From the IMG/VR virus record IMGVR_UViG_3300049855_000239, positions 1 to 64,000 of that record: a stretch of 64,000 nucleotides of DNA, one strand, 5' to 3'. Positions within the stretch are counted from its first letter, which is position 1, and each line of letters opens with the position of its first letter. Both the position numbers and the translations under genes were made by a program. Positions 1 to 64,000 of the stretch are shown here, in pieces. The notes beneath the pieces were generated by a model. It was not told the origin of the DNA. It worked only from the letters and a program-made list of their open reading frames with translations, and ran no database searches. The stretch is from a virus.

Positions 1-2
1 TA

Positions 3-269
3 ATGCTCGAACAAGTTGGGAAATGGTACAATTTTGGAGCAACATTTCTGGCACAACCTTGGTACCAGTTAACAAACAAATATTGGGGATTTAGAAACCC
101 GAATAGTAGGAATTGCAGTCAATTTGCAGCAAAATGTTTGGGGTTTGAATGGTGGTATAGTGCTGATCCACAAGACCTATATAGAGAAGCGATTACAAAT
201 GAGTACATAATAAAAGAGACGGCAACAAAAAGAAGAATTTACGTTAACAATAAACTAAAAATAAAATGA
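3..269 (+). CDS. C-terminal part of a possible permuted papain-like (YiiX/NlpC-P60) protein, 5' truncated
   Basis: Y-N-F...CSQF(A)A...P-DL pattern resembles permuted NlpC/P60 C-termini; ORF runs off the window start. Confidence 0.4.
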   Translation: MLEQVGKWYNFGATFLAQPWYQLTNKYWGFRNPNSRNCSQFAAKCLGFEWWYSADPQDLYREAITNEYIIKETATKRRIYVNNKLKIK

Positions 270-637
270 AAAATCTAATTCTAATTTTACTGACAGTATC
301 CAGTGTTTTTGCCCAAACACGCAAGAAACAAACAACGCAGTATTTAACACTAAATACTTACGTGAGAGATACTACATTGCAGAAGCCTTTTAAGATTGGG
401 TATTTGGCGTATACTCCGGTCGAGAAATGTATTTTAGTAAATAAAAAAGTATGGGCTTATCACTGCTTAAATGATGCAACCATTAAAGTAACTTCTACTC
501 AAAATCTAATCAAACACATCAAAGAATGCGATCCAAATGCAAAATCTAGAGTGACATATTATTCAACTGGTGGGCATGATGGGAGCTGGGGAAATGGTTT
601 AAAAACCGATTCGGTATTTAAGTATTTTCTCAAATAA
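266..637 (+). CDS. hypothetical protein with signal peptide
   Basis: MKNLILILLTVSSVFAQ signal-like N-terminus; ATGA overlap with upstream ORF. Confidence 0.6.
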   Translation: MKNLILILLTVSSVFAQTRKKQTTQYLTLNTYVRDTTLQKPFKIGYLAYTPVEKCILVNKKVWAYHCLNDATIKVTSTQNLIKHIKECDPNAKSRVTYYSTGGHDGSWGNGLKTDSVFKYFLK

Positions 638-660
638 TTATTACATTTGTTGGATATTAT

Positions 661-870
661 ATGAAAATGATTGAGATTAAAACGGAAGCTGGAAACTTGT
701 TTGTAGATGCAATTTTCGGCTTCTCTATGTCTGCTTTGGTTAGCGGAATAATGCCCGAGGCAATACACGCAATTAGTACAATAGCGACTGGTTTAACGCT
801 AACGATTTGCGTTTTCTTTACTAATAGGTTTCTTAAAAAACGCTTTCCAGATGGCAAAAAAGACAATTGA
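661..870 (+). CDS. putative holin
   Basis: 69 aa, two hydrophobic stretches, basic C-terminus, two genes upstream of the endolysin. Confidence 0.45.
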   Translation: MKMIEIKTEAGNLFVDAIFGFSMSALVSGIMPEAIHAISTIATGLTLTICVFFTNRFLKKRFPDGKKDN

Positions 871-1084
871 AAAACCTGTTCAGGAATTTGAACTCCTTTC
901 AAATTCAGCTCTTTCGATGGTCGGACTTTACGAAGATAAAGATGGATTATTTGACGTAATAGCTAATGAGAAAATAAAGCTAGAGCGTGGTTATTGTAAG
1001 CAGTTTGGTAATAGATTGTTTGTAGAAACGACCGAACAGGAATTAAGAGATTTGTTAAAAGCTGGCAAAATAAAGAGAGTATGA
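851..1084 (+). CDS. hypothetical protein
   Basis: ORF overlapping both neighbours in the lysis operon. Confidence 0.55.
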   Translation: MAKKTIEKPVQEFELLSNSALSMVGLYEDKDGLFDVIANEKIKLERGYCKQFGNRLFVETTEQELRDLLKAGKIKRV

Positions 1085-1602
1085 TTCAAATTTCAAAATA
1101 CATTGAAAATTTTGGTAAAATTACTGACGAAGGATTTTGTAATTTAGTTGACATCATTACTTTCTTTCAAAACAAAAAGGTTGACAACAGTCAAATAGCC
1201 TACGTTCTTGCAACTATATACCACGAAACGGCTAAAACATTTAAGCCAATTGCAGAATATGGTCATGGTAAAGGGAGGCCATACGGAAATCCAAGGCCAA
1301 ACGGTAAAATATACTACGGAAGAGGCTACGTACAAATCACATGGGAGGAAAACTATTCTAAGTTTAAAAAACTTATTGGAGTAGATTTATTGGGTAATCC
1401 AGAATTAGCACTGAATCATGAAGTTGCTTTAAAAATATGCTACTTTGGAATGACAAAAGGCATGTTTACAGGCAAGAAATTAGGTGATTATATTAATAGC
1501 GAAAAGACTGATTACGTTGGCGCAAGGCGAATAATCAACGGGACTGATTGCGCAGCTATGATTGCAAATTATGCATTAAAATTTAACGATTTACTAAAAT
1601 GA
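1081..1602 (+). CDS. endolysin, glycoside hydrolase family 19 (chitinase-like)
   Basis: AYVLATIYHET, YYGRGYVQITW..NY and ARRIING motifs typical of phage GH19 lysins. Confidence 0.9.
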   Translation: MIQISKYIENFGKITDEGFCNLVDIITFFQNKKVDNSQIAYVLATIYHETAKTFKPIAEYGHGKGRPYGNPRPNGKIYYGRGYVQITWEENYSKFKKLIGVDLLGNPELALNHEVALKICYFGMTKGMFTGKKLGDYINSEKTDYVGARRIINGTDCAAMIANYALKFNDLLK

Positions 1603-1717
1603 GAAGTATCATACTAGCATTTATTGGGGCTATTTTATTAGCGTGTACTATTTGTATTTGCTTTAGTATTCACCCGTTTGAAATTGAAGATTTATTGGCT
1701 AAGTCGTTCGCTGGATT

Positions 1718-2194
1718 ATGCACGTTAGTCGGTTCGTGCGCTTGTGTATACTTTACAATTACGGGCAAATGATAGCTTTTACACTTGCTATTTGGGCATT
1801 TGCTGAACTATTCGCATTGACAGACTTTATGTTTATCGTTACGTATAGACGAAACCCAAAACACTGGACACGGGCTGTTATTCGCTTTATAGTAATTACT
1901 TTGTTTGCTGGATTAGCTTGTAAATTTAGCTACGAAACGGCCTTTTATTTGGCTTATGGATGCGCTTTATTTTGGCTAATATTCGAAATACGATTAAATC
2001 AAAGGCGTGGTAATAGCCCGTTTTATATAGGCAAAACGGCATGGTCGGACAAGCTATTTAGAAGCCTACAAATAACAGGAGAAAAGCTATTTGTATTTAA
2101 AATAATCACGCTTTCATTCACAATAACAATGCTTTATTATTCAAAAGAGATTTACAATTTAACTATACAATTATGCCAACTCCTAAACAGTTAG
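1718..2194 (+). CDS. membrane protein (true start probably M18)
   Basis: several hydrophobic helices; in lysis region. Confidence 0.55.
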   Translation: MHVSRFVRLCILYNYGQMIAFTLAIWAFAELFALTDFMFIVTYRRNPKHWTRAVIRFIVITLFAGLACKFSYETAFYLAYGCALFWLIFEIRLNQRRGNSPFYIGKTAWSDKLFRSLQITGEKLFVFKIITLSFTITMLYYSKEIYNLTIQLCQLLNS

Positions 2195-2406
2195 ATAAAT
2201 ACAGTACAATATTGGGCGTTATTTGCATCGGCATGTCCTTGGTAATGTTTTGGCTTCCAATGTTCGTAGATCTTAAAAAGGATTTGATTGAACAGTGGTG
2301 GTGGCCAGTTGGAACATTTGCCATTGGCGTGGGCATGATATTCAGTAAAGAAAGTTTTTTCAAAGCTTTGAATAACTTTTTCACCAGAAAGTCAAACAAT
2401 TTATAA
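2173..2406 (+). CDS. small two-TM membrane protein (holin-like)
   Basis: two hydrophobic segments, basic C-terminus. Confidence 0.5.
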   Translation: MPTPKQLDKYSTILGVICIGMSLVMFWLPMFVDLKKDLIEQWWWPVGTFAIGVGMIFSKESFFKALNNFFTRKSNNL

Positions 2407-2466
2407 GCAACTACGTATTATATATTCAAAGCTCATGGTGCCATTGCTTATACACGACCGTTAGCG
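2401..2466 (+). repeat. partial attC-like element (left TAAC arm missing), left edge of array
   Basis: TATAAGCAA...TTGCTTATA stem followed by CACGACC-GTTAGCG. Confidence 0.6.
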
Positions 2467-2700
2467 AATAGTTTTAAAACGGCAATGCGTTATTTCTTGA
2501 AGTGGCCAATCATCATCGTTATACATTCTTGTTTCACCAGTTGAGAATTTTACTTCAACATCTTCATAATTAGCTTCTGATAGTTTTTTAGAAAGCTCCT
2601 TTCTTTTTTCATCATTTACTGTATAATCAAAAACAAACCATTCGCTAACGTTGTGTTCAAGCTGTTGTGGCGTTTCTTGGGTGTTGCTATTTTTTTCCAT
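2461..2700 (-). CDS. cassette protein with hairpin-encoded leader (MEKNSNTQETPQQLEHNVSE...)
   Basis: ATG at 2700 lies inside hairpin 2643-2774; stop TAA is supplied by the GTTA arm at 2460. Confidence 0.6.
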   Translation of the reverse strand: MEKNSNTQETPQQLEHNVSEWFVFDYTVNDEKRKELSKKLSEANYEDVEVKFSTGETRMYNDDDWPLQEITHCRFKTIR

Positions 2701-2774
2701 TTTACTATCAGTTTTTCGGTGGATACATTTTCGACATTTCATGCCACAAAAGCATGAACACTTCCTTGTTATAT
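2643..2774 (+). repeat. attC-like hairpin
   Basis: CGCTAAC..GTGTTCAAGCTGTTGTGGC / GCCACAAAAGCATGAACAC..GTTATAT; central CGGTGGATA. Confidence 0.8.
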
Positions 2775-2862
2775 GCAATGCTAAAATTTCCTTCGGGATT
2801 TTCTAGCATCTTTTCTACACTAGCCACGTCTCCGTTCAGCCACCGCAAGCCCAAATGCGTGT

Positions 2863-2959
2863 CGTTAGCAGAAACTATAAACGTGGCATTTTCCAGCACC
2901 TATACGCAAGCTTCGTTCCTCAGCTATGCGCATAGCTTTAGCGTTAGCAGAAACTATAA
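2863..2959 (+). repeat. 18-bp direct repeat CGTTAGCAGAAACTATAA (2863-2880 and 2942-2959), duplicated cassette arm
   Basis: exact repeat read from sequence. Confidence 0.85.
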
Positions 2960-3287
2960 GAAACCACAGCCTTCCGATTTATAAGGTCATCGACTGTTAT
3001 TCCCAAGTAACGAGAAATAAGTACTATTTCTTCAAGGTTTGGAACTCCACCCCAATTCATCATTCGATGCTTGACATGATTTAAGAATAGATTCAACGAA
3101 CAATTCGTGGTGTGTTTGACCCTTTTCTGCTCTTTCTATTGCCTCATTGGCTTGCTGTATAGCATTAATAGTATTTGGGTGCATAATTTAATTAGTTATT
3201 TTTTTACATAGTCATGAATAAATAATAGTGTTCTGCTAACATCTAATTCTGAATTAATGTGAGTTCGTGTTACTAGTGCGTTCATAA

Positions 3288-3536
3288 TTACCAAGGAGTT
3301 TCGGGTTGATCTTCATAAATTACTATTGGATTTGGATCTAAAATTATATGCTGTTTTAGTTGTTTTACAGACCACCACTCGCCATTTAATCGGTATCGTT
3401 TAGGTGGCTGAATCTTTACTTCATGCCACCCGTACGATCTTTTTTTTCTAGTAAATGGCTTTTTGTAAATCTTTTTATCACTTCCAACTATATAATCTTT
3501 TAGCGATTCAAGTTTAAATTTCCATTTGCTATTCAT
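3288..3536 (-). CDS. hypothetical basic protein
   Basis: 82-aa ORF with a TATATTTG promoter box immediately upstream (3541-3548, minus strand). Confidence 0.6.
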   Translation of the reverse strand: MNSKWKFKLESLKDYIVGSDKKIYKKPFTRKKRSYGWHEVKIQPPKRYRLNGEWWSVKQLKQHIILDPNPIVIYEDQPETPW

Positions 3537-3654
3537 AATACAAATATACCACTTTTAACCATACATGCAAATAGATTTAGCACTTTTGGTATTTTTTTAT
3601 TCGTCAACACTAATGTTATGGGCAACCGTAGAAGCCTAGCGGTCGCCCAGTTTA

Positions 3655-4098
3655 CTAGTCGAGAATGCACCAATCTTCCGAAATACAATCGTTGACACTT
3701 GGAACCCATGTACTGACAGTTCCGTCTACATTTTTGATTGCCAAATAAGGATTGTAGTAAACTTTTCCATCTTCATCTGCAATAGACTTACCTATATCGG
3801 TAGAGAATGGATAACGATTTGCAGGGATAAAGTAAACAAACATACCTTTTCCGTTCCAACCTTTTCTAGCAACTTTTTTACCAAGTTTCAACGCTTCCAA
3901 CGCTAATCCAAACGTTAATTCACTTATGTTTCTATATGCTTTTTCAAACACATCTTTTGGACTCCATGAAATATAACCATCTTCATAAACGACTTTGTAG
4001 CCTTCTTCTCCAGCGACAACCTTTCCCGATTCATCGGAGAACTCTTTCGCATCCATTGGAGTTGCGACAATTAATTTGACACCAATATACTTTTCCAT
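3655..4098 (-). CDS. DUF2829-domain phage protein
   Basis: YIGVK...GYKVVYEDGYISWSPKDVFEKAY plus TFGLALEALKLGKKVARKGWNGKGMF...WVPSVND..EDW. Confidence 0.85.
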   Translation of the reverse strand: MEKYIGVKLIVATPMDAKEFSDESGKVVAGEEGYKVVYEDGYISWSPKDVFEKAYRNISELTFGLALEALKLGKKVARKGWNGKGMFVYFIPANRYPFSTDIGKSIADEDGKVYYNPYLAIKNVDGTVSTWVPSVNDCISEDWCILD

Positions 4099-4158
4099 TT
4101 TATTTGTTGGGTTTTATAACTCCGCCCAGAAGTTTATCGGTTGACAAAAAACGGCAGC

Positions 4159-4290
4159 CCATAACACTATATTTATGTAACAGGTGGCGTTTTTGGTTAT
4201 TTTCACTTTATTGCTCCCAGCTTATGTTTTGGCGGTGGATAGCTACGTCTTCGCTCATGCCACCTATTGCATAAATACCTAGCGTTAGCG
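4159..4290 (+). repeat. attC-like hairpin
   Basis: CCATAAC-ACTA-TATTTATGTAACAGGTGGC / GCCACCTATTGCATAAATA-CCTAGC-GTTAGCG; central CGGTGGATA. Confidence 0.85.
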
Positions 4291-4296
4291 GAAAGT

Positions 4297-4509
4297 CTAA
4301 GAAGTGACTGGTAAATCGACCGACATTGTAAAAATCGAGAATTTTCCGTTTTCTGAATGACTTTCAGCTTCTTCTCTATTTTCAAAAACTGGTAGAAATC
4401 CGTAAAGACCGCCTAGTTTATCCGAACAAGGAAGTCCAGTAATCGGATTTGTATATTCTATCATGGTTGATAATTTTGATACCATGAAAAGCTCTTTTTT
4501 GTTTGACAT
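4297..4509 (-). CDS. hypothetical cassette protein
   Basis: ORF inside segment 4284-4755. Confidence 0.6.
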   Translation of the reverse strand: MSNKKELFMVSKLSTMIEYTNPITGLPCSDKLGGLYGFLPVFENREEAESHSENGKFSIFTMSVDLPVTS

Positions 4510-4511
4510 AG

Positions 4512-4712
4512 TTAAACGATTTGAGATTCAATTATAGGTTCTTTTGTTTCATGTGGTGGATATCCACGAAACGACACCATTATCATTTTGAAGAAATGAA
4601 AGAAAATTCTAACGATTCCATTAACAACGAAATAAAGAACCATTGCGATAATGCAGTACGAGCCAACGAAGACCCAAAAACTGCTAACTGTAAATTTTAA
4701 TAATTCTAACAT
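4512..4712 (-). CDS. small membrane protein (cassette)
   Basis: hydrophobic 66-aa ORF inside segment 4284-4755. Confidence 0.6.
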   Translation of the reverse strand: MLELLKFTVSSFWVFVGSYCIIAMVLYFVVNGIVRIFFHFFKMIMVSFRGYPPHETKEPIIESQIV

Positions 4713-4748
4713 TTTGATAAATTTATACGTGAAGAAAAAAGACTATTC

Positions 4749-4878
4749 CGCTAACACTGTGCTTATGAAATTTTGGGGCTTTACTGTTTTGGATGGCGTT
4801 TTGCCCTCACGTAGTTCCCAGCGGTGGAGACTTTCGTCTCCATAAATCCCCAAATTTCAGAAGCACTTAGCGTTAGCA
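4749..4878 (+). repeat. attC-like hairpin
   Basis: CGCTAAC-ACT-GTGCTTATGAAATTTTGGGG / CCCCAAATTTCAGAAGCAC-TTAGC-GTTAGCA; central CGGTGGAGA. Confidence 0.85.
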
Positions 4879-4884
4879 GTAAAT

Positions 4885-5256
4885 TTAAGAGAGTCCAAAT
4901 ACTCTCATTAGATTACTGAATAATAATTCCTTTATTGTATCAAAATTTTCTTGCCCTTTTTTTAATGATAAATATTCTGGAGTCCAAAATCCATTATTAT
5001 TACCGTCATAAACTCTTATTTCTGTTTGTGAATATGCTATTTCAAAACATAAATTACGGTCTGGCCTCATACCATAGCTTCCAAAAACGATAGAAACCTG
5101 TTGCCCAAAATAAGAACCATCTCCATCATAGCTTATATCGCACGTTTCTAATTTAGGAAGCATTTTACTAAACTCTTCTATAAAATCAGGGTCATTACAC
5201 GGCTTTATGCCATCTATTTGTTTCCAGTTACTGATGTATTCACTTAATATTTTCAT
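4885..5256 (-). CDS. hypothetical cassette protein
   Basis: single ORF filling segment 4872-5296. Confidence 0.7.
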   Translation of the reverse strand: MKILSEYISNWKQIDGIKPCNDPDFIEEFSKMLPKLETCDISYDGDGSYFGQQVSIVFGSYGMRPDRNLCFEIAYSQTEIRVYDGNNNGFWTPEYLSLKKGQENFDTIKELLFSNLMRVFGLS

Positions 5257-5289
5257 TTTTGAATAATTTAACGGTTAAAAAAAATCTAC

Positions 5290-5420
5290 TGCTAACACTG
5301 TATTTTCGCATTTTCGGGGCTTGCTGGTAGTTCTAGCTTCACACCGTTAGGCTAGTTCACCAGCGGGGGATACAGCCGTCTTCGTCACTCCCGAAATTGC
5401 GTAAATACCGTTCGTTAGGT
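5290..5420 (+). repeat. attC-like hairpin
   Basis: TGCTAAC-ACT-GTATTTTCGCATTTTCGGG / CCCGAAATTGCGTAAATAC-CGTTC-GTTAGGT; central CGGGGGATA. Confidence 0.85.
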
Positions 5421-5426
5421 GCAATG

Positions 5427-6571
5427 CTAAGAAGGTTCTTGGATATAGCTAAGTATATGAGCAATCACATCTACTGTCCATCCATCACCCAAAAGACAAG
5501 CCGCTTCATTACGTTTTAATATGCTTGTGTACCCTTCCGGTACCGTTTGAAGCCTTTCAAGTTCTGTTTGTGTGAAATATCTCAAATCGCCATCCTGAAA
5601 TACAAAATACTCGTTATTTCGTAAAAGGCAATTAGATTTATCTTTCATCGAACGTCCTCTCCTAGTCTCGCTTGTTGGATAGCTTAAATCTACGGCTTCA
5701 TTATTTGCAATGTCTACAAAGCCTATATTGGTAGCTTCTTTTACTCTCAAATAGGTTTCCTTGTCTTTTGTAATTAATGTCGTAAAGCCACTATTAAAAA
5801 CCGATGCGCCATTTTATGTTGTTGTTTCAATGGTCGGCTTTCGCTTTCCAAAATGCAACGGCTCTTTTCCATTTGAACAAATCCACTTTCCAAAATAGAT
5901 TGTAGTTTTATTTTCTTGTCTTTTGGTTCAGGTATTCTACAATATCTAAATCCAAATAGGTCGAATGATTCCGGACCTATGTTTGTCCAATAAAATCTAT
6001 TCCTCATTTGAGCCGAAACCAATTCACTATTTATGTTCACTGGATATGTTCCCATGTACTGGCTTATCAGTTCCATATTTTTATCGGTCATGGCTACATT
6101 TTCCAATAGAAAATATTTTGGCTTTAGTGCTTTTAGAAGTCTCAAATACTCAAAAAACAATCCTGATTTTTCGCCTTGCAATCCTTTGCGTTCTTTGTTT
6201 GCTAAACTAAAATCTTGGCATGGGCTACCTCCAATTAATAAATCGATCTTTGGTAGGTTTTCAGGTTGTATATTTCTTATGTCTCCTAGCTGTATTGTAT
6301 TCGGGTAGTTGTGTTGTGTTACTTTTATTGCGTGTGCTTTTATCTCACTTGCATAGTATTGTCCGTACTTTATTCCGGCTTTATTTAAGGCAATTTGTCC
6401 GCAACTCATACCATCAAACAAAGAAAGCACTGCACCTAACACAAGCTTTGAATTATGCAAGGGTGTACTGGTTATTTGGGCTTCACACATATCAGATAAT
6501 TTTCCATAGTTTATACTTTTTGGCGGTTCAGCCTTGCACAATACAAAGCCATTGTCGTTAGTAGTAATCAT
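5427..6571 (-). pseudogene. C5 DNA cytosine methyltransferase split by a 1-nt frameshift (ORFs 5774-6571 and 5427-5750)
   Basis: motifs VLSLFDGMSCG, GGSPCQ, LLENV, RNR in first ORF; ELERLQTVP...LGDGWTVDVI in second; frames join at the T5 run 5796-5800. Confidence 0.8.
6434..6563 (+). repeat. attC-like hairpin (translated as the N-terminus of the methyltransferase ORF)
   Basis: ACCTAAC-ACAA-GCTTTGAATTATGCAAGG / CCTTGCACAATACAAAGC-CATTGTC-GTTAGTA; central GGCGGTTCA. Confidence 0.85.
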
Positions 6572-6819
6572 AAAACGTCCTCGGCATAGCCATACTTTTG
6601 AAGGTAAGGTAATAGCTTTTTGAATTGCTTTTCAGTAATTACATCTGACTTAAATAGATTGGTCATGTAGTTTCTATTTTTGCCTATTTCCCTTGAAAAT
6701 TCAGACAATGAAATAGCTGGATGCAATTGGAAGAAATTATATACGCTTTGAAATGTACGTAGGTGATCAAATATTTTATTTCCCATTTTATGCCCAATAA
6801 AAGTTAATAGCTTGTCCAT
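6568..6819 (-). CDS. small HTH-like DNA-binding protein
   Basis: ISLSEFSREIGKNRNYMTNL resembles a helix-turn-helix. Confidence 0.5.
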   Translation of the reverse strand: MDKLLTFIGHKMGNKIFDHLRTFQSVYNFFQLHPAISLSEFSREIGKNRNYMTNLFKSDVITEKQFKKLLPYLQKYGYAEDVL

Positions 6820-6932
6820 CTTTGCCTTTTCGAAGTTTTTTGTTTAGTAGGCGTTTTATTTTCTTTTTTAACTTCCTGTTTTTTCGCTTGTTTTTTGTAA
6901 GCTTACATTGTTCGCATGTGCAAATAAATATT

Positions 6933-7232
6933 TTACAAGGCATGTTTTTTGTTTTTTAGGTTATCTAGCCTTATTCTTGCGCTACCTTTTAGTGTTGCAT
7001 TTATTGTCCTAGCTTCTTCTTCTAATCTTAAAACAACAGGTTCAAGCTCATTTATTTGCTCATCTATCGTTTTGTCTGTTTTCAAAAGCAAATCTTTAGC
7101 CTTAATACATGCCAAAGCTCCTCGTGTCCATAATTTACTTTCAAAATTTTGACTTATTATTCCTTGCTTTTCAAGTTCAAGTAAGAGGATTTGCTGCCTC
7201 TTACCTGATCCTTTTGTTATAGAGTTTCGCAT
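6933..7232 (-). CDS. hypothetical protein
   Basis: ORF in segment 6557-7533. Confidence 0.55.
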   Translation of the reverse strand: MRNSITKGSGKRQQILLLELEKQGIISQNFESKLWTRGALACIKAKDLLLKTDKTIDEQINELEPVVLRLEEEARTINATLKGSARIRLDNLKNKKHAL

Positions 7233-7411
7233 AGTTCTATAAATTCCTTTTCTGGCAATCTGTTCATTAAAATTTCCAATGCAGCATCAGAAATTAAATC
7301 AGCACCATCAGATAAATTATTAGCTAGTTTTTTTATTTCCATAATCAAATCGGAAGTAGAAAGAGCGTTTAATTTGCTTATTGCGATATTTTTAAATTCT
7401 TGCGTTGTCAT
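7217..7411 (-). CDS. hypothetical protein (start MTTQEF)
   Basis: ATG preceded by TACCTTTG promoter box at ~7433-7440 on minus strand. Confidence 0.6.
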   Translation of the reverse strand: MTTQEFKNIAISKLNALSTSDLIMEIKKLANNLSDGADLISDAALEILMNRLPEKEFIELCETL

Positions 7412-7526
7412 GTCCTTGTCGTTTTGTTGAATCAAAGGTAACATAAAAATTGCAAACTGCAATATATTATTATCACAATTTGCAATATTTTTTAGTCTAC
7501 CATCAGCGGACAAAGAAAATGACTAC

Positions 7527-7579
7527 TACTAACACTGTATATACGCCATTAAAACGGGCGTATATACCTAGCGTTAGGC
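7527..7579 (+). repeat. minimal (53 bp) attC-like hairpin
   Basis: TACTAAC-ACT-GTATATACGCC-ATTAAAACG-GGCGTATATAC-CTAGC-GTTAGGC. Confidence 0.9.
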
Positions 7580-7774
7580 GATATTTTTAGAAGCCTTAAA
7601 CCGTACTAACAACTGACTAAATATCATGTCTGTATCGGTTGTTTTAACTGGAACGCTCATATGAAATGAATTACCTCCACTATGACACATTTTACTTAAC
7701 TCCTCGGTAGCAATTTTTACCAGTTCTTCATCTGGCATTTCTGCCTGTAATTGTCTAAATTCTTCTATGCTCAT
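7574..7774 (-). CDS. hypothetical cassette protein
   Basis: fills segment 7573-7821; stop codon supplied by the GTTA arm. Confidence 0.7.
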   Translation of the reverse strand: MSIEEFRQLQAEMPDEELVKIATEELSKMCHSGGNSFHMSVPVKTTDTDMIFSQLLVRFKASKNIA

Positions 7775-7814
7775 TTTGATATTGGTTACGGTTTGATAAA
7801 TAAATAAAACAATC

Positions 7815-7943
7815 GCCTAACATGATATTTAGTCATTTAAGGGCGTTCTGGGATCGGTTCTGTACTCGCATTAGTTGGCGTCCCACGGCGGATAGTTTCG
7901 TCTCTGTCACTCCCTTAAAAGCCCAAATACATGTTCGTTAGCT
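7815..7943 (+). repeat. attC-like hairpin (near-copy of 17061-17190)
   Basis: GCCTAAC-ATGATATTTAGTCATTTAAGGG / CCCTTAAAAGCCCAAATACATGTTC-GTTAGCT. Confidence 0.85.
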
Positions 7944-8016
7944 GCAACTATAATAATCACAACAACTCGACATTTATGTCAAATATACTATCTTTATACT
8001 TTATAATACTAAAGAT

Positions 8017-8862
8017 ATGCTAATAAATTACGGAGGAGAATTTCCTTTCAAAATGACCGACTTGTATGACAAGCTTGAACTTAGTCCGTCACAGTATAAT
8101 AGATGGACTAAAGCCAATCTACTAGAGTCATTTTATATAGAACTTGACTATGAGGCGGTACTCGACATGATGTCGAGTACCCCAAAAGGCGGTAAACTAA
8201 GACAAGAATACAGACTAACAAGACGTACTGCAGAAGAACTTGCGCTTCTATCTCGAACACAAAAGGGGAAAGAACTAAGAAAGTGGCTACTTGACTTAAA
8301 GGACAAAGTTGAGTCTAATGAATTATTAACATTAGAACAAGTCTATTTCTTAATTGACTTAGTTAATGCGTTTTCTTTTGTTGCACATCAAAAAGCAATT
8401 GAAGAATCACATAAACAATCATTTATAAACAACTATATTGATGAATACGGCAAAGTAAATATATCTGAAATATGTTCTAAGTTTAATTATTTAAGAAATG
8501 AGATTTTGGATATTTCGCCAGACATAATAAAAGAACGGATATTAAGATTTTATGATGAGGAAAAGCGACTTGTAAATAAGAAAACGAAACGAGAAGTACT
8601 TGCTGTTATTGATAAGTTTTCTTTAGTAGGAAATGCAGCATTTGACTTCATGGCATCTATTCAAAAACCATTAGACACAGCATCTAAAGTTGGAGAGATG
8701 GTAAAAGGAATGGCAACTAGATTAAATATTGAGATTAGAGACAAAAATGAGGCAGATCTTTTTAATGATGAGATTAAACTAAATCCAACAATCATGCAGA
8801 AAGTAAATCCATTTATAGGCAAGCCAAAACTTGATCCTAAAATCACAAAAAAACTAAAATAG
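8017..8862 (+). CDS. AntA/AntB-type antirepressor domain protein
   Basis: DLYDKLEL..QYNRW...DY....GGKLRQEYRLT...AEELALLSRTQKGKELRKWL. Confidence 0.75.
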   Translation: MLINYGGEFPFKMTDLYDKLELSPSQYNRWTKANLLESFYIELDYEAVLDMMSSTPKGGKLRQEYRLTRRTAEELALLSRTQKGKELRKWLLDLKDKVESNELLTLEQVYFLIDLVNAFSFVAHQKAIEESHKQSFINNYIDEYGKVNISEICSKFNYLRNEILDISPDIIKERILRFYDEEKRLVNKKTKREVLAVIDKFSLVGNAAFDFMASIQKPLDTASKVGEMVKGMATRLNIEIRDKNEADLFNDEIKLNPTIMQKVNPFIGKPKLDPKITKKLK

Positions 8863-8866
8863 CTGC

Positions 8867-8996
8867 AGCTAACACAGTATTTAAGAAACCTAGGGCTATA
8901 TGAATTATTATTCATTATTCACATTTCATTAGTTTTTAGCGGTGGAGAATTTCGTCTCCGTCAATCCCTAAGTTTCTTAAATACATTGCGTTAGCG
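8867..8996 (+). repeat. attC-like hairpin
   Basis: AGCTAAC-ACA-GTATTTAAGAAACCTAGGG / CCCTAAGTTTCTTAAATAC-ATTGC-GTTAGCG; central CGGTGGAGA. Confidence 0.85.
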
Positions 8997-9632
8997 GAAA
9001 CCGTGAGGACATTCAACACGATCGAAACTGTAAACCCAAACCCACGGATTTAGATCCCAACTATCATTTCCATTAATTTTTTGCCAAAGCGACCTATAAG
9101 ACCTTTGGGCATTTGAACACCATACCGATGGGTCTTTATTGGTATAGCATACAAAATTTCTTGGACTAAATCTGCAATTCTCGACACCTTCGCTTATCGC
9201 ATCTATTTCTGAAATGTCGTTTAGCCTTTCGACTCTAACATTTGTAACTTTTAGAAATAACCGACAAGCCTCTTTTGGCATAAATAGGCTTGGTTTCCAT
9301 TTAGCAGACTCACAGCCAGATTTTATATATTCTTGTCTTAATTCTTCTCCTGAACTCCCTGTATCTGCCCTGTAATGCCAATAATTACGATGATACGTAT
9401 GTGTTTCTCTGACCCAAATAATATCACCAATTTTGACTGGCGATTTCGATAAAGTTTCATCCCAATTTCCTAACGGAACATTATCTTTCAAAGTTCGTCT
9501 TGTTTGGGTCTTGCTTCCATTTAATAATGCTCTGACCATCAGAGTTGAAAAAAGCATCGGTCTAAAAACGGCATCCGCTAACACTGTATTTGATAAATCA
9601 GGGGCGGTATTGGCTTTGGTTGCTGTATTCAT
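8991..9632 (-). CDS. ASCH/PUA-like phage protein with hairpin-encoded leader MNTATKANTAPDLSNTVLAD
   Basis: RPMLFST.MVRALL.G.KTQTRR, GD.IWVRET, WKPSLFMP..ACR, VRVERL..ISE.DA..EG, W..NPWVWV. Confidence 0.8.
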   Translation of the reverse strand: MNTATKANTAPDLSNTVLADAVFRPMLFSTLMVRALLNGSKTQTRRTLKDNVPLGNWDETLSKSPVKIGDIIWVRETHTYHRNYWHYRADTGSSGEELRQEYIKSGCESAKWKPSLFMPKEACRLFLKVTNVRVERLNDISEIDAISEGVENCRFSPRNFVCYTNKDPSVWCSNAQRSYRSLWQKINGNDSWDLNPWVWVYSFDRVECPHGFR

Positions 9633-9706
9633 TTTAGTTTCTATTTTTACGGTGGAGAGTTCCGCCTCCGTCACTCCCTAGTTTTCTTGAACACCTGTCG
9701 TTATAT
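9576..9706 (+). repeat. attC-like hairpin (left ~60 bp identical to 11334-11464 element)
   Basis: CGCTAAC-ACTGTATTTGATAAATCAGGGG...CGGTGGAGA...CCTGTC-GTTATAT. Confidence 0.85.
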
Positions 9707-9735
9707 GATAGTTTAAAATAGCAGCACAAACATGT

Positions 9736-10185
9736 TTAATACTCATCAGGTGCTTTGTTTTTCCAACTACTTGAACTATTCTGCATACGCAAACCTCTTA
9801 AATATCTTGAAGCACATGCAAGTTCACACATCAAAATCCACGCTCTTTCGTTTGGAGAAGAAAAATTCTTTCGTCTTTTCATCTTGTTTTTTTCTTCCTC
9901 TGATAATGCTTCAAAAGCGACACATTCATCGTATCTACGTTCTAGTTCTTTCCAGCAGTCAATATATGGCATCCATTGCTTATGTTGAATCATTACCTTT
10001 TCAATTTGAGGTCTTAAATCAGGCAATTTTCTGAGCATCCTTACACATCGACCAACATCAGAAATATCATGCGGTACATCACATTCCCCAGTTGGTATTC
10101 CTGTAATAGCAGCAAACATTGTTTTTGAAGAAATGCCAGTATCTCTACTTGCTAACCATTCCATCCATTCTTTTTTAACTTCCAT
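9736..10185 (-). CDS. hypothetical cassette protein
   Basis: ORF filling segment 9700-10229; WL...DTGISSKT..P.D..D..RC motif recalls conserved phage hypotheticals. Confidence 0.7.
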   Translation of the reverse strand: MEVKKEWMEWLASRDTGISSKTMFAAITGIPTGECDVPHDISDVGRCVRMLRKLPDLRPQIEKVMIQHKQWMPYIDCWKELERRYDECVAFEALSEEEKNKMKRRKNFSSPNERAWILMCELACASRYLRGLRMQNSSSSWKNKAPDEY

Positions 10186-10222
10186 ATTATTAATTTATTG
10201 CGTTGTAAATAAAAAACCAATC

Positions 10223-10309
10223 ATATAACACTATGTTTCTGATATGGGCGATAAAGTACTGGTAGTTCGGAATTTCCGAATGCCCACATCAGAAACATTT
10301 ACGTTATGC
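10223..10309 (+). repeat. attC-like hairpin (87 bp)
   Basis: ATATAAC-ACT-ATGTTTCTGATATGGGC / GCCCACATCAGAAACAT-TTAC-GTTATGC. Confidence 0.85.
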
Positions 10310-10315
10310 ACAATG

Positions 10316-10582
10316 CTATAATGACGGCAATCCGAGCGAAGAACGTACTTTAGCTTCTGCCAGATTTTTGATAAAATCGCTATCTGAAAGAATCTCTTTT
10401 GCTTTTGCTGCAATCATTTCCTTGAAGTTTAATTCTTGCATTGCCTTATCTAGCCCTTCCCGTAATGCACCTTCTACACACCAATCTAATGCACTTTCAA
10501 AAGCATTTGCCTTATTGGACATAAAAGACTTTTGAAAGTATTCTGTCAATGCCCTTTGAATGTCAGGCATATGAGTTTGCAT
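10316..10582 (-). CDS. hypothetical cassette protein, possibly 5'-truncated
   Basis: ORF present but the matching TAAC arm is absent. Confidence 0.5.
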   Translation of the reverse strand: MQTHMPDIQRALTEYFQKSFMSNKANAFESALDWCVEGALREGLDKAMQELNFKEMIAAKAKEILSDSDFIKNLAEAKVRSSLGLPSL

Positions 10583-10610
10583 TATATTAGCTTCATTTGC
10601 ATTAGTTTAC

Positions 10611-10677
10611 TTTTTGTACGGTTGATACATTCGGCTTCGTTACTCCCGAAAAAGCGTGAATAAGTGTCTCGTTAGGC
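10611..10677 (+). repeat. right half of an attC-like element
   Basis: CGGTTGATAC...ACTCCCGAAAAAGCGTGAATA...C-GTTAGGC, similar to right half of 5290-5420. Confidence 0.7.
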
Positions 10678-10683
10678 GAAATA

Positions 10684-10848
10684 TTAAAAATCACCATCCT
10701 CTAACCCACGAATAACGAAACAAACGAAAGAATAGATTATTGACAAGATGCCACAAAAAAACAATACTTTCAAATGCCCTGTACTTGAAACATTAAAGCA
10801 TATAATTAACCCTAAGCCGATAATGAATAATTTGTCAATGATTTTCAT
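10684..10848 (-). CDS. small two-TM membrane protein (cassette)
   Basis: hydrophobic ORF filling segment 10671-10878. Confidence 0.55.
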   Translation of the reverse strand: MKIIDKLFIIGLGLIICFNVSSTGHLKVLFFCGILSIIYSFVCFVIRGLEDGDF

Positions 10849-10871
10849 GTTGATAAAATTAAAATACATTC

Positions 10872-11002
10872 GCCTAACACAGTACTTATAAAACTGTGGG
10901 CTTTTTTGGTTATTGTTACTTTACTGCGCTCCACTCGCTTTTTTGCGGTGGATAGTGGCGTGGTCTTAAATCCCACAGCTTTAAAAGTACGTGCCGTTAC
11001 CT
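10872..11002 (+). repeat. attC-like hairpin (near-copy of 15319-15449)
   Basis: GCCTAAC-ACA-GTACTTATAAAACTGTGGG / CCCACAGCTTTAAAAGTAC-GTGCC-GTTACCT; central CGGTGGATA. Confidence 0.85.
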
Positions 11003-11003
11003 G

Positions 11004-11390
11004 CTATTTTGCAGACGAGTACCATTCAAATTCCTCATCCATTAATTGATAAGTTGTTTTCGCTTTACCACATTGCAAATCTTTTAAATAAGCAACGCAT
11101 CTTTGTTTAGGTGTCGGTTGTTGATAATTTTCATTTTTACCATCATTTACAGGATAAACCATATAGGTTGTTGCAATATTTTCAAACCAATCAAAAAGCT
11201 TTCCACCACCTAAATCAAATAAATGTCCGAATAAGCAATTTTTACCATCTTTTGTTTTTACTATATCTGTACACCAACTTTCCTCCGTTGTATTTTCCAT
11301 GTAAGTAATAATCACATCTAAAGAAAAAACAGCAGGTAACACTGTATTTGATAAATCAGGGGCGGTATTGGCTTTGGTTGCTGTATTCAT
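11004..11390 (-). CDS. hypothetical cassette protein with hairpin-encoded leader MNTATKANTAPDLSNTVLP
   Basis: first 18 aa identical to leader of 8991-9632 although the rest is unrelated. Confidence 0.75.
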   Translation of the reverse strand: MNTATKANTAPDLSNTVLPAVFSLDVIITYMENTTEESWCTDIVKTKDGKNCLFGHLFDLGGGKLFDWFENIATTYMVYPVNDGKNENYQQPTPKQRCVAYLKDLQCGKAKTTYQLMDEEFEWYSSAK

Positions 11391-11464
11391 TTTAGTTATT
11401 GTTTTTACGGTAGATAAATTCGGCTTCGAAAAGCCCCTGTTTTCTCAAATACTTAGCGTTAGCT
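11334..11464 (+). repeat. attC-like hairpin
   Basis: AGGTAAC-ACT-GTATTTGATAAATCAGGGGC / GCCCCTGTTTTCTCAAATAC-TTAGC-GTTAGCT. Confidence 0.85.
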
Positions 11465-11465
11465 G

Positions 11466-11801
11466 CTATACTAACTGACGCCAAGTTTTACCACTATTGA
11501 ATATTGGGCTTTTTTCGTCAACTAAATTAAGCTTACCAATTAGTTCATGTGCTTGTTGTTTTGATATTTTGCATTTGCCATAATTATCGGAATCATAAAC
11601 TTTTACAAGAGTATATTCATCATTCCACTGGCTTATACTCCAGAAATTATTATCCCACAGTTTTACACATTTATCAATATCGACTTTGCAAGATACTGTA
11701 TTTGGAAATGTCAAAAGCACCTCTGTTAAAATAACAGTACAGCAGCTAACACTATGTTCTCGAACTTGTGGCGTTTTTTCAATCTTGATATTATTTTTCA
11801 T
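11466..11801 (-). CDS. hypothetical cassette protein with hairpin-encoded leader (MKNNIKIEKTPQVREHSVSC)
   Basis: no ATG inside segment 11458-11750 in this frame; nearest ATG is within the hairpin. Confidence 0.6.
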   Translation of the reverse strand: MKNNIKIEKTPQVREHSVSCCTVILTEVLLTFPNTVSCKVDIDKCVKLWDNNFWSISQWNDEYTLVKVYDSDNYGKCKISKQQAHELIGKLNLVDEKSPIFNSGKTWRQLV

Positions 11802-11875
11802 GTCATTTACATTTTTACGGGTGATACTTTCGTGGACTTTACATGCCACAACTTCGTGAACATTTAGCGTTAGTT
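11744..11875 (+). repeat. attC-like hairpin
   Basis: AGCTAAC-ACT-ATGTTCTCGAACTTGTGGC / GCCACAACTTCGTGAACAT-TTAGC-GTTAGTT. Confidence 0.85.
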
Positions 11876-12286
11876 TCAATCTTGTAAAACGAGTTCTTCG
11901 CCAACAAGAGCAAAATATAAGTTCTGTAACTGGTGTACAAATTCAATCAATCTTAAACATGTACCTCGAAACCAAAATTCATTTCCAATAAAATATATGT
12001 CATGATTTTCATCAAAATACCACATCTCGAAATCTTCTGAAATAAATCCAAACCGTTTCTTCCAGTTATTATCTAATGATATAGGGATAATTTCAACCAA
12101 ATTACCATCCTTTATATGATATTCAACATGAAGGATGTTTTCTGGATGAGCAAATATATGAACTTCATCATCTCTAATTTCGACAACATTAAAATGACAG
12201 TTAATATATTCTTCCTCTTCTAATTCTTTCTTAACTTCTTCGTTTATGAAGACAATATTCCCAAATCTTAACTCATTTACTTTCAT
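11876..12286 (-). CDS. conserved Bacteroidota phage hypothetical protein
   Basis: M..NELR.GN.V ... PI.L..... FGF ... VHQLQNLYFAL.GEEL pattern. Confidence 0.75.
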   Translation of the reverse strand: MKVNELRFGNIVFINEEVKKELEEEEYINCHFNVVEIRDDEVHIFAHPENILHVEYHIKDGNLVEIIPISLDNNWKKRFGFISEDFEMWYFDENHDIYFIGNEFWFRGTCLRLIEFVHQLQNLYFALVGEELVLQD

Positions 12287-12313
12287 GGTTTTATGGTTAC
12301 GGTTGACAAAAAA

Positions 12314-12372
12314 AAGACTAAAACTACGGTGGATTTATTCGGCTTCGAAAAGCCCCTGTTTTCTCAAATACT
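12314..12372 (+). repeat. collapsed attC-like element
   Basis: arm AAGACTAAAACTA fused directly to CGGTGGA, then TTCGGCTTCGAAAAGCCCCTGTTTTCTCAAATACT identical to 11419-11453. Confidence 0.7.
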
Positions 12373-12468
12373 CTTTAAATACAGTGCAAATGTAGCATTT
12401 AAATAATCTAAAAAAAATATTATTTTGATTTTTTATTTATCTTTTTAGTGCTTACATTTGTTCCACTA
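12372..12468. repeat. 97-bp inverted repeat copy 1, divergent promoter pair
   Basis: reverse complement of 17890-17986; TACATTTG box near each end facing outward. Confidence 0.9.
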
Positions 12469-12650
12469 CATTTGTGGCATATTAAGACAACGATTATGAC
12501 AGTAAAATTTAAAACAGTCCCTACAACCTTATTGGTTATTTTTTTAATTGACCACATAAGCCAATCATTTACAAGTCACGTTACTAATTATCCTTATTGG
12601 GTTGTTTTGATTTTGTTTATGATATATTCAAAATTTGACTAAATAAGATT

Positions 12651-13016
12651 ATGAATTTACAACTATCATTAATTAATAGGTGGTTTATAAAAACCGAAAT
12701 AGGCGAGAAATTAGAGGACTATCGGGAACTAACGCCTTATTGGTATGCTAGATTATGTTTGTATGATGGCAAAAAACAACCTAAAAGTTTTTGGGAATTT
12801 GCGCCAAGAACTAGCTTTAATTTTGATTCTAATAAAGTTACGTTTAAGAAATTCGAAGCAAACATTATGACATTAGGCTATCCTAAATCAACCGACACAG
12901 ATCGAATACTAAAATATAAACACGCTGGAATTGAAATAAGAACTGGTAATCCTAATTGGGGCGCAGAAGAAGGTAAATTATACTTTGTAATCAAGCATGG
13001 AGAAAAGATACGGTAA
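12651..13016 (+). CDS. ASCH-domain protein
   Basis: L.L.L...WF.....GEK.EDYR...PYW..RL; GY; G.P.WGAE.GK.YFVI. Confidence 0.75.
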   Translation: MNLQLSLINRWFIKTEIGEKLEDYRELTPYWYARLCLYDGKKQPKSFWEFAPRTSFNFDSNKVTFKKFEANIMTLGYPKSTDTDRILKYKHAGIEIRTGNPNWGAEEGKLYFVIKHGEKIR

Positions 13017-13635
13017 TTGCGTATGTCACAATAGATATTCTAGTTTGAATGCTAAAGGTCTATGTCCAGAAGGCGCACGTGAGCGACATAAAAAGAGTGC
13101 CGAAAGTAAAGGATTTAAAGTAAAAGAATATGGAATTGATAGAAACACCAAAACAGAGGCTATTCAGGATAAAGAGTTTAGTTTTGAAGGAAATGGAGTT
13201 AAGGGAGAAACTACTTTCAAAAAGGCCAAAATCAACCGTGTTTCTGAAAACAAGGCAAAAGAAAACGCAGAATTGGCAAGACTTAAAAAGGCAAAGATAT
13301 TAGAGTTAGGCGAAAAGTGCGAAATGTGTCCTAGACATGGAAGTGTTGATTTATTTCACATCATCGGAGTAGGGGATAAAACCCACGCTACTAATCCAAA
13401 AAACTTACTTCTTTCATGTCGCTGGTGCCATCTTATTTGGGGTGCAAACGACTTCGAAAAGATACTCAAATTCAATAATTTTGATGATATAATGAACCGA
13501 TTGAAAGATTTGGATTCTGGTAAATATTGGAAGTTTAGGCACAAGATAGAAAAGCATGTAATTGAAAAGTATTTCGAGACAAAAGACAAAACAGATATGA
13601 ATAGGCTAGGTATAAAATTTGTGAGTCCATTATGA
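12997..13635 (+). CDS. HNH-like (Zn-finger His-Me) nuclease domain protein
   Basis: CEMC...DLFHII...NLLLSCRWCH. Confidence 0.6.
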   Translation: MEKRYGNCVCHNRYSSLNAKGLCPEGARERHKKSAESKGFKVKEYGIDRNTKTEAIQDKEFSFEGNGVKGETTFKKAKINRVSENKAKENAELARLKKAKILELGEKCEMCPRHGSVDLFHIIGVGDKTHATNPKNLLLSCRWCHLIWGANDFEKILKFNNFDDIMNRLKDLDSGKYWKFRHKIEKHVIEKYFETKDKTDMNRLGIKFVSPL

Positions 13636-13958
13636 ACATTATTTTCATTTGTACTGCAAATAGGGATAGAAGCAGAACCGAAGAAATATATTTTCAAAAC
13701 AAATATCCTGAACATCGTTTTCGATCTGCTGGTATTAACAAGTATTTGAGCGAACGACACGGAGGTATTCACGTAAAAGCCTACATGTTAGATATTGCTG
13801 ACCGTATTATTTGCGCTGAACATATTCATTCTGATTGGATAGTACGAAACATAAACAAAAAGTACCTAGATAAAATATAAGTATTAGAACTGGCCGATAC
13901 TGGTACTTTTATGAGCAAAAGTTTAATAGATCGATTAGAAAGTAAGTTTAAAATATGA
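13632..13958 (+). pseudogene. low-molecular-weight protein-tyrosine-phosphatase-like gene with in-frame TAA at 13878-13880
   Basis: IIFICTANRDRSRT P-loop (CX5R), SAG motif; frame continues after the stop as VLELADTGTFMSKSLIDRLESKF. Confidence 0.7.
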
Positions 13959-14305
13959 ACCACCCAGAAAGCGACTTACAAGCAAATTGTATAAAATGGT
14001 TTAGATACCAATACCCGCAACTAAAACTATGTTTGTTTAATGTGCCAAATGGATCAAAAAGAAGCAAGTCTCAACAAGCTATACTTAAAAAGGAAGGTGC
14101 TATTTCTGGAGTTTCTGACATTATTTTATTGGTGCCAAATAGCGAGTTCAATTCTTTATGTTTAGAAGCTAAGATTAAGCCTAATAAACAATCAGAATCG
14201 CAAATTGAATTCGAAAAGGCCGTTACTAATTTTGGTAATTGTTATAAGGTATTTTACTCATTTGAAGAGTTTAGAAGTATTGTTACTAGTTATTTATCTT
14301 CTTAG
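13955..14305 (+). CDS. VRR-NUC domain nuclease
   Basis: ESDLQ..CIKWFR.QYP, VPNG, EG...GVSDI, LEAK, QS.SQ..F. Confidence 0.85.
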   Translation: MNHPESDLQANCIKWFRYQYPQLKLCLFNVPNGSKRSKSQQAILKKEGAISGVSDIILLVPNSEFNSLCLEAKIKPNKQSESQIEFEKAVTNFGNCYKVFYSFEEFRSIVTSYLSS

Positions 14306-14352
14306 TTTATACTTGCTTTAGATTTGAAGTTCATGTTTAAGAAATAGTATTA

Positions 14353-14382
14353 CCACAGCTTTATAAGTACGTGCCGTTATAA
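14353..14382 (+). repeat. right end of an attC-like element
   Basis: CCACAGCTTTATAAGTACGTGCCGTTA identical to 15420-15446. Confidence 0.75.
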
Positions 14383-14388
14383 GCCATT

Positions 14389-14760
14389 TTAAGAAGCAGA
14401 TTCATAATAAAGATTTTTACCTCCTAATTGATAGTAGCAATCAAGAAGGGATTTTTTGGCTTCTTCTTTTATCCATTCTGTCTTGTGACCTAGATATGCT
14501 ACATCAATATCTATCCATAATATTTCGGGTAGTTTAGCCCATATATTTTCATTATCTAATAACTCTTTTGCAAAACGTCCCATTCCATCCCAACTTTTAG
14601 TTTTTTCGTTGGTTTTTAATTCATCTGCACTTTTTATAGGTAATTCCAAATCCTCGCCTATATGGTTTGCTACTTTATAAATCTCAAACACTTCTTGATG
14701 TATTTGAATACAGTTTGACCTCATTGTGTCAAAATCAATTATTGGTTTTTTACTTTCCAT
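14389..14760 (-). CDS. hypothetical cassette protein
   Basis: fills segment 14376-14813. Confidence 0.7.
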   Translation of the reverse strand: MESKKPIIDFDTMRSNCIQIHQEVFEIYKVANHIGEDLELPIKSADELKTNEKTKSWDGMGRFAKELLDNENIWAKLPEILWIDIDVAYLGHKTEWIKEEAKKSLLDCYYQLGGKNLYYESAS

Positions 14761-14806
14761 GTTTTAATTAAATTAAATTGTTATAATTAGTGCAAATAAA
14801 AACGGC

Positions 14807-14936
14807 TTATAACGTTGTATTTTCGCACTTAATGGCATTCTGGTTTACATCACTTCACTTGCATTCATTCAGGCTACTACAGTGGATAAATTCGACTCTG
14901 TTCATCCATTAAATGCGTAAATAGTCTTCGTTAGGT
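14807..14936 (+). repeat. attC-like hairpin
   Basis: TTATAAC..TATTTTCGCACTTAATGG / CCATTAAATGCGTAAATA..C-GTTAGGT; central CAGTGGATA. Confidence 0.85.
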
Positions 14937-14942
14937 GAAAAA

Positions 14943-15320
14943 CTAAGAGTCAAGGCAAGTTCTAACCTTTGCTCTTAATTCAGCTCCTTTTGGGTCGTTT
15001 TCTAAATGTGAACTGACTTCTTCGAGTAAGTCAATCATTTCCTTTATCCATTTTGGATGTTCTAAAATTTCAGATTCTTTGTCTTGATAATTGTCTAATA
15101 AAATGCCCAAATTTAACGGAACTATAAAAGATCTGTCAGGTATTTTTTTAGCCACATCAGCAATTTCTTCATTTGCTCGTGTGGTATCATATCCATCATT
15201 TTCTTTTATAATTTCTTCAAGTGAGTTAAGATATTCTCTTACTTCGTTCAGTTCTTTTTCGGTGCATTTTGCGACCGTTAATTGTTTTACTACAGTTGGC
15301 ATAATCAAGAAGTTCTTCAC
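14943..15320 (-). CDS. hypothetical cassette protein
   Basis: fills segment 14930-15325. Confidence 0.7.
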   Translation of the reverse strand: MKNFLIMPTVVKQLTVAKCTEKELNEVREYLNSLEEIIKENDGYDTTRANEEIADVAKKIPDRSFIVPLNLGILLDNYQDKESEILEHPKWIKEMIDLLEEVSSHLENDPKGAELRAKVRTCLDS

Positions 15321-15449
15321 CTAACACAGTACTTATAAAACTGTGGGTTTTTTGGGTTGTTGTTACATTTTTGCGCTCCACTCACTTTTTGGCGGTGGAT
15401 AGTGGCGTGGTCATTACTCCCACAGCTTTATAAGTACGTGCCGTTAGCG
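15319..15449 (+). repeat. attC-like hairpin
   Basis: ACCTAAC-ACA-GTACTTATAAAACTGTGGG / CCCACAGCTTTATAAGTAC-GTGCC-GTTAGCG. Confidence 0.85.
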
Positions 15450-15455
15450 GAAACC

Positions 15456-15719
15456 TTAAAACCTTCTAGGCATTTTAAGGTAATCGCAACAAAAGTTTGA
15501 TACAACTTCAAATGTTGATTGAAGTTTGCTTTTGCCAATTTCATTTGGTTTTTGAGCAACAACACCGCTTCCATCATCAAATTTGGTTATCATTATTCCT
15601 CCACATGTAATACTGAATTGATATTCCTCCCCTTTTTCTTTGTCAGTAGGGAGGTTTTCTATTTTTTCAATTACTGGCATCAGTAAATCCATACTTTCAT
15701 TAAAAGCAAGTTTGCCCAT
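15456..15719 (-). CDS. hypothetical protein, probably 5'-truncated cassette
   Basis: F..S.D.LMPVIEKIE pattern typical of a phage family C-terminal half; no matching TAAC arm. Confidence 0.5.
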   Translation of the reverse strand: MGKLAFNESMDLLMPVIEKIENLPTDKEKGEEYQFSITCGGIMITKFDDGSGVVAQKPNEIGKSKLQSTFEVVSNFCCDYLKMPRRF

Positions 15720-15849
15720 GTGTCCATTTCTGGTTAACGCTTTGAATCAAATAGCAAGTGGCTTTTATTTATTCCCATCCTATTCAATCGGTTCATTTTA
15801 ATTGAGACTCCAATCTTTACATTGGCTCAAATAAAGGCTAAAAATGACA

Positions 15850-15886
15850 AAAGCCTAGATCTCGGGGGGAGCAATCTAGGCTTTTA
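15850..15886. terminator. intrinsic terminator hairpin, bidirectional A/T tails
   Basis: AAAAGCCTAGAT-CTCGGGGGGAGCA-ATCTAGGCTTTT. Confidence 0.7.
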
Positions 15887-15992
15887 TTTAAAAAACTGGC
15901 TTGGTATTCACTTCTGCCATTATCTTTAATTGTGCTAATTATTCCCCCGAACAATCACAGTGTAAAATTACAAATAATTTCTAAATTGCAAT

Positions 15993-16508
15993 ATGAACGC
16001 AAAAATAAATAAAATATTGGCCGAAGTTGGCAAGGTAGTGGTAATAGTAGCAGGCTTCTATTTATTATTATGTTTGTACGATTGCACCCGAACTAAACAA
16101 AAGCCTATCAAGGGTAAAGAAAAGGTAGTAAAGCAAACGCATACCCAAAAGGCCGATACGGTATTAGTTCATGATACATTACTGGTCTATTCAAAGCCTA
16201 AAACAATAATCAAGTGGAAATATAAACCTATCGAATTCGAGAGGTTTAACTATTGCGATTCGACTACTATTCAAACCGACACAATAACCAAGGAAGGCGT
16301 AAAAGTTGCGATACTAGACACTATTAGAAACAATTCAGTAGTAGGGAGGCAAACGCAAATTATTAGCGCAAATCAAATAATAACCAATACGTCAATAGAT
16401 TCAATTTTTACCGTTCGAGTTGACACGATTTATGTTAGGAAAAACAACGGGATGCTTTGTGCTACATGCTTTGGTGCTGGATTTGTTTTAGGTAGTTTTA
16501 CAAAATAA
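15993..16508 (+). CDS. membrane-anchored protein, possibly spanin-like
   Basis: N-terminal TM ending in Cys, repeated DT-rich beta segments, C-terminal GAGFVLG hydrophobic tail. Confidence 0.45.
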   Translation: MNAKINKILAEVGKVVVIVAGFYLLLCLYDCTRTKQKPIKGKEKVVKQTHTQKADTVLVHDTLLVYSKPKTIIKWKYKPIEFERFNYCDSTTIQTDTITKEGVKVAILDTIRNNSVVGRQTQIISANQIITNTSIDSIFTVRVDTIYVRKNNGMLCATCFGAGFVLGSFTK

Positions 16509-16530
16509 CTCAATCATTGTCTATAACGAA

Positions 16531-16570
16531 TTTCACTCCGAAAATAGTAACTTTTCGGAGTGAAGATTTT
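16531..16570 (+). terminator. intrinsic terminator
   Basis: TTCACTCCGAAAA-TAGTAAC-TTTTCGGAGTGAA followed by T run. Confidence 0.7.
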
Positions 16571-16684
16571 TTATATTATTGTAATCCGTGTTTTTGCGCT
16601 TCGCATAATTGGCTATCGTTTCTAGTCCTAAATACTTTCCAAGTAGTTCAATTTCATGACACGGATGTTATATGCTATAAAGCA

Positions 16685-17032
16685 TTACCACTTGTTATTT
16701 TTAATTAAATGTAGCAGGTATTCAAGCACTATATCTTGGACAATATTATCATATCGTTTTAGATATTTTCGTTTACTATTCAAATAAGATTTTACCTTAT
16801 TTTCTGCCCATTTTTCAGGATGAGAACTATAAAGAAGACTGTCAAAATCTAGCTTCAAAACTCTACAAATACCAAGCAATGTATATTCATCAGGTACACA
16901 TTCCCCTGATTCTATTTTAGAAATTGCTTGTTTTGTAACTTTTGCCATGCCACCAAGGCTTTCTTGTGTCATGTTTCTAGCCTTCCTAGCTTCTTTTATA
17001 ATGGTTGTTATTTCAACTTTTTCAGGAAACAT
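16685..17032 (-). CDS. XRE-family HTH transcriptional regulator
   Basis: IKEARKARNMTQESLG....VTKQAISKIESG...P. Confidence 0.85.
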   Translation of the reverse strand: MFPEKVEITTIIKEARKARNMTQESLGGMAKVTKQAISKIESGECVPDEYTLLGICRVLKLDFDSLLYSSHPEKWAENKVKSYLNSKRKYLKRYDNIVQDIVLEYLLHLIKNNKW

Positions 17033-17060
17033 AGTAAATAGGATTAAAATAAAACTTTGC

Positions 17061-17190
17061 CACTAACATGATATTTAGTCATTTAAGGTCATTCTGGTGT
17101 CGGTTCTGTACTCGCATTCGGTTAGTTTTCTACGGTGGATAAATTCGGCTCTGTCACTCCCTTAAAAGCCAAAATACATGTTCGTTATAC
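17061..17190 (+). repeat. attC-like hairpin, right-most of array
   Basis: CACTAAC-ATGATATTTAGTCATTTAAGG...CGGTGGATA...CCTTAAAAGCCAAAATACATGTTC-GTTATAC. Confidence 0.85.
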
Positions 17191-17196
17191 GATATT

Positions 17197-17517
17197 TTAA
17201 CAGTAGAACGGCAAGCAGTACCAAACATCTTTTACTTTGGTATATATTTCACCTTCAAATGAATCGCCCTCTAGTCCAATGCTTCTTTGGTCAATATAAA
17301 CATCCTTGAATATCCCAAAGCCATTGTTTTGTTTATCTCCTTTTGGATTGTCAACTATTGTTATCTTTTCTGATATTTCGCAGCAGTCAGTTAAGCGATC
17401 AAAGTCTTTTTTAGCTTTTTCACCAAATGATTTTATTATATCATCATTGTGCTTTGCTACCTCTGCATTGTATTCGCTTAGTTCTTTATACATTAAATCT
17501 TCTTCTTCCTTAGTCAT
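17197..17517 (-). CDS. hypothetical protein
   Basis: 106-aa acidic ORF. Confidence 0.65.
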   Translation of the reverse strand: MTKEEEDLMYKELSEYNAEVAKHNDDIIKSFGEKAKKDFDRLTDCCEISEKITIVDNPKGDKQNNGFGIFKDVYIDQRSIGLEGDSFEGEIYTKVKDVWYCLPFYC

Positions 17518-17530
17518 TTTTGGTATTATC

Positions 17531-17761
17531 CTAACAACGTAGTATGGTATCTTTTCCGATACCTAAATGATTGGGTTTTATGCTGTGAATTTCATTGAGT
17601 TCAGATTGATGTTTTTCATCTCCCATACTCGGATCAATTTCATGCTTAAAAACTAAATTCAAATGACTCTTAATTACTTGCGTTTGTTCTTTATTTATTG
17701 TTTCAGCATTACTTACTTCAAAAAACCCTTGTAGCCAAAAGGCAAAATCTCTACTTGTCAT
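17531..17761 (-). CDS. conserved phage hypothetical protein
   Basis: MTSRDFAFWLQGFFE...Q...IK.HL.LVF.HEIDP. Confidence 0.75.
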   Translation of the reverse strand: MTSRDFAFWLQGFFEVSNAETINKEQTQVIKSHLNLVFKHEIDPSMGDEKHQSELNEIHSIKPNHLGIGKDTILRC

Positions 17762-17889
17762 ATAAATGATTGTTTAAATTGTTTTATTCTTCTTTTAACC
17801 AAACTTGCACGTCCCTTTTGGTTTTATCAGTTCCTGTACTGCGGTGTTTTCCATTGTTTTAAAGTTTATTGGTTCAAACGAACCGCCAA

Positions 17890-17986
17890 TAGTGGAACAA
17901 ATGTAAGCACTAAAAAGATAAATAAAAAATCAAAATAATATTTTTTTTAGATTATTTAAATGCTACATTTGCACTGTATTTAAAGA
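17890..17986. promoter_or_regulatory. 97-bp inverted repeat copy 2, divergent promoters driving the array (leftward) and replication module (rightward)
   Basis: Bacteroidota -7 box TACATTTG on each strand; exact reverse complement of 12372-12468. Confidence 0.85.
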
Positions 17987-17994
17987 CAATAAAG

Positions 17995-18162
17995 ATGGCA
18001 AAGACAGTACATATAAGCGAAGAGACGCATTCAAAGATAGAAGACTTAAAAGAAATGTTTAAGAAAGAGATGTTGTTACCTGTTAGTATTAACCAAAAGG
18101 AGGCGGTTGAGATAGCAATAGATGAGGCTTATAAGCGTAGAACTAAAACAGTAAAAAAATGA
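17995..18162 (+). CDS. small ribbon-helix-helix-like regulator
   Basis: MAKTVHISEETHSKIEDLKE...; first gene after the rightward promoter; below ORF-track cutoff. Confidence 0.5.
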   Translation: MAKTVHISEETHSKIEDLKEMFKKEMLLPVSINQKEAVEIAIDEAYKRRTKTVKK

Positions 18163-18453
18163 CAACTGTAAAAAAAATAGGGTGGGAGTTAGACCTAGAC
18201 GAGGACGATGATCAAGAATATGAAACTATTCAAATACTAGTATGAAAACCAAGGAGGAAATAATTAAAAAGTACTTTAAAGACGATCTTTCGGTAATGGA
18301 TGATAACGGGGAATTGACTCTTTTCGGGGAGGTTATCGCATCGGCAATGGAGGAATATAAAGAAGGTTTAAACGAAACGTTAAACGCTTCTAATCATTCA
18401 CATTTGATTATTGATTTTGAAAAAGGAGAAAATAATTTAAACAACAAGTAAAA

Positions 18454-18873
18454 ATGGGATCAGTTTGTAAGGTTATTTTATTGGGTAGGGTCGGGAAGGA
18501 TCCTGAATTAAAACAAGTAAAAGATTCTTATGTTTGTAATTTTTCAATGGCAACAACTGAAAGTTATAAAGATAAATCAGGTAACAGAGTAGATCAAACA
18601 GAATGGCATAATATCCAGTTTTGGGGCGAACAAAGTAAAATAATTGAAAAGTTCGTAAAAAAGGGACATGAGTTATATGTTGAAGGAACTATCAAAACCG
18701 AAACATGGGAAGATAACGGAGTTAAAAAATATGCCGTTAAAATTAAAGGAACTTCTTTTGTTTTAATGAATAACAAAAAAGAAGGTGAAACACATGTACA
18801 AGGCGAATCTAGCCAACGTAGTGAAACGACTATTCAATCACAAGATACAGACGGAGATAATTTACCATTTTAA
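18454..18873 (+). CDS. ssb: single-stranded DNA-binding protein
   Basis: KVILLGRVGKDPE, FSMATTE, TEWHNI, YVEG, C-terminal DNLPF. Confidence 0.95.
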   Translation: MGSVCKVILLGRVGKDPELKQVKDSYVCNFSMATTESYKDKSGNRVDQTEWHNIQFWGEQSKIIEKFVKKGHELYVEGTIKTETWEDNGVKKYAVKIKGTSFVLMNNKKEGETHVQGESSQRSETTIQSQDTDGDNLPF

Positions 18874-18892
18874 TACCTAAAGAAGACTAAAT

Positions 18893-19936
18893 ATGGGAAT
18901 TTTAGATATAAAACCAGTAGTAAGAGGAGAAAGTAAAGTTTTATTAGCTTTTTCGGGACCAAGTGGAACAGGAAAAACACTATCGGCTTTGTATGTAGCT
19001 CGTGGGATGGTTTCTAAGCCATCGGAAATAGGTTTTTTAGATACCGAAAATGGTCGTGGTTCATTCTATTCAGATAAACTAGATGGACAGTTTATGTACG
19101 CAAATTTGAATCCACCTTTTTCGCCTGATAGATATGGGAAGGCTATTAAGGAATTTCAAGATGCTGGCGTAAAAGTTCTTGTAATTGATTCAATATCTCA
19201 CGAGTGGGAAGGGATTGGAGGTTGTGAAGAAATAGCTAACAGTTTAAAGCCAGATGGAACAGAGCGCAAGGTAGCGGATTGGAAGCGCTCCAAAAATGAA
19301 CATAGGACAAAGTTTATGAATGCTTTAATGTATACAGAAATGCATATTATATGCTGTGTTCGTGCTAGAGAAAAGACTGATTTTAAAGAACCTACAAAGC
19401 CAGTTAGTTTAGGTATTCAGCCAGTTTGTGAGAAAAACTTTTTATTTGAAATGATGGCTTCTGTTATGTTTTCAAATGAAGGTAAGAATCAGAAATGGAT
19501 AAAAGTACCTGACTATCTTAAAGAAGCTTTTGGAAATGGGAATGATTATTTAGGCCAAAATACAGGTAAAAAAATAATGCAATGGGTTAGGCTTGGAGAA
19601 AAAGAAGACCCAATTATAACAAAAGCCAGAGGGGAAATAATACTTGTATGTGAGAATGGGTTAGTTGCATTGCAAGAAGCTTGGAAAAAACTTTCACCTC
19701 TTGCAAAAGGTGCTTTAAATCCTGAATATAAAGTTCATGCGGCATCGGCAATTGCGTTTGATAAAGAAAGAGAACGCTTGCATGATAGTATAGATAAAGT
19801 TGACAAAGAAGCTGAACGTATTTATTTAATGCTTTCTGATTGTAAAACGCTTATTGAAGTTGAGGAATTGCAAAATCAGGTCATTGGACACGAAGAACTT
19901 TTTGTTAATCGTAAAGCAGAATTTAAAAATGCGTAG
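18893..19936 (+). CDS. Sak4-like AAA ATPase / single-strand annealing recombinase
   Basis: Walker A GPSGTGKT, DTE, Walker B VLVIDSISHEW; between SSB and exonuclease. Confidence 0.8.
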   Translation: MGILDIKPVVRGESKVLLAFSGPSGTGKTLSALYVARGMVSKPSEIGFLDTENGRGSFYSDKLDGQFMYANLNPPFSPDRYGKAIKEFQDAGVKVLVIDSISHEWEGIGGCEEIANSLKPDGTERKVADWKRSKNEHRTKFMNALMYTEMHIICCVRAREKTDFKEPTKPVSLGIQPVCEKNFLFEMMASVMFSNEGKNQKWIKVPDYLKEAFGNGNDYLGQNTGKKIMQWVRLGEKEDPIITKARGEIILVCENGLVALQEAWKKLSPLAKGALNPEYKVHAASAIAFDKERERLHDSIDKVDKEAERIYLMLSDCKTLIEVEELQNQVIGHEELFVNRKAEFKNA

Positions 19937-20909
19937 CCTACCTACAACCTTCGAACCCGATACAGTACTGTTTCGTTGTTCCTCACTCGGTTATCTAATG
20001 ACAGATAGCCGAGAAAAAACAAACATTGAAAAGTATAACGATGCTATTGAATCTGTTTCAAAAAAGCAAGAACAATACGCCAACGCCAAAAACAAGGAAA
20101 CTAAAACGGCTATTAAACTAGCCGAAGATATTAAAAAACTTCAATTCCAAATAGTAGAACTTGAAAAAGTAAAGCACGAAGAAACATTAAGCGAAACGGC
20201 AAAAACACATTGTATTGATGTGTTTGTCTCGCAAAAGTATAACCGTTTTACAGAACTAAGCGCAAAGCAATGTAACAAAGGAAACGATGTGGAAGATGAC
20301 TCAATTACCACAATCAGCCGAATAACAAAAAAGCTTTGGATTAAAAACACTAAAGAGGTAAAGAACGAATGGATAAGAGGAACGTGCGACATCCACAACG
20401 GAACATGCTTAATTTTAGAAGATGGTATAAACTGGAAAATACAAGCAACAGAAGTAAGGGATGCTAAAAGTAGTTGGGATGCTTACTCTTTTTTTCGGGC
20501 AAAACACAAAGACTTAAAAAAACAATACTATTGGCAAGTATTGGGCTACATGTGGCTTACAGGAGCAAGAAAAGGCAGTGTAGATTATTGCCTCAATAAC
20601 ACGCCATATCATATTGTTGAACGTGAATTAAAGTATGAATCGTACAATCATTTCGAAGGGAATACTCCAGCATGGATTGAACTCCAAATTATTGCAAACC
20701 ATGTTTATGATATTCAAACATTCAATGAGTATATCCAAAATAGGGGTTGTTATGCTACTGACGAAAACGCCTTGGCTGTTAAGGCTGGATTTGTACCAAT
20801 CCCTTTAGAAGAACGTCATTTCAATTTCGAGTTTGAATACAATGAAGATGACATCGATCTGGTGAAAAACAAAATATCACTAGCTAGGCAATACATTTCC
20901 ACATTATAA
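19929..20909 (+). CDS. PD-(D/E)XK (YqaJ/lambda-like) exonuclease
   Basis: FRCSSLG.LM, KG..VE, GTCD, DAKSSW, YYWQV.GYMWLTG. Confidence 0.8.
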   Translation: MRSLPTTFEPDTVLFRCSSLGYLMTDSREKTNIEKYNDAIESVSKKQEQYANAKNKETKTAIKLAEDIKKLQFQIVELEKVKHEETLSETAKTHCIDVFVSQKYNRFTELSAKQCNKGNDVEDDSITTISRITKKLWIKNTKEVKNEWIRGTCDIHNGTCLILEDGINWKIQATEVRDAKSSWDAYSFFRAKHKDLKKQYYWQVLGYMWLTGARKGSVDYCLNNTPYHIVERELKYESYNHFEGNTPAWIELQIIANHVYDIQTFNEYIQNRGCYATDENALAVKAGFVPIPLEERHFNFEFEYNEDDIDLVKNKISLARQYISTL

Positions 20910-21060
20910 AGATCAATTGGAAACAAAAGAAAAAAGATATTCAGAGCTTTTAAACCTTAAAAACTTACTCTCATGTACTACACCAAAATAGAAACAGTCG
21001 CTATATTCTTTTGTTTAGGAATAGCTGGAATAGTAGAATCAATTTTAAACAACTTGTAAA

Positions 21061-21339
21061 ATGAACATAGGCCAATCAATTAGAGAGATACGAAAGTCTA
21101 AAGGGTTGAATCAAAAACAACTATCCGAGCGATGCGGAATGTCATTTAATGCATTGTGTCAAATTGAAACGGGGAGAACGCTTCCACAACGGACAACGCT
21201 TAATAAAATATGTGTTATTTTAAACGTACCAGTTTCTTATATCTATTTCAATAGTTTAGATGAAAAAGATGTACAAGAAAACAAAATACCAGTTTTTAAA
21301 GCCTTAAAAAAGGCAATAATGGAATTTCTACTAAATTAA
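21061..21339 (+). CDS. XRE-family HTH regulator
   Basis: IREIRKSKGLNQKQLSE.CGMS...LCQIETG. Confidence 0.85.
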   Translation: MNIGQSIREIRKSKGLNQKQLSERCGMSFNALCQIETGRTLPQRTTLNKICVILNVPVSYIYFNSLDEKDVQENKIPVFKALKKAIMEFLLN

Positions 21340-21567
21340 TAATTATGATAACATGCACCAATAAACCATGCCCTTTGCGCTACATGTGCGAACGGGGAAA
21401 TGATACTCAAACAGGTGAATTCTTTGAGTATAAAACGCTTAAAGGACACGATAACCAAGGGAATATTAGGTATACCCACGGATGCGACTATTTCGAAAAG
21501 AAGAAAGATATATTTCAGATTTGTGATGAGGTATATGGAAAACTAGAACCAATTGAACTAGAAAAAG

Positions 21568-22143
21568 ATGTTGACTGAGCGTGCGCATGAAATGTTCAAG
21601 CAATCTACCAAGTGCGCTTGTTTAGTTTTTAACCTTCAAAACGAAATAGACGGGTTTGAAGACAGAAAAGAATGTAAACACAAACTAAAAAGGTGGGTTC
21701 GGGATTTATTAAATGAAGTAAATACCGAAATAGATCACATTTGCTCAAAAGGACTAGGATTAAACGCAGATGCCCAGTATCAGTATGTTGAAATAACTAA
21801 CAAACTATGGCACGATATGCCAACAAATCACATGCTAAATACTGGTGTTATCAACTATTCAACTAGGTTAATAATAGTATGCAAGCAGTTAGAAATTGAA
21901 GCGGAAAGGCTTAATAATCTGGCAGATAAAAAGTGTTATCGTGTTCATCCAAAACTTATTAGATTACTTAAAAAAGTAATTGAATCGGTCGAGATAAATA
22001 TAAGTAGTAGGCGAATAGCCGAACTGGTTACGATGCATTTAAAATCAGCAGATGCAACATTAACGTACTTTCTTGGAACTTACAAAGAACAATTAGACGC
22101 AATTAAAGAATATCAAGATGATACGACCAGAATATTACAATGA
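21568..22143 (+). CDS. hypothetical protein
   Basis: 191-aa ORF in operon. Confidence 0.6.
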   Translation: MLTERAHEMFKQSTKCACLVFNLQNEIDGFEDRKECKHKLKRWVRDLLNEVNTEIDHICSKGLGLNADAQYQYVEITNKLWHDMPTNHMLNTGVINYSTRLIIVCKQLEIEAERLNNLADKKCYRVHPKLIRLLKKVIESVEINISSRRIAELVTMHLKSADATLTYFLGTYKEQLDAIKEYQDDTTRILQ

Positions 22144-22483
22144 TGAATTTAGTAGCCTTTACTTGGTCGCATTCAAACGCAAATGGACACCATGGCAGTT
22201 TGATGCAATGAAACGTTTAGAGCGCTGTGAGCAAAAAGGAAGCTTCAAACAGGACATTGAAAAGACTATTACAGTCATCGAGCTTCTTAAAAGTGAATAC
22301 AATCCTAGTTTATGGCAGAAAGTAAAGTTCCTATTTAAAACACCTACGAATAAATTATCAGACCAAAGAGGATGGAATTTTTACGTTCATAATGTATGCT
22401 ATGCGCTAGAAACTGGACGTTATGATTTGGCAATAGCCGAATGTCGCAAGTACTACTTTGCCGTAACCAAAAATAATTTATAA
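22118..22483 (+). CDS. hypothetical protein (DUF3310-like)
   Basis: RPEYY...FDA.KR..R...KG...QDIEK pattern. Confidence 0.45.
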   Translation: MIRPEYYNDEFSSLYLVAFKRKWTPWQFDAMKRLERCEQKGSFKQDIEKTITVIELLKSEYNPSLWQKVKFLFKTPTNKLSDQRGWNFYVHNVCYALETGRYDLAIAECRKYYFAVTKNNL

Positions 22484-22554
22484 ACTTTTGTATTAAATGT
22501 ATACAAGTATTCGAAAGGTTCGTATATTTGTATACATTTAAACGACAACAAAAT

Positions 22555-23115
22555 ATGATAGTATCAGTAACATCTTCAATACATGATTCAAGTACAATGA
22601 AGTTTGTATTAGAATCAGACTCAGACGAATACGGTTTTTATGCAGCTATACTAGTCCCACATGATGGAGAGGATAATTATTCATTCGAAAGCTTAATCTT
22701 TGATTCAGAAACAAGTGAGGAGGATATAAAACGTGCTGTAATTTTTATCGAAAACCATGAAGCCGAAATTATACAGTCGTTATACTCCGAAACGCATCCA
22801 AATTTGAAGGTTTTAGACTTTAAAAAAAGCAATACAAAAGAAATTGAATACGATGACAGAATCGTACAAGTTCGTGAGATATTGGATAAGCATAATTTTT
22901 TCAGCAAACCGTACTGGTTTGGCAATGAGTTTGAAACTTATCAATTCGTTTTGGATTTGATTAAAGGAATGAGCAAAACAAGCGACCTAGCTAAATTGGC
23001 TACTCAAGAAAGATTACACGGGAATACGTCCAATTCTTTGAGAGACCTAAACGTAACGATTGACCTACTAAACGATCTAAACAATGCCAGAAAAGAAACA
23101 ACGTGGACAGCCTAA
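22555..23115 (+). CDS. hypothetical protein
   Basis: ORF after TATATTTG promoter box at ~22523. Confidence 0.6.
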   Translation: MIVSVTSSIHDSSTMKFVLESDSDEYGFYAAILVPHDGEDNYSFESLIFDSETSEEDIKRAVIFIENHEAEIIQSLYSETHPNLKVLDFKKSNTKEIEYDDRIVQVREILDKHNFFSKPYWFGNEFETYQFVLDLIKGMSKTSDLAKLATQERLHGNTSNSLRDLNVTIDLLNDLNNARKETTWTA

Positions 23116-23222
23116 AAAAGATTATACTACCAAAGTAGCGTCTGAAAGAGTTCGTACTGAATGGTACGATTTAGTAAAAAAAGAAATGAAAGATTTTATT
23201 AAAAAACTGAAAGAAAAAGAAG

Positions 23223-25424
23223 ATGGAGTATAGCGAATTTTTAGGGAATAAAAGAAAATCAGTTATAAAGTCTGGTTTTGAGGTAAAGGAATTTAAATGC
23301 AAAACTCTAAGAGAAGATCAAAAATTTGTAATTAAAAAAGGACTCCAATCAGGGCGTTTTGCTTTTTTTCAGGATTGCGGATTGGGTAAAACAGTAGAAC
23401 AGCTAGAATGTGCATGGCAAGTGTTACAATACACAAATAAGCCTGTTTTAATACTCACACTTTTAGCTGTAGTAGATCAAACAATGGATATTGAAGCTCC
23501 AAAGTTTGGATTTGAAATTTATAAATTAAAACAAAATTCAATAGTAGAACCAAAAATATACATTACAAATTACGATCAATTAGAAAATATTGATTCCAGT
23601 TTGTTTGAATGTATAATTTTAGATGAAAGTTCAAAACTTAAAAACGTTGATGGTAAAACTAGGAATTTATTAGTTGAAAAGTTTCTTAAAACACCCTATA
23701 AATTTTGCTTTACGGCAACCCCAAGCCCTAACGATCACATGGAACTTGGAAACCATTCTGAGTTCTTAGGACACATGTCATATGGTGAAATGTTGGCAAT
23801 GTTCTTTGTTCATGATGGTGGTGAAACTAGTAAATGGCGTTTAAGGAAGCATGCAGAAAATGATTTCTGGGATTATGTTTTGAGTTGGTCAATTGCCGAA
23901 ACAACACCAAAAAGTTTAGGATTCGATATTGATGGATTTGATTTGCCAGAGATTAACTTTATTGAACACTTTATAGATGTTGAAGGCGAAAACCTTAATT
24001 TATTTGGAGAGTCGGAAGTTTCGGCCACAGAATTACATGCTGATTTGAGATCAACAATAAATGAAAGGGTATTAAAATGCAAAGAGATAGTTTCGGAAAT
24101 ACCAAATGTACAATGGCTTATTTGGGGATTAGGTAATGCAGAAACTGATTTAATTGCAAAAACTATTGATGGATGCGTAAACGTACAAGGTTCAAATACT
24201 CCAGAAATTAAGGCCAAAAATCTGAATGCTTTTGCAACAGGAGAAATAAAAGATATGGTAACAAAGGCTAAAATAGCTGGTTTCGGTATGAATTACCAAA
24301 ATTGTTACAATATGATTTTTTCATCTTACGATTTTGGATTTGAATTGTTTTATCAGGCAATCAGAAGGGCTTATCGTTTTGGGAATCCTTATTCTGTAAA
24401 CGTACATTTAATTATCCCAAGAACTCAGATTAATGTAAGGAGTTCTATTTTATTAAAAATGAAAAAACACAAAGAAATGATGGAAAAGTTAGCACAAAAA
24501 TGCTTTATCTACCAAAAGAAAGAAGCTGAATTTGTAAAGAATGAAGATGTAAAAACTAGTGATTACTGGTTGATGAATGGAGATTGCGTTGAAAAATCAA
24601 AATTGATTCCTGATAATGCTGCTGATGTTTGCGTTTTTTCACCTCCATTTTCAGAGTTATATGTTTATTCTGATAAAATAGAGGATATGGGTAATTCAAA
24701 GGATTATACAGAATTTGAAACTCATTTTAAATACCTAATTCCTGAGATTAAAAGAGTTCTTAAGTCAGGCCGTATTTGTGCTGTTCATTGCATGGACCTT
24801 CCAATTCAGAAAGGGAAAGAAGGCTATATCGGTCTTAGAGACTTTTCGGGTATGTTGGTTGATTGGTTCACAGAAAAAGGATTTATTTACCATGCAAAGG
24901 TTACTATTTGGAAGAATCCAGTAACGGAAATGCAGCGCACAAAAGCATTGGGATTACTCCATAAAACAATAAAAAAAGATTCCGTAATGTCTCGTGTAGG
25001 AATACCAGATTACGTTTTGTTTTTCAGAAATGAAGGGGAAAATGAGGTACCAATTAGGCACCAAGACATCGACCAATCAAGGCCGGATTATTTACCAGTT
25101 GATTTGTGGCAAAAATACGCAAGCCCTGTTTGGATGGACGTTAACTATTCTCGTACACTTCAATATACAACGGCTCGAGATTCAAACGATGAAAAGCATA
25201 TTTGCCCATTACAATTAGATACGATTGAAAGAATATTGCATCTTTATTCGAATGAAGGTGAAACTGTTTTTAGTCCTTTTGGCGGTATTGGGTCAGAAGG
25301 TTTTCAATCTTTAAAAATGAATCGTAAATCAATTTCTATTGAGTTAAAAGAATCGTATTTTAAAGTAAATGTACAAAACCATAAAAATGCAGCCCTAAAA
25401 GGAACTTTAGAATTAGTATTTTAA
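23223..25424 (+). CDS. SF2 (SNF2-like) helicase fused to N4/N6 DNA methyltransferase
   Basis: DCGLGKT, LDESS, TATP, QAIRR.YRFG; then GDC, FSPPF, HICPLQ, PFGGIGS. Confidence 0.85.
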   Translation: MEYSEFLGNKRKSVIKSGFEVKEFKCKTLREDQKFVIKKGLQSGRFAFFQDCGLGKTVEQLECAWQVLQYTNKPVLILTLLAVVDQTMDIEAPKFGFEIYKLKQNSIVEPKIYITNYDQLENIDSSLFECIILDESSKLKNVDGKTRNLLVEKFLKTPYKFCFTATPSPNDHMELGNHSEFLGHMSYGEMLAMFFVHDGGETSKWRLRKHAENDFWDYVLSWSIAETTPKSLGFDIDGFDLPEINFIEHFIDVEGENLNLFGESEVSATELHADLRSTINERVLKCKEIVSEIPNVQWLIWGLGNAETDLIAKTIDGCVNVQGSNTPEIKAKNLNAFATGEIKDMVTKAKIAGFGMNYQNCYNMIFSSYDFGFELFYQAIRRAYRFGNPYSVNVHLIIPRTQINVRSSILLKMKKHKEMMEKLAQKCFIYQKKEAEFVKNEDVKTSDYWLMNGDCVEKSKLIPDNAADVCVFSPPFSELYVYSDKIEDMGNSKDYTEFETHFKYLIPEIKRVLKSGRICAVHCMDLPIQKGKEGYIGLRDFSGMLVDWFTEKGFIYHAKVTIWKNPVTEMQRTKALGLLHKTIKKDSVMSRVGIPDYVLFFRNEGENEVPIRHQDIDQSRPDYLPVDLWQKYASPVWMDVNYSRTLQYTTARDSNDEKHICPLQLDTIERILHLYSNEGETVFSPFGGIGSEGFQSLKMNRKSISIELKESYFKVNVQNHKNAALKGTLELVF

Positions 25425-25663
25425 TGCCTGAAATTCAGACCGCCCCTTTTACGTTTGAATCAAACGTAAAGCTAACAGGCGAAAAGGTACAGCTAATCGA
25501 ATTCGGAAAGAGTCGGTTAGCTGCTTACAACAAGCTATTCAAAAAGCATCGTTTAACGCATAACATAAAATGGAATTGAAAGCATTTGTAAAATACAATG
25601 GAATTTGGACTCCACTTGTAAACGGTCGAATACATGTGAAATACAGATTTTTAAACACTTAAA

Positions 25664-25936
25664 ATGATAGACAAAATAATTGATACTGTTTTAGAGTATT
25701 ACGACATTACAAGAGAAGAATTGTTTTCGGCAAAAACAACCTATGAGATACATCACGCAAGGAAAATGACAATATATTTTGTACATCAAAAAACAGGGAT
25801 GGCATTTTATAAGATTGCCCCAATTTTTGGAAGGAATACCTCAAGTTGTTTTAAAATTGTCGAGAAAATACTTAACTCTAAAAACAAATACCTGAAAAAA
25901 CAATTGGTCGAAATTGACGCTTTAATTGGTAGTTAA
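25664..25936 (+). CDS. DnaA C-terminal-like HTH protein
   Basis: IIDTV.EYYDITREEL.S......HARKM.IY.....IAPIFGRN.SS. Confidence 0.7.
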   Translation: MIDKIIDTVLEYYDITREELFSAKTTYEIHHARKMTIYFVHQKTGMAFYKIAPIFGRNTSSCFKIVEKILNSKNKYLKKQLVEIDALIGS

Positions 25937-25948
25937 TTGGGAAATTGT

Positions 25949-26074
25949 TATCTTTGTGTACTAAGTAAAACGGCTTAGTCTTCGTGTGGAAGCGATGAAA
26001 GAACTTGTCGATAGACAAACTAACCTCGATTGATAGCTACCTTCCACTAGCTTGATTTCGGGGTTTTTTATTTT
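25949..26074 (+). promoter_or_regulatory. promoter plus attenuator-like leader upstream of the replication initiator
   Basis: TATCTTTG box; GTGGAAG (25986) complementary to CTTCCAC (26041) within a terminator-like stem ending TTCGGGGTTTTTT. Confidence 0.55.
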
Positions 26075-26162
26075 ACAACTATGGTAGTTTATTGTAAACA
26101 TTGCAAATCATATGAACGAGTAATAATGATTACATGTACGTGTATTAAATGCGGTAATAAAT

Positions 26163-26864
26163 ATGGAAAATAGAGATTTTAAAGGAGTTTGGATTCCTAA
26201 AGAAATATACCTAAATAAAGATCTTAGTTGGTCAGAAAAGATACTTTTAATCGAAATTGATTCTTTAGATAATGACGAAGAAAAAGGATGTTTTGCATCC
26301 AATAAATACTTGTCTGAATTTATTGGAATAAGCGAGTCAAGTATGGCCAATATGATTTCTAAATTAAAGAGCCAAAATTACCTATTTCAAGTCTTTTTTG
26401 ATGGAAGGAATAGAGGTTTGAGACTTCATAAAAATATGAAGTCAGGGTTCATAAAAGATGTTGAGACTTCACAAGAATATGAAGGCAGGGTTCATAAAAA
26501 TATGAAAGCTGAGTTAACAAAAATAGTAAAGCAGACTACACAAAAAAATGAACATAGTAATATAATTAATAATACAACTAGTAAAACAAGTATTGATGAT
26601 AGGAAAAACGCCTTTGGCTACACACTTAAAGAATTTGAAAGTAAATATCCTGTGCAAATGTTAGAAGCATTTTTTAGGTATTGGGCTGAAAAGAATAAAT
26701 CAGGTACAAAGATGAAATGGGAACTTGAAAAAACATTTGAAGTAGGATTAAGATTAGCAACTTGGGCAAGTAGAGATAAAACATTCAATTCACAACAAGG
26801 CCAAATTTTTACACCAGCACCACCTAAAAAACAAATGACAAATGAGGAAAGACGAAGAGCTTAG
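26163..26864 (+). CDS. phage replication initiator (N-terminal HTH)
   Basis: RDFKGVWIP.EI....LSW.EK.LL.EI.SL...CFASN.YL; immediately upstream of DnaB. Confidence 0.8.
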   Translation: MENRDFKGVWIPKEIYLNKDLSWSEKILLIEIDSLDNDEEKGCFASNKYLSEFIGISESSMANMISKLKSQNYLFQVFFDGRNRGLRLHKNMKSGFIKDVETSQEYEGRVHKNMKAELTKIVKQTTQKNEHSNIINNTTSKTSIDDRKNAFGYTLKEFESKYPVQMLEAFFRYWAEKNKSGTKMKWELEKTFEVGLRLATWASRDKTFNSQQGQIFTPAPPKKQMTNEERRRA

Positions 26865-28308
26865 TTTAGTAAAACTACCTCCCCAAAACTTGGAGGCCGA
26901 AGAAGCTGTATTGGGGGCGATGCTTATAAGCCAAAATGATTTAATGGCACCAATTGGATTACTTTCAGGTGAAATGTTTTACAAGCCCCAGCATAAAATA
27001 ATTTTTGAAGCTATTAAAAATCTTTTTGTTTTACGTTATTCTGTTGATCTACTAACTGTAACAGACCAATTGCGAAAACTGGATAAGCTTGATTTTATTG
27101 GAGGTGCTTTACAGTTGCATGAATTAACACAAAGAGTAAGCTCATCGGCTAATATTGAATTTCATGCAAGAATCATTATCGAGCGATATTTGAAAAGAAA
27201 AATAATCGACATATCGAATGTTTCAATTTCAGAATCATACGACCAAAGTTTTGATGTATTTGAAATACTAGACAAGCTACAAACTGAAATACTTTGTCTT
27301 ACTAATAAAATAGGAACCAACAAACCTAAAACGCTAAAACAAATAGTACCAGAAGTACTTCAAACAATAGAAGAAAACCAAGGCAAAACAGGCTTTACTG
27401 GCATTGATACTGGACTTGAAAGCTTGAATAGCATTACTGGGGGGTTTCAAGAAGGTTTAATAATTGTAGGAGGTCGCCCAGGCATGGGTAAAACGGCCAT
27501 AGCTGTTTTGTTTGCCACACGTCCAGTTTTTCAACACAATAAAGTTGTTTTAGTTTTCAGCCTAGAGATGTCGGATAAAAGTTTGGCTTGTAGGATACTT
27601 TCCAGCCTTTCAGGTGTAAAGTATTCAAACATGACAAAAGGAAGCCTTACGGATCAAGATTTGGGGCTAATTTACGATAATATAGAGCCAGCCTATACCG
27701 ACAACCTGATAATTGACGAAACGCCATCTATTTCGGTCACTCAAATGAGAGCAAAAGCGATGGCAATAAAAATGGAACGTGGGCAATTGGATATGATTGT
27801 AGTAGATTATTTACAACTAGCAAAAGGAGAGGGTAAAGGCAATAGAGAGCAAGAAATAAGTAGTATTTCAAGAGGGTTAAAAATACTATCTAAGGAATTA
27901 AAAATTCCAGTTATTGCATTGGCTCAATTAGGACGTGCGACAGAGACAAGAAGTGGAGATAAACGGCCAATTTTAGCCGACCTACGTGAGTCTGGAGCTA
28001 TCGAGCAAGATGCCGATATGGTAATGTTTGTTTATCGCGAACAATACTATTTAGAGCAACAAAACCAGCCAGTTCCAGACGATGTAATAGATAAGATAGA
28101 AATAATTATTGCAAAGCAAAGAAACGGGGCTTTAGATTCAATTAAAACTAATTGTTACCTAGCAACAAACATAATCCAAGACGAAGAGTATATTCCAGAA
28201 AAAAGATACAATGTACTTGATAAGCAACGAAATACCGAATTATTAGATGGATATTCTTTAAATTATGAATCAGGAGATGTAAATAAAATCAATACACCAC
28301 CATTTTAA
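26842..28308 (+). CDS. dnaB: replicative DNA helicase
   Basis: PPQNLEAEEAVLGA, GRPGMGKT, FSLEM, VDYLQL, LRESGAIEQDAD, AKQRNG. Confidence 0.95.
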   Translation: MRKDEELSLVKLPPQNLEAEEAVLGAMLISQNDLMAPIGLLSGEMFYKPQHKIIFEAIKNLFVLRYSVDLLTVTDQLRKLDKLDFIGGALQLHELTQRVSSSANIEFHARIIIERYLKRKIIDISNVSISESYDQSFDVFEILDKLQTEILCLTNKIGTNKPKTLKQIVPEVLQTIEENQGKTGFTGIDTGLESLNSITGGFQEGLIIVGGRPGMGKTAIAVLFATRPVFQHNKVVLVFSLEMSDKSLACRILSSLSGVKYSNMTKGSLTDQDLGLIYDNIEPAYTDNLIIDETPSISVTQMRAKAMAIKMERGQLDMIVVDYLQLAKGEGKGNREQEISSISRGLKILSKELKIPVIALAQLGRATETRSGDKRPILADLRESGAIEQDADMVMFVYREQYYLEQQNQPVPDDVIDKIEIIIAKQRNGALDSIKTNCYLATNIIQDEEYIPEKRYNVLDKQRNTELLDGYSLNYESGDVNKINTPPF

Positions 28309-28394
28309 TTGAAATATATGAAGAAAAAGAGGCTAATAGTAAAGGCAATTAAAGCATTAAAATCAATTTGGAACGAACATAAAAACGAGGTAAA

Positions 28395-28904
28395 ATGAAA
28401 AGTATAGATCTAGTTGGTTTTATAGAAAAAACAGAAAGTAAATATCGATGGGATGGTAATGAAGTATATTTATCTATATATTTTTGGGACATCAAGGAGT
28501 TTGTCGAATTTTTTTCTGAAAGTCCATTTCTAGCAAACAGAGACACAAAAATAGTCATTAAAGACCATTATTTCATATTTGGGATGGCAGAAATTTGTGA
28601 ATATTTTGATATAGAATTAGAATCAGTTTTCGGCCGTTCAATTGACTACTGTAACGGGCATGATGAACATCCAGAAAAACAATTACCTTTTGATTCGTCA
28701 GATCATGAATTATTATTAGGAGCTAAAATTCGTGAAAAACTAGACAAAAATATATCAGGATTGTGTATTGAGGTTCGAAGCGATGGGATAACAGTTGGAA
28801 AATGGGATATTGACTACGGAAACTTATCTATTAACTGCGAATATTTTAACGAAGTATTAAAAAAATGGATGCCATGCGTAAAACAAAATGGGACGACAAA
28901 ATAG
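28395..28904 (+). CDS. hypothetical protein
   Basis: 169-aa ORF. Confidence 0.6.
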   Translation: MKSIDLVGFIEKTESKYRWDGNEVYLSIYFWDIKEFVEFFSESPFLANRDTKIVIKDHYFIFGMAEICEYFDIELESVFGRSIDYCNGHDEHPEKQLPFDSSDHELLLGAKIREKLDKNISGLCIEVRSDGITVGKWDIDYGNLSINCEYFNEVLKKWMPCVKQNGTTK

Positions 28905-28914
28905 GGGAATAGAA

Positions 28915-29217
28915 ATGAAAAATGCGATATTGCGACTTAAATTGGCGGACGTTTTTGTATCGGCAGAAAGAAAAAACACCTCTGGACTGGAGGAGTTTCA
29001 ATCAAAATTAAGAGAATTGATTGGTAAGGCTGAGGCTTTTATTAAAAAAAAGAAACTAGAAACGAAGAGGTTAGACGATGTTTATTGCGAAAAGTTAGAA
29101 ATCGCAAACAGAGATACATACATGAAACAGTTCATTTTTGAGTTTGAGGGAGAATATTATTTCGTGAAATGGGGGCAGTTAAAATGGTCGGAACCAATTA
29201 AAATAAAAACAATTTAA
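28915..29217 (+). CDS. hypothetical protein
   Basis: ORF in operon. Confidence 0.55.
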   Translation: MKNAILRLKLADVFVSAERKNTSGLEEFQSKLRELIGKAEAFIKKKKLETKRLDDVYCEKLEIANRDTYMKQFIFEFEGEYYFVKWGQLKWSEPIKIKTI

Positions 29218-29221
29218 AATC

Positions 29222-29857
29222 ATGATACTAGGAGATAAAGCAATCAGAGAGTATTTGGGACAAGGTTCGGGCGTGATCGGCTACAAGGAAGAATACATTA
29301 ACCCTAACAGCGTAGACTTAACGCTGGCCAACGAAATTACAATGTACAAGAACGAAATACTGGATTGTCGAAAACCTAACGAAACGACAAAATTTAGTAT
29401 TGAAGGCGAGGATTATTTTCTTTTGCTTCCTAATCATTTGTATCTTGTAGCAACAAATGAAACACTTGATTTAAAGCCTTTTGAGTTTGAAAAAACAATT
29501 TGCTCAACTGGTTTTAAAATGAAAGCGCAAAAAACAATATGCGCACGGGTTGAGGGTAAAAGTTCACTTGCAAGGCTAGGGATGTGGTGCCATATTACCG
29601 CTGGATGGGTTGATTCGGGCTTTAAAGGTTCACTTGTGTTAGAGTTGGCAGTTGTAAAACCCTTGCGTATTTATCCTAATCAAAAGATTTGCCAGATTGC
29701 ATTCATGGAAAGTACCGAGGTAGAAACTAACTACGGGGAAAAAGTGGGAAGCAAATACCAAAATCAAGTAGGAGCGCAAGAATCAAAGATGCATGAAAAC
29801 TTTAAACCAAATTTAGAAAATTCATTAAATGAAGGTTTGAGTATAATGAAACACTAA
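29222..29857 (+). CDS. dcd: dCTP deaminase
   Basis: INPNSVDLTL, EGKSSLARLG, TAGWVDSGFKG.LVLE, ICQI.F, KYQNQ. Confidence 0.9.
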   Translation: MILGDKAIREYLGQGSGVIGYKEEYINPNSVDLTLANEITMYKNEILDCRKPNETTKFSIEGEDYFLLLPNHLYLVATNETLDLKPFEFEKTICSTGFKMKAQKTICARVEGKSSLARLGMWCHITAGWVDSGFKGSLVLELAVVKPLRIYPNQKICQIAFMESTEVETNYGEKVGSKYQNQVGAQESKMHENFKPNLENSLNEGLSIMKH

Positions 29858-29908
29858 AAAAATACCCCTCTGTTGATGTTGATGTTGATCGGTAGACTTA
29901 AAAAGCAT

Positions 29909-30205
29909 ATGGATGTAAGTGAAAAATATAAATCTTTATTTGATTTTCTATCAAATGAGTATGGCATAATAGCAACTATAACGGAAATGGACGAAATAAT
30001 TCATGAATCTTTACGTGTTGCTAATAGTTTTGATCAATTTATTGAGTATTGCGAAGAAAAACCAAAAGAGTCAGGGCTTTATTTTGTGAAAGGCAAAAAA
30101 GATTACAAAGCTGTTGCTGAGTATAATCTAGATACTGATGAATGGGATTTGAAAGACCTCCCAATAAACTATTTCTCAAACGAAAATATTAGGTATTTAA
30201 AATAA
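29909..30205 (+). CDS. hypothetical protein
   Basis: ORF in operon. Confidence 0.55.
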   Translation: MDVSEKYKSLFDFLSNEYGIIATITEMDEIIHESLRVANSFDQFIEYCEEKPKESGLYFVKGKKDYKAVAEYNLDTDEWDLKDLPINYFSNENIRYLK

Positions 30206-30206
30206 G

Positions 30207-30491
30207 ATGGATAATTTAAGAAATTTACTCGAAATGTTGTCAGAAACAAAAATAGTTGAAGACACTATAAAAAGGACGGAAGTTTATGAGGCTATAAACA
30301 GCGACATTACACTTTTAGAGCTTAGAATAGCGGATCTGGACAGAACACGAAAAAATCAAGATTTCGAAGAGTCAGAACCAGCAAAGGTTATTCGTGCGGA
30401 ATGCTTAGCTAAAATTGAAGCCTTATTGGCATTGTTCCAGTCAATAGTATGGGTCGTAGGTTCAAGCCCTGCCGTGACACCTTTAAAATAG
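30207..30491 (+). CDS. hypothetical protein
   Basis: last + strand ORF before convergent cluster. Confidence 0.5.
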   Translation: MDNLRNLLEMLSETKIVEDTIKRTEVYEAINSDITLLELRIADLDRTRKNQDFEESEPAKVIRAECLAKIEALLALFQSIVWVVGSSPAVTPLK

Positions 30492-30697
30492 TTTTGCTAT
30501 CCTCTGATGATTGGAATTCTTGATGCATATTGACTATCCAAGTCTTTTAGTTTTTCACTAAAGAAAGTATCTTGCGAAACTGCTTTCAAGTACTAACCCA
30601 AATGGGGATAGTTTTGCATTTAATTGTTCAAAATCAGATATTTCACCACTGATTATTTTATCAGATAGGCATTTTAGTATTAAGGCTTCCATATTTT

Positions 30698-30910
30698 TCA
30701 TCTTGCCAAGTTGTTTCCTGTTTCTTCAAAGTACACCGAAAGCAAAGCGTTGGTCATTATCAGGTTGCATTTCTTGCGCCCAAAATGTTCAATTATTTCT
30801 ATTGGAGTTTTGACGCTGAAATCTTCCGATACAGCCTTGAATTTAGTTTTGCGTCCTGCATTTGGGTTTTTAGAGCCTTTTGGCCTTCCTACTGGTTTCT
30901 TGTTTTCCAT
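30698..30910 (-). CDS. small AT-hook-like DNA-binding protein
   Basis: KKPVGRPKGSKN..AGRK. Confidence 0.55.
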   Translation of the reverse strand: MENKKPVGRPKGSKNPNAGRKTKFKAVSEDFSVKTPIEIIEHFGRKKCNLIMTNALLSVYFEETGNNLAR

Positions 30911-30913
30911 AAA

Positions 30914-31405
30914 TTAGTTTTGCTTATTACATTTAACTTTTAGGCCATGCAAAGGACATGTTTTTATGCCATCTACACATTCTGTTTGTGACAAATCATG
31001 CCCACGGTGCGGACATTTGCCGTTTTTCTCATAATCACGTTTTAGTTTTGATTTACTAATCATGTTCACTGGTGTATGTCTAGTTTCGTTCGACCTTACA
31101 ACCCTAATATTAAACCACTGTAGCGAATTAGTTTCATCTAATACCTGTCTATAGAAGTCACAATCGTAAAATACTTTTGCTCCCTCAATCTTGCACTTAT
31201 AGACAGGTACACCGTTTTTAATCTTTACGATTATGAACCTGTTATCAGCGTGATAATGGATATAGTTTTGCCCATTTTCTTTATCACTGTGAGGCGTATT
31301 GATGACTGGCGTTATTCTTGTGCCATCTTTTGAAACAACACAAGGGACACGAACAATTTCACCTTTTACCAAAGGTCTATAAATGTTATCTATCCTTGAA
31401 ATCAT
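30914..31405 (-). CDS. protein with C-terminal Rieske-type [2Fe-2S] motif
   Basis: CPHRGHDL...CPLHG ligand spacing (C-x-H ... C-xx-H). Confidence 0.6.
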   Translation of the reverse strand: MISRIDNIYRPLVKGEIVRVPCVVSKDGTRITPVINTPHSDKENGQNYIHYHADNRFIIVKIKNGVPVYKCKIEGAKVFYDCDFYRQVLDETNSLQWFNIRVVRSNETRHTPVNMISKSKLKRDYEKNGKCPHRGHDLSQTECVDGIKTCPLHGLKVKCNKQN

Positions 31406-31723
31406 TTTGTGAAATAGTTTTGCTTAAATAAGACTAGAAATTGGCTTTTATAGCCATGCTACCTGTTTGTGTTGCCCGTTTGTTTTGGAGTCTGAAATAT
31501 ACTCAAAATAGTCTCCTAACGTCTCAAACTCTAGTCCTTTTATTGTTGCTTTCGTTACCATGGTTTTTTGATTAAATAGTTTTGTTCAATTCGTTTGCTT
31601 TCTTAGTACAAAATAGTTTTCCTTTGCCTTCAAAGTAGTATATCCTAGTTGTTAGGCATAAAACAGCCCATTTATTACGGTTTAATACAGCTTGAAATTT
31701 CATGTTCTTAGTAGTTTAAAAGA

Positions 31724-33632
31724 TTAGTTTTCTATTGTCAAATATTTTCTATAAACATTACCCTTCTTTGAGGTGCAAAAAACAAATAGTTTTCCCTTTG
31801 CAGTCTCGTAAATAGGTAGTTTTTCACCTGATTTAATTACGAACACCTTACCAGTATCTTTGTACGTGCCTAATTTTGCATTTGAGACACTTTGAACGTA
31901 TTCGCCAGTATTAGACTCCTTAATTATAGTTTGTGCCTTGCAAGTTGAATTTAAGGCACAAAACAAGCTGATTGAAAAGATTAGTTTTTGCATGGTTGAA
32001 ATGGTTATATAGTTTTGATCCATTTATTATTTTGTTTGCTTGATATTTCAGTGGCTACATAGCCACAATTAAAACGAACCGATACAGAAGAATAACCGTT
32101 TCGAGTAGCGTAGTTTTTTGCGCCTTTTTCTGTTTTTGATGTGTCAACGTGTACACCGTTTGAAAGTACACCATAAACATTTTGAGAATTTGCCATAATA
32201 GTTTTTTTAAGAGTTTTTTATGAAAAAATCCGATTCTTTACCGTTTAGCGTGGTATTATCTTGCCACGTTAAACCAATACAATTACCTGAATGATGTTTT
32301 ATTAAATAGTTTTCTTTTGAGTCTTTAATTACTTGGTAGCCGATGTTTGACCAACAAACAGTTTGACCGTTTGCAATAGCTTGTTTAATTTCTGATAGGT
32401 TCATAATAAAATATATTTAACAAGTTCCTAATATTTGTTCTAATGGTAAATCTTGCAAAGCCATAATATTTAGTTTTGTGATTGAAGAAACAAAGCAATA
32501 AAATAAAGGGTTGTAAGTAGGAAGCCGATAATTAAACAGCTTCCTAATAAGTCGATAATAGCACGTTTAAGCATTATATTAGTTTTGACAATTCGATATG
32601 AAGCCCGAAATTATGGAGCGGTACAAATTTGTGCGACACATTCAAACGTAGCATTATTTTTACGCTCAAAAGGTTCATATACTCAAAGTTTGAGTCCGCA
32701 CCGTAAAGCCTTTTATATTCCTTAGCTGCTGTTTTCTCCAAGTATTCAAAATACTTTTCTTGTGGCTCAAATGACATTCTATAAACCTCATTTGCCAGTC
32801 TTTTTATATCTCGGTTTAATTCTTGCTTTGTCATAATCATTTAATTTATAATGTGTAGAAATTTTTTTGTTTGTAACTTTTTAAAATCCGTTCCGTTCTT
32901 GTTAAATTCTGAAGTAAACCATCCCCCTCTTTCTCCCCAATAAAAAAGAGTGTTATTTTCTATCTTATAGAATTTTTCTATAAATGTATTTTTGGGGTTC
33001 ATTGCTGCAAATTGAGCCTGCGCAGGGACAAAACCACTTATATTTTGCCTTTCTTGAGTTCTAATTATGATTAATTCCGAATCTTTCATATATTAAACAG
33101 TTTTAGTAATACCTTCAAATTTAAAAGAGTTTTTAGCGGCTAGTAAGCCACGCAAATAAGCGCACATTTCGCCCTTTGATTTACGTGAATGACTATCGAA
33201 AGCGGATTGGCTAGTTGTCGTATGTACAATCATAAGCACATAACCTCCATAACAAGAATTATGATCCATTTTAATAAAATCGTTAGAATAGAACTCTTTT
33301 TGTTCCGGATTCTCGCGCCTAGTTTTTGCGCTTGTTTTTAAGTTGTAAGCCTCACAAAACTCTTCAAATAATGCTTTAATTTCCTTGTTCATAATAATAA
33401 ATGATTAAATAGTGAATGATTAGATTAAATTTGAGTTCATTTTGAAATCGATACATGAATTATCAGTAATTGTAATAATTCCATTATTGCGGTATCTATA
33501 ATTAGAGTCCTTTTTTACGTGTCTTCTAATTTCGGCTATCGAGTTACCACTAACGAAACCTAAACAAGTAAAACCGCCTGTTTTATCGTTGATTTTTACG
33601 ACTGAACAATGATATTTATAAGTTACTTCCAT
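31724..33632 (-). CDS. cluster of small hypothetical early-type genes (31724-32023, 32005-32196, 32207-32404, 32574-32840, 32841-33089, 33093-33392, 33420-33632)
   Basis: tightly packed co-oriented short ORFs downstream of a TACCTTTG box at ~33811-33818 (minus strand). Confidence 0.6.
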
Positions 33633-33922
33633 TATTATACAATTTAAAACGTGATATACTTGCTAACTAAATCGGCCAAAACTTCAACCGATGTATTAAG
33701 GATTGACGCTATACGGTCAGGGCTTAACCCTTGTGCGTATAATTTTATTGCCTCTATTCTGATTAATGTTGTTTCCATTTTCTTTGTGGTTAATTGCGTT
33801 TCTGATATGACAAAGGTATATAATTAATTTAACCCTGCAAAATTAATTAAGAATAGAGGCAATTATTTTGAAAGTATTTTACAACTCGTTAAGGATCAGG
33901 TATCTTTGAAATAAAAAAAAAT

Positions 33923-34399
33923 ATGCCGATTAAACAACAAAATCGAAAATTCTACAAAAAACCGCTAATTGAAGGGCTTGAATCAATAGACCTAAACACT
34001 TTACTATATATACTAGCTTATTCAAATAGAATACTATTCTTAGCAGCCAAACAAATAGCACTAGACCAAAACGAACGTTTGGTATTAAATACGCTACATA
34101 CTCGTTACTTATTACTTATTTACATTCAATCACAATTCACAAAGTATATAGCACACGCAGCAATAGAGCAAAACGACTATACAAGCAGAAAGAAACAACA
34201 CAATAGACTAATAATAACAAACGAACTAAACCGGCTAGGATTAATAAAACACGCAAAAAACAGCCATTCACAAAAACTACCTAGTTACCAACTTACCGAC
34301 CTAGGACACGAAGCAATTAACACCATTTTTAAAATAGCAAACGAAACATTTTTAAGCTATCCAAAACAAACAAGTAAAGCGTTGTTTCCAGAAAAATAG
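33923..34399 (+). CDS. winged-helix (MarR-like) protein
   Basis: ELNRLGLIK...SYQLTDLG.EAI; TATCTTTG box at 33901. Confidence 0.5.
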   Translation: MPIKQQNRKFYKKPLIEGLESIDLNTLLYILAYSNRILFLAAKQIALDQNERLVLNTLHTRYLLLIYIQSQFTKYIAHAAIEQNDYTSRKKQHNRLIITNELNRLGLIKHAKNSHSQKLPSYQLTDLGHEAINTIFKIANETFLSYPKQTSKALFPEK

Positions 34400-34579
34400 G
34401 TCTAATATTCTTTATAGTTTAGAATTCCCATTTAATACGCTTGTTTGAAGGTGTTACAGTCTACCACAATCACAACTAAATCCTATTTTTAATCGAAAAA
34501 ACACGGGAAAACACGACCTTATACATAGAATAATACAATTACGACTTGTTTAATTAATCAATGTTAAGTATATTTGAAT

Positions 34580-34981
34580 ATGGAAAAGAACTATTATAAT
34601 TATCATATTACTAGTAATGGAGTAATATATAGCTTTGAAAGGAATAGGTATATGAAACCTTCAAAGCAAGTAGTAAACGGTAAAGAAACAGGATATTTGT
34701 GTCAAACATTGCTTGTGAATGGTAAGTCAAAGCGGTTTTATATTCATAGGCTTGTAGCTATTATCTATATTCCTAATCCTTCAAATAAACCTTGGGTGAA
34801 CCATATAGACGGGAATAGGAGTAATAATAATATAAATAATTTAGAATGGTCAACGATAAGCGAAAATATTAAACATTCTTATACTAATCTAGGACGTACA
34901 TATAAAGGACGTTTAGTAGGGTTTAGACATAGCGAAGAAACTAAATATAAAATGTCAATCGCCAAATTAAGTAAAAAATAA
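34580..34981 (+). CDS. HNH homing endonuclease with NUMOD3-type tail
   Basis: IHRLVA..YIPNP.NKP.VNHIDGNRSNN..NNLEW.T..EN; HSEETK.KMS. Confidence 0.9.
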   Translation: MEKNYYNYHITSNGVIYSFERNRYMKPSKQVVNGKETGYLCQTLLVNGKSKRFYIHRLVAIIYIPNPSNKPWVNHIDGNRSNNNINNLEWSTISENIKHSYTNLGRTYKGRLVGFRHSEETKYKMSIAKLSKK

Positions 34982-35303
34982 ATGTCCTAAAATTGGCTAT
35001 TTATTGCACTTTTCAACGCTAGATTAAATATGTTTCAATTAAGTAATATTGTTAATGCAAAATATAATTCTGTTTGTTCGCTTAATAGTATTGTAGCTTT
35101 GTAATATAGTTTTAATAGCAATAATAAAGCTTTGATACATAATATGTTACATTATGCTTGATAAAAACGTGGAGTAAATTAGCCCCCCCCGTTCATTTAT
35201 TTGCGTTTCAATGTCGGAGCGTACTAGGGGGTATATTTGACGTATCGTTTGTCACACACACAGATAAGTAAGTTTCATATAATTACCTTTGCAAGAAAAG
35301 CTT

Positions 35304-35575
35304 ATGGTAAGGGTTTTTGGGAATTATTGGATTGGTACGCATGATGATTGTGCTGGGAGTGGGATAGCTATTGTTCATGCTTGGTTCACTGTAACAAGGG
35401 AGAAAGTAGGAGTCCATCGGTGCTGATGTGTTGGCTGGCTATTGAGGGGGTTATATCGAGTGGTTCATTTGAGGAAGCGTATGATTCGTTCGTGGATATG
35501 TATGAGGAGTATAGTCCGAACTTGGGGATTAGGTTATTTTTACATGCTAAGTGGGGAGAATTAATGTTGTTGTAA
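35304..35575 (+). pseudogene. dual-specificity phosphatase-like gene, apparently internally deleted/frameshifted
   Basis: MVRVFGNYWIGTHDDC..IAIVHA in one frame joined out of frame to LVHCNKGESRS (CX5R); TACCTTTG box at 35284. Confidence 0.55.
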
Positions 35576-35728
35576 CCTGTTATAAAGAGTGAAAAGAATA
35601 TAAGAAGAGAGAATAGTCTTTTGCCTGATAATCAGATAGATAGCTTCCCTCTTTAGGGAAGAAAAGTGGCATATTTTGTCCTCTTTAGGGAAAAATTGGG
35701 TACATTTGTTGTAAATGTTGAGTTATTT

Positions 35729-36247
35729 ATGGCGAAGAGAGGGTATAGTGTGACTGTGGGGTTGAATCATGACGAGGTCGCTGCGAGGGTTAATTCTGAC
35801 AGTGGTGAGGTTATTATTATTGGGAAAGGTAGAGTTCCAGAGGGGAAGGAAATGGTTTCTATTGGTAAGTTTTCTAGGTGTCATACTGAGGCGTGGATTT
35901 ATTTAGAGAGACACCTTAGTACGTTGGAGTTTGCCGTTGCAAATAGGATGGCGTTGATGGCTGGGGCTTATACGAATAGTTTAAGGCCGTTGAATGACGA
36001 GAGTACGATATTCGAGTTGATGAATAAGTTAGGGATAGGGAAGAATAAGGTAATATCTGTTACTAAAAAGTTGTTTGACTTGGGGGTATTTGCCAAGTTT
36101 GACGTAAAGGAGGTTGATGTTGAATATAAGAAGTATTGGATATTTAACCCATACTTGTCGTTTAATGGGAGGTTTATTGATATGTCAATGAAGAATTTGT
36201 TTAAGAATACATTGCCAGCAAAAGTAATGAGGGGTGAGATTAGTTAG
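35729..36247 (+). CDS. RepL-like winged-helix protein
   Basis: central HTH and C-terminal YWIFNPYLSFNG motif. Confidence 0.5.
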   Translation: MAKRGYSVTVGLNHDEVAARVNSDSGEVIIIGKGRVPEGKEMVSIGKFSRCHTEAWIYLERHLSTLEFAVANRMALMAGAYTNSLRPLNDESTIFELMNKLGIGKNKVISVTKKLFDLGVFAKFDVKEVDVEYKKYWIFNPYLSFNGRFIDMSMKNLFKNTLPAKVMRGEIS

Positions 36248-37169
36248 TCACCCCTTTAAATCTTCTTGTGAATGATTTTTCTCTGATATACCATAGGGTG
36301 GGTTTCTGTGTTGATTTTATATGTGCTATAACCCCGTCCCACCATTTTTGATGAAAGGCATATATTGTTTGATAATCGTAGTCGGAACATAATACGTGAA
36401 TGTAGAATGAATTTTCCACAGCCCATAGGTTTGGGAATATGCGATCATACTCCGCTATCATTAGCCTTTTTTGTTCTCTATTTATTGGCCTGACTAGAGG
36501 CTGGAATATATCCAGTAGAATAGGGTAATTAGGGCTTGTTAGGTCTTTCATTATTACATTTGGTACAAGTGAGTATATTGTTTTTCCATTTAAAGTATGT
36601 AAGCTTTTTTACACATTTACAATACTGTACAATGGTTATGTGTGACTTGTCATTCATTGAATGGCGGTGGTGTTTGTTTGCATTTTACACATCTTGCTTC
36701 GTATGGAGCATCTGCATTACCGTGACTTCCGTTAACGCATACAGCTTCATAAATACAATTCCCTTCTTTTGTGCATTTAGTTACAAATGGATAGCATAAA
36801 CGTAAGGAGAAATTATTCGTTAGGCTATCTGTTTTGTCCAAAAGTTCTTTGATCCTTTTTGCGATGTTCAATTGGGTGTCATATGGGCTATCGGCCACAT
36901 AAACCTCGTTCAGTACTTCTAGTTCTTGTTCTGGAGTCATTTGATTTTCTTTTTTGTTAACGGAAAATTTCTTCCATTGAAATATCGTTTGTCTTCCCAG
37001 TATTCATTCCCTCTTTTACTATTGTGTCAACAATATAACTAGCATAAAGATGTTCAGCGAATAATACTGTTATGTCATATGGATTTCTAGTTGTCATTTG
37101 CGCATATTCTTTATGCGCGTATTCAGAAGCTTCTATTAATCTTTTTTCTAAAAAAACTACAACTCTCAT
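36240..37169 (-). CDS. three hypothetical proteins (36240-36551, 36650-36940, 36957-37169)
   Basis: co-oriented ORFs. Confidence 0.5.
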
Positions 37170-37201
37170 GGTTTTATGCTTTACTGTAAATTATTTGATC
37201 G

Positions 37202-37642
37202 TTACTTTCCAATATCCTTAACAGTTAAATTATACAAATGTATAGCATCGGCCTCATTGTCGTCTTTTGGCGTAAAACCTAATTCAATAGCCTTGGCAAT
37301 CATTAGTTCTTTGTTTGCATTTCCCTTGTCGGTGGCGAACTTCTTTATTTCTGTTGCCGAATAACAAGCGAGGTCGATAGACTTTTCAATACATAGGTCT
37401 TTTAGAACGCCAACCATTTCAGAAGCTACCATTATACTAGACTTGTGCATACCTGCTGGTCTTTCGTATGATATAAGTGTTATTCCCTCTAATTGTATCA
37501 GTTCCTTAACCTTACTTTTAAACCTGACTAGCCTCATGCCATCGGACTCGCCTCTGTTTGGCTTTAAATCCCAAACACCGCTTGATGTTTCTGTTCTCCA
37601 ACCTGTCTTTGTTGCGATGTCGAGTGCTAGTATCTTTTTCAT
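37202..37642 (-). CDS. RuvC-like Holliday junction resolvase
   Basis: KILALDIATKTGW, YE, IKKFAT.KGNA.K, DDNEADA. Confidence 0.85.
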   Translation of the reverse strand: MKKILALDIATKTGWRTETSSGVWDLKPNRGESDGMRLVRFKSKVKELIQLEGITLISYERPAGMHKSSIMVASEMVGVLKDLCIEKSIDLACYSATEIKKFATDKGNANKELMIAKAIELGFTPKDDNEADAIHLYNLTVKDIGK

Positions 37643-37843
37643 ATTGTGGTTAAAGTGGCACTTTATCGTTAGTGCCATACGGTCTTCTAATTCTTTCCTT
37701 GAATAACTTTAATACCACTCGGTTTGTGCATATGATAGCTAAATTTCACCGAAAAGAAGAAACGGCTGGTTGGCGGACATATCAGTAGCAAGAATTAGCC
37801 TAACAATGCAGACGGGCATTAGCTTTATGCGTGGGCGCCTCAC

Positions 37844-38032
37844 TTACTTTACAGACTCTCTTTCTTCCTTAATCAAAGCCCTTGTTTCAGTACAAAGCTT
37901 TTTGATTTCGGAAAGGTTGTTTCTTAAACGGATGGATGCCTGAAAGTTTCCTTTTTCTTCAAACTTTTCGCAATCATTAACGCAAGCATGAAATAAATCT
38001 TGCATTTTGGATAGATTTTCAGATGGTTTCAT
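37844..38032 (-). CDS. Hc1-like (histone H1-like) small protein
   Basis: D.EKF.EKGN..AS.RLR..L.EIKKL..E.R. Confidence 0.65.
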   Translation of the reverse strand: MKPSENLSKMQDLFHACVNDCEKFEEKGNFQASIRLRNNLSEIKKLCTETRALIKEERESVK

Positions 38033-38086
38033 TTATGACTAACTTTAAATACGCACAAATATTGCTATAATACTTCTGAATCGCAA

Positions 38087-38701
38087 TTATTTTTTCTTCA
38101 AAGAAGCGTAATATTCAGGCGTTCGTGATATTTTCTTGTCAGAAATGGATGCAGCACGTTTATTGTCGCCAAAAATCTCTTTTCGCAGTTTGTCGATAAT
38201 CACAATCAGGTCGCTGGCAGGTTGGGTTATCTTTACTTTGGTTTCCATTGCCTTCAAAGCCTTATCGTCACCTATTACAAAATTTACCTTGCTTCTAAGT
38301 TTTTGTGTGTACTCTGAAAATAGCGTTTGGTAGGTTATGTAAAGCTCAAATTTGTAATTGTGCTGTATTCTGGAAAGGTAGCACGAAATCATGTCCTCTA
38401 TCTGTAATTGTAAAGGGTTTGGTATGTCTTGCGCCTCGCCAATATTCTCCAAAGTGCCTTGCAAAACCAATACCTCGCATATTTCTTTGTCTTCTATTGG
38501 GTGGTTCTTGAAAATAATGGATAGCCTGTCGTTAAAAAACTCGTATTGGCGCACGTAAGGCGATTCGGTACTATAAGCATACTGGATAAAGTCAGTTATT
38601 TGCTTCTTTTCCTTGTGCTGGAAAGAGGAAAATTCCTCGTAGGCATTAAGTAAATCGTCATTTACGAGCCAAGAATCTGTAATAGCTATTTCTGTTGACA
38701 T
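38087..38701 (-). CDS. hypothetical protein divergent from terminase
   Basis: ORF of about 205 aa from MSTEIA. Confidence 0.6.
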   Translation of the reverse strand: MSTEIAITDSWLVNDDLLNAYEEFSSFQHKEKKQITDFIQYAYSTESPYVRQYEFFNDRLSIIFKNHPIEDKEICEVLVLQGTLENIGEAQDIPNPLQLQIEDMISCYLSRIQHNYKFELYITYQTLFSEYTQKLRSKVNFVIGDDKALKAMETKVKITQPASDLIVIIDKLRKEIFGDNKRAASISDKKISRTPEYYASLKKK

Positions 38702-38756
38702 AATTATATTTGGTATATGACGTAAAATTCGCAATTTTGTATCGAAATGCAACATT

Positions 38757-40877
38757 TTGTACGAACATACTAGCAACCCATATACGTTCAAGTACCTTCA
38801 AACTTCCATCAAAGGAGATGGGATAGAATGCGTTTACCTGCCAAAAGTCCCAGATTCTTCTTTAATACTCGATTTCGGTGGTAAATGGGTAAAGCAAGAC
38901 CTTCCTGAACAATGGGATGATTGGAACGACATTGAGGTATATGAGAACGCTAAGATTCGTAAATTCAATGAAGCCCAGAAAAAAAGACTGGAAGAAGGGT
39001 TGGAGTATCAACCACAGAAACCTCCTTATGTACATCCAAAGAAAGAGGAATATATTGAGCAGGAGTGGGATAGGCGACTAAATGGATGTTGGCTGTATAT
39101 CATGCAGGGTGGGCAGAAGTTACCAGTCTACATTACGGGACTTCATTATTTTGTGCTTCAATGGTGGGATGTTTCATTTGAAGTACATTACCGTGATACA
39201 GACAGGGAGATTTACTACTGGATTGACTATTGGATGAACGACCCACGTTCACTAGGTGGTATTCTGGGAACAATGCGCCAGTACGGCAAATCCGTGATAC
39301 TTGGAGGCTGGGGAATAGAATCAGCCACAAGGACAATAGGCGGCCACTTGGGGATGCAGGGAGAAACCGAAAGGTCTATTTCGGAGTTCTATCAAAAGCA
39401 TATTCTTTATGGTTTCGATAGGTTGGTGGAATTCTTTACGCCACAGTACGACAAAGATGGCAAGCAAAAGGGAGGGATTGAATTTGTTGCCACCAAAAAG
39501 AAGAATAAGCGTTTAAGTAAGGATGAATTACAAGCATCGCTGAATGGTAAGGTTGACTTTGGTGGTTCTAATATCAACTTTTACAATGGCCGAACTCTTA
39601 CCCAGTATATTGGAGAGGAATCAGGAAAGGTAACGGAAGTAGACATTTATGAAAGGCACGAGAAAGTAAAGCCAGCATTACGTAGAAGAAACGGAAAGGC
39701 GTTCCACGCAAGTACATCAGATGAGATAAGCGAGAAGGCCAAGTCGTTCAAAGAGTTGGTGATTGATTCTGATTGTGGACAACGCAAGGCAAATGGAGAA
39801 ACTAAGTCTGGTCTTTATTTTGCGTTTCTTCCTTCGCATCATGCTTATAGCTACGACCAATATGGGATGCCTCGCAGCGATGAAAACCTCAAAGCATTAC
39901 AAGTGGATAGGGAGTCGTATGCCGACAATCCTTCTAAATACACAATGGTATGTAGGCAGTACCCATTGACGGTAAATGAGTATTTTTATCTACCTGCCGA
40001 TAAGTGCTGTTTCAATGTTAGGATATTGCAAGAGAACCTTCAAAGGGTTTATGAAAATCCACAATTGACCACTACCGTAGATTTCATTTGGGAAGGTGGC
40101 GTGGAAGATAGCAAAGTGATGTTTGTCCACGACAAGATGGGGAAGTTCGAGGTATCTACACTTCCTAAAGACCTAGATAAAGAAGCAAATTTGGTGTTTG
40201 ATAATGGGGTTGATGCAGGAGATTTCCGATTTGAGCCATTGAATGATGTAAACTACTGCATTGGAGTTGACCCTATTGATTATGGGGTGGGGTCGGGTGG
40301 TAGGATGTCACGACCAGTCGCCTATGTAAAACGGAAGTATAGCGTTGCTTTGGAAGGCGAGTTGACTCCGCAAGAAAAGCATCAGCGCATGTTGGATAAG
40401 TATGAATACAAGACAGGACTACCAGAGTGTCAATACGATTACAGACCGCACGACCCAATCTTATTTTACGAGCATGTAATTAGATTATGTAGGTTCTATG
40501 GATGTAAAGTACATATTGAGTCAACTAGAGGTCAAGCAATGATTCAGCACTTCCAAAAAAGAGGGTATGCAGCTTTTGTGATGAAACGTCCAGCAATTAC
40601 CCGAACAAGCTCTCGCTGGAATCAAGACACTGACGGAACACCAGCATCGCAGGGGCTTACTCAGGCATATACGGCCATGATTGCACACGATGTTCAGTAT
40701 TATGGACACAGGCATCCATTTAAAGATTTGGTGGAAGACCTTTTAAAGTTCGACCCTAAAAATACCTTAGAGAGTGACTATGCGGTCGCTTGGGGATATA
40801 CATTAATGGCTGAACAAGACGACAAGATAGAGGAAAAACAGCCAGAGATTGATTTGTCCATCTTCAAAAGACACTAA
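38757..40877 (+). CDS. terminase large subunit
   Basis: EW.RR.NG.W, YITG.HY..LQW, RQYGKS Walker A, GEESGK Walker B, IGVDPID nuclease motif; precedes portal. Confidence 0.85.
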   Translation: MYEHTSNPYTFKYLQTSIKGDGIECVYLPKVPDSSLILDFGGKWVKQDLPEQWDDWNDIEVYENAKIRKFNEAQKKRLEEGLEYQPQKPPYVHPKKEEYIEQEWDRRLNGCWLYIMQGGQKLPVYITGLHYFVLQWWDVSFEVHYRDTDREIYYWIDYWMNDPRSLGGILGTMRQYGKSVILGGWGIESATRTIGGHLGMQGETERSISEFYQKHILYGFDRLVEFFTPQYDKDGKQKGGIEFVATKKKNKRLSKDELQASLNGKVDFGGSNINFYNGRTLTQYIGEESGKVTEVDIYERHEKVKPALRRRNGKAFHASTSDEISEKAKSFKELVIDSDCGQRKANGETKSGLYFAFLPSHHAYSYDQYGMPRSDENLKALQVDRESYADNPSKYTMVCRQYPLTVNEYFYLPADKCCFNVRILQENLQRVYENPQLTTTVDFIWEGGVEDSKVMFVHDKMGKFEVSTLPKDLDKEANLVFDNGVDAGDFRFEPLNDVNYCIGVDPIDYGVGSGGRMSRPVAYVKRKYSVALEGELTPQEKHQRMLDKYEYKTGLPECQYDYRPHDPILFYEHVIRLCRFYGCKVHIESTRGQAMIQHFQKRGYAAFVMKRPAITRTSSRWNQDTDGTPASQGLTQAYTAMIAHDVQYYGHRHPFKDLVEDLLKFDPKNTLESDYAVAWGYTLMAEQDDKIEEKQPEIDLSIFKRH

Positions 40878-40921
40878 AAAGTATATAGGTATTATTGTTT
40901 AATTTTGCAAAAAGCGAGTAC

Positions 40922-43288
40922 ATGTTAGGATTACAGGAAGGTCGTATAGTTCCAATAGAGGAAAAGGTAAAGCCTGAATATGGGTATAAGGCTGTTAGTA
41001 ATATGTGGTCTACCTACTCGAACTCCCCAATAGGGGTAGGGTACAACTCGATAGACTATATCAAAAACATGGACTTGGCTCTTGGTAGGCCATCTCAATT
41101 CAGGGAAAATATCTCCAGATTTTTAGGAGCTAGAAATAACGACCTGCTTTCTTCATACGGCATAAATAGCATTGATCCACAGTTAGTAAACCTTTGTCCA
41201 AAGTTCGTCAACCATGTTCATGGGAAATTGATGAATTTCGAATATGAGATTGGGGTGGATGTAATAGATGCTACTTCTGTTAATGAAAAGAAACAGATAA
41301 GAGCTGAATTAGAAGCATACGTCAAATTAAAAGACTTCTATGCAGGTCTTGGTGTTCAGGTGGAGCAAGTACGTAAAGAGTCAGGTATTGAAGAGCTTCC
41401 TGAAACGCAAGAAGACATTGAATTGATAATGACTACTACCTACAAACACCATGAGGCAATGAAAGCCGAATTGGAGTTGAAGGCTATCCATAATCTCAAC
41501 GATTGGAATGCGATAAAAAGTAAGTTTGTTTGGGAATTGATTGTTCAGGGGCAATCTGGAGTCAGGACATTTGTAGACGAATACGGCACTATTAGGGAAG
41601 AATGGTTTCCTATGAACCGTTTTGTTTCTTCTTATTCCGAATCAGAAGACTTTAATAAACTGACACATGCAGGTATTATTGATTACATTACAGTAGATCA
41701 ATTCTATGCAGAAGCAAAAGATTCATTAACAGAGGCGCAAATATTTGATGTCATTAAAAACCATACAACCACAAGTATGGGTATGGCATCGGAAAACCCT
41801 ACTTTCATTACTCCGCAAGCAACAGGAAATGTCAAGTATGTAAAAATCATGCGTTTCCAGTTCTTAGAGGAAGATGTTGAGAACTACGTAAAAAAGAAAG
41901 ATAAGAATGGCAATTGGGGGCATGAGAAAAAGAAAGCAAATTTCTCTATTGCGCCAGAAGAAAAACCTTTTTACGATGCTGGGGAAAAAATACACATTCA
42001 AACATGTATAAAAACTAAGTACGGAGGAACTTGGGTAGTTGGTACTCAGAATGTTTATGATTACGGAATTATCCAACAAGGCAATGACGTAAGACTTGAC
42101 TACCATGTTTATGCGCCAAACATGCGCAATGGCAGGGTTGTTTCTATGGTAGCCCAAATAAGAGAGCCATTGGAAATGATTTCGGTTGCTTGGACAAGAT
42201 ATAAAGACGTTATCGGAAAAGGGTACAATGGGTTACTTGAAATTAATATTGACCTATTAGCAGACCTTACGCTTGGGAAAGGCGGAACGAACCCCAACTG
42301 GAAACACGCACTTGATTTGTTTACTGTGAATGGTATTGTGCTTTCTAAATCAAAAAGAAACGTGCACGACCAAAATATAGGCAAAGCTATTGATATATTA
42401 AACCAAGGGTTGACATCTACCGACTTTGAGAATGTTATCAATCTTAGTATTAGTATGATACGCAGCATTTGCGGCATCAATGAATTGTCGGACGGCTCTA
42501 CACCAAAAGCAGGAACACTGAATGGGGTAATGCAAATGAGTAATCAAGCAACTGATAACAACTTGCAGTATTTCTATCGTGCCTACAATTCTGTTTATCG
42601 CAGAACATCATTAGCGATACTTGGCTACTGGAAGTCAATACCAAGTAACGAAGCATGGAATAGAGAGTATATTATTGGTGTTGAAGCAGCTACCACACAG
42701 GAAGAATGGGCTGCATTCTATGCCAGCCTTGATAGGCAAACGCAAATACCATTGGGAGATGGTGGTCTTAAATATTCCGACTTCATAGAACTTCATAATG
42801 TAAAGAACTTGAAGCAAGCGGAGTTGATGGCTAAGAATCGTTGCCGTAAAAACATGGCAGAAGCTAGGGCAATGCAAGCTGAGCAAATGAAACAGCAGCA
42901 AGATCAATCGGCACAGGCAGCACAAATGGCGAATGATGCCAAGATGCAACAAATGCAGTTGGATTTAGAGATATTCAAGCAAAAAGAGTCATTCTTGACA
43001 TCGCAGATTCTTGTAAGACAAGAGAAGATAAATGAAGGCTTAATATTAAGCAAAGAAGTATCTAACGAAGGTGCATTGGCTGTTGCCAATACCAACATGA
43101 AAGCAATGGTAGTGAAGGAGGCGCAACGCTCAAATTCAGACCAAAAAATCCAAGAGATGAAGAATCAAATGGAACAAATGCGAACTATATTGGAACAAGA
43201 AATGCACGACCTCGAAATGCAGATAAAAGCATCAGAGGTCGCACAAAAGAAAGAGGAGGCTAGCGAGAGTAAGACCACCAAAAGTTAG
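40922..43288 (+). CDS. portal protein
   Basis: ~790 aa after terminase, PKFV motif, IR.ICGINE.SDGSTP, Q-rich coiled C-terminal barrel. Confidence 0.8.
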   Translation: MLGLQEGRIVPIEEKVKPEYGYKAVSNMWSTYSNSPIGVGYNSIDYIKNMDLALGRPSQFRENISRFLGARNNDLLSSYGINSIDPQLVNLCPKFVNHVHGKLMNFEYEIGVDVIDATSVNEKKQIRAELEAYVKLKDFYAGLGVQVEQVRKESGIEELPETQEDIELIMTTTYKHHEAMKAELELKAIHNLNDWNAIKSKFVWELIVQGQSGVRTFVDEYGTIREEWFPMNRFVSSYSESEDFNKLTHAGIIDYITVDQFYAEAKDSLTEAQIFDVIKNHTTTSMGMASENPTFITPQATGNVKYVKIMRFQFLEEDVENYVKKKDKNGNWGHEKKKANFSIAPEEKPFYDAGEKIHIQTCIKTKYGGTWVVGTQNVYDYGIIQQGNDVRLDYHVYAPNMRNGRVVSMVAQIREPLEMISVAWTRYKDVIGKGYNGLLEINIDLLADLTLGKGGTNPNWKHALDLFTVNGIVLSKSKRNVHDQNIGKAIDILNQGLTSTDFENVINLSISMIRSICGINELSDGSTPKAGTLNGVMQMSNQATDNNLQYFYRAYNSVYRRTSLAILGYWKSIPSNEAWNREYIIGVEAATTQEEWAAFYASLDRQTQIPLGDGGLKYSDFIELHNVKNLKQAELMAKNRCRKNMAEARAMQAEQMKQQQDQSAQAAQMANDAKMQQMQLDLEIFKQKESFLTSQILVRQEKINEGLILSKEVSNEGALAVANTNMKAMVVKEAQRSNSDQKIQEMKNQMEQMRTILEQEMHDLEMQIKASEVAQKKEEASESKTTKS

Positions 43289-43700
43289 ACTTAGCATTAG
43301 GCGCAAACCAGTAATAAGAGCATGGATCGTTAGGATGCGCAGTTTGAACGTCCTCTTTGAAATATAAAGATGAATAGTCAGAATATGGTACACAATTAAC
43401 CCACCATATTCTGATTTCAAATACAGAGTCGGGCTTATTACCATTACAATGACAATTCCATTTATACACGTCAGCTTTCGGTATATGAACATCGTCATGC
43501 CTGATAAACGTAACGTTCAATGAACCACTGTTTTTGAATGGTAGCCCAATTTGGGTAAAGTCCTTATAATATGGAGTTTGTTTAGTCTCTTGCACTACAA
43601 CTGGCGTAGCGGTATTAACTTGTGGTTGTGGGTCTTCTGTTTTCTTTTTTGAACAAGAAAATACAGAAGCGATTGCGAGTAATAAGATTAGCTTTTTCAT
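43260..43700 (-). CDS. lipoprotein
   Basis: MKKLILLLAIASVFSC lipobox. Confidence 0.7.
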   Translation of the reverse strand: MKKLILLLAIASVFSCSKKKTEDPQPQVNTATPVVVQETKQTPYYKDFTQIGLPFKNSGSLNVTFIRHDDVHIPKADVYKWNCHCNGNKPDSVFEIRIWWVNCVPYSDYSSLYFKEDVQTAHPNDPCSYYWFAPNAKSNFWWSYSR

Positions 43701-43706
43701 TTTACT

Positions 43707-44606
43707 TTATTTAGAATGTTTATAAACAATACCGCTTTCTTTTACAATAATAAAATCCCCAATAGGCGATTCAAATATTCCCAAGAAATCCTCAAAGCTG
43801 ACATAATCGCCTACGTTTACATTCAATACTTCATCCCCAATAAAAGCCACTTCTCCTTTAGGAAGAAACTTCCTATGTGATTCAGGAATAAACACACCAC
43901 CTTCTGTTTTGTCTTTTTCGGGTTCAGGAGAAATAAGAATATAATCTTCTACTACCACAAATTCATCAGTATGCTTAATAGCAAACACATCCGATTCTTT
44001 CATGGCATAATAGACTTTGCCATTTATCGTCACCTCGGAATTTGAGTTAGGAAGAAAGTAAACATCACATCCACGATAGTTATTTGAATAAACAATCGTA
44101 CCACAATTCAAATGCTTTTTGACTTCCGACTGTATAAACAGCCCACTACTTGTCTTAATTTCGTCCTCGCTTTGAAAAATAGGCTCTAGTAAGATAAAAT
44201 TCTTGTTCATCAGAATATCTTCGCCACGAGTAACGCATATTGCCCTCCAAGCAGGTAGCAGATAAGTGAACGACATTTTAATGTTTCCGTTCTTGTCTAC
44301 TTCACCCCAAAGCTTTTTCTTTTCAATCTCACGATCTTTGTTTAGTGCCGACCAGTAAAAGTGAACCGTATCGCCTACTTCAAATACAGTAGCACCACCT
44401 TCTTTTTCGCACCTTTCAGTTAATCGTTGTGGCGTGGCAATAATTGTGGCATACGTTTTCTTGTACTTATTCGGGTTATAAAGAATATCCTTTTCATCCA
44501 ATGAAATTGTCTTCTCAAAGAACTGCGAAGAACTATTTCCTACGATTAAACCTGTTTCATACAGGCAATCTAGTTCTATGATGTAATTATCTAATACTCC
44601 TTTCAT
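43707..44606 (-). CDS. GroES/Cpn10-like co-chaperonin with tandem domains
   Basis: FILLEPI..TSSGLFI...G.IVY and DYILISPEPEK.KTEGGVFIP...KGEVAFIG....VNVGDYV. Confidence 0.75.
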   Translation of the reverse strand: MKGVLDNYIIELDCLYETGLIVGNSSSQFFEKTISLDEKDILYNPNKYKKTYATIIATPQRLTERCEKEGGATVFEVGDTVHFYWSALNKDREIEKKKLWGEVDKNGNIKMSFTYLLPAWRAICVTRGEDILMNKNFILLEPIFQSEDEIKTSSGLFIQSEVKKHLNCGTIVYSNNYRGCDVYFLPNSNSEVTINGKVYYAMKESDVFAIKHTDEFVVVEDYILISPEPEKDKTEGGVFIPESHRKFLPKGEVAFIGDEVLNVNVGDYVSFEDFLGIFESPIGDFIIVKESGIVYKHSK

Positions 44607-44936
44607 ATTTATGAATTAATCCACTGTTTTAACTCGTCAATCATTTTGTTCGCATCTTCTTTGGAATATAATTGCGAAAAGGCCATCACACTCTTCTGTA
44701 AACAGAATGCCATCTTTTTCTTTTACAACAGACAATATTCTTGCATCGCCCCCAATTAGTACAATTCCCAAAGCCCCATATCCATTACAGGACTTTTCTT
44801 CTTTCCATTGAGTCAGTACCATTTAGTTGATGTTATGCCCAAAAGTAGATAAACATTTCGATTCCGCAATGAAATCGCAATAAAAAAGCAAATAAATTTT
44901 CTTATTTACCTTTGCATAAATCAAAATGATAAAGAC

Positions 44937-45491
44937 ATGACAAGTAATACTCCAGTTATCCCAATCACATCTTACGATGCAGTAAAAGACGAAGCTAAAA
45001 TTGTTTACGAATCAATAGTGGCTTTAAGAAGTGTATCATACCTTGGAACGGCAGCAAATGCAGAAGTTAAGTATATGAAAAGTGGTATTACAGATACCAT
45101 CGCTGCTCTTGAATCTCCTGCTACACTAAAATATTTAGCAGGCGTAAATACCGCTACTTCAACTGGGCTTACCGTTCTAGGCGCAAACGTAGCAGGAACA
45201 AACGTAGGTTCGGCATCGTCAGGAACAACTAACATTATCAATTATATCACTTACGGTTCGGCTGCTACTGGCGTAAAATATACGCTTCCTGCAATCGCAA
45301 AAGGGTTGTGTTATACAATATTTAACACACATGCTTCAAGTGCTTTGAGTATCTATCCTGTTACTGGTGATTATATTGATGCTTTGGCAGTTGACACAGC
45401 TGTATCAATCCCTGTAGGTGGAAGCAAGACTTTCTATACAAAATCAATATCTGCAACTGCAACAGCAAAAAAAGGTTGGTTCTCGTTGTAG
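44937..45491 (+). CDS. probable virion (auxiliary capsid/fibre) protein
   Basis: A/T/G/S-rich, TLPA motif; own TACCTTTG promoter (44907) and terminator. Confidence 0.5.
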   Translation: MTSNTPVIPITSYDAVKDEAKIVYESIVALRSVSYLGTAANAEVKYMKSGITDTIAALESPATLKYLAGVNTATSTGLTVLGANVAGTNVGSASSGTTNIINYITYGSAATGVKYTLPAIAKGLCYTIFNTHASSALSIYPVTGDYIDALAVDTAVSIPVGGSKTFYTKSISATATAKKGWFSL

Positions 45492-45523
45492 TACGGAAAA
45501 TATTATGTTTGGTATTATAACAG

Positions 45524-45555
45524 AAATCCTCTTGCGGTGTCGTAAGGGGATTTTT
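45524..45555 (+). terminator. intrinsic terminator
   Basis: AAATCCTCTTGCG-GTGT-CGTAAGGGGATTTTT. Confidence 0.7.
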
Positions 45556-45670
45556 CTGTTATACAGAATATTATTTGGTAGTTATGGTATTTGATATATC
45601 AATTATTTTGCTATAAATTTGCTTGTAAACGGAATAATATTTCGCAAAAACATAATAAATCGAAACAAAA

Positions 45671-46810
45671 ATGGATGAAAACGAAATCGACCCATTAGAA
45701 GCTTCTTGGGAAAGTGCCGAACAAGCACCAGTGGCCGAAGAAGCAAAAACAGAAGAAACTCCTGTTGCTCCTTTAGAGGAAGAAAAAGTTGAAGAAAACT
45801 CGTTACCTGACATTGTTCCGTTAGAAGACGAAGAACCTATTGTAGAAACACCGCAAGACGTTGATACGTTTTTGCAAGAAAAATATTCAGACTATGGCAT
45901 CAAATCAGGAAAAGATTTAGATGCCTTTTTTCAAAAGCAGTCGGCTTACGAAAGTCAAATAGCTGAACTAAATGCCAAATTGGAGGACGCTTCAAAAAAG
46001 GCAAACCCATTTGAGAACGATGCACAACGCAAGTTATTTGAGTTTGCAAAGTCTTTCGATGGAACAAATGCTAAGGTATTAGCGGAGTTTGAGCATTTGC
46101 AGTCATTAGACGTTGAAAAAATGTCGGCTAAGGACGCTCTGAAAGAAGCCTACGTACAAGCAAATAAAACATTTGGTCGGGCAAAAGCCGAAGAGATGTT
46201 CGATTTGAACTACGAAGACACTTACGATACGAGCGCACTTGACCCTGATGACGATGCAAAGGAGATTCGCAAACGCAGTTTAAAGCTAGAGTTCGATTCT
46301 GTTGATGCCAAAAGAAAGCTGGCAGATACGATAAAGACTTTTAAGCCAGAAGCGACAAGCGAGAAACAAGCCCCAATTAATACAGTGCTTGAAGCGGAGG
46401 TACAGAGAACACTTAAAAATGCCGATGAGGTGTTGTCCAACTTTAAGACCGTAGACATAGTGCTTGATAAAACAGGTGCTAGAAAGTTTACAGTTGGTCT
46501 TTCAGAAAATCAACAAAACATCGTGAATCAAGAGGTTCGCAACTACTTGTCGAACAGGGCAAATTATGACGAAAAAGGAAATTTGCTTAATGGGGCTACT
46601 CCACAATCGGTTGCACAATTTATCACAAAAGCAGCGTTTAACGACCTGATGATAAGGAAGGCATACGAGAGAGGATTGCACGAGAAAGAAATGGAATACG
46701 TGCAAAAGAACGTACCAAAAGCAGGGAAACCTATTTCGGCGGGAAGTAACGCACATCAAGTGGCTACTTCCGAACAAGAGGCATTTGAGATGTCCCTTGC
46801 ATCAAAATAA
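45671..46810 (+). CDS. putative capsid scaffolding protein
   Basis: very acidic N-terminus, helical, directly upstream of major capsid gene. Confidence 0.6.
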   Translation: MDENEIDPLEASWESAEQAPVAEEAKTEETPVAPLEEEKVEENSLPDIVPLEDEEPIVETPQDVDTFLQEKYSDYGIKSGKDLDAFFQKQSAYESQIAELNAKLEDASKKANPFENDAQRKLFEFAKSFDGTNAKVLAEFEHLQSLDVEKMSAKDALKEAYVQANKTFGRAKAEEMFDLNYEDTYDTSALDPDDDAKEIRKRSLKLEFDSVDAKRKLADTIKTFKPEATSEKQAPINTVLEAEVQRTLKNADEVLSNFKTVDIVLDKTGARKFTVGLSENQQNIVNQEVRNYLSNRANYDEKGNLLNGATPQSVAQFITKAAFNDLMIRKAYERGLHEKEMEYVQKNVPKAGKPISAGSNAHQVATSEQEAFEMSLASK

Positions 46811-46839
46811 ATTAACCACAAAAATCAAAGAAAAAGAAA

Positions 46840-48216
46840 ATGGCATATACACAAGCCTCCGCAATTACGAGACAATCTACCGACATGGTGTCGTTGATGG
46901 ATTATATCGACAAACCTCAATATTGGGGTAAATTTATTCAGACCTTCAAAGACCAATACGATTTGGGCTTGATGAAGCAAATGGAAATGATGGACGAAAT
47001 CGTTGGGGGTGAACAATACTTCTGGGAAGAAAACGATAAGTTTATTACTGTTCCTGTTGCTGCTGGTGCGCCAGTAAACAATACTACCTATGCTACTATT
47101 ACTTATGACGCAGCTAGTCATACAGATAGTGGAAAGAAATCATACGGCCGTGTTGGGGAAACCATTGAACTACCAAACTATTTGTCAGGTTTAATTACTG
47201 CTAAAAACACAAGTGTTGATGGCGCACATACAATTGATGTAAAACCAATTGGCACTGACAGTTCTGGCGCAGCTATTACTGTTGCTGCATTGGTGGCTAA
47301 TATCACCGCAGGTATGCCATTGCCAATTATCACTAACGGTTGGACAGAAGGTGGAGCTGGTTTGGGTTCTACTATAATGTCAAGTGTATCTAAATTCTCG
47401 AATAGAATCCAAAATATCACAGAGACTTATGAGGTTACATTCAACTCTCAAACTAATGAGACTTGGGTTGATTTCCCTTTTAATGCACCTGATGGTACTG
47501 CTAAGAATCGTTATTGGGTAAAACAAGCACACGAAGCGGAAATCAGAATGATGAGGGCAATTATGTTGGCTTCGTTCAATGGTAAAGGTGGCTCTACTAC
47601 TGATGCCTCTGGTAATACAGTTTACTTCACGGAAGGTCTTTATACTACTTCTGAAAAATATGCTACTCTATTGCCTTATGGTTCTACCATCTCTAAAGCA
47701 TACTACGATCAATTAGAGAAAATCACTCGTAATAACTTCTCTGGGAACGAGTATACTCAATTTGTAGGTTTGACAGCAAATCAGAAACTACAAGACTTGA
47801 AGGTTGATTACAAAAAGAATCGTCCTGATGGCGTTAGTCCTGAATTGATTAATACACGTGTAAACAGAATGGAGATTGGCGACAATACCTACGACATTGT
47901 TCCGTTGAAAGTTCTTTCTGACCCTTATTCATTGGGTGTTATTGGTACTAAATACCAATCTACTATCCTTACTTTGCCTTCTGGTGCTTCTACTGTAATG
48001 GTGGATAATAAACCAGTTGAATCTAAGTATTTTATGATGAGGTACAAGCCACGTGTACGTCCATACAAAGGCAAGTCTTACTTTGCAGTAGAGACTCTAG
48101 GTTATAACGGTTCAGTTGCTACTAATGCAAATGACGTTAAGACTTACGCTTGGAAAGCATCTATCGGAGCGCAAACACACTCTGCTAGAAACTTCGTCTT
48201 GTCTTACGCTTCTTAA
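46840..48216 (+). CDS. major capsid protein
   Basis: 458 aa, YFWEEND, N.W.EG, NRIQNI.ETY, TEGL motifs; position after scaffold; strong terminator follows. Confidence 0.8.
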   Translation: MAYTQASAITRQSTDMVSLMDYIDKPQYWGKFIQTFKDQYDLGLMKQMEMMDEIVGGEQYFWEENDKFITVPVAAGAPVNNTTYATITYDAASHTDSGKKSYGRVGETIELPNYLSGLITAKNTSVDGAHTIDVKPIGTDSSGAAITVAALVANITAGMPLPIITNGWTEGGAGLGSTIMSSVSKFSNRIQNITETYEVTFNSQTNETWVDFPFNAPDGTAKNRYWVKQAHEAEIRMMRAIMLASFNGKGGSTTDASGNTVYFTEGLYTTSEKYATLLPYGSTISKAYYDQLEKITRNNFSGNEYTQFVGLTANQKLQDLKVDYKKNRPDGVSPELINTRVNRMEIGDNTYDIVPLKVLSDPYSLGVIGTKYQSTILTLPSGASTVMVDNKPVESKYFMMRYKPRVRPYKGKSYFAVETLGYNGSVATNANDVKTYAWKASIGAQTHSARNFVLSYAS

Positions 48217-48222
48217 TTTGAT

Positions 48223-48256
48223 AAGGGAGGTGAAATATCCTCCCTTTCTTTTTTTT
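48223..48256 (+). terminator. intrinsic terminator after major capsid gene
   Basis: AAGGGAGG-TGAAATAT-CCTCCCTT then T run. Confidence 0.8.
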
Positions 48257-48287
48257 GTTATAATACCAAAACATAACCACAATAAGA

Positions 48288-49280
48288 ATGTCAGCAAAAT
48301 CATTATCACCAAAATTGCAAGAGGTTCTTGATAAGAGAATCGCAGATAGAGTTAGATTCCACACCGATTCGGCAACAGGACTAACTACTCCATTTGTATT
48401 CAAACTAGAGGGTGCAGATGCTATTGATAAAACGGTATCGCCACCTAAATTGATGCGTAAGAACGCATATTTACCACCCAAGACAGACATCTACGACCCA
48501 TACGACAAAAAACAACCTGTAAAGATTGTCAGGAACGTAACGGATGTAGATATTCGTTGGGATGACGATAAACAACGTGAAGTAAGCGTTGAAACAGTGC
48601 AATCAGTAGAGTTTATTCAAAGTCACTGCTATGTGCAAGTGAACGAGATAAACAAGCTTGCCTACTTGATGTTTGGCGATGGCAATATGTCAAAACCAAA
48701 ATTCCTTCAACGTCAAGGTGCAAAACCAATGATTAAATGGGAAGAATCTAGTTCTACATTACATTCAGGTCGTGACAGAAACGAGGTAGGCGAAATCATG
48801 TTACTTTCTAAAGCATTGGAAGTAGCTAAAAGAGCCGATTTTGCAAGACAGAAACTTGTATTATCAACTATTTGTAAGGAAGAAAAATTTGCGTCATTCG
48901 ACCCTAATGGGAAAGATTCAACTGCCATCAATAACGACTTCTTTATCTTTGCCAAGAACTATCCAAAGTCATTCCTACATACAAATGTAGAAGACAATGT
49001 AAAAGTAGAAGTATTGGTAACAGAATCGGAATTGAAGGGTATTATCAAGAATGACAAAGGAACTGCTACATGGAAGATTGAAAGTGGTGATGGATTTGTA
49101 AAATTAATGGCTTACAACGCTATTACTGACACAGACCCAGATAAAGCACTTGTGAAATTCTTGCTTGACCCAAAGAACGAAAGGGCGTTGAAAAACCTAG
49201 AGTTCAAAAATAAACCGAAGCACCACCCATACATGCCTGCCGATGAAGTAGAGCCTGTTTTAGAGGAGGTTACTGCTTAA
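48288..49280 (+). CDS. structural-module protein following MCP
   Basis: 330-aa ORF; position only. Confidence 0.55.
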   Translation: MSAKSLSPKLQEVLDKRIADRVRFHTDSATGLTTPFVFKLEGADAIDKTVSPPKLMRKNAYLPPKTDIYDPYDKKQPVKIVRNVTDVDIRWDDDKQREVSVETVQSVEFIQSHCYVQVNEINKLAYLMFGDGNMSKPKFLQRQGAKPMIKWEESSSTLHSGRDRNEVGEIMLLSKALEVAKRADFARQKLVLSTICKEEKFASFDPNGKDSTAINNDFFIFAKNYPKSFLHTNVEDNVKVEVLVTESELKGIIKNDKGTATWKIESGDGFVKLMAYNAITDTDPDKALVKFLLDPKNERALKNLEFKNKPKHHPYMPADEVEPVLEEVTA

Positions 49281-49327
49281 AAAGCGATTCAAAATCGTTT
49301 GTTACATTTGTGAAAAGAAAAGGATAG

Positions 49328-50536
49328 ATGGCATTAACTATATCGGCTTCCCCACTAGGCTATTTAGGTGGGTCGGTAACTATAACAGCATCAAGCATTC
49401 CAACGTCTCCTAGTAGATGGGGATTGTTCCTTTTTTACAAAGCCGTAACAAGTGCGACACCATATTATAGCAGTCCAGTAGCAGGAAATTATCTAAACCC
49501 TGCTACTGATACTTATTGGGATGTAACACTCCCAATGAATGCCACATATACATTTTATTCATTTGCCATATTAGCATACAACAATACCTATCCTTATGGA
49601 TTGGGTGATTGGGTATTTAATCCCGTTGATGGGTGTATTTATATATCTAACGCAGGGTCTAATAATGGACACGCTTTAGATAATCAAACTTGGTGGAGGA
49701 AGATGGATTCTGACGACTACCAAGATGTCCCATTAAAAGGGGATAATTATAGTTCCATATCTTTCCCAGTAACAACGCTAGAAAGAGCAAGCCTTGTACA
49801 GTCTGTTACCAACAATACAGCATTTCTTGGGTTGAACCTAAAGATGCGAATGTCATGTGATTCTAGTGTACAGACAATTGCATTGAATGACCAAACGGGC
49901 AATTTTGTTTTTGACACTAATCCAAATGGCTATGGTGGAGTAAACGCATATCGTGGCGACTATGCCTATGCTTCATTCCTGACCAATACAAGAGCCGATG
50001 GATCGGTTTATACTTATACGCCAAGAACCTACTCGTATCGTTCGGCATTGAAGTACAATATTGATGTACCTAGAGATGGGTTGTATAGACTAGATTTATT
50101 CATGGCACAATTATATGTGTCAGGAACTAGTTATAATACTAACGATTTAGTATTTGAAGAAACAAGCAATACATTCTATAAGTCACTGATAGACTATAAT
50201 TTAGATGCCGTTTCGGTTAGCACATCATGGATTGCTATTAGTACGCTAAGTGAGTTTCAATCGGTAGATTACTACCAATTGTGTCAATTCTATTTTATAC
50301 AAGACAATAACGGAAGGAAGTTGTTGTATGACTTGGGAGCTGGTATAAAAGATTCTTGTCCTTGCGGATGTACTTCTAAGTGTGGCGATGATTTGTACAA
50401 GAAATATATGTTTGTAATGCAGTGTATTGAAAATGCTTGCTTTGCGAAACAATTAGGGAAATATGAGTTGGCCCAGTGTTTCCTAGAAAAGATACCTAAA
50501 AATTGTGCGCCTTACGTTTCGATATACAAATGCTAA
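49328..50536 (+). CDS. virion protein with two carbohydrate-binding-like repeats and Cys-rich C-terminus
   Basis: YNNTYPYGLGDWV...IY.S...W and YVSGTSYNTNDLV...FYKSL...W. Confidence 0.55.
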   Translation: MALTISASPLGYLGGSVTITASSIPTSPSRWGLFLFYKAVTSATPYYSSPVAGNYLNPATDTYWDVTLPMNATYTFYSFAILAYNNTYPYGLGDWVFNPVDGCIYISNAGSNNGHALDNQTWWRKMDSDDYQDVPLKGDNYSSISFPVTTLERASLVQSVTNNTAFLGLNLKMRMSCDSSVQTIALNDQTGNFVFDTNPNGYGGVNAYRGDYAYASFLTNTRADGSVYTYTPRTYSYRSALKYNIDVPRDGLYRLDLFMAQLYVSGTSYNTNDLVFEETSNTFYKSLIDYNLDAVSVSTSWIAISTLSEFQSVDYYQLCQFYFIQDNNGRKLLYDLGAGIKDSCPCGCTSKCGDDLYKKYMFVMQCIENACFAKQLGKYELAQCFLEKIPKNCAPYVSIYKC

Positions 50537-50744
50537 CGAACGCTCAATTACATACTAAAAAAGTAGAATCTACTCAGATTGGGGAGCAATTGCTTTATCA
50601 AGTGAATGGAGGACAAGATATATGTTGTATATTATCGCAATGGGGAAAAGATTGGAGTACTTACAATAAGTATTCTACACCACCAAACGAGACAACATCC
50701 GATAATAGGTTATTTGCAATGGAATTTGACGTAGAATTTGAATA

Positions 50745-51641
50745 ATGGATAATATAAAAGTTGCCCAAAAAGCTACTGTTGCATCTAGGATAACAGACAA
50801 AACAGTAGATTATTCTATTGCAAAGCAAGATATAGGAAGTACCTATAATGAAATAATAGACTTGCTTGGAGCAGTGCTTGTTAATGTAGATTTAGTTTAT
50901 CCAATAGGATTCCCAGTATATACCACAAGCCCTTTTGCTGTATACATATCAAAGGTAGATAACGTCTATGGAGATGTAACTAATCAGACGAATTGGTTGA
51001 AAATTGCAGGTTCTGGGTTACCTTATTTGGTTGCTGACGTAGATGTCGTGGTTACACCCGTATCTTATCAATCATCAGACTATTATGTGTCAGAACCTAT
51101 TTCACTAGCTAGTAATGCAGGTAAATTGTTTGATTTAAGGCTAACTGGAGTACCTATATCTAATACATCTCAACTTGGATATGCAATATCAATAAGTACA
51201 ACTGGAGCGATAACAGGAAGTTCTCTGTTTATAAAAACTGATTGTAATGGAGTCGGGATGCACACGCTGTTAGTAGATGGTACATACAGTGAAAGATTGG
51301 AAGCTGGAGCTACCTATTTGTTTTCCAAAACATATGATGGCGAGGATTCTGATGGGTATGTTTTAATAAAACTAGGGAGGAGTGGTTTAAAAATTGGGTC
51401 TACTTATGCTTATAAGGTTTCTACTGGAAAAACTCTTATAAACGGAACAAATACTATAACATTACCACTAGCAGTAGGATTACATGGCGAAGATGTGGAA
51501 ATAATACTTATATCGGCAGGTACTATCACAGTACTGTTAAGTGGCTCTGATACGTTGGTAAATATTGGAGGAGCGTCATTTAATAGGCCTATAATGAGGT
51601 TTATTAGTGATGGAGTAGATAAATGGTATTACGCAGGTTAA
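50745..51641 (+). CDS. probable virion/fibre protein
   Basis: beta-rich, TITLP and FISDGVDKWY tail motifs. Confidence 0.5.
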   Translation: MDNIKVAQKATVASRITDKTVDYSIAKQDIGSTYNEIIDLLGAVLVNVDLVYPIGFPVYTTSPFAVYISKVDNVYGDVTNQTNWLKIAGSGLPYLVADVDVVVTPVSYQSSDYYVSEPISLASNAGKLFDLRLTGVPISNTSQLGYAISISTTGAITGSSLFIKTDCNGVGMHTLLVDGTYSERLEAGATYLFSKTYDGEDSDGYVLIKLGRSGLKIGSTYAYKVSTGKTLINGTNTITLPLAVGLHGEDVEIILISAGTITVLLSGSDTLVNIGGASFNRPIMRFISDGVDKWYYAG

Positions 51642-51645
51642 TGAT

Positions 51646-52374
51646 ATGAAAAGATACCCAGTACTCATATTGGCATACAAACGAACAACTGAATTAGAGT
51701 TGACTTTGGAGTCATTAAAACAACTAAATCCTTCTATTGTTTATTTTCATATACACAATGCCCCAGAAGGGGATATTGAAGGCCAAAAACAAGTAGAGGC
51801 TGTAAAAAAAATAATCATATCGTATCAAGGAGCGAAAGAAGTAAGATACCCAAAAGAAGCGTTGGGAGTAAGGGAGAGCATGTACTCTGCTTTAGCTTGG
51901 ATTTCTGAGAAGGAAGATTTTTTTTATGTATGGGAAGATGATATTGTGTTAAAGCCAAATAGCGCAAAGAAGTTAGATAAATACATGTCACAGCTTGAAA
52001 AAGAGGATGGAGTATTAAAATTTGGCGAGTATAGAAATTGGGCTGTATACTGGGGGTGGGCAACAACATCTAAAACGGCAAAAAGGCTTATTGATAAGTC
52101 GGTATGGGAATTGCCTAGTGAAGTTGTTAAGCCTTACTTTCAAGACTCGTTTCATTATAAAGGGACAATGGAATTGTATAGGCGTGGACAGTTTCATGCT
52201 TGGGATGATGAATTTGGATTGGTGACTAAAATATTAGGGGTAAATCAAATTCTTTCAGAAGAGCAACTTACAGACCATATCGGATTTCAGTCTACAAGAA
52301 TAAGTAATGGAATAGATAAAGTGTTTGGAGAAGGGACCCATGTAACTTTTAGAAACGGAAAATTAGTAGACTAA
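51646..52374 (+). CDS. GT-A fold glycosyltransferase
   Basis: PVLILAYKR..L..TLESL, VWEDDI (DxD-like), WGWAT, HIG. Confidence 0.75.
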   Translation: MKRYPVLILAYKRTTELELTLESLKQLNPSIVYFHIHNAPEGDIEGQKQVEAVKKIIISYQGAKEVRYPKEALGVRESMYSALAWISEKEDFFYVWEDDIVLKPNSAKKLDKYMSQLEKEDGVLKFGEYRNWAVYWGWATTSKTAKRLIDKSVWELPSEVVKPYFQDSFHYKGTMELYRRGQFHAWDDEFGLVTKILGVNQILSEEQLTDHIGFQSTRISNGIDKVFGEGTHVTFRNGKLVD

Positions 52375-53690
52375 TGAAAAGGATTTATTTTGATAAAGGC
52401 GGTTGTGATGATGGGTGTAATGCCAACGCCAATTCTTATGAAGAATCGCTAAGGGGCGCACAAGGAGTACAAGGCAAGCAAGGTATTCAGGGGATTGACG
52501 GCAAAAGTTCATTGATTAACGGAAGTGTTACTGACGGCACGACTGATTCGGATGGAACGGCTGATGATGCACTGGACAATACAGCAAAGACGAATCTTAA
52601 CTCAATGGGCTTTAATGTAGAAACAGATTCTACACTTAGACCTACAATAGATACATCTGATACGGTCAATAAAAAAACATGGGTAAGACTATCTAATAAG
52701 GTGCTAAACCTAATTGGGCTGGAAATTAAGCCTAATTTATTGCCAAGCGTAGGCTCGGAAGGTCAAGTGCTGACAGTTGCAAGTGGACTTTGGACACCAC
52801 AAACTCCTGTAAATGAAATTTACAATACCACATCTGTTACTTCATTGGCAATTACAGAGTCAATGGTTGGGAACAATGTTGGGCTATCGGTAGGTACTGG
52901 TTTGGCATATAAGTTTGGGATTCCCGTCAGGGCTACGGACGCAGCTAGTAATAATAATTATATTGAAGGTGTTGTTGCTTCATATTCAGGTTCAACATTA
53001 ACGTTTAATGTGACAAGGGTTGTAGGCAGCGGAACTCCTGCTTCTTGGAGGGTAGCTTTAGGGTCGTTGCTGAATGTGCCTTATATCTCTTCGAGTACAG
53101 CAAATAAGGTATTAATAAATGATGGATTAAATTCTTCATGGGGAGATTCGACAATAATTACGGGGTTCTGTATGCCTTGGTTTTCGCCAACCCTACCATC
53201 TGGAGGATGGCTTTTCTGTAATGGGGCGCCTTATGATATAGCAGTACAAACCTATCTAACTCCATTATATAATTTATTATGCCCATCTGGAACTAATAAA
53301 TTTAATGACGGCCTCCCTGCTGGTCAATTTCGTGTTCCCAATCTTACAGGAAGAGTACCTGTTGGTAGAGATTCTGATAATGCAAATATAAATGAACTAG
53401 GAGAGACATATGGTGCTGTAACCACTATACTGTTGGCAGAAAACCTTCCTGAGGTATGTCCATATCCTACCGTGAACGGAGCAGGAACTAGTGACCTTGC
53501 AGGGATTACTCCACTTACGGGAGTTCCTGGGAACAGTGGAGGGGGTGGAACTGTCTTGATTCCTGGGGCAAATACAGCAGTCCAAAATATAAGTACTAAT
53601 GTCACAATGGGAACAAATACCGCAACTGGCGACGCTCCTTTTAGTAACTTTCAGCCCTCTACTGTTTGTTATTGGATTATAAAATACTAA
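52374..53690 (+). CDS. tail fibre with short collagen-like repeat and tail-collar domain
   Basis: GAQGVQGKQGIQGIDG; P.GGWLFCNG...LY...FRVPNLTGRVPVG; NFQPS....WIIKY. Confidence 0.8.
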   Translation: MKRIYFDKGGCDDGCNANANSYEESLRGAQGVQGKQGIQGIDGKSSLINGSVTDGTTDSDGTADDALDNTAKTNLNSMGFNVETDSTLRPTIDTSDTVNKKTWVRLSNKVLNLIGLEIKPNLLPSVGSEGQVLTVASGLWTPQTPVNEIYNTTSVTSLAITESMVGNNVGLSVGTGLAYKFGIPVRATDAASNNNYIEGVVASYSGSTLTFNVTRVVGSGTPASWRVALGSLLNVPYISSSTANKVLINDGLNSSWGDSTIITGFCMPWFSPTLPSGGWLFCNGAPYDIAVQTYLTPLYNLLCPSGTNKFNDGLPAGQFRVPNLTGRVPVGRDSDNANINELGETYGAVTTILLAENLPEVCPYPTVNGAGTSDLAGITPLTGVPGNSGGGGTVLIPGANTAVQNISTNVTMGTNTATGDAPFSNFQPSTVCYWIIKY

Positions 53691-53691
53691 A

Positions 53692-54468
53692 ATGAACGCA
53701 GGAGAAGCATATTCTTTCGTACAATATTTGGCAAACAAATCTAGCAGTGGAGGATTCATTAAACCTGAATACTTCACTGACCTAATGCAACGTGCCGAAA
53801 TGGAATTTGTGTTCAAGAATTACAACAATAATAAGCAATACACAAGAAACGAAGCTACTCCTATTTATGGATTTGGAATGTCCCAAAGAATGAGGGATAA
53901 CCTAAGACCGTACAAAAAAACGTATGTATTCACATCTTTGAGTAACGGAAGTGCAGCTTTACCTTCTGACTATTTACATCCGATAGGGTTCTTTGCTGAT
54001 TATTATTCTAGTTCTTCTAGCACATCAAACACGACAGAATCATTGGATTGTGGAATACCTGCGTTCCCAAAAAAGAATGCTACGCTAGTGTATAGTACAA
54101 CGGCTAAATCGGTAGAGGTAAAGTTACTGGAAGATGACGAGTTTGGGTCTAGGGTTGGAAGTGTAACAAGAACACCAACCAATGAATACCCTATTGCGAA
54201 GTTTGTAGGCAATACTGCTTATTTCGCACCTACAACCACGTCAAGACCCACATTGCATTATATCAAAAAGCCTGATGGGGCTATCTTTGGGTACACGCTA
54301 GATGTTAATGGTGACGCTATTTATAGCCCATCTACAAGCAAGGATTGGGAAGCCCCAGTTGATTGTCATAATGAGTTGTGTATAATGATTTGTCAGTATG
54401 TAGGCATTCACGTTTCTTCCGATACCATAACCGAGTTCTCACGCTATAAAGAAAACACTGGGATATGA
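53692..54468 (+). CDS. head-tail connector / ring protein
   Basis: ANK...G.I.P..F, LPSDYL, LHYIKKP; position before muzzle. Confidence 0.6.
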   Translation: MNAGEAYSFVQYLANKSSSGGFIKPEYFTDLMQRAEMEFVFKNYNNNKQYTRNEATPIYGFGMSQRMRDNLRPYKKTYVFTSLSNGSAALPSDYLHPIGFFADYYSSSSSTSNTTESLDCGIPAFPKKNATLVYSTTAKSVEVKLLEDDEFGSRVGSVTRTPTNEYPIAKFVGNTAYFAPTTTSRPTLHYIKKPDGAIFGYTLDVNGDAIYSPSTSKDWEAPVDCHNELCIMICQYVGIHVSSDTITEFSRYKENTGI

Positions 54469-55109
54469 CAAAGAGAGAACACGCTGAAATAATCTTGAAT
54501 TACCTAGCCGAGTATACCATAGGTATGGATTTGCAATATGAAGAAAGGGATATTTACCCTATTCTTGATAGTGTAACCAATGCCTATGCTAAGAAGAACA
54601 TGTTGGAAAACATGAAACTAGGTGATCCGAATATTTCAGATCAGTATGCTTTGGAGTTCAAGAATTTAGAGATATTCTTTGATAAAGATTATGCTTTTTG
54701 TTACAGTAATCTTCCTGCAAAGCCAATAGCATTACCCAATGGTAGAGGCGTTGATTTTGTGTCAGGAATGCGTAACAGGAACAATCAATACTATGTAGTA
54801 AATAGAAACCAATTGACACTACAGCCAGAACAAGAAATAGAAGGGAATGTATATTGTTGGAAAGAAGGTTCACGTATTTATTATTCAAAACGATTTGACG
54901 AAACCGATGCTCCTAGAGTTTTTATGCGACTTATCGTTTCTAGTGCTTCAAGTGTGGACGCAGATGCCGAATATCCTTTAGATCCTAGTGTGGAGTTTGA
55001 CGTAAGAAAAGAGGTCATTAATTATTTTATGGCAATAAGCGCATCAAGCCAAGACTTGACAAAAGATGCACAAAACGAATCAAAGACACAACCTATTGCT
55101 AGGAGATGA
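54465..55109 (+). CDS. tail ring protein
   Basis: position and overlap with neighbours. Confidence 0.5.
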   Translation: MTKREHAEIILNYLAEYTIGMDLQYEERDIYPILDSVTNAYAKKNMLENMKLGDPNISDQYALEFKNLEIFFDKDYAFCYSNLPAKPIALPNGRGVDFVSGMRNRNNQYYVVNRNQLTLQPEQEIEGNVYCWKEGSRIYYSKRFDETDAPRVFMRLIVSSASSVDADAEYPLDPSVEFDVRKEVINYFMAISASSQDLTKDAQNESKTQPIARR

Positions 55110-55900
55110 CAAACGATAAATACACCATAACGGCAGTAGCGCAAAAGGTAGCCTCTGATTTAGAAGACTTTAGTGGTCACAAGATACTCACGTATATCAA
55201 TTGGGCAAAAGCAGGTTTAAGGGGTTTGCAACAAGAGGTATTACAAGAGGTAAAAACCATTAAGGTTGCTATGAATAGCTATTACGCTATTGATTTGCCT
55301 GATGATTGTGTCGATTGGGTGAAGGTTGGCGTTCAATATGGGGACAAGATATTTGTACTTGGAATAGCCAATGACATAGCACTATTTCAAGACGAAACGG
55401 ATTGTGGCGAAAAGACTGCAAACGTACATTACCCTAGCGTTGATGACTTGACAAATGGAATTAGTTTAGAGGCATATACTCCGTTTTACTTTACTAACTT
55501 TTATGGTTCTTATCCAAGTCAAGGGAATTGGAACGATGGGTTGTATGGGTTATATTCAGGATTACCTAGTAAAGGGTTCTTTAGAGAAAACAAACAGGCA
55601 CGTCAATTACAGTTCAGTAGCAACGTAAAAGCACCATACATTTACTTGGAGTATATTACCGATGGTAGTGTATGCAATGGTTCTACACAAGTAGACCCGA
55701 AAGTATTTGATTACTTGGTGCAATTTGTACACTACGAAAGAATGAAGTTTAGACTGGACGTTCCTGATGGACTAAAACATAGAACACAATCTGACCTGCA
55801 TTACATGTTCTTGGAAATAAAACGTAGAACCGCAGGTATCACGATGAAAGATATTGTGAATGGAGTAAGGGCAGGGTACAGAATGACACCACACATATAA
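55106..55900 (+). CDS. tail ring protein
   Basis: LPDDCVDWVK, IYLEYITDG motifs. Confidence 0.55.
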   Translation: MTNDKYTITAVAQKVASDLEDFSGHKILTYINWAKAGLRGLQQEVLQEVKTIKVAMNSYYAIDLPDDCVDWVKVGVQYGDKIFVLGIANDIALFQDETDCGEKTANVHYPSVDDLTNGISLEAYTPFYFTNFYGSYPSQGNWNDGLYGLYSGLPSKGFFRENKQARQLQFSSNVKAPYIYLEYITDGSVCNGSTQVDPKVFDYLVQFVHYERMKFRLDVPDGLKHRTQSDLHYMFLEIKRRTAGITMKDIVNGVRAGYRMTPHI

Positions 55901-58752
55901 TGGCACAAGCTTCTGCAATAAACATATTTACAGGTGGCATGAACATGGATATTAACCCATCGTTCATGAAAGATGGTGATTATACCTATGCCGAAAATGT
56001 GCGTATCGGATTCTCCGAGTCGGACAATATGGGTGCGGTTGAGAATGTAAAAAGTACACTTCCAATCCTAAATACCTACTTGGATAATGTTACTGGAAGA
56101 TATAAAACCATTTGTGCTGCACCTTATGAATCAAAAAGTATCTTGTATTATTTCGTAAAAGATACACAAGGCACTAATGATGCCATTTATGAGTTCAACC
56201 TAAAGACGAGTGCCATAGTACAAGTATTAAGTGGTGTTGTGCTTGGCTTTGGAGACGATATTAAATCAGCCAACTATTTTAGCGACATGCTAACATGGAC
56301 TGATGGAGTAGGTGAGGTGAGGCAGATTTTTGTTTCATTGGCAAAACAAGGAGTATATCAGTCATTTATGGGCGAGTATACAACCCTTATAAAACCACAA
56401 CCTGATACTACAATAATTGCGACCCTAATGGAAGACGCTACCGTAAGCAGTTCGTCTTTTGAGGATAAAAATTATCAGTTCATTTATAGGTACGTATTCT
56501 TTGGAAATCAAAAGAGTGCATGGTCGATGCCTAGTAGAATGGTAGCTTATGGCTATGATACTAACCTGAAAAAGATGCGGTTAAGCATGAACCCATCGGA
56601 GGTCAGGCAAGCACCATATTTTCAAAAACTAATAGCCTATATTGAAATAGGGATGCGTGACGAGGACTCACAGCCTTGGAAGTTAATTAAGCGATTAACA
56701 TTCCCTACTGTTCAGTCAAATGATTTTTACTATGATTTCTACAATGATTCTATTTATCCTGTAATATCCACATTAGAGACAAATAGGTTCTATGATGATG
56801 TGCCACGTACTTCACAGGCGATGGCACTAGTGAATAGCAGGTTGATGTTGGGGAATAATAAAACAGGTTTTAATAATGTACCTCTCATCCAAGCGTTAGA
56901 TTTTACACCATCGTTAATAACAGACCCATTAATAGATAATGGATGTTATTTTAAAAGTGGAGGGACATATGGAGTAGGAGTGGAGTTGTATGATAGATAC
57001 CAAAGGAGAACGTTTACTTATCCATTGGGAGGTTTTACGGCTATTGAACGAAATGGCTCTTTCAAGGCAACACAAGTAGGCTTTAAATTAGTAGGTGGAA
57101 GTACAGAAGGGTTGCCTGAATGGTGTGAGTATTGGGCGATTGCAATGACAAAATGCAACAATAAAGGATCGTTCCAGCAGGTACATGTAACTATTGATGG
57201 TAGCAGTACAAATCATAAAATAATATTCTCTTCTACGTTTGCAACACCAACAAAACCACAAATAGCATGGGTGTATTCAACGGGGGATAAGTGCAGTATT
57301 AGGACAGTAGACGCAGCAGGAAACCCATCAGGAGCAGGTTTTTTCAATATCCCATTGCAATTAGATAGTACAAGTGGTAATTTTTATATTGAATGGGATG
57401 GAACTACGGTATTGCCAACATGTACCACTGGTGCTATATTTGAATTATTTGCTCCCATTAAATCTACCGAAACACAGTTCTATTATGAGGTAGGAGAATT
57501 GAATCCAATTACCTTAGATGTGAATGGTAAGCGCAGGTTCGGTACGGACTTTTCGCAAGTAGGGAAAACTATAACAATTACTGGTGGCGATACACAATAT
57601 AGAGTGTCAGACAACTGTGAAGCAATGGCATCCTCTGAAAAGTTCTTTGAAACATGGTCGCATAATATTGGAAGGCCGAATACAATAGATACCGAAACAG
57701 AGGGGGAAAACTTAGGTATATCAGAACTAGCTTATAGTAATGCTTATTCTCAAGGAACAAAACTAAATGGGCTAAACACCTTTGAGTTTCTTTCAAAGGA
57801 AACATACCCTATGGAACTTGGGGCTATCACTAAACTGACTGTTGCAAGGGATTTTGAAGTAAACGGATCGGTGTTACTAGTGACTACCGAATACAATAAT
57901 TACAGCGTTTACATTGGGAAGACACAAATAAAAAACCCCGATGGAAGTACGCAATTAGTGACTAACAACGCTATTCTTGGTACATATAACCTATTAGCAG
58001 GAGGCTTCGGAAGTATAAACCCAGAGTCAGTACATGCTTTCGGAACAACAGTAAGAGGATTTGATTTGTTAAAAGGAGTCCTGTGGAGGTATAGTACGGA
58101 TGGATTGACAGCGATTAGTCAACAATATGGCACAAATAGCTATGTGTCACATAAGGCATCAGAAATATATGCCACAACACAAAAGAATGTAGCTGCATAC
58201 GACCCATATTTTGACGAATATGTTATCTGTATAAAAGGGGTTAACGAGCAAAATCCGAAATGCTTGGCATTCAATGAAGATGCTAATAAGTTCAGTACAT
58301 TCTATGACATGAATCCTGATTGGATGGCTACACTGAATAGGTATCTTATATCATGGAAAAATGGAGTGCTTTATGTTCACAGGAAAGGAAGCGACTACAA
58401 TACATTGCAGGATAAAAAAGTAAAAAGTAAAATATCCTACGTGGCAAAATCTAGTCCTTTTTTAACAGTGAACTCTATTTCTGAAAGAGTTTATTCTCAA
58501 GATGAATGGAAGTTGAAGGTGGAGGGATGCAAGAAATCTACAAAACCAAGGCAAGTATCAGAGACCTTGAAAGCCGATTACGGAGAAGAATCATATTTGT
58601 ATCCTATAAAAGTAGATACGAATACTCGTAATGATATGAAATCTAGGCACTTTGTAATATCTTTGGAATTAGGTAATAATGTAGATTATTTATCGGTATT
58701 GTATGGTACTGAAACTATTCTATCAGGAAGCAATCCTAGTCCAGCAAAATGA
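55900..58752 (+). CDS. tail stabilisation / muzzle protein
   Basis: FTGGMNMD..P.....GDY..AENVRI, WTDG, YQF.YRY, RLMLGN, FG..NPES, DGLT.IS. Confidence 0.75.
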   Translation: MAQASAINIFTGGMNMDINPSFMKDGDYTYAENVRIGFSESDNMGAVENVKSTLPILNTYLDNVTGRYKTICAAPYESKSILYYFVKDTQGTNDAIYEFNLKTSAIVQVLSGVVLGFGDDIKSANYFSDMLTWTDGVGEVRQIFVSLAKQGVYQSFMGEYTTLIKPQPDTTIIATLMEDATVSSSSFEDKNYQFIYRYVFFGNQKSAWSMPSRMVAYGYDTNLKKMRLSMNPSEVRQAPYFQKLIAYIEIGMRDEDSQPWKLIKRLTFPTVQSNDFYYDFYNDSIYPVISTLETNRFYDDVPRTSQAMALVNSRLMLGNNKTGFNNVPLIQALDFTPSLITDPLIDNGCYFKSGGTYGVGVELYDRYQRRTFTYPLGGFTAIERNGSFKATQVGFKLVGGSTEGLPEWCEYWAIAMTKCNNKGSFQQVHVTIDGSSTNHKIIFSSTFATPTKPQIAWVYSTGDKCSIRTVDAAGNPSGAGFFNIPLQLDSTSGNFYIEWDGTTVLPTCTTGAIFELFAPIKSTETQFYYEVGELNPITLDVNGKRRFGTDFSQVGKTITITGGDTQYRVSDNCEAMASSEKFFETWSHNIGRPNTIDTETEGENLGISELAYSNAYSQGTKLNGLNTFEFLSKETYPMELGAITKLTVARDFEVNGSVLLVTTEYNNYSVYIGKTQIKNPDGSTQLVTNNAILGTYNLLAGGFGSINPESVHAFGTTVRGFDLLKGVLWRYSTDGLTAISQQYGTNSYVSHKASEIYATTQKNVAAYDPYFDEYVICIKGVNEQNPKCLAFNEDANKFSTFYDMNPDWMATLNRYLISWKNGVLYVHRKGSDYNTLQDKKVKSKISYVAKSSPFLTVNSISERVYSQDEWKLKVEGCKKSTKPRQVSETLKADYGEESYLYPIKVDTNTRNDMKSRHFVISLELGNNVDYLSVLYGTETILSGSNPSPAK

Positions 58753-59279
58753 CATTTAGGCTAGAAGAGTCGTTTGATATTGACGAAACTATCAAGGAGG
58801 TATTTCTTGGGGATGTCAATTTATTCTTGAAATACCATTACGAAAGCCCTACCGATCATGCGGAAGCTAGCCAATACACCTCGCTATATACCATAAGGGA
58901 TGTTCCGAGAGAGACTGTATTTTACTCCATATACTTAGACGATATATTGTTTGGGTATATTGCATTTGAGCATAATAATATTTGGGATATAGCATTTTCT
59001 ATAAAATACAGGGAAGGTGATTATATAAACAAATTCTACAATTATTTTTTTAGAGAGGTATTGCAAGAAGGAACGATACGTTTGTGCGAGCGCAATCATC
59101 GTGACATAAACCTATTATTAAAATCAAAGCTTGCCAGACCTGTTGCGTTTGACAGGTATATTGGCAAGCGTGATTATACGGAATTGGCACAGGAGGGTGC
59201 TGTCAAAAACAAAGAGAAGCACATATTGTATATCCCTTTGTCGCAGATAATTCTTAGCTTTGGAACAAATGAAGCTTAA
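58749..59279 (+). CDS. hypothetical protein (possibly degenerate GNAT fold)
   Basis: LFGYIAF...IAFSIKYR pattern; position after muzzle. Confidence 0.4.
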   Translation: MTFRLEESFDIDETIKEVFLGDVNLFLKYHYESPTDHAEASQYTSLYTIRDVPRETVFYSIYLDDILFGYIAFEHNNIWDIAFSIKYREGDYINKFYNYFFREVLQEGTIRLCERNHRDINLLLKSKLARPVAFDRYIGKRDYTELAQEGAVKNKEKHILYIPLSQIILSFGTNEA

Positions 59280-59781
59280 AAAACTAAGAAACAAGTATTT
59301 GGCAAAATCTGTCAACAGGAAGTCTATTATCGAGATAGAGGATTCTATCAAAAATATGGACGGTTCTTTTATTGGTGATAGTGTTAATTGCCCTTTAAAG
59401 CACTCTTTTTCGGATGGTATTTATGTAAGGGAGATATTTATACCTGCCAACACAATACTAACAGGAAAGATACACAAACACGACCATCCCAATTTTTTAT
59501 TAAAAGGAAAGGTTGTTGTGGCTACGGAATTTGGAGGGGTGGAAGAATTGGACGCCCCTTTGTCTATGATTTCAAAAGCAGGCACCAAAAGGGTGGTGCA
59601 AACTATCACCGACACGGTATGGGTAACAATACACCACAATCCTACAAATACGCAAGACCTTGAAAAACTAGAGCGAGATATTATCGCAAAGGATTATCAA
59701 GAGTACGATTCTTTCAGAACAAAAAGGATTGGCCTGAAAAATATTATCTTTGCGTATATCAAGAAGTACCTAAATATATAG
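59269..59781 (+). CDS. cupin-fold phage protein
   Basis: HSFSDGIYVREIFIP....TGKIHKH.H...G.KR....DTVWVTIH. Confidence 0.75.
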   Translation: MKLKKLRNKYLAKSVNRKSIIEIEDSIKNMDGSFIGDSVNCPLKHSFSDGIYVREIFIPANTILTGKIHKHDHPNFLLKGKVVVATEFGGVEELDAPLSMISKAGTKRVVQTITDTVWVTIHHNPTNTQDLEKLERDIIAKDYQEYDSFRTKRIGLKNIIFAYIKKYLNI

Positions 59782-59783
59782 AT

Positions 59784-60515
59784 ATGACATGGGTAGCAGC
59801 AGGTGTAGCTTCGGCAGCCGTTACGGTAAAGGCTTATCAGGCATATAAAGCAGATAGAAATGCCAAAAATGCCAAAAAAGAACAAGACAAGCTAAGGGAG
59901 AATAGGCCTCAATATACCATCCCAGAGGAATATCAGAAGAATATTGACTTGCAAACTGGCATAGTAAAGGGGTACGAGCCTTATACTAAGACATCGCAAT
60001 TGGCAGGGCAGTCCTATATGCAAAATAGGATTGATGCCAACACGGCAAATCAAACAGCATTGGCATCTCAACAGGGAGTCAGTTCTCCTAGTGGAATGGC
60101 GGCTTTATACGGTTCGGCAATGAACGCACAGAACGAAGCTACTACTGACATGAATATAAAAGGTGCTGAGAATAGAAAAGACTACCAGCAATTATATGCT
60201 AATGAAACTGGTAATTTGCAAAAAGCAAACGCTGATATGGCGGATCAAAAGGCACTAGAATGGAATCAGAACACATTTAGCCCTTACGCTAGTCTTATTA
60301 ATGAAAAGACTAATATGATTAGAGACTATACCCAAAGAAGTCGAGAAAGGGCGGATAGTGCTATTGAATCAGGCACAAGTGTTGGTAGCATGGCAGGTAG
60401 CGGAGCTAGTATGTATGGAAATGGGATGTCTGCATCCAAGAAAGGAAAGAAAAATAAAGGTAGCGGAGGTTTTGATATGAATGACGCTCAAATGAACACA
60501 TCATATTCAAGTTAA
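59784..60515 (+). CDS. internal virion / ejection protein
   Basis: MTWVAAGVASAAV N-terminus, A/Q/N-rich helical body, G/S-rich tail. Confidence 0.6.
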   Translation: MTWVAAGVASAAVTVKAYQAYKADRNAKNAKKEQDKLRENRPQYTIPEEYQKNIDLQTGIVKGYEPYTKTSQLAGQSYMQNRIDANTANQTALASQQGVSSPSGMAALYGSAMNAQNEATTDMNIKGAENRKDYQQLYANETGNLQKANADMADQKALEWNQNTFSPYASLINEKTNMIRDYTQRSRERADSAIESGTSVGSMAGSGASMYGNGMSASKKGKKNKGSGGFDMNDAQMNTSYSS

Positions 60516-60517
60516 AA

Positions 60518-62620
60518 ATGGCATACGATACAACTGCACCATTATCATATTATGATGTACCAGAGGTAATACAAGTACCACAGGCGCATCTTCAAGCCGC
60601 TGCGCTCGTACACCAAAGAGTAGAAGCTCAAAAAGATAAACAAGCAGCACAAGAGGAAGCTAAGGGAGAAGCTGAAAGGAAGAGACTATTGGCATTGAAA
60701 GCAACAGAAGCTAGTTCCCCTTATGAAGTAGATGCCCGAAAAATTGGAGAACTGGCTAATCAACAAATTAACTCCAAGATGTTAGGAGATGAACCTGCAC
60801 ATGGCAAATATGGATTGCAAATGACAGATATTCAAAATATAACAAAGGCACAAAAAGGGAGAGAAGATGCTCAAATAAAAGACATAGACAATAAAACGGC
60901 ACAAGGTTTTATTCCGAAAGGAGACTATCTAACCGCATATAGAAATAAGGTTGCAAATTCGGGTTTTAGTAATAGGGATGCAGTTCAAGACGAACACGAT
61001 AATATAATAGCCACAAAACCACACGAAGTTTTTAGTACAGATAATACATGGAGGGCTTCTGTACTTACTGATAAAAATTTCCCTGTAACACCCTATAAGT
61101 TTGACAAGACCACCGAAAAAGGTTCAACTACCTATAATACTGGTGCTGAAATGAATAGTAGGTTTTTTATACCTACTAAAGAAGTCGAAAAAGATGCACA
61201 GGGAAATCCTATAATGGTAGGTGGCCAGCCTGTTTATAAGCCAAAGCCTGTTACAACAATAGAAGAAGCTAGAGAATTAGTACCAAACCTAATTGGTAGT
61301 AAGATTCCTAAAGATTATGTATCACTAGAAGCATCAGAGGTTTATAGCGACCCAAAGAATAAACAAGAAATTGACGAAAAAGTAAAAGAATACGAGAATA
61401 CTGCAGACCCAGTAACAGGCAAACCTGATGCAAATTCTGTATCTATTTTTAAAGAGGGATTAAAAGAAAAGTATGCACAAGAAAAAATTGCAGAAAGAAT
61501 CCTGAACGAACAAAAGGCATATCAAAGGTTATCTTCTATTAAAGTAAGTGAAAAGACTGAAAAGCCTACGGAAAAAGAAAAAGAGGATGCATCTTTTCAA
61601 AATAAACGGAAGAAATCTGGTTCATCTGGAACATTAGTACCAGATGTTTATTTGACTCGTGCTGATGGTAATAAGTCAGAATTTAATAGCCAAGTAGGAC
61701 GTGCTACTGACATGAACAGACCAAATTTATTATCTATTCAGAAAAAGAAAGGTAATATTATGGGAGACGTAGACCCCCAAACAGTGAACTTTAGCGGAAC
61801 GGTAACTGATGAAGTTACTGGGTCGAAATATAAAATATCAGACAAGAACCCTGTAGTAGTAACAAACATATATCCAGTACTAGAGCATTATAATGAAAAA
61901 ACTGATAAATGGGTAAGGACGGTTTTTGACAAAAACCAGAATCATGATGATTTTGAAAATCAAATTCATGCCTATGGAAAGAAAGGAGTCCCTATAAGAG
62001 TAACAATGCAGGGAGATGTGAACATGTCTACCAAGAACAATAAAACAGGCACTCTTACAACAGAAGAATCTCAGGAAATGGCTACTCTGGCAGCTACAAA
62101 AGAGAGGGATGAAGAGCAAACTAAAAGGCTTGGCGAACTACAAGGGAAATTAGCACAAGAGCAAGGGAAAACCATAAGAGTAAATATGGAGGATTCTGGT
62201 ATTTTTAAACAAGTAACAGGATATAACAATATGAATGAAGTGGCTAAACATGCCGACACTCCAGAAGTAAAAAATGCAGCGAAACTTAACTCAAAATGGA
62301 TAAATATAGCTAATACGTACAATAAAAATAAGGGACACGACATTGTTGCTATTGATAAAAAGTCGGAAGAAATTCAGAAGTCTAAAGAGGACGTAAAAGC
62401 AAAAATAGAAGAGTTCAAAAGAATAAAAAAAGATGAAGGGGATGCGGCTGCTAGGGAATATGCCGAATCTCACGGAGCAAGGAAAGATTCAGAAGGCCGT
62501 TATGATTTCGCCAAACAAGAACCATCACAACCTGTGAAAAAGAAAACAGAACCAATGGTAGGCAGGAAGCAAGGTGGACAGCCAGTATTTAATAAAGGTG
62601 GTAAAAAATTAGGAGAATAA
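60518..62620 (+). CDS. internal virion / ejection protein
   Basis: 700 aa, charged, follows small ejection protein. Confidence 0.5.
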   Translation: MAYDTTAPLSYYDVPEVIQVPQAHLQAAALVHQRVEAQKDKQAAQEEAKGEAERKRLLALKATEASSPYEVDARKIGELANQQINSKMLGDEPAHGKYGLQMTDIQNITKAQKGREDAQIKDIDNKTAQGFIPKGDYLTAYRNKVANSGFSNRDAVQDEHDNIIATKPHEVFSTDNTWRASVLTDKNFPVTPYKFDKTTEKGSTTYNTGAEMNSRFFIPTKEVEKDAQGNPIMVGGQPVYKPKPVTTIEEARELVPNLIGSKIPKDYVSLEASEVYSDPKNKQEIDEKVKEYENTADPVTGKPDANSVSIFKEGLKEKYAQEKIAERILNEQKAYQRLSSIKVSEKTEKPTEKEKEDASFQNKRKKSGSSGTLVPDVYLTRADGNKSEFNSQVGRATDMNRPNLLSIQKKKGNIMGDVDPQTVNFSGTVTDEVTGSKYKISDKNPVVVTNIYPVLEHYNEKTDKWVRTVFDKNQNHDDFENQIHAYGKKGVPIRVTMQGDVNMSTKNNKTGTLTTEESQEMATLAATKERDEEQTKRLGELQGKLAQEQGKTIRVNMEDSGIFKQVTGYNNMNEVAKHADTPEVKNAAKLNSKWINIANTYNKNKGHDIVAIDKKSEEIQKSKEDVKAKIEEFKRIKKDEGDAAAREYAESHGARKDSEGRYDFAKQEPSQPVKKKTEPMVGRKQGGQPVFNKGGKKLGE

Positions 62621-64000
62621 TGCCGAACGATATAATAATAAATGCACATAAATCATTAATAAAAAATGGCTATGAAGTGCCTAAAAATGTTAATGATTTT
62701 GAATCAGAGCTTTCTTCTAATCCAGATATGGTAAAAGACCTTCATACCTCTTTTGTAAAAATGGGATACGAAGTACCTGAATATGAGGAATTTTCTAAAT
62801 CTTTAGCATTAAAAAAAAAAGAAGAAACTACATCAGAAAATTCTTCGACTCCTGCATCAAGTCCTTTACAGCCTTCAAAAACGAGTGGCGAGATTCCTAG
62901 TAATATCGTAGAAGCTACTACCAAAACTCCAGTAATGATAGGTCGTGGAGCTGGTGGTAAGCCTGTTTACGAAGGAGAAAAGTCAGGCAAAACATATAGC
63001 GTAGAAGATCAAATAAAGAATAAACCACAAGATAATTATATAAAGGAAGGTGTAAATATTCCCATCCCGAAAGAATTAGAGCAATCTATAAAAACATCTA
63101 AGGAAGTAGCCGAACAAGACAGGCTGGCTAAGATAAAAGAGGACGAAGCCTACAATAAAATAGCAGAGTCACTTCCATTTTCTATCAAGGCAAAAACAGT
63201 AGGTAGTTCTATTGTTAAGGGGGCGATAGAGGTATTACCTACGATAATGGATGTATATGCTAATGCTACAGGAAGCGCCTTAGACAAGGCAGATGTATTA
63301 AAGGTTCGTGATTTTTTAGACGAAACATTCAAAGAAGACGATCGCTATAAAAAGACAACAGTAAATGCAATTGCTAGAAATGTAGCAACAGCAGGAGCTA
63401 TGATGGCTACTGGAGGTGCTGGCGCAGCGGCACAGGGGGCTGTAATGGCAGGTAATGAATCTTTTAATGATGCGATAAGCAATGGAGCAAGCAAAAGCAC
63501 GGCAACTAAAGCAGCAGTTATAAATATGCTAGGTGGGGCTGCGCTTGAATCAATTCCAGTGTTTAGGGCATTAAATAGAGTTGGAGCGAAAACAGGTAGT
63601 AATATCTACAAAAATATATGGGATGCTTCCAAAAATACCGTAAAGGGAGGGGTAGAAGAAGCTATAACTGGTGGGCTACAACAAACATTGTCAAATGCTA
63701 CAGCAAATGTAATGTATGATTCTACTAGGGATATATCTGACAACGTGTTTAACAGCGGAATGGATGAAGGAACTGCTGGATTTATACTAAATGGGTTGCT
63801 AAACACGCTTGCGCTAAAAAGAGGAAAGACTACCATTAAAAGTGAAATAGCAAAAATAGATAATGCTATAAAATATGCTACTGAAACAAAACGGGCTGTA
63901 CTAGAAAAGTTTAAGAAGAATGGACAAGTGCCAATACCACAGTCGGCTGAACGACAGACCGTTGACACCACAGGAACGGAACAAGGTGTTATTAAAACTG
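62620..64000 (+). CDS. large internal virion protein, 3' truncated by window
   Basis: ATG overlapping upstream TAA (MPNDIIINAHKSL...); A/G-rich segments; no stop noticed before window end. Confidence 0.6.
   Translation, partial: MPNDIIINAHKSLIKNGYEVPKNVNDFESELSSNPDMVKDLHTSFVKMGYEVPEYEEFSKSLALKKKEETTSENSSTPASSPLQPSKTSGEIPSNIVEATTKTPVMIGRGAGGKPVYEGEKSGKTYSVEDQIKNKPQDNYIKEGVNIPIPKELEQSIKTSKEVAEQDRLAKIKEDEAYNKIAESLPFSIKAKTVGSSIVKGAIEVLPTIMDVYANATGSALDKADVLKVRDFLDETFKEDDRYKKTTVNAIARNVATAGAMMATGGAGAAAQGAVMAGNESFNDAISNGASKSTATKAAVINMLGGAALESIPVFRALNRVGAKTGSNIYKNIWDASKNTVKGGVEEAITGGLQQTLSNATANVMYDSTRDISDNVFNSGMDEGTAGFILNGLLNTLALKRGKTTIKSEIAKIDNAIKYATETKRAVLEKFKKNGQVPIPQSAERQTVDTTGTEQGVIKT

What the first reader, a model, noticed from the sequence alone, without database searches (positions are those of the whole stretch)
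2460..15325. Each gene segment is closed by its own private inverted arms: the footprint of circular intermediates
Seen: the arm opening a segment matches the arm closing the same segment, e.g. GTTATGGGCAACCGT(3615)/ACGGCAGCCCATAAC(4165), GTTAGCAGTAAATTT(4872)/AAATCTACTGCTAAC(5296), GTTAGGTGCAATGCT(5414)/AGCACTGCACCTAAC(6440), GTTAGTAGTAATCAT(6557)/ATGACTACTACTAAC(7533), GTTACCTGCTATTTT(10996)/AAAACAGCAGGTAAC(11340), GTTATAAGCCATTTT(14376)/AAAACGGCTTATAAC(14813); 16 such pairs in total. The two arms of one hairpin in the linear array generally match little beyond TAAC/GTTA. Inference: a fully paired site forms only when a segment plus one hairpin is circularised at G|TT, so the present order arose by shuffling. 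Pairing runs ~15 bp, about twice the 7-bp R box of classical attC.
Basis: seen in the sequence. Interest (0 to 1): 0.9.

Follow-up and report, generated by a model that had tools for sequence, protein, structure and literature searches.

The report
Phage gene cassettes with self-matching ends
A phage genome carries about twenty small swappable gene units whose two ends match each other, the mark left when ring-shaped units are inserted at a folding DNA site, much as in bacterial integrons but built the other way round.

Summary
All 16 of 16 segments in 2460-15325 have a left arm (GTTA + 11 nt) and a right arm (11-12 nt + TAAC) that pair at 9-10 of the 10 positions flanking position 11 (158 of 160; 0 of 20,000 permutations reach this). 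Arms on either side of one hairpin pair at chance level (4.5 of 10). Position 11 is never a Watson-Crick pair.

The window is a phage record. Positions 2.4-17.2 kb are an integron-like array of about 20 cassettes separated by 17 attC-like hairpins. Self-matching cassette ends are the textbook consequence of inserting circular cassettes at G|TT, so the principle is known. CALINs in phages are published (Qi et al. 2023).

What differs from classical integrons:
- The outer stem is 15 bp long and always interrupted at position 11.
- The hairpin lies ahead of each gene (reversed polarity, shown by linkage).
- The bulge sits on the opposite arm.
- No tyrosine recombinase was found in any of 8 viral records carrying these hairpins.

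Shuffling is supported: of 33 junction pairs sharing a cassette end, none shares the neighbouring cassette. No circle junction was seen, because only contigs were available.

Earlier notes of this scan describe the same kind of system on other phage DNA. Verdict: a real feature, and a new variant of a known kind.

The parts
2411..17187 (.). Whole cassette array: about 20 cassettes and 17 attC-like hairpins on the + strand, with nearly all cargo genes on the - strand
   Evidence: The covariance model R1 matches only inside 2635-17198 of the 72.7-kb record. ORF map. Sequence read.
2460..2649 (+). Cassette body with left arm 2460-2474 and right arm 2635-2649
   Evidence: 10 of 10 paired, A opposite C at position 11
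2650..2767 (+). attC-like hairpin (TAAC core at 2646-2649, GTTA at 2768)
   Evidence: R1 115.8 bits
2943..3240 (+). Cassette body. The left arm is duplicated at 2864 and 2943, and remnants of hairpins lie at 2800-2942
   Evidence: 10 of 10 with the right arm one base longer. Duplicate arm seen.
3615..4165 (+). Cassette body; cargo 3655-4098 (-) is Tad2-like (Thoeris anti-defence 2-like domain)
   Evidence: 9 of 10. PF11195, E = 9e-24.
4166..4283 (+). attC-like hairpin
   Evidence: R1 123.1 bits
4284..4755 (+). Cassette body; two small ORFs on the - strand
   Evidence: 10 of 10 with the right arm one base longer
4756..4871 (+). attC-like hairpin
   Evidence: R1 117.5 bits
4872..5296 (+). Cassette body; ORF 4885-5256 (-)
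   Evidence: 10 of 10
5297..5413 (+). attC-like hairpin
   Evidence: R1 121.3 bits. Fold shown.
5414..6440 (+). Cassette body; C-5 cytosine DNA methyltransferase in two frames (5427-5750 and 5774-6571, - strand)
   Evidence: 10 of 10. PF00145 on both pieces. This unit plus the hairpin to 6560 lies in a contig of run X12 with unlike flanks (record 10).
6441..6556 (+). attC-like hairpin
   Evidence: R1 90.3 bits. 90% identical to a hairpin of G005 that has different arms on both sides.
6557..7533 (+). Cassette body; four small ORFs on the - strand
   Evidence: 10 of 10
7534..7572 (+). Short attC-like hairpin
   Evidence: R1 45.1 bits
7573..7821 (+). Cassette body
   Evidence: 10 of 10 with the right arm one base longer
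7822..7936 (+). attC-like hairpin
   Evidence: R1 117.2 bits
7937..8873 (+). Cassette body; AntA-like antirepressor 8017-8862, the only cargo gene on the + strand among cassettes with intact arm pairs
   Evidence: 10 of 10. PF08346.
8874..8989 (+). attC-like hairpin
   Evidence: R1 131.5 bits
8990..9582 (+). Cassette body; ORF 8991-9674 (-) starts inside the next hairpin
   Evidence: 9 of 10. ORF list.
9583..9699 (+). attC-like hairpin; its first 30 nt after the TAAC are identical to those of hairpin 11341-11457, while the second half differs
   Evidence: R1 124.5 bits. Half-identity 1.00 against 0.60.
9700..10229 (+). Cassette body; ORF 9736-10185 (-)
   Evidence: 10 of 10 with the right arm one base longer
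10230..10302 (+). Short attC-like hairpin
   Evidence: R1 36.7 bits
10303..10670 (+). Cassette with left arm only; the right arm and first half of the hairpin are missing
   Evidence: No partner found. R1 37.2 bits over 10536-10685. The same left arm is found in G004.
10671..10878 (+). Cassette body
   Evidence: 10 of 10 with the right arm one base longer
10879..10995 (+). attC-like hairpin
   Evidence: R1 136 bits
10996..11340 (+). Cassette body; ORF 11004-11390 (-) starts inside the next hairpin
   Evidence: 10 of 10. Present with unlike flanks in run X12 (record 16).
11341..11457 (+). attC-like hairpin
   Evidence: R1 133 bits
11458..11750 (+). Cassette body
   Evidence: 10 of 10
11751..11868 (+). 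attC-like hairpin
   Evidence: R1 120.8 bits
11869..12364 (+). Cassette with a truncated right arm and a half hairpin, cut off by the block that starts at 12365
   Evidence: 93% identical over 214 nt to a cassette of G004 that has another neighbour order. Arm remnant 11 of 15.
14376..14813 (+). Cassette body, preceded by the last 23 nt of a hairpin
   Evidence: 10 of 10
14814..14929 (+). attC-like hairpin
   Evidence: R1 116.6 bits
14930..15325 (+). Cassette body
   Evidence: 10 of 10
15326..15442 (+). attC-like hairpin
   Evidence: R1 133.4 bits
15443..17067 (+). Long last segment outside the finding's range; arms pair poorly; holds an HTH gene at 16685-17032 (-)
   Evidence: 7 of 11. PF01381.
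17068..17183 (+). Last attC-like hairpin; the GTTA at 17184 is the junction with the phage backbone
   Evidence: R1 122.5 bits. No partner for the arm at 17184.

Best explanation
The region is an integron-like gene-cassette array carried by a phage.

Anatomy. Read on the + strand, one cassette is G|TTA plus an 11-nt left arm, then the cargo (genes almost always on the - strand), then an 11- or 12-nt right arm plus TAAC, then an attC-like hairpin that ends in G.

What the arms are. The two arms are the two halves of the outer stem of that cassette's own recombination site. This stem is an extended R box of 10 bp, a compulsory interruption at position 11, and 4 more bp. The halves are neighbours, and can pair, only when the cassette is closed into a ring at the four-base core.

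How the pattern arises. When such a ring is inserted at the core of another site, the stem is split. One half ends up at each end of the cargo, and each hairpin in the array is flanked by arms of two different cassettes. The self-matching ends are therefore what ring-shaped intermediates and site-specific exchange at the core would leave. The order of cassettes results from repeated excision and insertion among phages.

Shown here:
- the complementarity and its covariation;
- the energy gain on circularisation in silico;
- the linkage of each hairpin to the cargo on its left;
- different neighbours for the same cassette in other records.

Inferred:
- the ring itself;
- folding of a single strand;
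- a site-specific recombinase supplied in trans (host or co-infecting phage), because no tyrosine recombinase was found in this record.

A possible consequence, also inferred: sites in the array close with only the 4-bp core, while the excised ring has a site about 8 kcal/mol more stable. That would favour capture over loss.
For: Arm pairing in the window: 16 of 16 self pairs at 9-10 of 10, 0 of 20,000 permutations as good, same-hairpin arms at chance.

Same rule elsewhere: of 57 distinct arm pairs from the window, G004, G005 and metagenome loci, 52 pair at 8 or more of 10. The arm sequences differ between cassettes, so the pairing is kept through changes on both sides.

Interruption at position 11: 31 of 31 equal-length pairs have a non-Watson-Crick pair there (A opposite C 28, A opposite A 2, A opposite G 1). 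Another 21 pairs have one extra base in the right arm.

Hairpin architecture: TAAC/GTTA core, short asymmetric spacer, and a long stem with 19 predicted pairs, 13 of them with compensatory changes in 14 sequences. The middle is variable.

Energy: circularised sites are about 8 kcal/mol more stable than the sites as they stand in the array.

Linkage of hairpin to the right-arm side only. When exactly one arm is shared between near-identical hairpins, it is the right arm in 7 cases and the left arm in 1.

Shuffling:
- 0 of 33 junction pairs keep both neighbours.
- Contigs of runs X2, X3 and X12 hold single cassettes with unlike flanks, and joints fall at the GTTA. The tool warns that such joints in metagenomes can come from repeats.
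- One cassette is shared with G004 in another order.
- The array sits in unrelated phage backbones: G000 with DnaB and a crAss muzzle-like protein, G004 with a Mu-type portal.
- A relative of G000 lacks the whole array.

Literature:
- Exchange occurs in the AAC/GTT triplet of a folded strand (passages of PMC5027507).
- attC clusters without an integrase in virulent phages, some recombined by IntI1 (section 3.4 of PMC9892861).
Against: No tyrosine recombinase (PF00589, E <= 0.001) was found in 8 of 8 viral records with these hairpins. Two of them are rated 100% complete.

No circle junction or clean one-cassette deletion was seen. Only contigs, not reads, were available.

Of 27 pairs of near-identical hairpins, 17 share neither arm, and some hairpins are chimeras of two halves. 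This points to additional exchange inside hairpins, as homologous recombination would give. The phage encodes SSB, a Sak4-like protein and an exonuclease next to the array.

The constant 2-nt bulge lies on the arm next to the inferred exchange point, which is the opposite of the classical position of extrahelical bases.

The same arms and untranslated ends occur around different cargo genes, so the arms are not strictly tied to one gene.

The linkage tests use pairs that are not independent of each other.
Confidence: 0.72

Rival explanations
1. Cassettes are shuffled by homologous recombination between the repeated hairpins, as with the PeSL promoter/stem-loop cassettes of T4-type phages. The matching arms serve another purpose in cis, for example pairing the two ends of each cistron in the transcript or in single-stranded DNA. 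In this reading no site-specific exchange at the core is needed.
For: Chimeric hairpins and joints inside hairpins. Of 27 pairs of near-identical hairpins, 17 share neither arm. Genes for SSB, a Sak4-like annealing protein and an exonuclease lie beside the array. No recombinase in 8 of 8 records. On the coding strand, the commonest position-11 combination would be a G-U pair in RNA (28 of 31). PeSL exchanges give small circles in T4-type phages (abstract of PMC2839356).
Against: Homologous exchange does not explain why the hairpin is linked to one side only. It also does not explain why whole near-identical hairpins change partners exactly at a 4-base core, where homology is only a few bases. 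Position 11 is also A opposite A or A opposite G, or carries an extra base (24 of 52 pairs). The conserved feature is therefore an interruption, not a wobble pair. Sigma-70-type promoters and intrinsic terminators are not enriched in the array: 57 found against 63.6 expected, and 8 against 9.0. That scan does not cover Bacteroidota promoters.
Confidence: 0.15
2. The array is a piece of an ordinary bacterial chromosomal integron that the phage picked up passively, and it is now inert.
For: The sites have the general attC build. Published phage cases include fragments of chromosomal integrons (outline and section 3.4 of PMC9892861).
Against: Gene polarity and bulge position are the reverse of classical cassettes. 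The cargo includes phage counter-defence genes: a Tad2-like protein and orphan methyltransferases. The same hairpin family lies in 8 viral records and 27 metagenome stretches, with different cassette orders. One strict pattern scan of 185,579 species genomes gave a single stretch, which the model did not confirm. That one strict pattern cannot exclude bacterial copies.
Confidence: 0.05
3. Each segment is a miniature transposon with 15-bp terminal inverted repeats.
For: Each segment is bounded by inverted repeats of 15 bp.
Against: Apart from the 4-base core and positions 11 and 15, the repeats differ from segment to segment, so no common transposase-binding sequence exists. No target duplications were seen. 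Every end abuts a hairpin. No transposase was found among the ORFs scanned.
Confidence: 0.03

Closest known systems
Classical integron gene cassettes and attC sites (class 1 integrons, Vibrio chromosomal integrons)
   Same: Both have an imperfect palindromic site bounded by ...AAC and GTT..., recognised by structure rather than sequence, with a spacer, a paired stem and a variable middle. Exchange lies in the core triplet. The start of each integrated cassette belongs to the cassette's own site as it exists in the ring, so it matches the far end of the same cassette and not the neighbouring site (PMC2674596 passages; PMC5027507 passages). The original observation by Hall, Brookes and Stokes 1991 is recalled; I saw it only as reference 15 of PMC5027507.
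   Different: The outer stem is 15 bp with a compulsory interruption at position 11, instead of the 7-bp R box. Positions 5-7 are not conserved, so sites in the array close with only the 4-bp core. The hairpin lies ahead of the gene, not behind it. The bulged bases are on the other arm. No IntI and no recognisable attI were found.
CALINs (clusters of attC sites lacking an integron integrase) in phage genomes, Qi et al. 2023, PMC9892861
   Same: Both are attC-type sites and cassettes in virulent phages without an integrase, with DNA methyltransferases as frequent cargo. One case is a Flavobacteriaceae phage (Polaribacter phage P12002L). Five of six tested phage sites were recombined by IntI1 (section 3.4).
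   Different: Those clusters were reported from 2 sites upward, in 10,705 phage genomes of the NCBI Genome database. Here there are 17 sites and about 20 cassettes over 15 kb. The matching ends, their length, the interruption and the reversed polarity are not described in the parts I read (abstract, section 3.4, passages). Supplements could not be seen. P12002L gives only weak matches to my model (E = 0.024 and 0.032, flanking methyltransferase gp54).
PeSL regulatory cassettes of T4-type phages (Arbiol et al. 2010, PMC2839356; PMC4122927 seen in a search listing only)
   Same: Both are repeated structured intergenic elements in hyperplastic regions of phage genomes, with modular shuffling of small accessory genes and small circular DNAs (abstract).
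   Different: PeSLs are promoter plus terminator units exchanged by homologous recombination. They have no four-base core, and cassette-specific matching ends are not mentioned in the abstract I read. Here the promoter/terminator scan shows no enrichment.
Integron-like cassette arrays of Bacteroidota phages noted earlier in this scan (AI notes)
   Same: Hairpin-first cassettes with a TAAC...GTTA core, complementary ends per cassette, methyltransferase cargo, and flavobacterial phages.
   Different: Several of those notes place a small Xer-like tyrosine recombinase beside the array. For the hairpin family of this window I found none in 8 of 8 viral records.

Membership tests
Integron gene cassette / attC site | Imperfect palindrome bounded by an inverse core ending in AAC and a core starting with GTT, 57-141 bp long | tested here: met
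   17 sites on the + strand with TAAC...GTTA. Full-size ones span 124-126 nt core to core; short ones span 47 and 81 nt.
Integron gene cassette / attC site | Conserved fold rather than sequence: paired boxes, unpaired central spacer, variable terminal structure | tested here: met
   19 predicted pairs, 13 with compensatory changes in 14 sequences. Spacer of 4 nt against 6-7 nt. Variable middle of about 70 nt.
Integron gene cassette / attC site | The start of an integrated cassette derives from its own site, so the cassette start is complementary to the inverse core at the cassette's own end | tested here: met
   16 of 16 in the window. 52 of 57 distinct pairs family-wide.
Integron gene cassette / attC site | R box of 7 bp with consensus RYYYAAC / GTTRRRY, conserved enough that sites in the array remain paired | tested here: not met
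   Beyond the 4-base core the arms of one hairpin pair at chance (4.5 of 10). The cassette's own stem is 15 bp with an interruption.
Integron gene cassette / attC site | Extrahelical bases on the L''/GTT arm of the recombined strand, opposite the cleaved AAC arm | tested here: not met
   The only constant asymmetry is a 2-nt bulge next to GTTA on the + strand. Linkage puts the exchange at that same junction. If cleavage is at AA|C, the bulge is on the cleaved arm. The rule is taken from PMC5027507.
Integron gene cassette / attC site | Gene followed by its attC on the same strand (promoterless gene read from the platform promoter) | tested here: not met
   The hairpin stays with the cargo whose 5' end faces it. 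Several ORFs start inside that hairpin.
Complete integron | Integron integrase (tyrosine recombinase with the IntI-specific insert) and attI beside the array | tested here: not met
   No PF00589 match in G000 (72.7 kb, rated 69% complete) or in G001-G005, G009 and G010. The record may be incomplete.
CALIN (cluster of attC sites lacking an integrase) | Two or more attC sites, as called by IntegronFinder's attC model, with no integron integrase nearby | not testable with these tools
   IntegronFinder and its model were not on hand. By my own model there are 17 sites and no integrase. Rfam holds nothing that matches.
Integron gene cassette / attC site | Recombination by an integron integrase at G|TT of a folded single strand | not testable with these tools
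   Needs a recombination assay. Published only for other phage-borne sites (PMC9892861).
PeSL-type regulatory cassette | Strong sigma-70-like promoter plus stem-loop terminator in each repeat | tested here: inconclusive
   No enrichment of either in 2400-18100. The scan does not cover Bacteroidota promoter types.

The most novel reading that the evidence does not exclude
This would be a phage-specific counterpart of the integron, not a borrowed bacterial one. It would be a library of counter-defence genes kept as hairpin-first cassettes, exchanged among unrelated flavobacterial phages by an enzyme that is not an integron integrase and acts in trans. The 15-bp interrupted closure stem would be complete only in the excised ring. 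The ring would then be a far better substrate than the sites in the array, giving a built-in ratchet that favours capture of cassettes over their loss.
Probability: 0.35. Interest if true: 0.8.

Novelty: new variant of a known kind. Interest (0 to 1): 0.55.

Why it matters
Arm pairing is kept through changes on both sides in 52 of 57 different arm pairs. This is comparative evidence that the closed-ring form of a cassette, or an equivalent fold, is a state under selection. That is hard to show for classical integrons, whose R boxes are nearly uniform.

The array also shows that phages can keep a sizeable, reshuffled store of counter-defence genes: a Tad2-like protein and orphan methyltransferases. 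This mirrors the stores of defence genes reported in bacterial chromosomal integrons (title and abstract of bioRxiv 10.1101/2024.07.02.601686, seen in a search listing).

The reversed polarity, the mirrored bulge and the lack of an integrase make the identity of the recombinase a concrete, testable question. The exact cassette borders give primers and substrates for that test.

Tried and rejected
Chance or base composition as the cause of arm pairing: rejected by permutation and by non-self pairs.

Known RNA families: a permissive Rfam scan of 1-20000 gave one sub-threshold glmS match only.

Pattern scans:
- A loose DNA pattern in viral contigs gave 118 or more stretches. None of the 80 loci that I gave to the model was confirmed.
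- A strict pattern gave 5 viral records, all confirmed.
- A wider pattern gave 20 stretches. Of the 15 new ones, 2 were confirmed.
- The single scan of species genomes gave one stretch, in a Cohnella MAG, which the model did not match.

I therefore could not search Flavobacteriia genomes or the long metagenome contigs for hairpins beside a recombinase.

Search for a recombinase:
- Ten large ORFs next to hairpins in metagenome loci gave no recombinase.
- A crude motif flag picked four ORFs. The one in L139 is covered by the PF00589 search of G005, and L169:149-1180 was scanned and is a C-5 DNA methylase. The ORFs in L145 and L163 were not scanned.

HNH/NinG-like nuclease as a fixed partner of arrays: rejected. 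G000 and G004 share one (36% identity), but 4 of 5 other records lack it, among them the complete G009.

My first reading, from the bulge side, that the + strand is the recombined strand and gene polarity is classical: rejected after the linkage tests.

Cultured phages: blastn of 8800-15500 found only short cargo matches in Flavobacterium and Cellulophaga phages. P12002L gave weak model matches.

Junction reads: all runs found are kept as contigs, so starts, ends and rare ring junctions cannot be seen. Parts of the stretch without cover in runs X2, X3 and X12 are no evidence.

Literature: searches found no description of 15-bp cassette-specific stems, a fixed interruption, or reversed polarity in phage arrays. 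Supplementary files of PMC9892861 were closed and may list sites that bear on this.

Full report
WHAT THE WINDOW IS

The window is the first 64,000 bases of an IMG/VR virus record of 72,698 bases, rated 69% complete.

To the right of 18 kb lie phage replication and recombination genes: SSB, an AAA_24/Sak4-like protein, an exonuclease, a helicase-methylase, a replication initiator, a DnaB-like helicase and a dCTP deaminase. Structural genes follow, among them one with a crAss muzzle-like domain and a tail collar domain.

Short DNA matches of cargo genes are to Flavobacterium and Cellulophaga phages, so a Flavobacteriaceae host is likely but not shown.

THE OBSERVATION

I defined a left arm as GTTA plus the next 11 bases, and a right arm as the 11 (or 12) bases before TAAC plus TAAC.

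Results for the 16 segments inside 2460-15325:
- All 16 have arms that pair at 9 or 10 of the 10 positions flanking position 11. The total is 158 of 160.
- Eleven pair best or equally well with arms of equal length.
- Five pair best when the right arm has one extra base at the interruption.
- Dealing the right arms at random among the left arms gave 84.1 +/- 6.6, maximum 119, in 20,000 trials. None reached 158.
- The arms on the two sides of one hairpin pair at 4.5 of 10, which is chance.

An earlier count in a fixed register gave the same picture: self 9.1 of 11, 336 non-self pairs 4.5 +/- 1.4 with maximum 8.

Seven further left arms have no intact partner. They lie at degenerate or truncated sites, or at the edge of the array.

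THE SITES BETWEEN THE SEGMENTS

Fourteen full-size sites align well. They share a TAAC...GTTA core, a short asymmetric spacer (4 nt on the TAAC side, 6-7 nt on the GTTA side), and a long stem of 19 predicted pairs, 13 of them with compensatory changes. The middle is variable and holds a conserved motif.

A covariance model built from them finds 17 sites on the + strand between 2635 and 17198. It finds nothing elsewhere in the 72.7-kb record.

This is the build of integron attC sites as described in PMC5027507 (passages): an R box with the AAC/GTT triplet, an unpaired spacer, a paired box and a variable terminal structure. Rfam has no family that matches.

WHY THE ENDS MATCH

In integrons the exchange lies inside the core triplet. 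The first bases of an integrated cassette therefore come from the cassette's own site as it exists in the ring. PMC2674596 defines the cassette and 'its' attC in exactly this way (passages). That the cassette start matches the inverse core at the cassette's own end, and that this pointed to circular cassettes, is an old observation of Hall, Brookes and Stokes (1991). I recall that paper; here I saw it only as a reference.

When I joined each right arm and hairpin to the left arm of the same segment, the predicted fold gained a continuous outer stem. The mean energy fell from -18.3 to -26.0 kcal/mol on the + strand and from -19.4 to -28.1 on the - strand (15 sites, DNA parameters).

WHAT IS NOT CLASSICAL

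1. The stem is 15 bp, not 7, and it is always interrupted at position 11. Among 57 distinct arm pairs collected by coordinates from the window, G004, G005 and metagenome loci, 52 pair at 8 or more of 10.
- 31 have equal arms with a non-Watson-Crick pair at position 11: A opposite C 28, A opposite A 2, A opposite G 1.
- 21 have one extra base in the right arm.
- Since A opposite A, A opposite G and extra bases all occur, the conserved feature is an interruption one helical turn from the core. It is not a G-U or G-T wobble.

2. Positions 5 to 7 of the core region vary between cassettes, so a site in the array closes with only the four-base core.

3. Polarity. I first read the + strand as the recombined (bottom) strand, because the only constant bulge (2 nt) lies on its GTTA arm, where classical extrahelical bases lie. 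Linkage says otherwise. I used 84 hairpins with 60-nt flanks.
- Hairpins next to a shared right-arm end are more alike than background: mean identity 0.73 against 0.575, Mann-Whitney p = 6e-7, 22 pairs.
- Hairpins next to a shared left-arm end are not: 0.566, p = 0.79, 11 pairs.
- Among 27 pairs of near-identical hairpins, 7 share only the right arm, 1 only the left arm, 2 both and 17 neither.
- The pairs are not independent, so the p values are rough.
Because the genes are on the - strand, the hairpin lies ahead of its gene.
- Several ORFs indeed start inside the hairpin and read through the right arm. The methyltransferase frame at 5774-6571 likewise runs through the right arm and the hairpin; its Pfam match begins at residue 48, near position 6430.
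- Either the gene orientation or the bulge side is thus the mirror image of the classical rule.

EVIDENCE FOR SHUFFLING

The same hairpin family occurs in other records:
- five other viral records found with a strict pattern, G001-G005;
- two more, G009 and G010;
- 27 metagenome stretches.

The backbones differ. G004 (41.6 kb, rated complete) has a Mu-type portal and a Terminase_3, unlike G000.

The arm rule holds in these records too.

Neighbours are not conserved:
- Of 33 junction pairs that share a cassette end on one side, none shares the cassette on the other side.
- One cassette (window 11869-12300) is 93% identical over 214 nt to a cassette of G004 with other neighbours.
- Contigs of three other metagenome runs from other studies hold single cassettes at 90-99% identity with unlike flanks. 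Examples are 5413-6560 (cargo, right arm and hairpin) and 10995-11339 (arm to arm). Joints fall at the GTTA, with 4 and 9 shared letters. The tool warns that joints in metagenomes at this likeness can come from repeats, so I use them only as support.
- A relative of G000 (71% identity in the AAA_24-like protein) has 2.8 kb where G000 has 16.8 kb, and no hairpins. The whole array is accessory.

WHAT SPEAKS AGAINST A PURE INTEGRON MECHANISM

- No tyrosine recombinase was found in 8 of 8 viral records with these hairpins, two of them rated complete, nor in three relatives found through the AAA_24-like protein.
- Most near-identical hairpins have different arms on both sides, and some hairpins are chimeras. 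Exchange inside hairpins, probably homologous, therefore goes on as well. The phage has the genes for it next to the array.
- The same arms and untranslated ends enclose different genes in the window and in G005.
- I saw no ring junction, because all runs are held as contigs.

CARGO

- A Tad2-like protein at 3655-4098.
- A C-5 DNA methyltransferase in two frames at 5427-6571.
- An AntA-like antirepressor at 8017-8862, on the + strand.
- An HTH protein at 16685-17032.
- Many small ORFs without a Pfam match.
- G004 carries three N6_N4 methyltransferases in cassettes.

This fits a store of counter-defence genes. It agrees with the methyltransferase cargo reported for phage CALINs (PMC9892861, section 3.4).

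COMPARISON WITH WHAT IS KNOWN

Clusters of attC sites without an integrase in virulent phages are published. Five of six tested sites were recombined by IntI1 (PMC9892861; abstract, section 3.4 and passages). One is from a Polaribacter phage. That genome gives only weak matches to my model, on both sides of a methyltransferase gene.

PeSL cassettes of T4-type phages are the closest phage-specific analogue for shuffling and mini-circles (abstract of PMC2839356). They are promoter-terminator units, and my scan shows no enrichment of such signals here.

Earlier AI notes of this scan describe the same kind of hairpin-first arrays in many Bacteroidota phages, some beside a small Xer-like recombinase. 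I tested that lead for this hairpin family and found no such gene.

VERDICT

The principle is already known from integrons, and phage CALINs are in print.

In the papers and searches I could see (supplements closed), the following appear new:
- the 15-bp cassette-specific stem with a fixed interruption;
- the reversed polarity;
- the size of the array;
- its occurrence without any recombinase in complete phage genomes.

I class it as a new variant of a known kind, with interest 0.55.

Noticed in passing
window 12372-12468 and 17890-17986: A perfect 97-nt inverted repeat encloses 5.4 kb that holds part of the array. It may allow inversion, may be a duplicated promoter region, or may leave the orientation of the enclosed segment unresolved in the assembly. 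A contig of the source run, by its length, ends about 6 nt before the left copy.
   Followed up: partly
window 12365-14352: A block of + strand genes interrupts the array between remnants of two different hairpins, so it is not a simple insertion. It holds a 121-aa ORF, an HNH/NinG-like nuclease at 12997-13635, and ORFs of 82 and 116 aa. The nuclease has a homologue in G004 (36% identity) but not in 4 of 5 other records.
   Followed up: partly
window 5427-6571: The C-5 methyltransferase cassette is split into two frames in the window. Contigs of three other metagenome runs carry one extra A behind 5795, while the source run does not, so the gene may be frameshifted in this phage.
   Followed up: partly
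window 3589-4955: In the source run, the contigs covering three cassettes have depths of 6-13, against about 20.6 for the flanks. Other contigs of that run leave the sequence at 3864, 4104 and 4135. This hints at variant cargo in these slots within one sample. Contig depth is a weak measure.
   Followed up: no
window 3615-4165 and L139 (reverse complement) 8660-9014: The same arm pair and about 50 nt of conserved sequence inside each arm enclose a Tad2-like gene in the window and an unrelated shorter ORF in G005. Cargo can be replaced inside a constant frame.
   Followed up: partly
window 9583-9699 and 11341-11457: Two hairpins share an identical first half. ORFs 8991-9674 and 11004-11390 start inside it, so two different proteins begin with the same residues. 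Other first-stage notes on this genome say the same.
   Followed up: no
window 4135-4150, 5268-5281, 7785-7805, 12297-12313: A short conserved motif followed by an A-run lies just inside several right arms, that is, upstream of the - strand start codons. It may be an expression signal or part of the site.
   Followed up: no
window 8017-8862: The AntA-like antirepressor is the only cargo gene on the + strand among cassettes with intact arm pairs. It is the one cassette with classical gene-then-hairpin order.
   Followed up: no
L169:149-2171: In one metagenome stretch, hairpins of this family lie next to a complete restriction-modification pair (C-5 methylase plus a BsuBI/PstI-type endonuclease).
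   Followed up: no
L173 7166-10001 against window 2068-18893: A related phage record has 2.8 kb and no hairpins where this phage has the 15-kb array.
   Followed up: partly

Follow-up and report, generated by a model that had tools for sequence, protein, structure and literature searches.

A conserved non-Watson–Crick position in the cassette-end stems of attC-like sites in phage and bacterial arrays

The window, i.e. the whole 64,000-nt stretch of viral DNA that was analysed (positions 1 to 64,000 of IMG/VR record IMGVR_UViG_3300049855_000239), contains between positions 2460 and 17187 (+) an array of about 20 cassettes with attC-like elements between them, and every element has + polarity. 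It opens with a GTTA that has only the final ~15 nt of an element before it, and closes with the GTTA of the last element in Table 1. Spacers between cassettes are hairpins of ~125 nt running from TAAC to GTTA, present as 15 full elements and several partial ones. Arrays of this kind hold compact cassettes, mostly single-gene, and most cassettes of the window are coded on the - strand; in the phages generally, most genes are inverted with respect to site polarity. Outside each GTTA lie 15 nt (right arm) that pair across the cassette with the 15 nt on the outer side of the next TAAC (left arm), in the fashion of integrons. Position 11 below is counted from the G of GTT in the right arm.

Table 1. 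Elements and cassettes of the window array. Cassettes run from the G of the right arm to the final C of the left arm; 'versus' separates the right-arm base at position 11 from the opposing left-arm base. Elements without a further entry belong to the 123-126 nt group.
Feature	Position	Strand	Details
Cassette	2460-2649	+	Arms 2460-2474 and 2635-2649; A 2470 versus C 2639
Cassette	3615-4165	+	Tad2-like gene on - strand; arms 3615-3629 and 4151-4165; A 3625 versus C 4155; extra A·A mismatch at position 10
Element	4162-4287
Cassette	4284-4755	+	1-nt left-arm bulge in the position-11 zone replaces the mismatch
Element (representative)	4752-4875	+	Imperfect hairpin, TAAC ... GGTGGA ... GTTA, 124 nt
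Cassette	4872-5296	+	A 4882 versus C 5286
Element	5293-5417
Cassette	5414-6440	+	C5 DNA methyltransferase on - strand; A 5424 versus C 6430
Element	6437-6560
Cassette	6557-7533	+	A 6567 versus C 7523
Element (short form)	7529-7576
Cassette	7573-7821	+	Ungapped, A 7583 versus A 7811 (2x2 internal loop); with a 1-nt bulge, A·C
Element	7818-7940
Cassette	7937-8873	+	AntA-domain gene on + strand; A 7947 versus C 8863
Element	8870-8993
Cassette	8990-9582	+	A 9000 versus C 9572; extra A·A at position 10
Element	9579-9703
Cassette	9700-10229	+	Ungapped, A 9710 versus A 10219; with a 1-nt bulge, versus C 10218
Element (short form)	10226-10306
Cassette	10671-10878	+	Right-arm A versus C plus one additional left-arm base (1x2 internal loop)
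Element	10875-10999
Cassette	10996-11340	+	A 11006 versus C 11330
Element	11337-11461
Cassette	11458-11750	+	A 11468 versus C 11740
Element	11747-11872
Cassette	14376-14813	+	A 14386 versus C 14803
Element	14810-14933
Cassette	14930-15325	+	A 14940 versus C 15315
Element	15322-15446
Element	17064-17187

TAAC and GTTA were invariant in all 14 aligned elements of the window, and GTT/AAC in all 38 arm pairs collected below. In the consensus fold, unpaired spacers of 4 nt and 6 nt are followed by a conserved 5-bp box and then by further stem, and double (compensatory) changes were found in 13 of its 19 predicted pairs. Extrahelical bases near L'' (a G, then a T six base pairs on) are not evident in these elements; in the consensus fold the mismatches are symmetric (1x1) and no bulge is conserved, and folds of single sequences have scattered bulges only. 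Immediately inside the R box, 23 of 29 elements have a second pair that is A·C on the top strand and G·T on the bottom strand.

Pairing joins the two arms of one cassette and not the two arms that meet at a junction. Arms at the same junction match at 4.1 of 10 positions, which is the background level (4.65), while in clean cases a right arm and the next left arm gave 10, 10, 10, 10, 10, 10 and 9 matches. Arm sequences vary among cassettes and yet covary within one cassette, so the reading of the arms as transposon-like terminal repeats was rejected. Since the stem can form only when both ends of the same cassette come together, its conservation reports selection on folded single-stranded DNA; and since the 15-bp stem is impossible at a junction within an array, a mark in it could act in the excised cassette alone. 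An all-against-all BLAST meant to locate the crossover yielded no pair of arrays with a single cassette as their difference; G005 gave only an inverted duplication joined at GTTATG, which is possibly an assembly artefact.

To quantify position 11, arm pairs were collected by a pair finder that demanded at least 10 of 11 matches and ignored position 11, and in 370 kb it returned 59 pairs, where five shuffles gave 4-12. Eighteen candidate pairs were removed before counting, of which ~13 were low-complexity or isolated and 5 were likely genuine; these five (3615 in the window; G001 4490, 5436 and 7520; L043 8751) are A·C as well. Among the 38 unique pairs retained (11 from the window, 6 from other phage contigs and 21 bacterial), position 11 was never Watson–Crick: the right-arm base was A in 38/38, opposed by C in 33 and by A in 5. 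Positions 1-10 and 12-15 were paired in 34-38 of the 38, a figure that partly reflects the matches demanded in selection, and pairing ended at position 16. Arms set by the element HMM alone gave the same picture, with A11 in 16/16 right arms of the window and 17/17 in seven further phage contigs, which include duplicates (33/33 in total), and right arms without a full element (2460, 2943, 3615, 7573, 10303 and 14376) also have A11. The right-arm consensus is GTTNNNNGNNANNNT then AA, and apart from position 11 the fixed arm bases are G8/C8 (35/38) and T15/A15 (37-38 of 38). Position 11 is a conserved non-Watson–Crick spot in the 15-bp stem by which the R box (GTT/AAC) of these attC-like sites is lengthened, and chance as the origin of this pattern is excluded.

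The first-pass annotation of this DNA had described an invariant A/C mismatch outside the R box, with A in every right arm, eleven A·C pairs in the window and a 1-nt bulge in five others. The invariant A and all eleven A·C pairs were recovered, and position 11 does lie beyond the 7 nt of the classical R box. As the opposing base may be C or A, what is invariant is the non-pair and not A/C as such. The bulge description holds for 4284/4755 and, together with A·C, for 10671/10878; 7573/7821 and 9700/10229 can also be aligned ungapped as A·A, and the arms of 15443/17068 are not partners.

The same annotation had left open that the mismatch is a scar of cassette creation. On that reading the non-pair would be functionless and left by the making or copying of cassettes, for instance by site-specific deamination or lesion copying. 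A·C is indeed the mismatch expected from a transition in one arm. The non-pair, on the other hand, is invariant across 18 phage and bacterial contigs with unrelated arm sequences and two families of inner element, it was repaired to a pair in 0/38, and the five A·A cases are impossible by transition. Its conservation in this wider sample, with A in 38/38 and Watson–Crick pairing in 0/38, speaks for selection instead of a mutational trace, and we regard the scar as very improbable. A Bacteroidetes promoter motif or a stop codon as the cause of A11 was also ruled out, as stop codons fall at positions 2-4, 9-11, 12-14 or 14-16 and the pattern persists with genes on the other strand.

Outside the window, a strict pattern scan of genome contigs gave zero matches and a second scan gave one MAG contig. 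An order-wide scan matched 15 of 401 genomes, about as frequently as the reversed-pattern control, and the element HMM confirmed only G006, G212 and G073 among them. Bacterial arrays keep the position-11 pattern though the HMM built on the window misses their inner elements. In five genomes (G212:C44, G057:C40, G105:C15, G263:C320 and G040:C37), all of the Cytophagales order, a tyrosine recombinase in the same orientation lies ahead of the array, which begins 137-780 nt downstream of it. The first cassette arm comes after either the recombinase or the recombinase and an SSB gene, which lies between recombinase and array in two genomes. Just before that arm the sequence is similar to the 3' half of an element, a candidate attI-like junction. 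Recombinase homologues in G152 and G274 had no recognisable array in the 7-12 kb examined.

The recombinase consists of Phage_int_SAM_4 and Phage_integrase domains, with N-terminal extensions of ~80-280 residues that match no Pfam family. Against TIGR02249 it scored 186 bits in two pieces, below the cut-off of 265 and with positions 179-234 skipped, and it has 17 residues in place of residues 181-239 of VchIntIA (2A3V). It scores with NF040815 too, and it shares the C-terminal tail of IntI. The recombinase adjoining the arrays is related to IntI but lacks the IntI-specific insertion, which agrees with the non-classical recombinase postulated in the first-pass annotation. In the phages, a tyrosine recombinase was found in 0/6 records, PF00589 had no match in the 72.7-kb phage record (69% complete according to CheckV), and the bacterial recombinase matched GenBank phages only at integrases of 30-34% identity. 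An HUH (Y1) transposase of the IS200/IS605 type or REP/RAYT was rejected, with PF01797 in 0/5 phage records and a tyrosine recombinase flanking the bacterial arrays instead. Taken together, the sites probably represent an integron-like cassette system of Cytophagales-order bacteria, with copies in some of their phages. Further phages gave no such sites: the GenBank phage collection had no close DNA match to the array or to a single element, L006-L008, phages identified by way of the neighbouring AAA_24 protein, had no such elements in 10 kb upstream, and none of the Tad2-like loci kept from other phages (80 of 557) was flanked by such arms, with four matches at chance level.

An enzyme that is Xer-like and without the insertion tied to single-strand recognition would also suit a reading in which the arms are bound as ordinary double-stranded DNA with no folded form, and position 11 separates a 'left' half-site (C or A) from a 'right' one (T in the same reading), as in XerC/XerD arms. 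Bases fixed at set distances in both arms (G8/C8, T15/A15 and position 11) and attI-like junctions that resemble the element 3' half in duplex form are consistent with this. It leaves unexplained, however, why ten variable arm positions covary as inverted copies within a cassette, why the ~125-nt hairpin keeps compensatory changes, and why an SSB gene lies beside the recombinase, and we consider such half-site asymmetry unlikely.

Position 11 makes the two strands unequal, being A·C or A·A on one strand and T·G or T·T on the other; the first-pass annotation had pointed this out for A·C against G·T. The arm duplex was more stable on the - strand by 1.1 kcal/mol, in 33 of 40 pairs, and for whole hairpins the - strand was the more stable in 10 of 11, although the difference between strands is small (~1 kcal/mol). 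In oriented arrays the polarity of the mismatch relative to the element was never reversed (0 cases of C right/A left). In bacterial arrays the genes are co-oriented with element polarity in 9/9 intervals. Most phage genes have the opposite orientation, and the polarity of the mismatch stays the same, so it is not a feature of coding or of the mRNA. The idea that a G·U in a stem closing each cistron on the phage coding (-) strand serves mRNA processing or stability therefore seems barely credible, even though the pair is G·T on the - strand, which codes for most cassettes of the window, and G·U versus A·C is a classical sign of a strand-specific RNA helix; moreover, Rfam returned no family for the whole window at the gathering threshold.

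A further alternative gives the defect no strand meaning at all. It would be a hinge or stop 10 bp from the crossover, equal on both strands, that may put a bend in the R stem, restrict branch migration or protect a long palindrome from cleavage or extrusion. The several forms found at this one place (A·C, A·A, a 1x2 loop and a bulge in the other arm) fit such a spacer, as do the A·A/T·T pairs, which are mismatched on both strands. A pure hinge, however, needs neither an A that is always in the right arm nor a polarity that never flips, and we judge this quite unlikely.

Because the mismatch makes the strands unequal, a role in the choice of strand or orientation is the best reading, and we lean somewhat towards an R-stem-bound recombinase that reads it as such a mark. 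The stem would arise once the cassette has been excised as a circle, or when one strand folds back over the gene. The top strand, which is coding in bacterial arrays, would then present A·C or A·A, and the bottom strand T·G or T·T with milder disturbance of the helix. A recombinase on the R stem could read this as a mark of strand and orientation, with the - strand of the window favoured, and the mark would replace the extrahelical bases and the IntI insertion of classical integrons, both of which are absent here. A phage without its own recombinase would rely on the enzyme of its host. Some observations count against the reading. Bottom-strand wobble is not universal, since 5 of 38 pairs are A·A/T·T, and some pairs exchange the mismatch for a bulge in the other arm (4284/4755). 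The unpaired spacer is longer on the GTT side (6 nt) than on the AAC side (4 nt), and by this classical criterion the + strand looks bottom-like. Hence, top and bottom are assigned from the orientation of the genes and from where the recombinase and attI-like junction lie in bacteria.

Like the integron attC (59-base element), the sites are imperfect hairpins between ...AAC and GTT... in which an unpaired spacer separates R box and L box. Their length (~125 nt) is inside the published range of 57-141, and the AAC-side box complements the beginning of its own cassette and not its neighbour; compact, mostly single-gene cassettes and, in bacteria, a tyrosine recombinase at one array end are shared with integrons as well. 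They differ in the R stem, which measures 15 bp instead of 7, keeps fixed bases at 8, 11 and 15 and always has a non-pair at 11, in having symmetric 1x1 mismatches and a 4- versus 6-nt spacer where clear extrahelical bases would be expected, in the insertion-less recombinase, and in the inversion of most phage genes. Strand choice in integrons is described as resting on unpaired features, and classical attC as having two or three extrahelical bases in one arm, with a G in L'' and a T six base pairs on (PMC5027507, in the portion available to us). As portrayed there and in the available portion of PMC7439510, these bases resemble position 11 in being unpaired, at a fixed distance from the crossover, present in the folded single strand only and unequal between strands. 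In contrast, position 11 lies outside the R box on the side far from the loop, is a mismatch and not a bulge, and arises from the cassette's two ends, so that it exists only once the cassette has been excised; the recombinase here lacks the protein element by which extrahelical bases are read.

With at least two attC-type sites and no integron integrase nearby, the window array falls under the definition of a CALIN. Phage CALINs were reported by Qi et al. 2023 (PMC9892861, from the portion of the article at hand) as attC-type sites in virulent and temperate phages without a phage integrase, methyltransferase cassettes being noted. Their clusters were short, with two predicted sites as the minimum, and were called with classical-attC tools and tested with IntI1, whereas the array here has ~20 cassettes, a different site family and extended arms; as the sites are non-classical, standard tools may not call them. 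By its TIGR02249/NF040815 scoring and its C-terminal tail, the recombinase beside the bacterial arrays resembles the 'integron-like' simple tyrosine recombinases of Smyshlyaev et al. 2021 (PMC8138268), XerA and Xer-like proteins; the portion of that paper available to us describes no site or cassette array for insertion-less members, while here such enzymes adjoin arrays. The literature searches turned up no account of a lengthened R stem or of a mismatch at position 11.

More tentatively, as something possible rather than probable, the arrays may belong to a separate integron-like lineage of Cytophagales-order bacteria and their phages, in which the recombinase never gained, or lost, the insertion, the sites have no extrahelical bases, and a fixed mismatch, 10 bp beyond the crossover in the 15-bp stem of the cassette ends, encodes strand and orientation. 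The phages would use the host enzyme in trans and keep long arrays of inverted cassettes, anti-defence genes included. Single-strand recombination and strand choice by integron integrases are usually explained through the IntI insertion and extrahelical bases. If the reading of position 11 is true, a natural system with the same cassette logic would choose its strand with neither, by one mismatch that is a simple, mutable and directly testable mark. Arrays of this family would be missed by tools tuned to classical attC and IntI, and some phages would hold large exchangeable stores of small genes, counter-defence genes among them, drawing on the recombination of their hosts.

The window spans the opening 64 kb of an IMG/VR virus record (72.7 kb; 69% complete by CheckV). 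Its proteins are typical for tailed Bacteroidota phages; among them are a crAss-type muzzle domain, a SNF2-methylase fusion and a DnaB helicase. An HMM built on eleven clear copies of the ~125-nt element detected 15 full and several partial copies, all of one polarity, at 2460-17187 and nowhere else in the whole record, and no Rfam family matched anywhere in the window. Each element starts with TAAC, ends with GTTA and folds into an imperfect hairpin, with compensatory double changes in 13 of the 19 predicted pairs. The small genes between elements lie mostly on the minus strand, and encode among others a Tad2-like anti-defence protein, a C5 DNA methyltransferase and an AntA-domain protein. 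Cassettes with unrelated arms and genes share inner elements of 80-93% identity (Table). The similarity breaks off at TAAC on one side and GTTA on the other, as though the inner element underwent exchange or homogenisation separately from the arms. The array region also holds one copy of a 97-nt perfect inverted repeat, whose left copy starts exactly at the end of the truncated element 12324-12372 and is followed by ~2 kb of plus-strand genes (12448-14305); the repeat may stem from duplication of a promoter region, mark the boundary of an inversion, or result from an assembly join.

Complementarity extends across the cassette, between the right arm (15 nt following GTTA, position 1 being the G of GTT) and the left arm (15 nt preceding the next TAAC). 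Arms that flank a single junction show no such complementarity, matching at 4.1 of 10 variable positions, versus 4.65 in unrelated arms. The covariation of a cassette's two arms speaks against the alternative that position 11 merely reflects a difference between the half-sites of a duplex. The first-pass annotation had described an invariant A at position 11 of the right arm, opposed by C in eleven of 16 pairs, with a 1-nt bulge in the other five. We searched for pairs with a finder blind to this position (GTT...AAC 120-3500 nt apart, at least 10/11 matches at positions 4-15, position 11 left out), and all eleven pairs were recovered. The same rules also yielded 7573/7821 and 9700/10229, ungapped. 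A 1-nt bulge is required for the pairing of 4284/4755 and 10671/10878, and 15443/17068 is not a pair. Using the element HMM alone, position 11 was indeed A in 16/16 right arms of the window, and in 17/17 right arms of other phage contigs, some of which are duplicates.

Pattern scans of IMG/VR revealed the same element family in seven more phage contigs, two of them rated 100% complete, in arrays of 2-6 elements. A one-genome-per-species scan gave one match, on a contig of a MAG titled Cytophagaceae bacterium, which also carries elements on a 132-kb contig. Among 401 sampled genomes of the order of this MAG, single pattern matches were no commoner than with a reversed-pattern control; one genome, G212, had four matches, and the HMM confirmed G212 and a second genome, G073. 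Applied to 27 sources (370 kb), the finder returned 59 pairs, versus 4-12 in five shuffles. Pairs were kept if chained in arrays or matching at 11/11 positions, and oriented by the strand of the element or recombinase; of the 18 candidates left out, ~13 were of low complexity or isolated, and five were likely genuine and also A.C. Of the 38 unique pairs in the final set, 21 are bacterial, 11 come from the window and 6 from other phage contigs. The A of the proposed A/C mismatch held throughout this larger set, and Watson-Crick pairing never occurred at position 11, but the opposing base was not always C (Table). Based on these per-position counts, the site is a 15-bp stem (GTTNNNNGNNANNNT) containing a single, obligatory non-pair.

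Coordinates of features and pairing of the arms by position in 38 unique pairs (L, fetched DNA loci; G057:C40 and G040:C37, Cytophagales contigs with recombinase and array)
Feature	Location	Observation
Similar inner elements	window 7817-7940 and 17063-17187	
Similar inner elements	window 10869-10999 and 15316-15446	
Similar inner elements	window 9572-9710 and 11330-11468	
97-nt perfect inverted repeat	window 12372-12468 and 17890-17986	
SSB gene	L060 2479-2817	Pfam E 7e-35
SSB gene	L069 2091-2519	Pfam E 2e-37
Tandem mismatches, positions 10-11	window 3615-4165 and 8990-9582; L053 2815; pairs of G057:C40 and G040:C37	
Arm pairing	position 11	Watson-Crick 0/38; right-arm A 38/38; base opposite: C 33, A 5
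Arm pairing	positions 1-10 and 12-15	paired in 34-38 of 38
Arm pairing	position 16	paired in 4/38
Arm base	position 15	T in 38/38
Arm base	position 8	G in 35/38

On the plus strand, both arms are rich in A beyond the stem (positions 16-20), and right arms read T15-A16-A17. Position 16 is A in 28/38 right arms and 33/38 left arms, so that an A.A juxtaposition is conserved at the end of the stem. In a recurrent sub-type, found in unrelated cassettes of both phages and bacteria, tandem mismatches occupy positions 10-11 (right arm AA versus left arm CA, 5'-3'). An identical 16-nt right arm occurs in two phages (window 10303; locus L001 ~1030, reverse strand), with different sequence downstream. 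In G005 (L003 3928-4612, compared with L001 115-652), a near-identical phage contig, an inverted duplication is joined exactly at GTTATG, the GTTA of an element being fused to inverted GTTATGAA within a cassette gene, by either secondary-site recombination or an assembly artefact.

In bacterial arrays, genes lie on the plus strand of the element in 9/9 intervals, and the recombinase and an attI-like junction lie at the GTT-arm end. By integron convention the plus strand would thus be the top strand. This assignment is not beyond doubt, since the longer unpaired spacer is on the plus strand's GTT arm, and in classical sites it is the bottom strand whose GTT arm carries the extra bases (PMC5027507). 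A comparison of window 2460-17187 with loci L043 and L050-L053 and contig G006:C3 showed that genes of the window and of most other phage arrays occupy the strand opposite to the bacterial case; therefore phage cassettes form a pool inverted relative to site polarity. The polarity of the mismatch relative to the element is constant in both settings, which rules out a coding or stop-codon origin and mRNA explanations; the opposite gene orientations of bacteria and phages likewise speak against an RNA signal at position 11. The invariant A and its fixed polarity speak against a polarity-free hinge, and against a scar, which the first-pass annotation had also suggested. The top strand has A.C or A.A as the non-pair, the bottom strand T.G or T.T. 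Three measures agree in direction: the arm duplex is more stable on the bottom strand by a mean of 1.1 kcal/mol (33/40 pairs), whole hairpins are more stable on that strand in 10/11 window elements, and just inside the R box 23/29 elements carry a second pair that is A.C on the top and G.T on the bottom strand.

The Cytophagales contig G212:C44 encodes a tyrosine recombinase of 391 residues; downstream of it, and co-oriented, come a cassette start (~2815), a gene and an element. Homologues of this recombinase at E <= 1e-60 occur in 14/22 genomes of that bacterial family. On four further contigs of this order (G057:C40, G105:C15, G263:C320 and G040:C37), an arm-pair chain with the same A.C at position 11 starts 137-780 nt downstream of the recombinase, and the window's HMM detected no inner elements in these arrays; for homologues in genomes G152 and G274, no array was seen within the 7-12 kb fetched. 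The recombinase has Phage_int_SAM_4 and Phage_integrase domains, and an N-terminal extension matching no Pfam family. Its score against the integron-integrase model TIGR02249 was 186 bits (cut-off 265), from a match in two parts that leaves profile positions 179-234 uncovered. Its residues 139-293 and 311-391 align with residues 26-180 and 240-320 of the VchIntIA chain (2A3V); thus, 17 residues stand where VchIntIA has 59 holding the IntI-specific insertion. A non-classical recombinase had been postulated, and the enzyme beside the bacterial arrays, below the cut-off and lacking this insertion, agrees with that. Insertion-less members are also part of the 'integron-like' subgroup of simple tyrosine recombinases (Smyshlyaev et al. 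2021, PMC8138268). An SSB gene separates the insertion-less recombinase from the first cassette in two genomes, a position that fits a single-strand reaction. A chromosomal cassette of the Cytophagaceae MAG (L043 8904-9992) encodes a Fic/DOC-family protein; DUF2625, a YdeI/OmdA protein and a WYL-HTH regulator are encoded by neighbouring cassettes.

Classical integrons choose the bottom strand via unpaired features, chiefly extrahelical bases near the L box (PMC5027507 and PMC7439510). In the present system, no bulge is conserved in the consensus fold of the element, and the insertion is missing from the recombinase. This leaves three fixed marks that differ between the strands: the non-pair at position 11, the spacer, and the A.C within the R box. 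Because the 15-bp stem can form only from both ends of one cassette, the mark at position 11 would act on the excised cassette, at insertion. Tyrosine recombinases bind arms of 11-13 bp outward from the cleavage site, hence positions 8-15 would lie under the N-terminal domain of the monomer cleaving between AA and C. We lean, by a modest margin of belief, towards a strand or orientation role for the non-pair.

No match to PF00589 was found in six phage records (0/6), or to PF01797 in the five searched. Phage arrays are thus integrase-less clusters, similar to the CALINs reported in phages by Qi et al. (PMC9892861), but of a different site family. In the published passages covered, the R box is given as 7 nt, with no extended stem or fixed mismatch outside it. 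The cassette logic here is that of integrons; the anatomy of the site and the recombinase depart from the classical integron family on two defining points.

What the first reader, a model, noticed from the sequence alone, without database searches (positions are those of the whole stretch)
8991..11464. Recombination sites encode interchangeable N-terminal leader peptides
Seen: two unrelated cargo proteins (8991-9632 and 11004-11390) begin with the identical MNTATKANTAPDLSNTVL, encoded in the shared left half of hairpins 9576 and 11334 and read through GTTA into the cargo. The same is seen for 2461-2700 (MEKNSNTQETPQQLEHNVS) and 11466-11801 (MKNNIKIEKTPQVREHSVS). In some cassettes the GTTA arm also supplies the TAA stop (2461, 7574, 8991). 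Inference: the site is a plug-in translation start module, so start-less gene bodies become expressed when captured and expression can depend on the adjacent hairpin and frame.
Basis: partly seen in the sequence, partly recalled or inferred. Interest (0 to 1): 0.85.

Follow-up and report, generated by a model that had tools for sequence, protein, structure and literature searches.

The report
Translated hairpin joints between phage cassettes
Between the small accessory genes of this Flavobacteria-type phage sit about 18 copies of an integron-attC-like DNA hairpin that marks where genes are swapped between phages, and in roughly four of ten copies it also carries the start codon and first ~18 amino acids of the next gene.

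Summary
ORFs 8991-9632 and 11004-11390 begin with the same 18 residues because a 61-nt stretch (9579-9639 = 11337-11397) is identical. That stretch is the loop and 3' arm of a ~125-nt imperfect hairpin. The window holds 18 copies, all in gene sense, at 2.6-17.2 kb. The stems covary. The TAAC/GTTA end boxes are invariant in 14 of 14 aligned copies.

The family also occurs in other uncultured phages, cultured Flavobacterium Muminvirus phages, Polaribacter phage P12002L (where attC sites/CALINs were published) and 18 of 151 sampled Bacteroidota genomes. In the bacterial arrays it lies antisense to the ORFs.

Cassette breakpoints in near-identical genomes fall on the TAAC(G) box. Leaders are also exchanged at the GTTA box.

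Loop ATGs that read through the 3' arm lie in the cargo frame in 21 of 50 elements, against 5 and 3 in the other frames. Several methyltransferase bodies have no nearby ATG of their own. One cargo family carries seven leader types, while other members have their own Met.

No integrase is encoded by three phages carrying the family, and I found no link to integron integrases.

Verdict: attC-like cassette joints that double as translated 5' gene ends. This is a new variant of a known kind. The recombination mechanism is unresolved.

The parts
2636..2782 (-). Hairpin element. Its loop ATG at 2700 reads through the 3' arm into ORF 2461-2700, whose next in-frame ATG is 119 nt past GTTA.
   Evidence: CM R1 114 bits; frame table; no homologues of the cargo other than itself.
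4152..4298 (-). Hairpin element with no read-through. The downstream Tad2-like gene 3655-4098 has its own ATG at +63.
4742..4886 (-). Hairpin element with no loop ATG. The next gene 4512-4712 has its own ATG at +39.
5283..5428 (-). Hairpin element. The next gene 4885-5256 has its own ATG at +36.
6427..6571 (-). Hairpin element with a different loop. It lies wholly inside the open frame of the C5 methyltransferase ORF 5774-6571. An ATG at 6490 (-54) reads MCEAQ... A homologous element plus methyltransferase occurs in phage G001.
   Evidence: CM 88 bits; (L042 118-261).
7520..7587 (-). Short form of the element, a ~47-nt hairpin without the long loop. The TAA of its box is the stop of ORF 7574-7774.
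   Evidence: CM 43 bits; fold z -4.6.
7808..7951 (-). Hairpin element downstream of a host-type -7 box at 7987. The loop ATG opens a 12-codon ORF that stops inside the 3' arm. 85-93% identical to element 17054-17198.
   Evidence: (D14, D16).
8860..9004 (-). Hairpin element at the end of the leftward unit, convergent with the + strand gene 8017-8862. The TAA of its box is the stop of ORF 8991-9632.
   Evidence: CM 132 bits; fold z -8.4.
9569..9714 (-). Chimeric element. Its loop and 3' arm are identical to 11337-11397, and its 5' arm is not complementary to them. The ATG at 9632 gives leader MNTATKANTAPDLSNTVL fused to an ASCH-like cargo.
   Evidence: (z -0.31).
8991..9632 (-). ASCH-like cargo ORF as read from the loop ATG. 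Homology to phage homologues starts at residue 24, and an own Met is at residue 26.
   Evidence: tblastn: of 25 rows listed, 16 start at residue 24. Annotated starts of two homologues lie 3 and 7 residues before that.
10216..10317 (-). Medium-length form of the element. The next gene 9736-10185 has its own ATG at +40.
   Evidence: CM 36 bits; fold z -4.7.
10537..10685 (-). Half element with 5' arm and core but no 3' arm. ORF 10316-10582 starts where the loop ATG usually lies.
   Evidence: CM 40.7 bits; sequence.
10865..11010 (-). Hairpin element with no loop ATG. 90% identical over 131 nt to element 15312-15457, with unrelated flanks.
   Evidence: (D8).
11327..11472 (-). Hairpin element. The ATG at 11390 gives leader MNTATKANTAPDLSNTVL fused to cargo 11004-11390.
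   Evidence: CM 133 bits.
11004..11390 (-). Cargo ORF whose conserved block (PAVFSLDVII.Y.E.T.E.SWC) begins right at the junction. Its first internal Met (residue 31) lies inside that block.
   Evidence: 87 homologue clusters. 11 carry 7 different leader types joined at L|PAVFSLD. The others have an own Met.
11737..11883 (-). Hairpin element. The ATG at 11801 gives leader MKNNIKIEKTPQVREHSVS fused to cargo 11466-11801, which has no ATG near the junction (GTG +26, TTG +32).
12303..12372 (-). Half element (5' arm and core, 94% identical to that of 11327-11472) directly downstream of the leftward promoter-like box at 12394.
   Evidence: D2; 13.4 bits, E 0.51; joint 11404->12325 in a contig of another sample.
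14800..14944 (-). Hairpin element in the third leftward unit. The next gene has its own ATG at +49.
15312..15457 (-). Hairpin element, twin of 10865-11010.
17054..17198 (-). Hairpin element, twin of 7808-7951.
12372..12468 (.). One copy of a 97-nt perfect inverted repeat. It holds host-type -7 boxes (TAnnTTTG) in both directions. The leftward one at 12394 would drive the cassette operon 12286->8991.
   Evidence: (I1). The promoter consensus is recalled, not tested.
17890..17986 (.). Second, inverted copy of the 97-nt repeat. It has -7 boxes at 17905 (leftward, unit 17517->14389) and 17964 (rightward, genes from 17996).

Best explanation
The repeats are attC-like folded-DNA cassette joints, forming a phage-borne array of the CALIN kind. 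Each is an imperfect hairpin with invariant TAAC...GTTA end boxes, a 2-nt bulge, a covarying stem and a variable loop.

The same family forms arrays of small ORFs in Bacteroidota chromosomes. There the hairpin follows each ORF in the opposite orientation. In the phages the cassettes are the other way round with respect to transcription. The strand with the A-rich loop is the mRNA, and each hairpin lies just upstream of its ORF, inside long leftward operons that appear to start at host-type promoter motifs.

Bacteroidota start sites need an open, A-rich context rather than a Shine-Dalgarno sequence (recalled). A start codon is therefore tolerated either in the loop or about 30 nt or more past the stem. 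In about 40% of long-form copies the gene uses the loop ATG. The 3' arm is then translated as a ~18-22-residue hydrophilic leader whose sequence is dictated by the stem.

Gene flow happens at the hairpin. It occurs mostly at the TAAC(G) box, where the unit is hairpin plus downstream ORF. It also occurs at the GTTA box and in the loop core, which re-pairs cargos and leaders. The identical MNTATK... leader on two cargos is one such event.

Shown: the family, its structure, its distribution, the breakpoints and the frame bias. Inferred: translation of the leaders, folding as DNA and/or RNA, and the enzyme or process that recombines.
For: Family and structure:
- 18 sense copies in the window.
- TAAC and GTTA invariant in 14 of 14 aligned copies.
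- 15 of 22 pairs carry compensatory changes.
- Short and long forms exist.

Distribution:
- Two other virus records, four more viral contigs and metagenome contigs.
- Three cultured Muminvirus genomes.
- Polaribacter phage P12002L, with CM hits of 24.0 and 22.5 bits and two more hairpins seen by eye between methyltransferase genes. Qi et al. 2023 predicted a CALIN in that phage and showed IntI1 recombination of one site (PMC9892861, section 3.4 and passages).
- 18 of 151 sampled Bacteroidota genomes. One array has six copies between ORFs that include Imm63 and a cupin. 13 of 14 hits there are antisense to the neighbouring ORFs.

Breakpoints at TAAC(G):
- All five junctions among three 99.8-100% identical Muminvirus genomes.
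- Three different continuations after the stop plus CCAACG of one cargo.
- A three-cassette difference against a contig of another sample, bounded by CGTTAG.

Exchange at GTTA or in the loop:
- The 61-nt identity ends at GTTA.
- Seven leader types are found on one cargo family.
- A contig in another sample has the ASCH-like cargo behind a different 3' arm.

Leader use:
- 21 against 5 and 3 in the frame test.
- Methyltransferase bodies in G002 and G001 start at GST-LYHADC, RST-FYQGDC and AQVFSRLFFGDC with no nearby own ATG.
- tblastn of the G002 enzyme: of 30 rows listed, the 17 non-Flavobacterium phages align from residues 21-25, and the 13 Flavobacterium phages align from residue 7, inside the leader.
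- GenBank annotators placed the start of tooticki6-1 gp005 at the loop ATG.
Against: - No tyrosine recombinase (PF00589) is encoded by any of the three virus records with the family; two are rated 100% complete.
- At genome level the family is not linked to integron integrases. TIGR02249 scores above cut-off in 4 of 18 genomes with the hairpins and 46 of 133 without (Fisher p 0.42). In those four the two features are never adjacent.
- The model finds nothing (best 12.6 bits) within 10 kb of the integrase in four genomes.
- The R'-like box fits GTTRRRY fully in only 4 of 17 copies.
- Clean breakpoints at both ends of the hairpin, and one in the loop, are not what integron recombination (one crossover at G|TT) predicts.
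- I could not run IntegronFinder or HattCI.
- No proteomic or ribosome data exist, and gene callers favour long ORFs.
- 11 of 18 copies in this window do not read through.
Confidence: 0.55

Rival explanations
1. The element acts purely as RNA. It would be an intercistronic hairpin in long early transcripts that controls processing, stability or translation, like the RNase III sites between T7 early genes (recalled). Shuffling would be a by-product of homologous or short-homology recombination between the repeated copies, as with PeSLs of T4-like phages. No folded-DNA site is involved.
For: - All 18 copies are in transcript sense, inside units that begin at host-type -7 boxes. None of the 11 minus-strand -7 motifs in 1-20 kb lies in an element.
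- Main-stem G.U pairs number 81 on the sense strand and 28 on the antisense strand over 40 elements.
- The loop holds an A-rich stretch and often an ATG at one alignment column (9 of 14).
- Loop-core crossovers exist.
- The phage encodes an AAA_24 (Sak4-like) protein that could anneal short homologies (function recalled).
Against: - The G.U excess rests mostly on one conserved closing pair. Without it the count is 41 against 28, p 0.15.
- In bacterial arrays the same hairpin lies antisense to the ORFs (13 of 14 hits), so a sense-RNA role cannot be its common function.
- Breakpoints sit on 5-7-nt boxes at the stem base, too short for ordinary homologous recombination.
- No Rfam family matches.
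Confidence: 0.2
2. The element is a selfish palindromic repeat of the REP/MITE kind. It would spread by itself into intergenic space, for instance at CTAG with TA duplication, and the leaders would be accidents.
For: - Near-identical copies have unrelated flanks on both sides: 10869-10999 against 15316-15446 at 90%, and 7817-7940 against 17063-17187.
- Contigs from other samples match exactly one element from TAAC to GTTA and then diverge.
- One bacterial chromosome has nine copies, in ones and twos, scattered over 5 Mb.
- The flanks are often C|TAAC...GTTA|G (10 and 11 of 14, read).
Against: - 18 of 18 copies share one orientation, and every one lies exactly at a gene boundary.
- Indels in near-identical genomes add or remove hairpin plus ORF together, not the hairpin alone.
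- No transposase was seen in the ORFs scanned, though only 20 ORFs were scanned.
- The strong in-frame bias of loop ATGs is not expected of accidents.
Confidence: 0.08
3. The leaders are not made. Translation would start at internal ATG/GTG/TTG codons of each cargo, and the open frames through the 3' arm would be a side effect of stem composition and of gene callers choosing the longest ORF.
For: - The ASCH-like cargo has Met26 right at the start of homology.
- Cargo 11466-11801 has GTG +26 and TTG +32.
- The 3' arm is A-rich and poor in stop-forming triplets in some frames.
- No expression data were found.
Against: - Through-reading loop ATGs favour the cargo frame 21:5:3.
- In cargo 11004-11390 and in three methyltransferases the first own ATG lies inside or beyond the conserved N-terminal block.
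- Seven unrelated leader types all keep the frame open and start with ATG 17-21 codons upstream of one junction.
- Homologues without a hairpin have an ATG exactly at the junction.
Confidence: 0.12

Closest known systems
Integron attC sites and clusters of attC lacking an integrase (CALINs), including those reported in virulent phages (Qi et al. 2023, PMC9892861; section 3.4 and passages read)
   Same: - Imperfect inverted repeats of ~50-140 nt with conserved AAC/GTT at the outer boxes, an asymmetric bulge and a variable centre.
- One per small ORF, in co-oriented arrays.
- Natural breakpoints at the box that corresponds to G|TT.
- No integrase in the element itself (the CALIN condition).
- Cargo rich in DNA methyltransferases and anti-defence genes.
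- Short-form copies are present in Polaribacter phage P12002L, one of the phages in that paper.
   Different: - In the phages the ORFs are inverted relative to the hairpin compared with the bacterial arrays of the same family, so the hairpin precedes its ORF in the transcript.
- Breakpoints also occur at the second box and in the loop.
- No association with integron integrases was found.
- Arrays are much larger than the two-site minimum the paper mentions (18 copies here).
- The loop and arm are coding.
Translation helpers inside integron sites: ORF-11/ORF-17/ORF-18 of attI1 and short ORFs within attC (review PMC8876359, sections 3.1 passages and 3.2 read)
   Same: - A start codon with a good initiation context lies inside a recombination site and serves cassettes that lack their own initiation region.
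- Translation through the stem is thought to melt the hairpin.
- The stop or frame depends on the neighbouring cassette.
   Different: - In those integron sites the small ORFs end and the cassette gene re-initiates (coupling). In the phage elements the loop ORF is fused in frame to the cargo and becomes its N-terminus.
- Those integron sites rely on a Shine-Dalgarno sequence. The phage elements have an A-rich loop and no SD.
PeSLs (promoter-early stem-loops) of T4-like phages (PMC2839356 and PMC4122927; abstracts read)
   Same: Short conserved intergenic motifs with a stem-loop that flank variable ORFs in hyperplastic regions. They act as points of exchange between otherwise unrelated sequences.
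   Different: - PeSLs are promoter-terminator composites and recombine by homology.
- These hairpins hold no host-type promoter motif.
- They are not followed by a T run.
- Their breakpoints lie on 5-7-nt boxes at the stem base.
- They are partly coding.
REP/BIME and MITE-like palindromic repeats of bacterial genomes (recalled)
   Same: Intergenic imperfect palindromes, many copies, discrete ends, also dispersed in chromosomes.
   Different: Strict single orientation, one per gene boundary, movement together with an ORF, and in-frame coding use.

Membership tests
Integron attC site / CALIN | Imperfect inverted repeat of ~57-141 nt with conserved 5'-AAC and GTT-3' in the outer (R''/R') boxes | tested here: met
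   TAAC and GTTA are invariant in 14 of 14 aligned copies. Core lengths are 47-138 nt over 40 elements.
Integron attC site / CALIN | R' box fits GTTRRRY | tested here: inconclusive
   Of 17 copies, 4 match 7/7, 6 match 6/7, 6 match 5/7 and 1 matches 4/7 (that last box was mis-located by the script).
Integron attC site / CALIN | Folded strand with extrahelical bases and an unpaired spacer at canonical positions | tested here: inconclusive
   A conserved 2-nt bulge follows an ~8-bp basal stem on the sense 5' arm. Whether this matches the canonical extrahelical bases could not be settled. The canonical geometry is recalled only.
Integron attC site / CALIN | Two or more sites close together, one per cassette ORF, co-oriented | tested here: met
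   18 co-oriented copies in 15 kb of the window. Six copies in 3.7 kb of a bacterial chromosome.
Integron attC site / CALIN | Cassette boundaries (crossover) at G|TT of one box | tested here: met
   All five junctions among three near-identical Muminvirus genomes lie at TAAC(GTT). However, exchanges at the other box and in the loop also occur.
Integron attC site / CALIN | Recognised by the attC models of IntegronFinder/HattCI | not testable with these tools
   The models are not available here, and Rfam gave no match.
Integron attC site / CALIN | Recombined by an integron integrase | not testable with these tools
   Only the published IntI1 assay on one P12002L site bears on this. No integrase in three phages. 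No genome-level link to TIGR02249. No hairpins within 10 kb of the integrase in four genomes.
PeSL (promoter-early stem-loop) | Contains an early promoter next to the stem-loop | tested here: not met
   None of the 11 minus-strand TAnnTTTG motifs in 1-20 kb lies in an element. The consensus is recalled, and phage-specific promoters are not covered.
PeSL (promoter-early stem-loop) | Exchange by homologous recombination within the conserved motif | tested here: inconclusive
   Loop-core joints exist: 11404->12325 and the chimera 9569-9714. Most breakpoints, however, lie on 5-7-nt boxes.
REP/MITE-like repeat | Element inserts alone (filled against empty site), in either orientation | tested here: not met
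   Indels comprise hairpin plus ORF. 18 of 18 copies share one orientation. No empty/filled pair was seen in the three genomes compared.
Known RNA families (Rfam 15) | Match to a curated covariance model | tested here: not met
   0 matches at gathering score in the window. Only a 20-bit glmS chance match appears at E<=1 in 2-18.5 kb.

The most novel reading that the evidence does not exclude
Flavobacteria-type phages run an integrase-independent cassette system. One structured element would be at once the recombination joint (stem base), the translation start pad (A-rich loop with ATG) and a disposable N-terminal peptide (3' arm). ORF bodies without starts could then be exchanged between leaders and still be expressed. 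The same hairpin family would be used in the opposite orientation in bacterial chromosomal arrays.
Probability: 0.35. Interest if true: 0.85.

Novelty: new variant of a known kind. Interest (0 to 1): 0.62.

Why it matters
- Variable gene sets. It would explain how the accessory, anti-defence part of these phage genomes (methyltransferases, a Tad2-like gene, many ORFans) is reshuffled gene by gene. In cultured Baltic Flavobacterium phages the methyltransferase set was linked to plating efficiency (PMC7077304, passages read).
- Coding through a folded site. It shows a folded recombination-type site being read as protein. This bears on how cassettes without their own start signals are expressed in hosts that do not use Shine-Dalgarno sequences.
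- Annotation. The N-termini of many annotated phage proteins would be stem-encoded filler, which affects annotation, expression constructs and structure prediction.
- Orientation contrast. Phage arrays have the hairpin sense and upstream of the ORF. Bacterial arrays have it antisense and downstream. This gives a handle on which strand and which box matter.
- Testability. Cultured phage-host pairs exist, so the idea is directly testable.

Tried and rejected
- Rfam. No family at gathering score. One chance-level glmS match at E 0.37.
- Promoter inside the element. The host-type -7 motif was scanned and none lies in an element. Sigma-70-like and ECF-like readings of the core (TGAC...N16...CGTA) were considered by eye. 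I dropped them because the -35-like part is not conserved and other lineages have a different loop.
- Intrinsic terminator. The stem is not followed by a T run on either strand.
- Integrase in the phage. None found.
- Link to integron integrases in bacteria. None found. The recombinase 2.5 kb from two hairpins in one chromosome scores below cut-off for integron integrase (170.6 against 265) and equally well as XerC/D.
- Strand test by G.U pairs. The 81:28 count looks strong, but it drops to 41:28 (p 0.15) once the single conserved closing G.U is removed. Whole-element energies do not differ clearly: 23 against 17 elements, Wilcoxon p 0.056. I do not lean on it.
- Polarity of extrahelical bases compared with canonical attC. 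I could not settle this from recall and left it open.
- Chi-like reading of the core (CGGTGGA). Considered but not testable, so not claimed.
- RNA evidence. No RNA holder was listed for the stretch.
- The joint 8895->9650 in one contig has only 28 nt on one side, so I did not interpret it.
- Contigs of other samples are short assembly pieces. Their ends at repeats may partly reflect assembly breaks, so I used only those that run on with unlike sequence.
- The long-form DNA pattern found only one true bacterial contig among species genomes. The covariance model later found the family in 18 of 151 genomes, so the pattern scan was too strict and its near-blank is withdrawn.
- Cargo 2461-2700 has no homologues, so its start cannot be judged by comparison.
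- Supplements of PMC9892861 (attC coordinates) and PMC7077304 (methyltransferase table) could not be seen and may bear on the P12002L and Muminvirus claims.

Full report
**What the window is.** The window is the first 64 kb of a 72.7-kb linear virus record rated about 69% complete. It shows weak nucleotide matches to Cellulophaga and Flavobacterium phages. Genes scanned include DnaB, a Sak4-like AAA_24 protein, a SNF2-methylase fusion, a C5 methylase and a Tad2-like protein. Between 2.4 and 17.5 kb lie three leftward runs of small ORFs.

**The observation.** ORFs 8991-9632 and 11004-11390 share their first 18 residues.
- The cause is a 61-nt run of identity, 9579-9639 = 11337-11397. It starts exactly at the TAAC/GTTA box and fades in the loop. 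Beyond GTTA the two cargos differ at once.
- The leaders of 2461-2700 and 11466-11801 resemble each other only where they cross conserved stem nucleotides. They read the box in another frame, GTT AGC rather than GTG TTA.
It is a property of a repeat, not of a conserved peptide.

**The repeat.** Repeat finding, a motif scan and an alignment of 14 copies define the element. In gene sense it reads (C)TAACG, 3-4 nt, a ~19-nt arm, a core (TGAC.GAG.CGAA..TATCCACCGTAAAAA), ~35 variable A-rich bases, the complementary arm, then AGT-GTTAG.
- TAAC and GTTA are invariant in 14 of 14 copies.
- RNAalifold predicts 22 pairs, 15 with compensatory changes.
- A covariance model (R1) finds 18 sense copies in the window. 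These include a 47-nt short form (7520-7587), a medium form (10216-10317) and two half copies (10537-10685, 12303-12372). It finds none between 17.2 and 72.7 kb. Weaker plus-strand hits are mirror images of the same palindromes.
- Single copies fold with z of -4 to -8.4. The exceptions are 9569-9714 (z -0.31), 2636-2782 (-0.94) and 7809-7951 (-1.48).
- Copy 9569-9714 is a chimera. Its 3' half is that of 11327-11472, and its 5' arm does not match it.

**Transcription context.** Host-type -7 motifs (TAnnTTTG, recalled consensus) on the gene strand lie at 12394, 7987 and 17905, not in the elements. The first and third sit in a 97-nt perfect inverted repeat (12372-12468 / 17890-17986) that holds such boxes in both directions. 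The elements are therefore internal to long operons and are transcribed in sense.

**Are the leaders used? This window.**
- The frame of the next gene is open back to a loop ATG at -54 or -55 from the end of GTTA in 5 of 18 copies (2636, 6427, 9569, 11327, 11737).
- One more (8860) opens an ORF antisense to a real gene.
- 11 of 18 have a stop in frame and an own ATG at +5 to +100.

**Are the leaders used? Across loci.**
- I examined 50 long-form elements with a downstream ORF of at least 50 aa, from the window and nine other loci. Three further elements were dropped because no such ORF followed.
- Loop ATGs that read through the 3' arm are in the cargo frame in 21 elements, in frame +1 in 5 and in frame +2 in 3 (chi-square p 4e-5).
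- One of the 21 (window 14800) is followed by a stop before the gene, so 20 are fusions.
- Some elements are homologous between genomes, so the counts are not fully independent.

**Homologue tests.**
- *ASCH-like cargo.* Of 25 tblastn rows listed, 16 start at query residue 24, 1 at 25, 6 at 17 and 2 at 3. Two annotated homologues start 3 and 7 residues before residue 24. The cargo has its own Met at 26. The leader is therefore dispensable here.
- *Cargo 11466-11801.* Four homologues carry other leaders that read through a GTTA-type box. Three have an own Met at the junction. At DNA level one contig has ATG five codons before the shared sequence and no hairpin. Four contigs have a hairpin with a 29-codon leader and no junction ATG.
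- *Cargo 11004-11390.* Of 87 homologue clusters, 11 carry leaders of 7 types, all joined in frame at L|PAVFSLD. The other 76 begin with their own Met a few residues before the conserved block. The query's first internal Met lies inside that block.
- *N6/N4 methyltransferases in phages G002 and G001.* These begin at the loop ATG and have no ATG near the junction. For one, the first own ATG lies beyond the GDC motif. In tblastn of the G002 enzyme, the 17 listed non-Flavobacterium phage rows align from residues 21-25. The 13 Flavobacterium phage rows align from residue 7, inside the leader.
- *Annotation.* In cultured phage tooticki6-1 the annotated start of gp005 is the loop ATG of a hairpin.

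Together this makes translation of the leaders likely in a large minority of cassettes, but it is inference from sequence. No RNA run was listed (recorded under Tried and rejected).

**Where genes are exchanged: the TAAC(G) box.**
- Three Muminvirus genomes that are 99.8-100% identical elsewhere differ by cassettes. All five junctions lie at the sense 5' box. Three different hairpin-plus-gene units follow ...CTAACGTT. One unit is inserted between two TAACGTT boxes. One is inserted between two TATAAC boxes. The variable region ends at a lone TATAAC.
- In metagenome contigs one cargo is followed, right after its stop and CCAACG, by three different hairpins and genes.
- A contig from another sample lacks three cassettes of the window, with the joint at CGTTAG of 11868.
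- So the usual mobile unit is hairpin plus its downstream ORF.

**Where genes are exchanged: the GTTA box and the loop.**
- The 61-nt identity ends at GTTA.
- Seven leader types sit on one cargo.
- A contig has the ASCH-like cargo at about 94% identity behind a different 3' arm, with the frame still open for the 11 codons visible.
- A loop-core joint runs 11404->12325.
- Contigs from other samples also match single elements from TAAC to GTTA, or single cargo bodies (10995-11339), and then run on unlike.

**Distribution.**
- The family is in two further virus records, four more viral contigs, two of them with arrays of seven, and metagenome contigs.
- It is in the Muminvirus genomes.
- It is in Polaribacter phage P12002L as short forms.
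- It is in 18 of 151 sampled Bacteroidota genomes at E<=1e-4.
- One chromosome has six copies in 3.7 kb between ORFs that include Imm63 and a cupin. There and in three other loci, 13 of 14 hits are antisense to the neighbouring ORFs. The hairpin follows the stop by about 11 nt and precedes the next ATG by about 45 nt. That is the layout of integron cassettes.
- The box that is the breakpoint in the phages is then the distal box, where G|TT crossover is expected (paper passage; geometry otherwise recalled).

**Comparison with integrons.**
- Qi et al. 2023 predicted CALINs in virulent phages, including P12002L, and showed IntI1 recombination of one of its sites. I infer, but cannot confirm without the supplement, that these are the hairpins found here.
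- Against plain membership, there is no integrase in three phages.
- Integron-integrase hits above cut-off occur in 50 of 151 genomes. They occur in only 4 of the 18 genomes with the hairpins, against 46 of 133 without, and are never adjacent to the hairpins.
- Nothing matches within 10 kb of the integrase in four genomes.
- The box fits GTTRRRY fully in 4 of 17 copies.
- Breakpoints occur at both boxes.
- Integron literature already knows start codons in sites: attI1 ORF-11/17/18 and short ORFs in attC (review). Those work by coupling, not as fused N-termini.

**Mechanism, as far as it goes.**
- Shown: a structured, covarying hairpin family; its boxes as breakpoints; the orientation contrast between phages and bacteria; and a frame bias for loop starts.
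- Inferred: the loop presents an open A-rich start site. Starts are in the loop or at least ~30 nt past the stem, and rarely in between. The 3' arm is translated as filler.
- Unresolved: what recombines. Candidates are a host integrase acting in trans, or stalling and template switching (or short-homology annealing) at the stem base. I rate these about equally.

**Verdict.** The leader is usually part of its own cassette rather than a universal plug, and the enzymology is open.

Noticed in passing
window 12372-12468 and 17890-17986: A 97-nt perfect inverted repeat 5.4 kb apart. Each copy holds TAnnTTTG boxes in both directions, so it looks like a duplicated bidirectional promoter heading four transcription units. 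Perfect identity suggests recent conversion, an invertible segment or an assembly effect.
   Followed up: partly
window 5427-5750 and 5774-6571: The C5 cytosine methyltransferase is split into two ORFs: N-terminal motifs in 5774-6571 and the C-terminal part in 5427-5750. Phage G001 has one ORF of over 300 aa behind a homologous hairpin (L042 118-261).
   Followed up: partly
window 3655-4098: A Tad2-like (Thoeris anti-defence 2) domain protein is one of the cassettes (Pfam E 9e-24). The array therefore carries counter-defence cargo.
   Followed up: no
window, 12 nt upstream of TAAC of 8 elements (e.g. 4298, 4886, 5428, 10317, 10685, 14944, 15457, 17198): The stop codon of the upstream ORF lies exactly 12 nt before TAAC in 8 of 17 elements. 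The flanks just outside TAAC/GTTA are often complementary (consensus ..TTnCAGC|TAAC ... GTTA|GCnGCAG). The stem, and perhaps the unit, may therefore extend about 10 bp beyond the boxes. In methyltransferase cassettes the codons G-S-T after the box belong to this outer stem.
   Followed up: partly
loops of elements in L040, L041, L047, L060 against the window: There are at least two loop types. The window's main type has the core TATCCACCGTAAAAA. Muminvirus and several metagenome copies have AGAATTACTAAACTTTAAAAT instead. Only the boxes and the stem architecture are shared.
   Followed up: no
151 sampled Bacteroidota genomes: 50 of 151 genomes have a hit above cut-off to the integron-integrase model TIGR02249 (290-497 bits). 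Yet no inverted-repeat array was evident within 10 kb in the two loci looked at (L075, L076).
   Followed up: partly
window 23223-25424: One 733-aa ORF combines SNF2/ResIII helicase domains with an N6_N4 DNA methylase domain.
   Followed up: no
window 43707-44606: A 299-aa ORF has a C-terminal Cpn10 (GroES-like) domain (E 2.5e-15).
   Followed up: no
L072 8637-9842 (bacterial genome G066): A 401-aa Xer/IntI-like tyrosine recombinase lies 1.7 kb from two hairpin copies and is co-oriented with the ORFs. It scores below cut-off for integron integrase (170.6 against 265) and equally well for XerC/D.
   Followed up: partly
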